Virus record (IMG/VR): IMGVR_UViG_3300031992_000063 | Location: 1 to 22,389 of that record | Origin: a virus | Taxonomy: Duplodnaviria; Heunggongvirae; Uroviricota; Caudoviricetes | Direction: 5' to 3' (one strand) | Length of the DNA stretch: 22,389 nt | In this document: positions 1 to 22,389 of the stretch, piece by piece | Position numbering within the stretch: position 1 is the stretch's first letter | Layout: every line of letters begins with the position of its first letter | Translations under genes and position numbers: made by a program | Notes under the pieces: generated by a model | Database searches by the model: none | Told to the model about the DNA's origin: nothing | Seen by the model: the letters and a program-made list of their open reading frames with translations, nothing else

Positions 1-1
1 A

Positions 2-226
2 AAGAATAAAGTGCTTAATGATGATATTGTTATAGAAGCAATTCCATCATAGTATATTAAAACATATGAATTTTATTCTGGAAATTATTCAGTAACGCCG
101 CTCGCGTTCGTAGATTAGCTTCTTCGTACTAATGACAAGGTAATGGAATAGAATGTAGTGGTAGAAAAAATACCATATGCCACTACTTCAAATGTTGCCG
201 GTGGGTATACGGCAATTATAGGATAA
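2..226 (+). CDS. Phage structural-region hypothetical protein, C-terminal part (5' truncated by window); code 15
   Basis: Frame open from base 2 with TAG=Q at 50, 116, 149: ...YSGNYSVTPLAFVDQLLRTNDKVMEQNVVVEKIPYATTSNVAGGYTAIIG; ends TAA 224-226, overlapping the SD (TAAGGAG) of the next gene. Confidence 0.8.
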
Positions 227-240
227 GGAGTTGAACAATT

Positions 241-846
241 ATGGCGACTAATCAATATATAAATAAAGTTATATATGGCGGCCAAACCTTAATTGACTTA
301 ACAGTGGATGATGTTACTAGAGCATCAGTACTTAGTGGTATTAAGTTCCATTTGCCTTCTGGCGAAGCAACCACTGGTACTTGCGAATATGACGCGAAAA
401 CATCTGATGCCACTGCGGTCGCCGCGGAAATTCTAGCAACGAAAACCGCCTATGTGAATGGCGCAAAAATCGTTGGTAGTATGCCTAATCGTGGTGCTGT
501 TGATGGGAGCATTACAGCCCTAGATGGAATTTACACAATTCCACAAGGTTATCATGATGGCTCTGGTAGGGTAAGCATTGCTAGCACAGAGCAGGCTAAG
601 TTGCTTCCTAGCAACATTCGCGAAGGTGTAACGATTTTAGGTGTAACTGGTACTATGAGTGGCTCTGAAGGTGTCAAGGCAACTTCATTAACTGTTACGC
701 CTTATACAACAGCACAGACAATAGTGCCTTCAGACTTAGGTGATTTCAATAGCATTACGCAAGTTAATGTTGCCGCAATTGCCTATTCTGAGACTGATAA
801 TGAATACGGTGGAGTAACTGTAACAATTGGCACTGTCGCCGCGTAA
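241..846 (+). CDS. Putative phage tail-associated protein, 201 aa
   Basis: SD AAGGAG upstream; intact ORF with no TAG; ATAxAxxIxxGKTAYVNG and NIRxGVTILGVTG motifs recur in the 2613 gene; C-terminus NEYGGVTVTIG resembles the upstream gene's C-terminus. Confidence 0.75.
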   Translation: MATNQYINKVIYGGQTLIDLTVDDVTRASVLSGIKFHLPSGEATTGTCEYDAKTSDATAVAAEILATKTAYVNGAKIVGSMPNRGAVDGSITALDGIYTIPQGYHDGSGRVSIASTEQAKLLPSNIREGVTILGVTGTMSGSEGVKATSLTVTPYTTAQTIVPSDLGDFNSITQVNVAAIAYSETDNEYGGVTVTIGTVAA

Positions 847-859
847 GGGGTGATGGCCA

Positions 860-1399
860 ATGGCAAATTTATATAAGAACAAAGTTGTTTATGGCAATGA
901 TGTGTTAATGGATATTACAGACACAACCGCCACTCCTAATGGCGTCGTAGAAGGTTAGGTATTCTACGGCGCCAATGGAGCCAGAAATGTGGGGACATTG
1001 GGATTGGTTACTACCACAACGAATGGACTTATGGCGGCAGTAGATAAGGCGAAGTTGGATGGGATTAACATTTATTGTAAGACAACGGCAGAATTGAATA
1101 ATGATATTAATTTCATTCCAGAACGTGGCGCGATTGTTATCTATCTAGACCATAATACAATGATTGACGATGTATCCGGGGAACCAGTAGTAGTCCCAGA
1201 TATTAAGATAGGAGATGGCAACGCATATTGTATTGATTTACCGTTTGTAAGAGATGCAGTATGTAATTCTATCCTAACGCAACTAAACGCGCATATGTCC
1301 GACTCTTCAATACATGTTACTCCCGCAGAAAAGCAATTTTGGAATTAGAAATTAAATTATGAAATTGAGGATGACATCCTCGTATTAAATTAGAATTAA
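860..1399 (+). CDS. Putative tail-associated protein, 179 aa; code 15
   Basis: ATG 860 after AGGGGTGA; MANLYKNKVVYGNDVLMDITD is paralogous to the start of gene 241; TAG=Q at 956, 1346, 1391; KIGDG motif; ends TAA 1397-1399. Confidence 0.8.
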
Positions 1400-1412
1400 G
1401 GATGTGAACTTT

Positions 1413-2393
1413 ATGCCTGAAATTAGTAAAATTAAAACGACAAATGGTACTGTGTATGACATAAAAGACACAGTCGCTCGTGCTACTATGGCTGGCGCCA
1501 TTCTTATTAAGGGTACAACTACTACAGCTTTGACTGACCAAGCAACTACTACGCCTATTAAAATTAACAATGCAGATTATACCCCCAAAGCTAATGACGC
1601 TGTTTTTTATAATAAGAAAGAATTTATATTTGATGGCACTAAGTGGCATGAATTCGGCGATATGACCGGATTAGGCGCATTGGCTACAAAGGATAGCGCT
1701 AGCGGCAGTTTTACTCCTGCTGGCACTGTTTCACAGCCAACATTTACTGGAACACAAAAATCAGTTAGCGTTAGCGGCAAACCTACTGGCTCTGTGACTA
1801 TCTCTACTGGCACTGGTACTGCTAACTACACTCCTTCTGGAACCGTTAGCAAGCCTACTTTTAGTGGCACTGCTACTACCTCTAGCGGTAAATTTACTCC
1901 AGCAGGAACTATTTCTGCCGCAAATAATACTAGCGGCAATTACACTCCCGCAGGTACCGTTGGTGCTCCTACTATTAGTGTTGCTACCGCCGGCGCGACT
2001 ACTACTGTTAATTCAATTACAAATGTGGGAACGCTACCTACACTAAGTACAACAGTAGAAGATGAGACATTAGTATTTAACTTTAGCCAAGGCACATTAC
2101 CTACAAAGGGTGCAGACACTACTGTAAAGACAGGCGATGCCTCGTATAGCGCTTCTGCTCCTTCTTTTACTGGTACTAAAGTAAAATTGTCATTTACTGG
2201 TACAGAAGGCAATGTTAGTGTTAGTGGTACGCCTACTGGTACTGTATCTCAGCCAACCTTTACAGGTGATGGAGCCGAACTCAAAGCAACATTTAGCGGC
2301 ACCTCTTTCACCTCTACCGGCAATTACACTCCAGAAGGAACGGTATCTCAGCCTACATTTAGTGGTACTCAGGGAACTGTTTCTGTTTCTTAA
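1413..2393 (+). CDS. Thr/Gly-rich repetitive tail-fibre-like protein, 326 aa
   Basis: ATG 1413 after AAGGATGTGA; no TAG; TPxGTVSxPTFxG repeats; N-terminal domain closely matches residues encoded at about 18043-18210 of the 17140 gene. Confidence 0.75.
   Translation: MPEISKIKTTNGTVYDIKDTVARATMAGAILIKGTTTTALTDQATTTPIKINNADYTPKANDAVFYNKKEFIFDGTKWHEFGDMTGLGALATKDSASGSFTPAGTVSQPTFTGTQKSVSVSGKPTGSVTISTGTGTANYTPSGTVSKPTFSGTATTSSGKFTPAGTISAANNTSGNYTPAGTVGAPTISVATAGATTTVNSITNVGTLPTLSTTVEDETLVFNFSQGTLPTKGADTTVKTGDASYSASAPSFTGTKVKLSFTGTEGNVSVSGTPTGTVSQPTFTGDGAELKATFSGTSFTSTGNYTPEGTVSQPTFSGTQGTVSVS
1710..2369 (+). repeat. Dispersed peptide repeat (F/Y)TPxGTVSxPTF(S/T)G, about 5-6 degenerate copies
   Basis: Visible in the translation of 1413-2393. 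Confidence 0.8.
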
Positions 2394-2409
2394 TTAAAGG
2401 AGGGGTAAT

Positions 2410-2601
2410 ATGGCTGATATTTCTAGTATTCAATTTGGTAGTAATGTATATAATATGAGAGACTATCGCCTACCCGCTTTTCCAAGCTCTACAACTACCA
2501 CCTATTTAAGAGGGGACGGCACATGGGCCGCCCCTTCTTTTCCGCAAGGAGTACAATTTATTGATAATAATGATCATTTGCTCGTTATTATTCCATCATA
2601 A
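2410..2601 (+). CDS. Small hypothetical protein with LRGDGTW fibre-type motif, 63 aa
   Basis: Strong SD AAGGAGGGG; ends TAA; paralogous to the N-terminus of the next gene (YNxxDxRxPA...LRxDGTW). Confidence 0.75.
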   Translation: MADISSIQFGSNVYNMRDYRLPAFPSSTTTTYLRGDGTWAAPSFPQGVQFIDNNDHLLVIIPS

Positions 2602-2612
2602 GGAGTGATTAA

Positions 2613-3890
2613 ATGGCAAGTGTAGATGTTAAGAAAATTAGGTTGAATAGCGGTACAACCTATAATATAAAAGATAGTCGAATTCCAGCATTGACAAATG
2701 ATACGGCAACATTTTTAAGAAGTGATGGTACTTGGTCTGACCCTACCGCTAACTTGCCAGAAACTACAGATGTTGTTGATAACGGCACCTATATGACAAT
2801 ATAGCCAACTGGTTCTAGTTCAGGAGTTGTGCTTCAAAGTAAAACTGGAATTACGCCCCTTACGACTTCATAGACTATTCGTCCTGATAGCGGATATGGC
2901 GGTTTAAGTTCGGTACAAATTAACGCTATGCCAAGTGGAGCAGTTTCCGCGCCGACATCTATATCAGGAAGCAGTGCGACTGTATCAACTGGCACCAATA
3001 CTTTAACATTAACCAAAACTATTTCAGTAACGCCTAATGTATCTACAGCAGGTTATATTAGCGCGGGAACAGCTACAAATAGCTCTGTGTCTTTAACTGC
3101 TTCAATTACAACTAAAGCGGCCGCAACTATTACGCCTACTACTTCTAATTAGAGTATTGCCGCAGGAACTTATTTAACTGGCGCGCAGACTATTAAAGGT
3201 GATAGCAATCTTGTAGCAGGGAATATAAAATCGGGTGTCACGATTTTTGGAGTAAGTGGCTCATATAGCGGCAGCGGTTCTAGTCCTTCACTATAGGCAA
3301 AAACAGGAATTGCTCCATCTACTTCATCTTAGACAATTACACCAGATAGTGGTTATGATGGTTTGAGTTCAGTCCAAATCAATGCTATGCCATCTGGTAC
3401 TACAACATCGCCAACCTCCATTTCTGGGACAAGCGCAACAGTATCTACCGGCACGAATACTATTACATTGACGAAGACAATTTCTGTTACTCCAAGAGTT
3501 ACTACCGCAGGATATGTTAGCGCAGGCACGGCAGGAAATTCAAGCGTTTCATTAACTGCTTCCGTTACTACAAAGGCAGCAGCAACAATTACTCCAGGTA
3601 CTAGTAATCAGACCATTGCGGCCGGAACCTATATAACGGGAACATAGACCATTTCTGGCGATGCCGATTTAACAGCAGCCAATATTAAGAAGGGTGTATA
3701 GATATTTGGCGTAACCGGCACATATACTAGTGATGCTAATGCTACTGCGGCCAATATTGCTAGCGGCAAAACCGCATATGTTAATGGGTCTAAAATTACT
3801 GGTACTTTGACATTCCAAACATACTATACAGGTTCATCTGCGCCCGCCTCAAGCCTCGGTGCAGATGGCGATATATATTTACAATCATAA
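2613..3890 (+). CDS. Tail-fibre-like protein with two 153-aa tandem repeats, 425 aa; code 15
   Basis: SD AAGGAGTGA; 7 TAG=Q (2802, 2871, 3150, 3294, 3330, 3645, 3699) join three listed ORF fragments in one frame; ends TAA 3888-3890; C-terminal GxDGDIYLQ motif. Confidence 0.85.
2832..3730 (+). repeat. Intragenic tandem duplication with a 459-nt (153-codon) period
   Basis: LQSKTGITPLTTSQTIRPDSGYGGLSSVQINAMPSG... vs LQAKTGIAPSTSSQTITPDSGYDGLSSVQINAMPSG...; collinear at an exact +459 offset at every position checked. Confidence 0.92.
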
Positions 3891-3906
3891 TAAAGGAGGA
3901 GAATAA

Positions 3907-6288
3907 ATGGCTTAGCAAATTAATGTTTCAGATACAATAACATTATATCCAAATGGATATAGTAGCGCCAACTCCTCCTACTCTTCTATTAGTAGTAGTT
4001 ATCCAATATCAAATGGTTACGATGGGGCAGATTCTAATAATTATGCCTATATTACTTGTAATACAGGTTCTCGCGCAGAAACTCATATTTCTTACACATT
4101 TGATGTGTCAGATATTCCCGCAGAAGCAACTATTTCATCTGTTGCTTGTTAGGCTAAGGTGCGCGTAAGTTCTACTTCATATATTTCTACCGCAGTAGTT
4201 CAATTGTATAGCGGTTCAACCGCAAAAGGTAGTTCTACTAGTGCGCGAACTACTACCGCAACTGCTTATACTCTAACTCCCGGTACTTGGACTAGGTCAG
4301 AAATTAATAATATACAAATACGATATACTGGTACTCGTGGTACAAGTAACACAACTCGTGCCGCCTATCTTTATTTCTATGGCGCAACATTAAGTATAAC
4401 TTATGCTATAGAGGGTATGGAATATACCGTTACTGCCGTTTCAGAAACGGATGGAACGACAGTAGAACCATTGGCGCAAAACATTATGGAAGGAAATAGC
4501 GCAACTGTTACTATATATGCTTCTTCCTTGGATGATATAGTAGTCAAAGATAATGAAATTGATGTAACTGAAAATTTGGTATAGCACACTATGCCAACAG
4601 GCGGCACATTATCTTAGGCGCCAGCGTCCTATACAGTATCAGGCTCTGTTAGTGGCACTCGTTATCGGGATACGGTAGGGCATACAGTAGATAATCCTTC
4701 ATCGCAAAGTGGTAATGACTATTGTAGCTCTAGCGGCAGTACCGCTACTATCTACTATCACTTTGATTTTAGCGACCTTCCAGACAATGCTACTATTACT
4801 TCAATGACAGTATAGGCACATGGTCATTTAGAGAATAGTTCTAATAGCAATGAAGTAGCCGAACTAAATGTTTATAACGGGACAACCGCAAAAGGCACAG
4901 CGATATCTTATACTTCTACTTCTAGTTAGACACGAACAATTAGTCCTGGCACTTGGACGGTAGCAGAATTAAAAGAGGACCCTCGCGTTGGATTTACTAT
5001 TGGTTACTATGGCGGCCTTACCACTGGTATTACTTGGACGGTAGCATATGATGTACCATCTAGCGGCAATCCTTACTATTGGACCTACACTCTTAATAAT
5101 ATTGATTTAGACCACTCAATTGTAGTAGAACAATCAGGACCATATGTGCCTCCCACAGAGGACCCCCAGTATAATTATTATCCAATTACTATTTCTAGTA
5201 TTAACGCAACTACTGACCCATATAATGGGACAACGCGTGTTTAGGAAGGAACTACGCAAGTCGTAACTATTAGTCCAACTGACCCGTAGCTTACACTGGC
5301 ATTAGACAATGGTGTTGATATTACAAGTTAGTTAGTTGGCGGCGTACCAAATAATACTTATACAGTTACCACACAAGTAAGCGGCGCCAGCTATGGTTTT
5401 AATCTAAACTCATCTACTGGTTATTATGTATCTACTAATGATGGTGTAAACAAGTCTGCTTCCGTTGCTCGTCTTAACTTAGATTTAGAAAGCGATTGTA
5501 TAGTTACTATTCAGTATATTAACTATGCCGAAGCAAACTATGACTATGGTTTGTTTGGCAAATTAGATGTATCGGTTGCGACAGATGGTTTAACCGCAGG
5601 TTCTAATGGTTCATCTCCATCGGATAGTACAAACAATTATGAGTTAGCAATGGCTTCAAATAGTAGCAGCACGCAAACTATTAGTTATACAGTGCCAATG
5701 GGGCAGCATTTTATTGATATCAAATATGGTAAAGATGATGCTTCTAACGCTAATAACGATAGTTTATAGTGGAAAGTTGCCTCAATTCAAGCGACCTCCG
5801 CGGGCGGAGACTACACTTATACATTGTCAAATGTAAATTAGAAACATAGTTTAATTTTTATATTTGGTGATGTTAGCTATTACTTCATTACTTCTTCTAC
5901 TAATAGTGGTAAGATTTTCCCTGATGGCTAGGTTGTTAAATTAGAAGGAGATAATTATAGTATTACTATAATTCCAAATAGTACTGCCGCGACTGTTACG
6001 TTGAAGGATAACAACATAGATAAAACTTCAACATTGTAGCGAATATAGGGCTAGGATAAATCGGGAAATCAAATTGTTAATTATACATACACATTGACAA
6101 ATATTACTGCGGCGCATACTATTGCGGTTACTATTAGTACAGGCGTGGCGCAGATTTATATAAAGATGGGAAATAGTTGGTAGGCGTATACTAATGTATA
6201 TAAGAAAGTAAATGGTAGTTGGATTAAATAGGCGGATTTAACTAGTGTATTTAATTCAAGTACAAATTATGTTTAGGGCAAGACTTAA
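3907..6288 (+). CDS. Large beta-rich virion protein (tandem beta-sandwich domains, possible adhesin/receptor-binding protein), 793 aa; code 15
   Basis: SD AAAGGAGGAG; ATG GCT TAG CAA; 18 in-frame TAGs and no TAA/TGA over 2.38 kb; two FDxSDxPxxATI...TAKG...PGTWT domains and YTYTLxNxxxxH repeats; ends TAA 6286-6288. Confidence 0.82.
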
Positions 6289-6292
6289 ACAT

Positions 6293-6322
6293 TTGACAAA
6301 CCATTTACAAGTATGGTATAAT
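6293..6322 (+). promoter_or_regulatory. Sigma70/sigmaA-type promoter with extended -10
   Basis: TTGACA 6293-6298, 18-nt spacer, TG at 6314-6315, TATAAT 6317-6322, located in an intergenic gap. Confidence 0.75.
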
Positions 6323-6378
6323 TAAAATATAAGGATGGAAATGTTATGAAAATTTTTAGAATAGGTGGTGGTTAACCT

Positions 6379-7971
6379 ATGGCTACAACCACAGGAAGCC
6401 GTTATGATCATATTGCCATATAGGATGGCAGTGATACAACATTACATTATTTAACTGATAATAGATACCCGGATGTGCCGAATGACTCGACTAAGTATCT
6501 GCGTGGAGATGGTACTTGGAATACGATTAACGTTAGTACGCCGTATATTGTTGGCACAGGGACTAGATCGGCTATCTTAAATAACAGCACTGATAATATT
6601 GCTAGTGGTACTGGAAGCATTGCTGATGGCCAAAACTGCTTAGCCAAAGGCAATTATTCGCATGCTGAAGGTTATACATCAGCAGCAGAAGGGACTGGTG
6701 CTCACGCTGAAGGCGGAGTGTCTGGAGCATTAACTCTTTCTTTCACTGGTTCTAATACATCTTACACAACTACATCAACAAGCAATTTAAAAGATACGTT
6801 TTTAGGTCACATTATATCATATAATAATATCACAACTTATATTACTTCCATTGACACATCTACCGGAGTTATCACTGTAGCTACTTCATTGGGGACATTG
6901 AATAACGCAAATGTGACTATACAAATAGCTGGTAATGCAGCGTATGGAAATGGTTCTCATGCTGAAGGGAGCAAAACGCTTGCTCAAGGCGCAGGATCAC
7001 ATTCTGAAGGTTATGAAACTATATCATATTCTGCTGAATCTCATGCTGAGGGTAATACGACACAAGCTCGTGGGGTATATTCTCATGCTGAAGGATACTT
7101 TTCAAAAACTACAGCTTCATACGCTCATGCAGAAGGTAATAGCACATCTGCTGAAGGTCAATCTACTCACGCAGAAGGATATGGAACCAATGCGATGGCC
7201 GCATTTTCACATGCGGAAGGACAAAATACATACACAAATGGTGAGTATTCTCATGCTGAAGGCTGTTATGCACACACATATGGCAATAATTCTCATGCTG
7301 AAGGTGGATATAATTCTACCACAACAATAAGTCTAACAGGTTCTGATACGACTTACACTTATTCTGGTACATCTGATTATAGTCATTATTTAGGAAAAAG
7401 AATAACTTATAATGGTATAACAAGCTTTATTACTGCAATGGACAATACAAATCGCACAGTGACTGTATCTACGACATTAGGTACTTTAAGCTCAACAAGA
7501 TGCGTGATATACGCTTATAGCCCATCCGCTTACGGCGTAGGTTCTCATGCAGAAGGATATGGAACCACTTCTTATGGAATATATTCTCACGCGGAAGGCC
7601 AATATACAATTGCAGAAGCTAATTTTTCTCATACAGAAGGATTGTCCACAAAAGCTAATGGGCAAGTATCGCATGCAGAAGGGTATAAAGCAATTGCTAA
7701 TGGCGAATATTCTCACGCAGAAGGCTATCTAACTATTGCATCAGGACAATATCAACACGCCTCTGGCAAATATAACGTAGAAGATCTCAATAATGCCTAT
7801 GCAGAAATAGTCGGTATTGGTTCCTCAACTTCTAATCGCAAAAACGGTCGCACTCTCGACTGGAATGGTAATGAACAACTCAGAGGTAGCTTAACACTTG
7901 GGTTGGGTACAACTGACCAGACAACTGTAACAGCGGCGCAACTCAAACAATTACTCGCATTATTATCTTAA
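6379..7971 (+). CDS. Tail fibre / adhesin with YadA-head-like (Hep/Hag-type) SHAEG repeats, 530 aa; code 15
   Basis: ATG 6379 after AGGTGGTGG; a single TAG=Q at 6421 (codon 15) extends the listed ORF 6475-7971; about 16 HAEG repeats with a 14-residue period; LRGDGTW motif near the N-terminus. Confidence 0.85.
6655..7770 (+). repeat. 14-aa SHAEG repeat array interrupted by two mutually similar inserts of about 75 aa
   Basis: Blocks of 2, 9 and 5-6 repeats separated by TLSFTGSNTSY...SLGTL and TISLTGSDTTY...TLGTL inserts. Confidence 0.85.
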
Positions 7972-7985
7972 TAGGGGTGACCTTT

Positions 7986-8246
7986 ATGAATACAACAAAT
8001 CAATATTACATTTTTGAAATACAGAAATACGATAACGGCGAATACGGTCATATTGTCCATTTCGCATACGACGATGACCCTGAATGGGCTCGTCTCAAGG
8101 CAGAAGCAAAGTACCACGAAGTGCTTGCTGCTGCCGCAGTTTCCAAGCTTCCTCAGCATTCAGCAACCCTTTTGCTTTCTGATGGCAGAATGGTTATGAG
8201 TCAATGCTACGAGCATCCTGTTGCTATTGAGCCTGAGGATAACTAA
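7986..8246 (+). CDS. Hypothetical protein downstream of the fibre gene, 86 aa
   Basis: ATG 7986 after GGGGTGA; no TAG; ends TAA; position is compatible with a fibre-associated accessory protein (inference). Confidence 0.75.
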   Translation: MNTTNQYYIFEIQKYDNGEYGHIVHFAYDDDPEWARLKAEAKYHEVLAAAAVSKLPQHSATLLLSDGRMVMSQCYEHPVAIEPEDN

Positions 8247-8331
8247 TTCGTAGTAAAGAAGTTCACGGATAACCACACCAATAAGTTATTTTATCTTACT
8301 CGTATCCCAGCGGAGCTTCTTTATCTATAAT

Positions 8332-8404
8332 CAATACGATATAGTGTTTATATAAAAATGTCTGAGGCAAGAAGCAGGTTTTTATATAAACCTATACCGT
8401 ATTG
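8332..8404 (+). other. Long imperfect inverted repeat (25-bp stem) upstream of the holin
   Basis: CAATACG/CGTATTG, TATAG/CTATA and GTTTATATAAAAA (8346-8358)/TTTTTATATAAAC (8379-8391) are nested around a 20-nt loop. Confidence 0.8.
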
Positions 8405-8432
8405 TTTAATAACTTAAAAAGAGGTTATGATT

Positions 8433-8744
8433 ATGACAGACATTACTTATATTATTATAGGTGTAATTTTAATTATCTTTGGCGTAATCGCGCGATTTGC
8501 TATTCCTTTCCTTCGTACTAAAATGAGCGTGGATTAGATGGCAACCTTAAAACAGGTAGTCAATATCGCAGTCTACGCCGCAGAACAAATCCTCGGCCCG
8601 AAGATGGGTAAGGATAAAAAGGCATTCGCGCTTGAGTATGCCAAGAAACTCTTATCAAAATTCAATTTAACCTTTGATGAAGCAGCTATTGATGCCGCAA
8701 TTGAAGCACAGGTAAAAGAACTTAAAATTGAGGTAAAAGAATGA
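8433..8744 (+). CDS. Phage holin, LL-H-like family, 103 aa; code 15
   Basis: SD GAGGT 8421-8425; one N-terminal hydrophobic helix (ITYIIIGVILIIFGVIARFAIPFL); TAG=Q at 8535; AVYAAEQ...GKDKK...IDAAIEAQV pattern typical of LL-H holins; ends TGA overlapping the next ATG. Confidence 0.8.
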
Positions 8745-9004
8745 AAGCAACAGTATATGCTGACAACAACTTACCGGTTCGGTTTCGTATGACCCCGAGT
8801 ACAACTAGTCCAATTATTGCTGAAATTCCACAGGGCGAGAAAGTTACAGTCCTTAATGATAACGGAAAATGGAGCCAAATAGAATATCATCACGAAACCG
8901 GCTATATGATGTCTAGATTCTTAATTCAGGGCAATACCAAACTTGCTTCGTTAAAGACTAAATTGAAAGAAGTTCTACAAATTTTAGATACTTTGGAGGA
9001 CTAA
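8741..9004 (+). CDS. Stand-alone SH3b-like (cell-wall-binding) protein with C-terminal helix, 87 aa
   Basis: VRFRMTPSTTSPIIAEIPQGEKVTVLNDNGKWSQIEYHHETGYMMSRFL fits the bacterial SH3 pattern; ATGA overlap with the holin. Confidence 0.7.
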   Translation: MKATVYADNNLPVRFRMTPSTTSPIIAEIPQGEKVTVLNDNGKWSQIEYHHETGYMMSRFLIQGNTKLASLKTKLKEVLQILDTLED

Positions 9005-9007
9005 TAA

Positions 9008-9424
9008 ATGAGCAACTTATTAAATCAAAATATGTGGAATTAGCAACCGCAGTATCAAATGGGAGGAGCAAATTTCTCTCCATATATAAACTAGTCTTGG
9101 CAAATGCCGCAACAGCAATAGCGTCTTCCAGTTTATAGCGCTCAGCCAATTCACGGTCATGATGCCGCCATGCAGTTCCTAATGGCGCCAAATAGTGAAA
9201 TTTATTTGCCCGATGCCGACCAAGATGTGATTTGGTGGATTAGAACTGATAACATGGGTAATCATTTGGTGTAGGGATTTGATATTAAATTACATCAAGA
9301 ACCTGCCCCAGTAGATACTAATGATTTAGCGGCTCGTCTTGCCGCAGTGGAGGAATGGATAAATGCCAAATCTAATAAGTCAAATGCGAAACGGAACACC
9401 GCAGGTGCCGCCACAGCTGAGTAA
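9008..9424 (+). CDS. Gln-rich hypothetical protein, 138 aa; code 15
   Basis: SD GGAGGA 8995-9000; TAG=Q at 9041, 9092, 9119, 9272, three of them in the Gln-rich N-terminal part (e.g. CAA CAG CAA TAG); ends TAA; absent from the supplied ORF track. Confidence 0.8.
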
Positions 9425-9623
9425 TTCAATTCAGTAGGTACGCGGCATGATGGAGGCTATGCGGCAAAGCCCCAATCCACAAGACTACATCATGCGTTAT
9501 TTGGGGCAAAATCCAGCATTATTAAAAGCCGTATAGCAAGGTAATTTACAAACCATAGCAGAACAAATGGCGCGGGAACGCGGCATTGATTTAAACGATC
9601 TTATTCATCAACTAGGAGGCTAA
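9363..9623 (+). CDS. Gln/Met-rich helical hypothetical protein, 86 aa; code 15
   Basis: SD GGAGGA 9349-9354; MPNLISQMRNG...ARERGIDLNDLIHQLGG; TAG=Q at 9435 and 9534, both adjacent to CAG/CAA; ends TAA; overlaps the previous gene by 62 nt. Confidence 0.78.
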
Positions 9624-9627
9624 TATT

Positions 9628-9909
9628 ATGAATTACATTAAATTTAACGATTTACAGTGCCAAGTTATTTCCTTTAACAAATATACCAATTTTGATGAAA
9701 ATGGTATGACTGGTTCTTGTAATTGCCAGGTTCTAACTGATAATGTTACTGGACTACAGGAACTTGGACTTAGCCCCATCACTTCTCTTCAAATTCTACA
9801 TGAAGACGAAGTAATCTACAACCTACAAAACATTTCCGCAAAGGTAACCTCTATCAATGAATATCTCGCCGATAATCATATTGATATTAACCTAACAATC
9901 ACCTTCTAA
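9628..9909 (+). CDS. Hypothetical protein, 93 aa
   Basis: SD AGGAGG 9614-9619; no TAG; ends TAA and is followed by a terminator. Confidence 0.75.
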   Translation: MNYIKFNDLQCQVISFNKYTNFDENGMTGSCNCQVLTDNVTGLQELGLSPITSLQILHEDEVIYNLQNISAKVTSINEYLADNHIDINLTITF

Positions 9910-9914
9910 TTCTC

Positions 9915-9947
9915 AAGTGCGAATGAAAATTCGCACTTATTTTTTTT
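9915..9947 (+). terminator. Intrinsic (rho-independent) terminator
   Basis: AAGTGCGAAT-GAAA-ATTCGCACTT, a perfect 10-bp stem with GNRA loop, followed by A and T8. Confidence 0.85.
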
Positions 9948-10057
9948 ACACTTGTGAGAACAACTACCTAAATTATTTTTTAATACTCTTACATTTCCAT
10001 TGATAAGAGAAGTCTTGTCGCTTCCCTAAATAATAAAATATAAAGAGGTTGATTAGT

Positions 10058-10762
10058 ATGGGTGAAAATGGATTAACTGCTTCTGATGTTGCTCTACTTA
10101 GCGGCAATAATAATGGCGGATTTGGCGATGGAAATGGTTGGGGCGGTCTAATCTGGCTTTTCGCAATCATTGCTATGTTTAATGGCGGCTGGGGCGGCGG
10201 CTTCGGCGGCAATCGCGGAGGCTATCAACCACAGTATGCTACCCAAGACTTCGTTCAGAATGGTTTTAACTTTAATGACCTCCAGTCTCAGAACCGTGAT
10301 TTGATGGCGGCCATTACCTCTGGCGCAGCTCAGGCTGTAGCAGCTACCAATCAGGCTAAGTATGACAATATCAATGTTGAGAAAGATATCCAAGCCGCTC
10401 TCACAGCTCAAATTGGCGATGTGCGCACTAATCAAATGACACTTCTAGCCAATCAGAATGATTGCTGCTGCTCAACAAAGATGGCACTAATGGATGGCTT
10501 CAATGGCGTAAATGCTGGTATCGCTCAGGCTCGTTATGAGAACGCAATGAATACCGCTTCTATTAACCAGACCACCAATGCTGGCGTACAGAAGATTATT
10601 GATGCTATCACTGGCAATCGTATGGCTGATATGCAGAACCAAATCAACCAACTACAGCTACAGAACGCTCTAAATGGAGTTGTTCGTTATCCAAATGGTT
10701 GGACCTATAATGCAGGTAATAGTCCTTTTTGTAACGGTAACTGCAACTGCATGAATATGTAA
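10058..10762 (+). CDS. Gly/Asn/Gln/Cys-rich hypothetical protein with a hydrophobic N-terminal segment, 234 aa
   Basis: ATG 10058 after AGAGGT; GWGGLIWLFAIIAMFNGGWGGGFGG segment, CCC motif, C-terminal CNGNCNC; 20 Gln codons and no TAG. Confidence 0.8.
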   Translation: MGENGLTASDVALLSGNNNGGFGDGNGWGGLIWLFAIIAMFNGGWGGGFGGNRGGYQPQYATQDFVQNGFNFNDLQSQNRDLMAAITSGAAQAVAATNQAKYDNINVEKDIQAALTAQIGDVRTNQMTLLANQNDCCCSTKMALMDGFNGVNAGIAQARYENAMNTASINQTTNAGVQKIIDAITGNRMADMQNQINQLQLQNALNGVVRYPNGWTYNAGNSPFCNGNCNCMNM

Positions 10763-10811
10763 AAAACACATGAGTACATTGAGTGTATCTGTTTTTTAAA
10801 TAGTTTAGGGC

Positions 10812-10843
10812 GGGCACTCATGTTATGAGTGCCCAATTTTTTT
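10812..10843 (+). terminator. Intrinsic terminator between the 10058 and 10864 genes
   Basis: GGGCACTCAT-GTT-ATGAGTGCCC 10-bp stem followed by AA and T7. Confidence 0.75.
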
Positions 10844-10863
10844 ATTTACGGGAGGAATTAATA

Positions 10864-11277
10864 ATGATACAATTATATAGCGATGGTCTTACAGTTGCCG
10901 CTGGCGCAACTATTCCACTTAATAATGTAAGTTATTTTAAGGGTAATTCCGCTACTCATACTGCGCCCGCGACAGTTGATTTAATGAAACGCGGCGTATA
11001 TCTAGTCCAAGTAGATGCTTATGGCATCCCTGATGCCGCAGGAACCTTTGGCGTTCAAGTTGCCGTCAATGGCGTTCCTCGCCTCGACGCTATTAATGAA
11101 GATACCGCCGCAGTAGGCGAATATGGTTCCGTTTCTACCAAATGCTTGGTAACAGTAGCGCAAAATGACTGTCCTTGTAATTGCGTCTCTGCTCCAACCG
11201 CCGTTACCATTGTTAATCCAAGCGAAGTTGGCGCAACGGACGCTCATTATAATGTAATAGTTTCTAAGCTTTGCTAA
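10864..11277 (+). CDS. Small all-beta protein, possibly BclA-CTD/C1q-TNF-like jelly roll, 137 aa
   Basis: SD GGGAGGA; alternating beta-strand pattern with GVYLVQVDAY and a CPCNC motif; fold assignment is pattern-based inference. Confidence 0.55.
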   Translation: MIQLYSDGLTVAAGATIPLNNVSYFKGNSATHTAPATVDLMKRGVYLVQVDAYGIPDAAGTFGVQVAVNGVPRLDAINEDTAAVGEYGSVSTKCLVTVAQNDCPCNCVSAPTAVTIVNPSEVGATDAHYNVIVSKLC

Positions 11278-11291
11278 GGAGGGAATGTACT

Positions 11292-12089
11292 ATGGCACAA
11301 GCAAATCAAGAAGTACAGCAACTCTACTCCGAGCTAATTAATAGAATGAAACAAGGTGTAGAGATGCACGAACAGTTAGCAGACTATTATGGATTTCTTA
11401 ATTTACCCGGCTATCAAAAATGCCATGAGTATCAAATGCTTTGTGAATTACTAACCTACCGCAAGGCGAAGGATATGTATATGCGCGAATATAACCAGTT
11501 AGTATCTCCTAATATGATGGCTTTTACTACTGGTATGAATAATAACATGAATAACAATAACAATAATCAAAAGAATATGTCTAATAATAATAACAATAAT
11601 AATAGCAATTTTTCCTATAACAATATGAACTATACCAATGTAATTCCTCAGAACTGGTATTCTCATACTCGTTATGAAGTTGATGCCAATACCAAACGTA
11701 CCGCAGTACATGATGGCTTCAAGAAATGGATTGACTATGAGAAAGATACTAAACAATATTTATTAGACATGGCTCAGCGGCTAGAGCAAGCTAATGAACG
11801 TGAGGCCGCGCGAAAACTTGATTATCTAATTGACCATGTTGAAAAAGAAATTGAGCACGCTGAAGAAAAGGTAATGGCACTTGAAAATAGTGGCTATGAT
11901 ATGAACTACATTCTCCAGCAACAAGATAAATTAAAGTCCAAATATGCTAAAAAAATCCGCGAATTAAATAACAGTGATTATCAGTATCGTCGCCGTGGTG
12001 CTGGTAATTACGCAAATTATAATTATGATGATGACGAAGATTATGAATACGGAAAACATAATCCTCGCTATTATCATTATGATGAATAA
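11292..12089 (+). CDS. Putative ferritin-like four-helix-bundle protein with poly-Asn insert and Tyr/Asp-rich tail, 265 aa
   Basis: SD AAGGAGGG; helix spacing LADYYGFLNLPGYQKCHEYQMLCE ... WIDYEKDTKQYL ... LIDHVEKEIEHA parallels the ferritin A/B, C and D helices; 18 Gln codons and no TAG. Confidence 0.6.
   Translation: MAQANQEVQQLYSELINRMKQGVEMHEQLADYYGFLNLPGYQKCHEYQMLCELLTYRKAKDMYMREYNQLVSPNMMAFTTGMNNNMNNNNNNQKNMSNNNNNNNSNFSYNNMNYTNVIPQNWYSHTRYEVDANTKRTAVHDGFKKWIDYEKDTKQYLLDMAQRLEQANEREAARKLDYLIDHVEKEIEHAEEKVMALENSGYDMNYILQQQDKLKSKYAKKIRELNNSDYQYRRRGAGNYANYNYDDDEDYEYGKHNPRYYHYDE
11536..11635 (+). repeat. AAT/AAC low-complexity tract encoding poly-Asn
   Basis: MNNNMNNNNNNQKNMSNNNNNNNSNFSYNNMN. 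Confidence 0.85.
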
Positions 12090-12097
12090 GGTATAAT

Positions 12098-12457
12098 ATG
12101 ATTAGAGTAGTTTAGCGGCGCCTAATTATACCACGCGGCGATACGGGTACATTTACTCTTCCTATACTTCCTGGGACAGAGGCAGGAGATGTCGCGGTCT
12201 TCTCTATATATGACCCTTTACATAAGGAAGTAATATTTTAGAAATTATGCGCACAGGAAGATAATGGTTTTACAGTTAATTTTACTCATGAAGATACAGT
12301 AAAATTAGAGCCAAGTAATTCTTATGCTTGGGATGTAAAAGTATACCATAATCCGGAATATGAAAATGGATCTATTATTCCGGTAAGCGGCGAAATTATT
12401 AACTCTTATTACGCCGCGTTTAGTCTTCCTACTTGTGAAGTGCGTGAATTTTCGTAA
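12098..12457 (+). CDS. BppU-N-like baseplate/tail accessory protein, 119 aa; code 15
   Basis: MIRVVQRRLIIPRGDTGTFTLP...YAWDVKVY; the RGDT and YxWDV pattern resembles BppU N-terminal-type domains; TAG=Q at 12113 and 12239; TAATG overlap with the next gene. Confidence 0.65.
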
Positions 12458-12924
12458 TGTATATAGATACAAGACATAGAACTAGGGATTTACTGTTAGA
12501 GTATGATACAAGTATCATGCCATTGCATCCTCGCGCCGGAGGACTTGCAATGGTATATCCCTGGGGTAACAATAATGATAGTGACACAGCAATGCCACCT
12601 TTTCCTGATTTATCTGCTATAAAGTTAATTTATCCTTGGTCTATGCAAGAATTAACAATCATGGGCGACTGGCTATTTGCTTTAGCCGCGAGTAGTGGAT
12701 ATAAAGGAACCAGAACTGAATTTTATGCTAATTTTGGCTCATATCTTGAAAACAATAAACAAGAAATTGTGTTTGACACATATGAAAAATTTCCTCAAAT
12801 TGGCGCGCAAGATATGTTATATTTTGACCTTGACAAAAAAATCTTATATTATTGGGATGGAGAATACATTCCAGTCAACGCTATGTTGATTACTGAGACG
12901 ATTTTGAATGGAGGTGAGGCTTGA
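12457..12924 (+). CDS. Hypothetical structural-region protein, 155 aa
   Basis: Coupled by TAATG and TGATG overlaps; C-terminal FPxIGxxxxLYxD motif also seen in the 15436 gene; no TAG. Confidence 0.72.
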   Translation: MYIDTRHRTRDLLLEYDTSIMPLHPRAGGLAMVYPWGNNNDSDTAMPPFPDLSAIKLIYPWSMQELTIMGDWLFALAASSGYKGTRTEFYANFGSYLENNKQEIVFDTYEKFPQIGAQDMLYFDLDKKILYYWDGEYIPVNAMLITETILNGGEA

Positions 12925-13628
12925 TGGCGACTAATACAGTAAAAGTTACTTTACAAATTAGGCACGATGAAGCGCAAGATTGGGTTACAAGAAATCCGGT
13001 ACTTGCAGCAGGCGAATATGGTTTAGAAACTGATACTTTCTTAATTAAAATAGGCGACGGGGTGCGCGATTGGGCCCACCTCTCCTATTTAAATAAATTT
13101 GATGCGTCATACTTTAAGTACGATGCAGAAAATGATTAGTACACTTTTAGCGATGAATTTATGAATAAAATTCATACGCTAGAAGCCGCCGCAGGTGAGG
13201 CAATTACTTAGTTAATAGTAACCGAGCCTCCAGTTAATGACACCGATGTACCTAATAAAAAGTACGTTGACGATGCTATTGCAGCCGCGGGCCATTTACA
13301 TCGCGAGGTTGTTTCTACTTTACCTGATGCGGCAGATGCCGACCCAAATACTCTTTACATGATGCTTTCAACTGATGGCTCTCATTATGAAGAGTATATG
13401 GTAATAAATGGTGTCTGGGATATGGTTGGTAGTACCGGCGATGGTACTGGTGGCGCCTTTATATTAGAGGTAGCAACAAACGCGCGATTGGGCGGCGTTA
13501 AGTCATCTACTGATGATGATTATATTTCAGTATAGCCAGATGGATTTATGACATTGAATAAAGTTTCAACTACAAAATTGTATGTGCCAACGGGAGATAC
13601 GTTGGTGATATACGGAGGTACAGCTTAA
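12924..13628 (+). CDS. Tail-fibre-type protein with Mtd_N/hyaluronidase-N-like N-terminal domain, 234 aa; code 15
   Basis: LQIRHDEAQDWVTRNPVLAAGEYGLETDTFLIKIGDG matches the Mtd_N pattern; TAG=Q at 13137, 13209, 13533; ends TAA 13626-13628. Confidence 0.8.
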
Positions 13629-13642
13629 GGAGGTGAAGGGCA

Positions 13643-15403
13643 ATGGCGGAAAATGTCTTGGAGACGAAGATTTAGCTACGGTATGGGACATATAGCTAGT
13701 GGATGAATAGTAATGTTATTTTGATGCAAGGTGAAGCCGCCATTTGCGCTTTTCCTAATGATAGAGTAATAGATGGATTATCAAATACTACTCCTGAAAA
13801 TACTCCACCAGCAATTGGCATTAAAATTGGTGATGGTAGATCTTATTTTTATCAGCTCCCTTGGGTATAGGCAATTGCTGCTGATGTATATAGATGGGCA
13901 AAATCAGAAAATAAACCAATATATACCGCAAATGAAATCAGCGGATTGCAAAGTTTTATAGAGGAAAATTTTCATCTAAGTGGCGATATTACTATTGCTC
14001 CTAGAATATATTAGATTATTTAGGGAACAAATGAAAATGAAAATAAATACTATTTACGTTATAAGGAAAACAACGAAGATGGTCAATGGATTATTGATAC
14101 AAATCATCCAATTGATTTAACCAATTATGCACAAATTGCTGAATGGATTGGTGATTTAACAGAGAGGTATCCAACTTTAGGCACATTCACTGCAACTTAG
14201 ACAGGGCGTTTAATTGGTAATTTAAATTATACTGATAATGCTCAATCTAATAAGTTTGTTACTAGTGTATCTGAAGAGGGAGGTATTATTTCTGTTGAAC
14301 GAGCGTAGCCAAATTTTAATAACCTTGCTGGTAATGCTACTGTATTATAGGGTGGAACTGGCCGTACTAGCTTAGCAGAAAATAATGTATTAGTAGGTAA
14401 TGGGACTGAATAGGTAAATTTAATACCAATTGCTGAAACGATTGCCGCTAACAATCATTTAGTTCCAAACTATTTAATTAAAGCTTATGTAGATAATGCT
14501 ACTGCTGGATTAACTGGAGCTATGCATTTTATTGGTGAAGCCACCGTTGCTATTACTCCTAATAGTAATATAGATCCTCGTATTGAAAATTATATTTTTT
14601 AGCAAGCTCAACCTGGCGATGTTATTTTATCTGAGGCAAAAGAATTTGTTTGGACAGGCGGTAACTGGCATTTATTAGGTGATGAAAGTAGCTATGCTAT
14701 TAAAGGCACTATTCGAGATGCTGATATTTCTCCAGAAGCAGAAATTCAATAGAGTAAAATTGCGGGGTTAGATGCTACCTTTGACACAAAAGTTAATAAA
14801 GAAGAAGGAAAAAGTTTAACTTCTAACGATTTTACAGATTAGTTAAAGGAAAAATTAGATAATATAGATGAAAATGCTCAACGGAATACAATTGAGCATA
14901 TTTTATTAAATGGGATTGAAATTCGTCCTACTACTATCGAATCACTTGAAAAAAGTGTTAATATAGAAATAGCAGAATTTGATGAAGATTCACAAAATAA
15001 ATTAGCAAATATTGAAAAAGAAGCTTAGGTTAATAAAATTGAACATATCGTTTATGATGGAGTGGCTTTAACACCAGATAGTAATAAAACTATTACTATC
15101 ATTCCAGATCCTCATAACGAGCATATTAATAAAATTGAATCAATTTATGTAAATGATATAGAATGGATTCCTAATAAAGATAAAGAAGTTCATATTATAA
15201 TAGACCAAGCAGCTCTAAACTTAAATGTTCTTGAAGGAGCACAAATTCCTGCTATAGTAGGAACAAATAAAGAAGAAGTAGAGCAAATTTCCAAAAAACT
15301 TCAACTAGCACGTATCGCTGTTAGTGGAGATGTTAAAGAATTAAAGCAAACAACAGATACATATATTATTTTAGACTGCGGTGATAGCACCACAGTCATT
15401 TAA
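13643..15403 (+). CDS. Tail-fibre-type protein with divergent Mtd_N-like N-terminus, 586 aa; code 15
   Basis: SD AAGGAGGTGA; KIQLRYGTYSQW...GE...KIGDG; 13 TAG=Q; contains MHFIG...LGDESSY and KEEGKSLTSNDFT motifs; joins listed ORF 15062-15403. Confidence 0.8.
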
Positions 15404-15435
15404 CTTGCTTGGAATGATAGCAAGGAGGTCTTTTT

Positions 15436-15981
15436 ATGGCAACAGCAAATAATACCATAAAGACGAGAATTCGGTTGAAAAGCGATACCGAAGCTAATTG
15501 GAATAAAGCCGGTCCTAGGGACGGGTCTAACGGTTTCGTACCGCTTGCGGGTGAGCTCATCGTCTATTCTGCCGATGCTGCTCACCCTTTTTCTCGTTTA
15601 AAGGTTGGAGATGGAAGTACAAATGTTACAGCACTTCCATTTATAGATTCAGGGACCTTGAATGGAAATGAAACCGAGATTGTTAAAAAAGCAAGCTTTG
15701 CAGCATTTCCATCACCGGGTTCAGAAGATAAGTTATATGTTGACTTATCAACAAATAGAATATATCATTATGCCGCTAGTAGTGGATATACTTAGCTTTC
15801 TAATTTTGAATTTAATGTAGCTAAAGCAACTACAGGAAGTGTTGTAAGTTGGCTTCCTGGTGTTACTACTACAGCAACAATTGAAAATAATGTATTTAAA
15901 GTAACAAATGGAATGCTCCCAGAATTATTATGGGAGAAGAAAACAGTGGTAACTGATATCACTAAGAAGGAGGAAGAATAA
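15436..15981 (+). CDS. Mtd_N-like domain protein, 181 aa; code 15
   Basis: SD AAGGAGGT; RIRLKSDTEANW...GELIVY...LKVGDG; one TAG=Q at 15793; ends TAA overlapping the next ATG. Confidence 0.8.
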
Positions 15982-17126
15982 TGGCAGGTTATATAGGAAA
16001 AGTATAGATTGCTGGTCAAAATCCAGTATTAATCGGCTCAACATTATACGGTGTGTGCGAAACACCGGCAAATCAGGCCGCAAAAACTGTAGTAGACAAT
16101 TCTTAGAATACTTATGCGGATTATATTAATGCTAATTATGATAGTTTATTTAGCGGCACGACTATACATGTTAAATTCGCGCAAGGAAATACAGTTACTA
16201 CTGGAGTAACATTATTAGTAGGTACTACTACAGTAGCTAAAAATGTATCTGGAATACCCGTCTGCGATGCTGGTACAATCCTAAGCTTTACATTAGACGA
16301 AACTGAAACTTGGGTTGCTAATGATAATGTAGATACAAATACAGAGTATGTATTCAAGACAGCATATAATGCTTCTACGAATAGAGTGCTCGGTGAAGCA
16401 GACGTTGGCGATGCCGCGGAAAAAGGTGTTGTAACCAATTTAACAGGCAATACTTCAAGCACTGATTTACCTACTGCCGCAGCAGTTGCCGCGTATGTAT
16501 AGGAGCAAACTGGCGGCTTAAGTGGCTTAACAGGAGCAATGCACTTTAGAGGCAATGTAAATCCATTGCCTGATGCTACAGATACCAGTACTTATAATGA
16601 CTATATTTCTGGTGACGTTGTGCTTGGTCCTAATGATAAAGAATATGTTTATCTAAAAGGAGATAGCGCGGCAAATTCACGCTGGATTGAGTTAGGTGAC
16701 GAAGGAAGTTATGTGCTTTAGACGAGTCAAACAACTGATGTGATTGATGAGGTTACTAGTTGGAATGCTGGCACATTGCCACAACTAACTGTAACAGATA
16801 CTGCAGTATCAAATGTAACTACAACCCCAGGTACTGCCGCGTAGCTTACGCCGCAATAGGTAACGGTACCTAATGTAACATAGGCAGGTACAGCAACTAC
16901 CGCTTCTGTAAGTGCAGGTATTTTAAATATAAATATTGGTACTAATACTACATTAGGCGACGCAGTGTAGTTTGATGCGATTGGTTCTTGGACTGCTAAT
17001 ACTCCAACTGCAGTTACTGCTACTCCTGTAACAGTTGGGTCAGCAAGTGGATGGGATGCGGGAGCATTATCTTCATTAACGCAAACTCCTACAACCGTTG
17101 TAGTTCCAGTCGCGGCAACTCCATAA
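15981..17126 (+). CDS. Tail-fibre-like protein (HVKF domain plus MHFxG module), 381 aa; code 15
   Basis: SD AAGGAGG within the upstream gene; 8 TAG=Q; LYGVC..TIHVKF and AMHFRG..ELGDEGSY modules shared with neighbouring genes; ends TAA 17124-17126. Confidence 0.78.
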
Positions 17127-17139
17127 GAGGTGAAATGAG

Positions 17140-18888
17140 ATGGCAAATATAATTGAACGAGTTAAAGTAGGTGGCACTGTACATGATATTGCCTCTACAG
17201 CATATAGAGTAAGTTCTTAGGCCGCGAATGATCCAGAAAAAACTATAAACATAGATGGCTTCGCGCTTGAAACAGGTGTAACCATTCATGTAAAATTTGC
17301 TAATGCAAATACTGCTCCAAATCCTACATTAACAGTATCTGGAAGCGGTTCAACTGGAAATAGTGCCGTGCCAATTGTCGGACGTACTGTTTGGCCTGCA
17401 GGGGCATTATTTACACTAACCTATGATGGAACTAATTGGGTATAGGATTATGATGAAATTATTACCAATGGTATTACTGGTAGCGGTACTAGTGGCAGCT
17501 TAGTAAAATTTAATGGTACAAATAGTATTACAAATGGTCCAGCATTAGGCAATGATGCTACAAAATTCTTAAATAATAAAGGTGAATGGGTAACTCCAAA
17601 TTATACTACTAATACTGATGAGAAGGTAACACAAACTGGAATTACATCTAATGCCGAATATTCTATTCTTTTAAAACATAGCACCGGTACAACTGATGAA
17701 ACAACTGGTGTTAATTATGGAAAAACTTCTAATAAGTTAGTAACTATTAATCCCAGTACTGGTAGGATTACCGCGCCCGGTGGATTAGAAGGTAATGCCT
17801 CTACGGCGAGTGAGCTTTCATCAAATACATCAATAACATTATCGGGTGATGTTTCTGGTAGTGTAAGTGCAAAAAAAGATTGGAATATTACCACTACTAT
17901 TGGAGAAGGCAAAGTTACTAATGCAATGTTAGCCGGTTCTATTACTAATAATAAATTAGCTAATCATAGTATTACAATCGGTAATGTTACTAAAAATTTA
18001 GGTGAAACTTTTACACTTGATGAACTTGGTATTTCTGCCGCAATGCACTTTAAAGGCACCACTACAACTGCTTTATCTGATGACGCAACGACAAGTCCAA
18101 TTACAATTAATAGTAAGGATTACACTCCAAATTCTGGTGATGTTGTACTTTATAGCGGGAAGGAATATGTGTGGACTGGTAGTGCTTGGGAACAATTAGG
18201 AGATGAAAGTTCTTGGGCGTTAAATAGTGAAGTAATTAAAAATACAGGTTCTAAAGGTGATATTCTTTATTGGTCTGATACTAATACTCCTACGCGCTTA
18301 GCTAAGGGTAATAATGGTTAGGTATTAAAAATTAATAGTAATGGTGTACCGGCTTGGAGTACAGATAATAATGATAATACAAAAGTAACATAGAATATAC
18401 TTACGACAAGTGCTACGGATACTTATCCATTGTTGGTTTCTTATTATAAAACTACTGGGACCGATGCTTCAGCGACTACCGCCTAGACAGCTAATAGAGT
18501 TGCTGCAATTTATGTATAGCCATCTACTGGTACACTTACAGCTACTAAATTTGTAGGCGATGGCTCAGGAATTACCAATTTATCTGCTACTGCAATTAAA
18601 ACAGCATTGGATACTGGTTCTACTTCCGATCCAATCTTTTTACATAAAAGCGGGGCTTGGAAAACTTTAAAAGTAAGCGTTACTGCTAATAATAATGGTT
18701 CAGTTGTTACAAATGTAGGATTTAATTAGGGTGCATTTCCTACTTTAAGTGGTGGAGTAGCAACTAAAGCAGAAGTAGTTAATGCTGTATTAGAAATAAC
18801 TGCTGGCAGCAATGCTTCTTTAAGTACCGGTACCTTACCATCTTTAGGCACAATAAGTAGAGCAAATCTTACAGTAAGTTATACATAA
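17140..18888 (+). CDS. Tail-fibre-like protein, 582 aa; code 15
   Basis: SD AGAGGTGA; 7 TAG=Q; TIHVKF..NPTL..YDGTNWV, GNASTA and LSGDVSGS fibre motifs; joins listed ORF 17926-18321; ends TAA 18886-18888. Confidence 0.8.
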
Positions 18889-18900
18889 GGCGGTGATTAA

Positions 18901-21900
18901 ATGGCAAGTCAAGTAAGCGGTGTTATTGAATATATTTAGCCAGGTGGCTCTAGCGGTACTAAGTACGCAATCGCGGCAACCGCTTATGGCGTTTGTGATG
19001 TCGCCGCAAGTGAATCAATTAAAAATGTAGATATGACGGGATTTAAGCTAGAGAAAGGCATGACGGTTCATATTAAATTTACTAATGCCAATTCTGCTAG
19101 CAATCCGAAATTAAAATTTAATAGTGAAGCAGATACCAATGCTAAACCTATTGTATAGTACGGTACTACCGCCGCAGGAACCACCGAAGAAACCAATGGC
19201 TGGTATGCCGGGGCAGTTCTTACTTTAACCTATGATGGAACTAGTTGGGTTAGAGACTAGGGATTTAATACTAATGTGAATACATGGCGTGGTATCCAAG
19301 ATAAATTAACTTCCGATAGTGCTACTGATTCTTTAAGCGCTAAACAAGGTAAAGTTCTAAAAGGATTAATAGACGAAATGGATGCCACGACTCCTGCCGC
19401 GGATGGTAATGCTACTGCTTTTATTGATGACATTACGTAGACTGATGGGAAAATTACTTCTATTACAAAGAAAAACATTCCCACTGTATCTTCTAGTACG
19501 GCAGGCTTGGCACCAAAAGGCGAAGCTGTCAGTAGTTAGTCTCAGTCAACTAAATTTTTGCGTTCAGATGGACAATGGGTAGCCCCAAGTTATACCGTAA
19601 TTCAAGGTACTGCTGGAGATAATTTAATTTCTAATTTATATTTATCAGCATACGGTGGCAGTATTGTAAGTTATGATTCATTAAAACATGAATATACAAT
19701 GTCCCCAACTACTGATAAAGCAAGCGGCGTGACTGGGCTAACTATTGCTAATAATAAGGTCTATATTCCTTGGGGATATAACTTTATTTTAAGTTGTGAA
19801 ATTTATTCTACAGTTGCGGCATCATTTAGTTATGATGAAAATACAGCGTTAGAAAGTGGTTATACTGGTAATCATAGCAGTAATGATTGGTATAATAATC
19901 ATAAGGGTAGTAGTACTAGTATACCTGCTAATACATGGACAAAAGTATGGTATTCGCATAGTAATACTGATGAAACAAAAAACCCAAATCATGGTGGAAT
20001 TTGGGAATATAGTTATTTTGGAATTATAATAAATGATAATACTAAAAATAAGCAATTCAAAATAAGAAATGTTTATGGTTATTTTGGAACAGATACTAGT
20101 GCCTATTATCATCATAACGGTTTTGAAAGTATTAAAAATATTACTCGTGATGGCACAACTTTTACTGCTACAAGATTAGATGGCTCTACTTTTACTTTTT
20201 CTCAACAAGACTCCGACACCAAATCTTTTACTATTACAGCAAACGCAACTGATGGCTTATGGGATTTAACTGGTACTAATGGAACAAATGCAGTTACCTA
20301 TTCACTTGCTCCATATAGTGCTAAAGGTTCTGCCGCGAGTTTTTATACAGCAGCAACTAATCCTACTTTAACGACTAGATTAAATTATGATGGTTATCTT
20401 TACGCGACTAAATTATATAGCGGCGGTTCAGAAGTTTCTATTAATGGGCATACACACTCTTATTTAGTTCCATTAGCGTCAATAAGTAGCGGACAAAATT
20501 CACCTAATAATACATTATTATTAGCAATCAAAAAATATTTTGATGATAATAAAACTACAATACCACGAAATTCTTTAATTGATTTATAGGTTTCTGCTTA
20601 CAGTAATAGTCTTAATGCGTTTGGATATTTTATTAGCAATTATAACGATAATCCATATGGTGGTTTTTTTGTTACTCACTATAATACTCCACGCTATATT
20701 GGCATATCAGGTGGTAATTATGATGAATCTCGTATTGCTCGTATTGACGTAACGAATACAACTACTAATGGTCAAATTATAATTGCAGATGGTTCCGATG
20801 GAAAAATTAAAACAAGTGGTTATACAATTGCTACTTCAGTCCCGGCAAATGCAGTATTTACAGATACGAATAAATATCATAAAAGTGGTTCATGGGGCGG
20901 TACTAATAATTTAACATATACCGCTACTGCAGTTAACAGTGCAGATACATTAGCGTTTACATTAGCAACAGCTTCTACAAGTGCTTATGGCGCAACTAAA
21001 TTATATAGCGGTGTTGATAGTAATTCTGAAGCTTTTTCTGCAACTCCTAAGGCAGTCAAAATAGCATACGATTAGGCAACAACTGCTTTAAATACCGCAA
21101 ACAACTTATTAGCAACAGCAGATGCTTTGGTATTTAAAGGCACTCTAAGTGATGCTACAAAAGTACCGTCTAATGGTTATTCGGCTGGTTGGACTTACAA
21201 AATTACTGCTGATGGTACTTACGCCGGTATTGTTTGTGAAGTAGGTGACTTATTAATTGCCACAACTGATGCTACGGATGGACAAACTGCAGTTAATAAT
21301 GCTCATTGGACTGTTGTACAAGAAAATATTAATGGCTATATTCATTATTTTAATAATCATGATAATGATATTGATTCATTAATTACTATGCCATATTTAC
21401 AGACCGCAGCATTAAATGGTGGAAATTGGAGCGGTACAAAACCAACAGGTTCACATAATGGTGTTGCTTTATTTAACTTTTAGACACATAATGGTAATTA
21501 TTATACACAATTAGCTTTAGATACAAATCAAAATCGTTTATGGCTTCGCTCTGCAAATAATGCTACAACTTTTGGAAATTGGGCTAAAATTGCTACGGTA
21601 GCGGATATTGAGGCGTTGGATGCTAACTTAAATAGTACTACTCCAGGAGCGGGAAAAACTCTCACTGCTTTTTCATAGACTGATGGTAAGGTTAGCGCTA
21701 CCTTTGGAAATATAAGTATTACAAAATCATAGGTCAGTGATTTTTCGCATACACACCCTGTTTCTCAAATAACTTGGAGTGGTGGCCAAAACTTAGCTAC
21801 TAGCGCGACAGCCAATAATTAGGAATGGTCTATCGACTTAACCCCCGGCTCTTATACTGGAACATATTGGCATGTTTGGAGTGCTACTAAGAGTGGTACA

Positions 21901-22389
21901 ATATTAGGATGTTATCCAGATGATCGGCATGTCACAATGCCAGGCAATATAGCTTCAACTTCTACTTCAACCGGTACTTTATAGGTAACGGGTGGTATTG
22001 GAGCTACTGGATAGGTCACGGCTACACGACTTGCCGCGAATGGAAGTAATACTTCTTATAATTTATATGTAAATGGTACCTCATTATTTAATGGTGATAT
22101 TACTGCCACTGGCAATTCTATATTATATAAAAAAGACGGTTCTCTTAAAATTTATACTACTACTAATACAACTTATGGAGCAGAATCGGTAGCAATTCAA
22201 ACTTGTTTTGATGATAAAGATCCAACCGATATCTCTCATACGTATACTACTACATATGAAGAACGATGCAATTTAATATTGCAACCTAAAGGTGGATAGG
22301 TATATATTGGTGAAGATTTAACAACCGTAGGTAATAAAAATTATTCATTATATGTTACTGGCGGCACATACTTAGGTGGACAAATTAAA
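18901..22389 (+). CDS. Long tail fibre / receptor-binding protein (over 1163 aa, 3' truncated by window); code 15
   Basis: SD AAGGCGGTGA; one frame with 14 TAG=Q and no TAA/TGA to the window end; tail-fibre repeat ASTSAYGATKLYSGVDSNSEAFSATPKAVKIAYD (20971-21072), HTH motifs, knob-like QLALD..RLWLR..W..I segment, TGTLQVTGGIG motif. Confidence 0.85.

Follow-up and report, generated by a model that had tools for sequence, protein, structure and literature searches.

Probable reading of TAG as glutamine in the late genes of an uncultivated phage that encodes a five-arm tRNA(CUA)

Results

Gene content and coding density of the window

The window analysed here (22,389 nucleotides, from IMG/VR record IMGVR_UViG_3300031992_000063) is the first part of an 86-kb contig, which is about 49% complete and derives from a phage of about 170 kb. 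It holds the late block, with tail fibres and lysis genes (Table 1), of an uncultivated phage from rumen-type samples. Complete relatives with direct terminal repeats measure 167, 169, 169 and 184 kb, and T4-type features, namely a Gp10-like baseplate protein and PhoH, are present in the lineage. No match was obtained among deposited phages when 12 kb of the window was used in a megablast search. The nearest deposited phage was phAss-1, reached via a gyrase-B/topoisomerase-type protein encoded at contig positions 76713–78578 (34.7% amino acid identity). Shine-Dalgarno cores were located upstream of 13 of the 25 window genes and, genome-wide, upstream of 52 of 85 genes compared to 7% of random positions, pointing away from Bacteroidota hosts.

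Table 1. Genes of the window, with TAG read as a sense codon.
Feature	Position	Strand	In-frame TAG and other details
3' end of a gene truncated by the window start	2–226	+	3 TAG; stop TAA; phrog_31538, E 1.4e-14
Tail-fibre-like protein, 201 aa	241–846	+	TAG-free; phrog_13589, E 1.8e-51
Protein, 179 aa	860–1399	+	3 TAG, one in EGqVFYG
Thr/Ser/Gly-rich repeat protein, 329 aa	1404–2393	+	TAG-free
Tail-fibre-like protein, 425 aa, internal duplication	2613–3890	+	7 TAG, Gln in relatives at five
Protein, 793 aa	3907–6288	+	18 TAG vs 15 CAA/CAG; most recoded complete gene of the window
Protein with SHAEG-type repeats, 530 aa	6379–7971	+	1 TAG; phrog_25468, E 4.7e-45
Holin (Holin_LLH)	8427–8744	+	TAG at codon 37, inside the PF09682 match (E 1.2e-16); stop TGA
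SH3_3 domain protein, 87 aa	8741–9004	+	TAG-free; PF08239, E 8.7e-11
Gln-rich protein, 138 aa	9008–9424	+	4 TAG, one inside QQQQ; unseen in code 11
Protein, 86 aa	9363–9623	+	2 TAG; 62-nt overlap with gene 9008 in a different frame; unseen in code 11
Four-gene TAG-free island (9628, 10049, 10783/10825, 11271)	9628–12089	+	
ORF with an alternative ATG at 10825	10783–11277	+	1 TAG upstream of ATG 10825; TAG-free if begun there
Protein, 119 aa	12098–12457	+	2 TAG; unseen in code 11
Tail fibre, Mtd_N-type N-terminus	12921–13628	+	3 TAG; PF18454, E 1.8e-9
Tail-fibre-like protein, 586 aa	13643–15403	+	13 TAG
Tail-fibre or assembly-like protein, 181 aa	15436–15981	+	1 TAG
Protein, 381 aa	15981–17126	+	8 TAG
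Protein, 582 aa	17140–18888	+	7 TAG
Tail-fibre-like protein, first 1163 of 2387 codons	18901–22389	+	14 TAG in the window; phrog_381

An earlier note on this DNA, made from the letters alone, had proposed comparing coding density under translation tables 15 and 11. This was done as greedy ORF coverage, and the density of the window rose from 62.2% (code 11) to 96.4% when TAG was taken as a sense codon, whereas the controls gave 69.8% (TGA as sense) and 82.7% (TAA as sense). Under code 11 the window yielded 36 ORFs on both strands, compared to 24 genes, all of them on the plus strand, with TAG as sense. For the whole contig the density increased from 70.5% to 91.8%.

In-frame TAGs numbered 88 across 16 ORFs, and the count given previously (about 87 in 15 genes) coincides with ours if gene 10783 begins at ATG 10825, past its TAG. 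It had also been stated that no gene ends in TAG; indeed, the 24 complete genes stop at TAA (22) or TGA (2), and all 113 ORFs of the contig terminate at one of these two codons. The frames described as open for up to 3.5 kb were likewise found: the last one stays open for 3489 nt within the window and continues to contig position 26064, encoding 2387 amino acids with 33 TAGs. The longest ORF free of TAA and TGA reached 1163 amino acids, compared to 279 in 50 shuffles of the window.

The sequence contexts quoted in the earlier note were all present: gene 860 contains EGqVFYG, gene 13643 contains KIqLRY, and gene 9008 has a TAG within QQQQ. The three genes that it reported as hidden (9008, 9363 and 12098) were missing from the code-11 ORF list and were recovered with TAG as sense; all three have homologues at the protein level in relatives. 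The holin, PhoH, radical SAM, Laminin_G_3 and Gp10_C proteins match Pfam and PHROG domains over stretches that include TAG codons. The base at position +4 after TAG (A 0.30, C 0.21, G 0.34, T 0.16) was near that of ordinary Gln codons, and no marked codon-context bias was observed after TAG.

Distribution of TAG among genes

Recoding had been ascribed to the whole window, which holds for the 16 ORFs that bear TAG, but TAG does not occur in nine or ten genes, four of which form an island (P = 5e-18 for the TAG-free genes taken together). Along the contig, the TAG-rich parts comprise 0–37.5 kb (tail, baseplate and holin) and a few islands, whereas TAG is missing from 49–60.7, 62.9–66.7 and 69–80 kb. 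Recoding differs from gene to gene: it is heavy in the structural genes, extends to the holin, and spares the replication-type genes as well as some genes of the window. This split between structural/lysis and replication genes matches the published model for recoded phages. Borges et al. (10.1101/2021.08.26.457843) described recoding of late and lysis genes and suppressor tRNAs, together with relatives that keep the standard code and in which TAG stops are depleted. Codon usage also varies among the TAG-free genes; in gene 10049, 13 of the 20 Gln codons are CAG, and the contrast between CAG-rich and CAG-poor genes is a general early/late codon-usage difference. An Atlas look-up of this gene (10049–10762) returned viral hypothetical proteins only.

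TAG-bearing late genes would abort until the tRNA(CUA) builds up, and the code switch might in this way act as a timer for virion and lysis proteins, in line with the published model, a role to which we give an even chance, with early and late assigned from gene functions. It is rather unlikely, albeit a serious contender, that TAG encodes Gln with no part in timing, either through a neutral ratchet, in which TAG stops become rare, a suppressor is captured and CAG drifts to TAG, or as a defence against hosts or co-infecting phages, the TAG-free genes then being recent imports from standard-code phages. TAG stops are scarce in the standard-code relatives of the same family (0–4 per locus), TAG positions are nearly uniform along genes and fall where constraint is weak, and among the TAG-free genes are exchangeable tail-fibre modules (241–846 and 1404–2393) as well as one gene with early-type, CAG-rich codon use, all of which would fit a role without timing. 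Such a history does not readily account for the sharpness of the split between structural/lysis and replication-type genes over the whole contig, which fits a convergent pattern reported in several phage clades, nor for the TAG in the holin or the frequent location of the first TAG within the first 15 codons of a gene.

Residues opposite TAG in homologous proteins

Residues aligned with the TAGs of the window were collected from 15 standard-code relatives. Gln occupied 74 of the 246 positions (30% against a background of 4.1%, a 7.3-fold enrichment), followed by Thr (28) and Asn (20), and the enrichment of residues other than Gln was never above 1.9-fold. In this set the log-likelihood fell below that of Gln by 133 for Lys, 134.5 for Glu and 154 for Ser. 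With all relatives included, Gln was found 100 times (84 CAA and 16 CAG) and TAG itself 80 times, and the log-likelihood gap was 188. Because CAA, the codon mostly seen, is two mutations away from TAG, mutational proximity cannot explain the Gln signal. The predominance of CAA at orthologous sites also led us to drop the idea that TAG is a specific substitute for CAG.

Considered site by site, Gln was the most frequent residue at 26 of 75 sites, followed by Thr, which led at 8. Individual sites with strong conservation include 12113 in gene 12098 (Gln in 16 of 17 relatives) and, in gene 13643, 13868 (12 of 12) and 13673, the TAG of the KIqLRY context (8 of 12). TAG214 of the PhoH gene was aligned with Gln12 of PDB 3b85. 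In TAG-bearing genes, Gln made up 2.28% of residues, and 3.68% once TAG was read as Gln; the value for TAG-free genes was 3.26%.

The earlier note had expected homologue columns to be dominated by Gln. The outcome favoured its reading, Gln being the only enriched residue and the one of maximum likelihood, with the qualification that it formed a plurality and not a majority. Ordinary Gln codons were conserved at 61% in the same alignments; TAG thus lies mostly at weakly constrained sites, and its assignment to Gln is a statistical one. Arg, Lys, Thr, Asn, Asp or Glu occupies several of the conserved columns opposite TAG. Taken with the coding density, these data make it very probable that TAG in this phage is a sense codon read as Gln.

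A five-arm tRNA(CUA)

The scan for a tRNA(CUA) suggested previously was successful: one gene was located at contig positions 37995–38084, 15.6 kb beyond the window end. ARAGORN analysis of whole genomes also identified a tRNA(CUA) in G002 and G003, two recoded relatives with complete genomes, and none turned up in the tRNA arrays retrieved from two complete relatives of standard code. A DNA search of five relatives with the tRNA(CUA) gave no match, the sequences being too diverged. The accompanying scan for glutaminyl-tRNA synthetase (GlnRS) and release-factor genes detected no RF-1/PCRF or class-Ic synthetase domain in G000, G002 or G003; since the contig is 49% complete, this absence rests on the two complete relatives.

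The tRNA(CUA) has five arms, consisting of a normal CUA anticodon arm plus an extra hairpin. The loop of this hairpin has a 7-nt consensus, YUYUGAR, which resembles the anticodon loop of tRNA-Gln, and in this genome it is 6 nt long (AUUGAC). IMG/VR phages yielded 65 different long tRNA(CUA), and phAss-1 is also a carrier. The motif YTGA was present in the extra arm of 61 of the 65 (62 of 66 in the arm comparison), compared to 16.5% after shuffling and to 5 of 99 long arms of Ser, Leu and Tyr tRNAs from the same loci. RNAalifold retained the extra hairpin, the two pairs of which show 27 and 9 double compensatory changes. Among the flanking loci of long tRNA(CUA), 34 of 37 gained more than 5% coding density when TAG was sense. 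Literature searches returned no account of phage CUA tRNAs with an additional or a long variable arm.

The tRNAs were compared with the Gln identity set according to E. coli rules (weak 1:72, G2-C71, G3-C70, G73, G10, U35 and A37; Gln identity elements are reviewed in PMC9976931). Of the 65 members of the set, 59 have a weak or mismatched 1:72 pair, 53 have G73, 52 have G2-C71 and 19 have G3-C70. The tRNA(CUA) of this genome has an A1/C72 mismatch, G2-C71, G10, G73, U35 and A37, but C3-G70 and A36. As regards its origin, tests of the nearest isotype with either arm removed gave no consistent answer (Lys was most frequent, Trp and Gln being minorities), and pairwise alignment to the phages' own tRNAs was inconsistent, so that neither a Trp nor a Gln derivation was supported.

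The tRNA was also examined with respect to the very improbable reading of TAG as a sense codon for Ser, Leu, Tyr, Trp, Lys or pyrrolysine. ARAGORN displays a 90-nt tRNA(CUA) with a class-II-like long variable arm, labelled Pyl, and this long arm is at first sight suggestive of Ser, Leu or Tyr. However, its Gln-type loop is almost missing from Ser, Leu and Tyr arms, and 5–7 nt separate the extra arm from the T stem in most long tRNA(CUA) (41 of 65), unlike the class-II geometry of 1–2 nt. A suppressor derived from a class-II Ser or Tyr tRNA was accordingly dropped on homologue columns, arm geometry and loop motif. G73 speaks against Leu and Tyr identity under E. coli rules. Resemblance to tRNA-Trp (A1, G73 and a CUCNAAA loop) and the Lys, Arg, Thr or Asn of some conserved columns could also be counted for another residue, as could the Trp, Ile and Tyr minorities among isotype predictions for phage tRNA-Sup (PMC10879173). 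Against this, Trp was absent opposite TAG in the standard-code relatives, where Tyr (3), Leu (6) and Ser (12) were rare, and the log-likelihood deficits given above for Lys and Ser are far exceeded by those of Leu, Tyr and Trp.

The TAGs would be undecoded if the region were a decaying or pseudogenised element, or if they stood for CAG through errors in assembly or sequencing. This reading has nothing in its favour but the bare presence of stops and can be dismissed, because the 88 TAGs are accompanied by no TAA or TGA in 24 frames that far exceed shuffles, the proteins are conserved in relatives on either side of the TAGs, the genome encodes the cognate tRNA, and the same TAG sites in independent contigs from other metagenomes (39 in L005, 32 in L006, 11 in L008 and 6 in L028) defeat the objection of an assembly artefact raised in the earlier note.

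Discussion

Gut phages with TAG recoding have been described before, and the five-arm tRNA(CUA) is the unusual part of this system; it probably implements the recoding in this phage. With TAG read as Gln, the tRNA would be charged by the host system, either by GlnRS or by GluRS plus amidotransferase, and the Gln-charged form would then beat host RF1 at UAG. The extra loop may confer Gln identity together with the weak 1:72 pair, G2-C71 and G73, leaving decoding to the CUA loop.

We tentatively propose, giving it somewhat less than an even chance, that TAG is read as Gln here and in many recoded phages by an undescribed tandem-anticodon-arm tRNA, the second hairpin of which is a decoy identity element. 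The YUG loop of this hairpin, flanked by U33- and A37-like bases, would pass for that of a tRNA-Gln, allowing the Gln-charging enzymes of the host to take a tRNA whose decoding anticodon has no G36. Both hairpins might even exchange the anticodon-arm position between charging and decoding. Against a role of the extra arm in charging, it is not evident that in a standard L-shape a short hairpin of the variable region could reach the anticodon pocket of the synthetase.

The recoding has practical consequences. The standard code misses or fragments about a third of the window, with the conserved genes 9008, 9363 and 12098 vanishing, and breaks the 2387-amino-acid tail-fibre protein at its 33 TAGs; gene calling in rumen viromes therefore has to take the genetic code into account. 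The family is a mix of standard-code and TAG-recoded members with 46–84% protein identity, and provides a natural series on how a stop codon gets captured. The recoding literature has asked how phage suppressor tRNAs are charged with Gln without a phage synthetase, for which the five-arm tRNA, shared by at least 65 different sequences and also encoded by a published phage, offers a testable hypothesis; this tRNA might also serve as a new scaffold for amber suppression.

Comparison with known systems

Amber suppressors of E. coli that insert Gln include supE (tRNA-Gln CUA) and su+7 (tRNA-Trp CUA), and mischarging mutants of supF and supD with altered 1:72 and 73 also insert it. What makes these E. 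coli suppressors acceptable to GlnRS is a set of features also seen in the phage tRNA(CUA), namely G73, G2-C71, a weak first pair and a CUA anticodon containing U35 and A37. In contrast, the E. coli suppressors are four-armed or ordinary class-II molecules, none being known to have a second hairpin with a Gln anticodon loop.

The earlier note had related this DNA to TAG-to-Gln recoding in gut phages such as the crAss-like and Lak lineages. The phenomenon is indeed known, but judged by size this phage fits neither lineage, its complete relatives measuring 167–184 kb and the Lak megaphages about 540 kb or more. Code 15 has been described in crAss-like, Lak, Garnet, Amethyst and some Agate gut phages (10.1101/2021.08.26.457843), with proteomic proof of TAG-to-Gln in crAss-like phages (PMC9523058). 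The present phage has in common with them TAG in structural and lysis genes with replication genes largely in standard code, its own tRNA(CUA) with no phage synthetase, and close standard-code relatives depleted in TAG stops. It differs in belonging to a separate lineage with genomes of about 167–184 kb, direct terminal repeats and T4-type features. RF2, present in Lak and in two TAG-recoded Agate phages, was not found in this lineage. The Agate phages, a large-genome clade with some cattle-derived members, could be the same group as this phage.

The nearest deposited phage, phAss-1 (OQ749652.1; proposed Phassvirus group; PMC10607447), uses code 15, with TAG in 41 ORFs; a Clostridia host is predicted for it, and no synthetase is reported. 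It stems from the human gut, its genome measures 136 kb, and it is only distant kin of the present phage. Its suppressor tRNAs were annotated in the paper as tRNA-SUP-CTA with Gln isotype, and the extra arm is unmentioned in the passages retrieved from it. phAss-1 has the same five-arm tRNA(CUA), with 91% identity to a consensus-like member of the set, next to a class-I tRNA(CUA).

Reading frames under the two codes

With the standard bacterial code (code 11), the window falls apart into 27 ORFs of 80 aa or more, spread over the two strands, whereas a single close-packed row of genes was obtained on the + strand with TAG as sense. In the comparison of codes proposed by the earlier note, greedy ORF tiling covered 62.2% of the window with code 11 and 96.4%, on a single strand, with TAG as sense; control tilings with TGA or TAA as sense reached 69.8% and 82.7%, respectively. 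The longest ORF free of TAA and TGA in the window had 1163 aa, as against 279 aa across 50 shuffles, and the last gene runs past the window end to a total of 2387 aa with 33 TAGs. The 88 in-frame TAGs found in 16 ORFs match the 87 in 15 genes counted earlier if gene 10783 starts at the ATG at 10825. Of the 24 complete genes, 22 terminate with TAA and 2 with TGA, as had been tallied, and the quoted sequence motifs are found in the translations. Homologues of genes 9008, 9363 and 12098, described as hidden from the standard ORF track, occur in related phages. The first two of these genes (9008-9424 and 9363-9623) share 62 nt (9363-9424) that are read in different frames; both are conserved in relatives, and GGAGG lies 9 nt upstream of the ATG of the second. 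The arrangement may be a plain overlap or a programmed frameshift.

Amino acid encoded by TAG

The window genes were translated with X for each TAG and aligned by tblastn to all related loci. Opposite the TAGs, the standard-code relatives (n = 246) showed Gln 74 times, followed by Thr (28), Asn (20), Lys, Ala and Glu (16 each), Arg (13), Ser and Asp (12 each), Leu (6) and Tyr (3). Gln accounts for 30% of these residues against a background of 4.1% (7.3-fold), and any other residue is enriched at most 1.9-fold. With a substitution table derived from the same alignments, Gln was the maximum-likelihood identity of TAG, leading Lys by 133, Glu by 134.5 and Ser by 154 log units in the standard-code relatives; with all relatives its lead was 188 log units. 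An assembly artefact is argued against by same-site TAGs in contigs of other metagenomes (39 in L005, 32 in L006, 11 in L008 and 6 in L028). Mutational proximity does not explain the Gln signal either, since the aligned Gln codons were mainly CAA (84, versus 16 CAG), which is two mutations away from TAG. If TAG is counted as Gln, the share of this residue in TAG-bearing genes rises from 2.28% to 3.68%, close to that in TAG-free genes (3.26%). In the PhoH-like gene, TAG214 is aligned with Gln12 of 3b85, a solved PhoH-type protein from outside the phage family. Gln occupies 28-30% of TAG columns, compared with 61% conservation of ordinary Gln codons in the same alignments, indicating that TAG lies mainly at weakly constrained positions. 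Both the recoding and the reading of TAG as glutamine hold.

Distribution of TAG and gene content

The window forms the initial 22.4 kb of one viral contig (86,389 nt, 37.5% GC, estimated completeness 49%) that contains 221 in-frame TAGs, concentrated in the structural block at 0-37.5 kb. Elsewhere, TAGs occur in genes for a 673-aa protein (18 TAGs), PhoH, a GIY-YIG endonuclease and a methylase, and none is present at 49-60.7, 62.9-66.7 and 69-80 kb. The earlier claim that the whole window is recoded is an overstatement, because nine or ten of its genes are TAG-free and jointly have 72 Gln codons without a TAG (P = 5e-18 at the 43% TAG share of recoded genes). The TAG-free genes may have been acquired recently from phages with the standard code, or may be needed ahead of a code switch. 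In gene 10049-10762, 13 of the 20 Gln codons are CAG, as in early genes.

PHROG and Pfam matches identified several tail-fibre-like proteins (phrog_13589, phrog_381, Mtd_N), a holin and an SH3_3 protein in the window; most remaining proteins lack a named family. Downstream, the structural genes continue (Laminin_G_3, a T4 Gp10-like baseplate protein, the phrog_5302 tail protein), followed by a radical-SAM gene, a 19-gene tRNA array (38-49 kb) and replication-type genes.

Features of the window and the contig (L001 and L002 are pieces of the contig)
Feature	Position	Observation	Basis
TAG-free tail-fibre modules	window 241-846, 1404-2393	phrog_13589 and phrog_38337 modules of 241-846 shared with 2613-3890	
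Tail-fibre-like gene	window 2613-3890	internal duplication, module ~170 aa	
Tail-fibre-like gene	window 6379-7971	many SHAEG-type repeats	
Holin_LLH holin	window 8427-8744	TAG at codon 37	PHROG/Pfam match
TAG-free island	window 9628-12089		
cow-rumen-4 RNA	contig 37551-37613 (L001:15551-15613)	just after radical-SAM gene, before tRNA(CUA)	Rfam, 63.8 bits, above gathering score
Apparently interrupted tRNA gene	contig 42254-42417 (L002:1254-1417)	164 nt	Rfam full-length tRNA; missed by ARAGORN
abiF RNA match	L002:3487-3523	inside tRNA array	Rfam

Relatives and host

In IMG/VR, 24 related loci were found (66-100% identity to one conserved protein), and four related records, of 167-184 kb, have direct terminal repeats. 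The homologous region is recoded in L005-L009, L011, L012, L014 and L028; in L010, L013 and L015-L027, code 11 already gives full coding density, and TAG stops are nearly absent. No DNA-level match was found among deposited phages; judged by the gyrase-B/topoisomerase-type protein encoded at contig 76713-78578, the nearest is phAss-1 (34.7% aa identity). Of 85 genes, 52 have a Shine-Dalgarno motif in front of them, compared with 7% of random positions, so the host probably uses such motifs and is unlikely to belong to the Bacteroidota.

Decoding machinery

The tRNA with a CUA anticodon anticipated by the earlier note was located by ARAGORN and Rfam at contig 37995-38084, and also occurs in both complete recoded relatives. 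It was not found in the fetched tRNA arrays of the two complete standard-code relatives (leaving out an Rfam tRNA match at G009:53063-53135). These relatives (G008 and G009, L047-L050) have both tRNA-Gln(CUG) and tRNA-Gln(UUG); the contig and its recoded relatives G002 and G003 have tRNA-Gln(UUG) and the five-arm tRNA(CUA) described below, without tRNA-Gln(CUG). The same note had proposed a scan for GlnRS and release-factor genes; neither a release-factor domain nor a GlnRS/GluRS catalytic domain was detected in the contig or the two complete recoded relatives, which suggests that tRNA(CUA) charging and termination rely on the host. Another relative (G010), whose homologous region is apparently standard-coded, has a different, AT-rich class-I tRNA(CUA) (77 nt, L051:19293-19369) adjoining tRNA-Trp. 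The anticodon loop of this tRNA (GUCUAGC) is unusual, and the tRNA may be a suppressor that does not function or may reflect the situation before recoding.

A probable suppressor tRNA with five arms

The tRNA(CUA) of the contig has 90 nt and an extra hairpin (5-bp stem, 6-nt loop AUUGAC), with an A/C mismatch at 1:72. In two scans of IMG/VR, the search pattern specified nothing beyond a CUA loop, a long gap and a T loop; these scans yielded 110 tRNA(CUA), 78 distinct and 65 long, and five-arm tRNA(CUA) are widespread. In 34 of 37 flanking loci, reading TAG as sense increased the coding density by over 5%. The Gln-type loop motif YTGA was present in the extra region of 61 of the 65 long tRNAs (16.5% when shuffled). 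A Ser- or Tyr-type scaffold, the first reading, was rejected, this motif being rare in Ser/Leu/Tyr long arms of the same loci (5/99). RNAalifold predicted from 63 aligned sequences that the hairpin closes a 7-nt loop (consensus CUCUGAA), with 27 and 9 double compensatory changes at its two pairs, and its spacing to the T stem is 5-7 nt in most long tRNAs, resembling an ordinary variable loop. At the acceptor end, where 1:72, 73 and 2:71 are important for glutamine identity (PMC9976931), 59 of the 65 have a weak or mismatched 1:72 pair, 53 have G73 and 52 have G-C at 2:71. Judged from these sequence features, the five-arm tRNA may be a suppressor bearing a decoy glutamine anticodon loop; attempts to assign its ancestral isotype gave no consistent answer.

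Comparison with known recoded phages

Code 15 is already known in gut and rumen phages, and the present phage is a further case; the practical worth of the recoding lies mainly in annotation. The more novel part is the five-arm tRNA, located outside the window, and no description of its extra arm was found in the literature searched. In phAss-1, likewise a code-15 phage, a class-I tRNA(CUA) (U1/C72 mismatch, G73) is directly followed by a five-arm one (OQ749652.1 62445-62610; L165:1410-1575), both annotated only as tRNA-Sup-CTA, and several IMG/VR contigs (e.g. L057, L087 and L098) have this tandem arrangement too. In published recoded phages, late and lysis genes are recoded and standard-code relatives are depleted in TAG stops (10.1101/2021.08.26.457843); the overall TAG distribution of the contig follows the same pattern.
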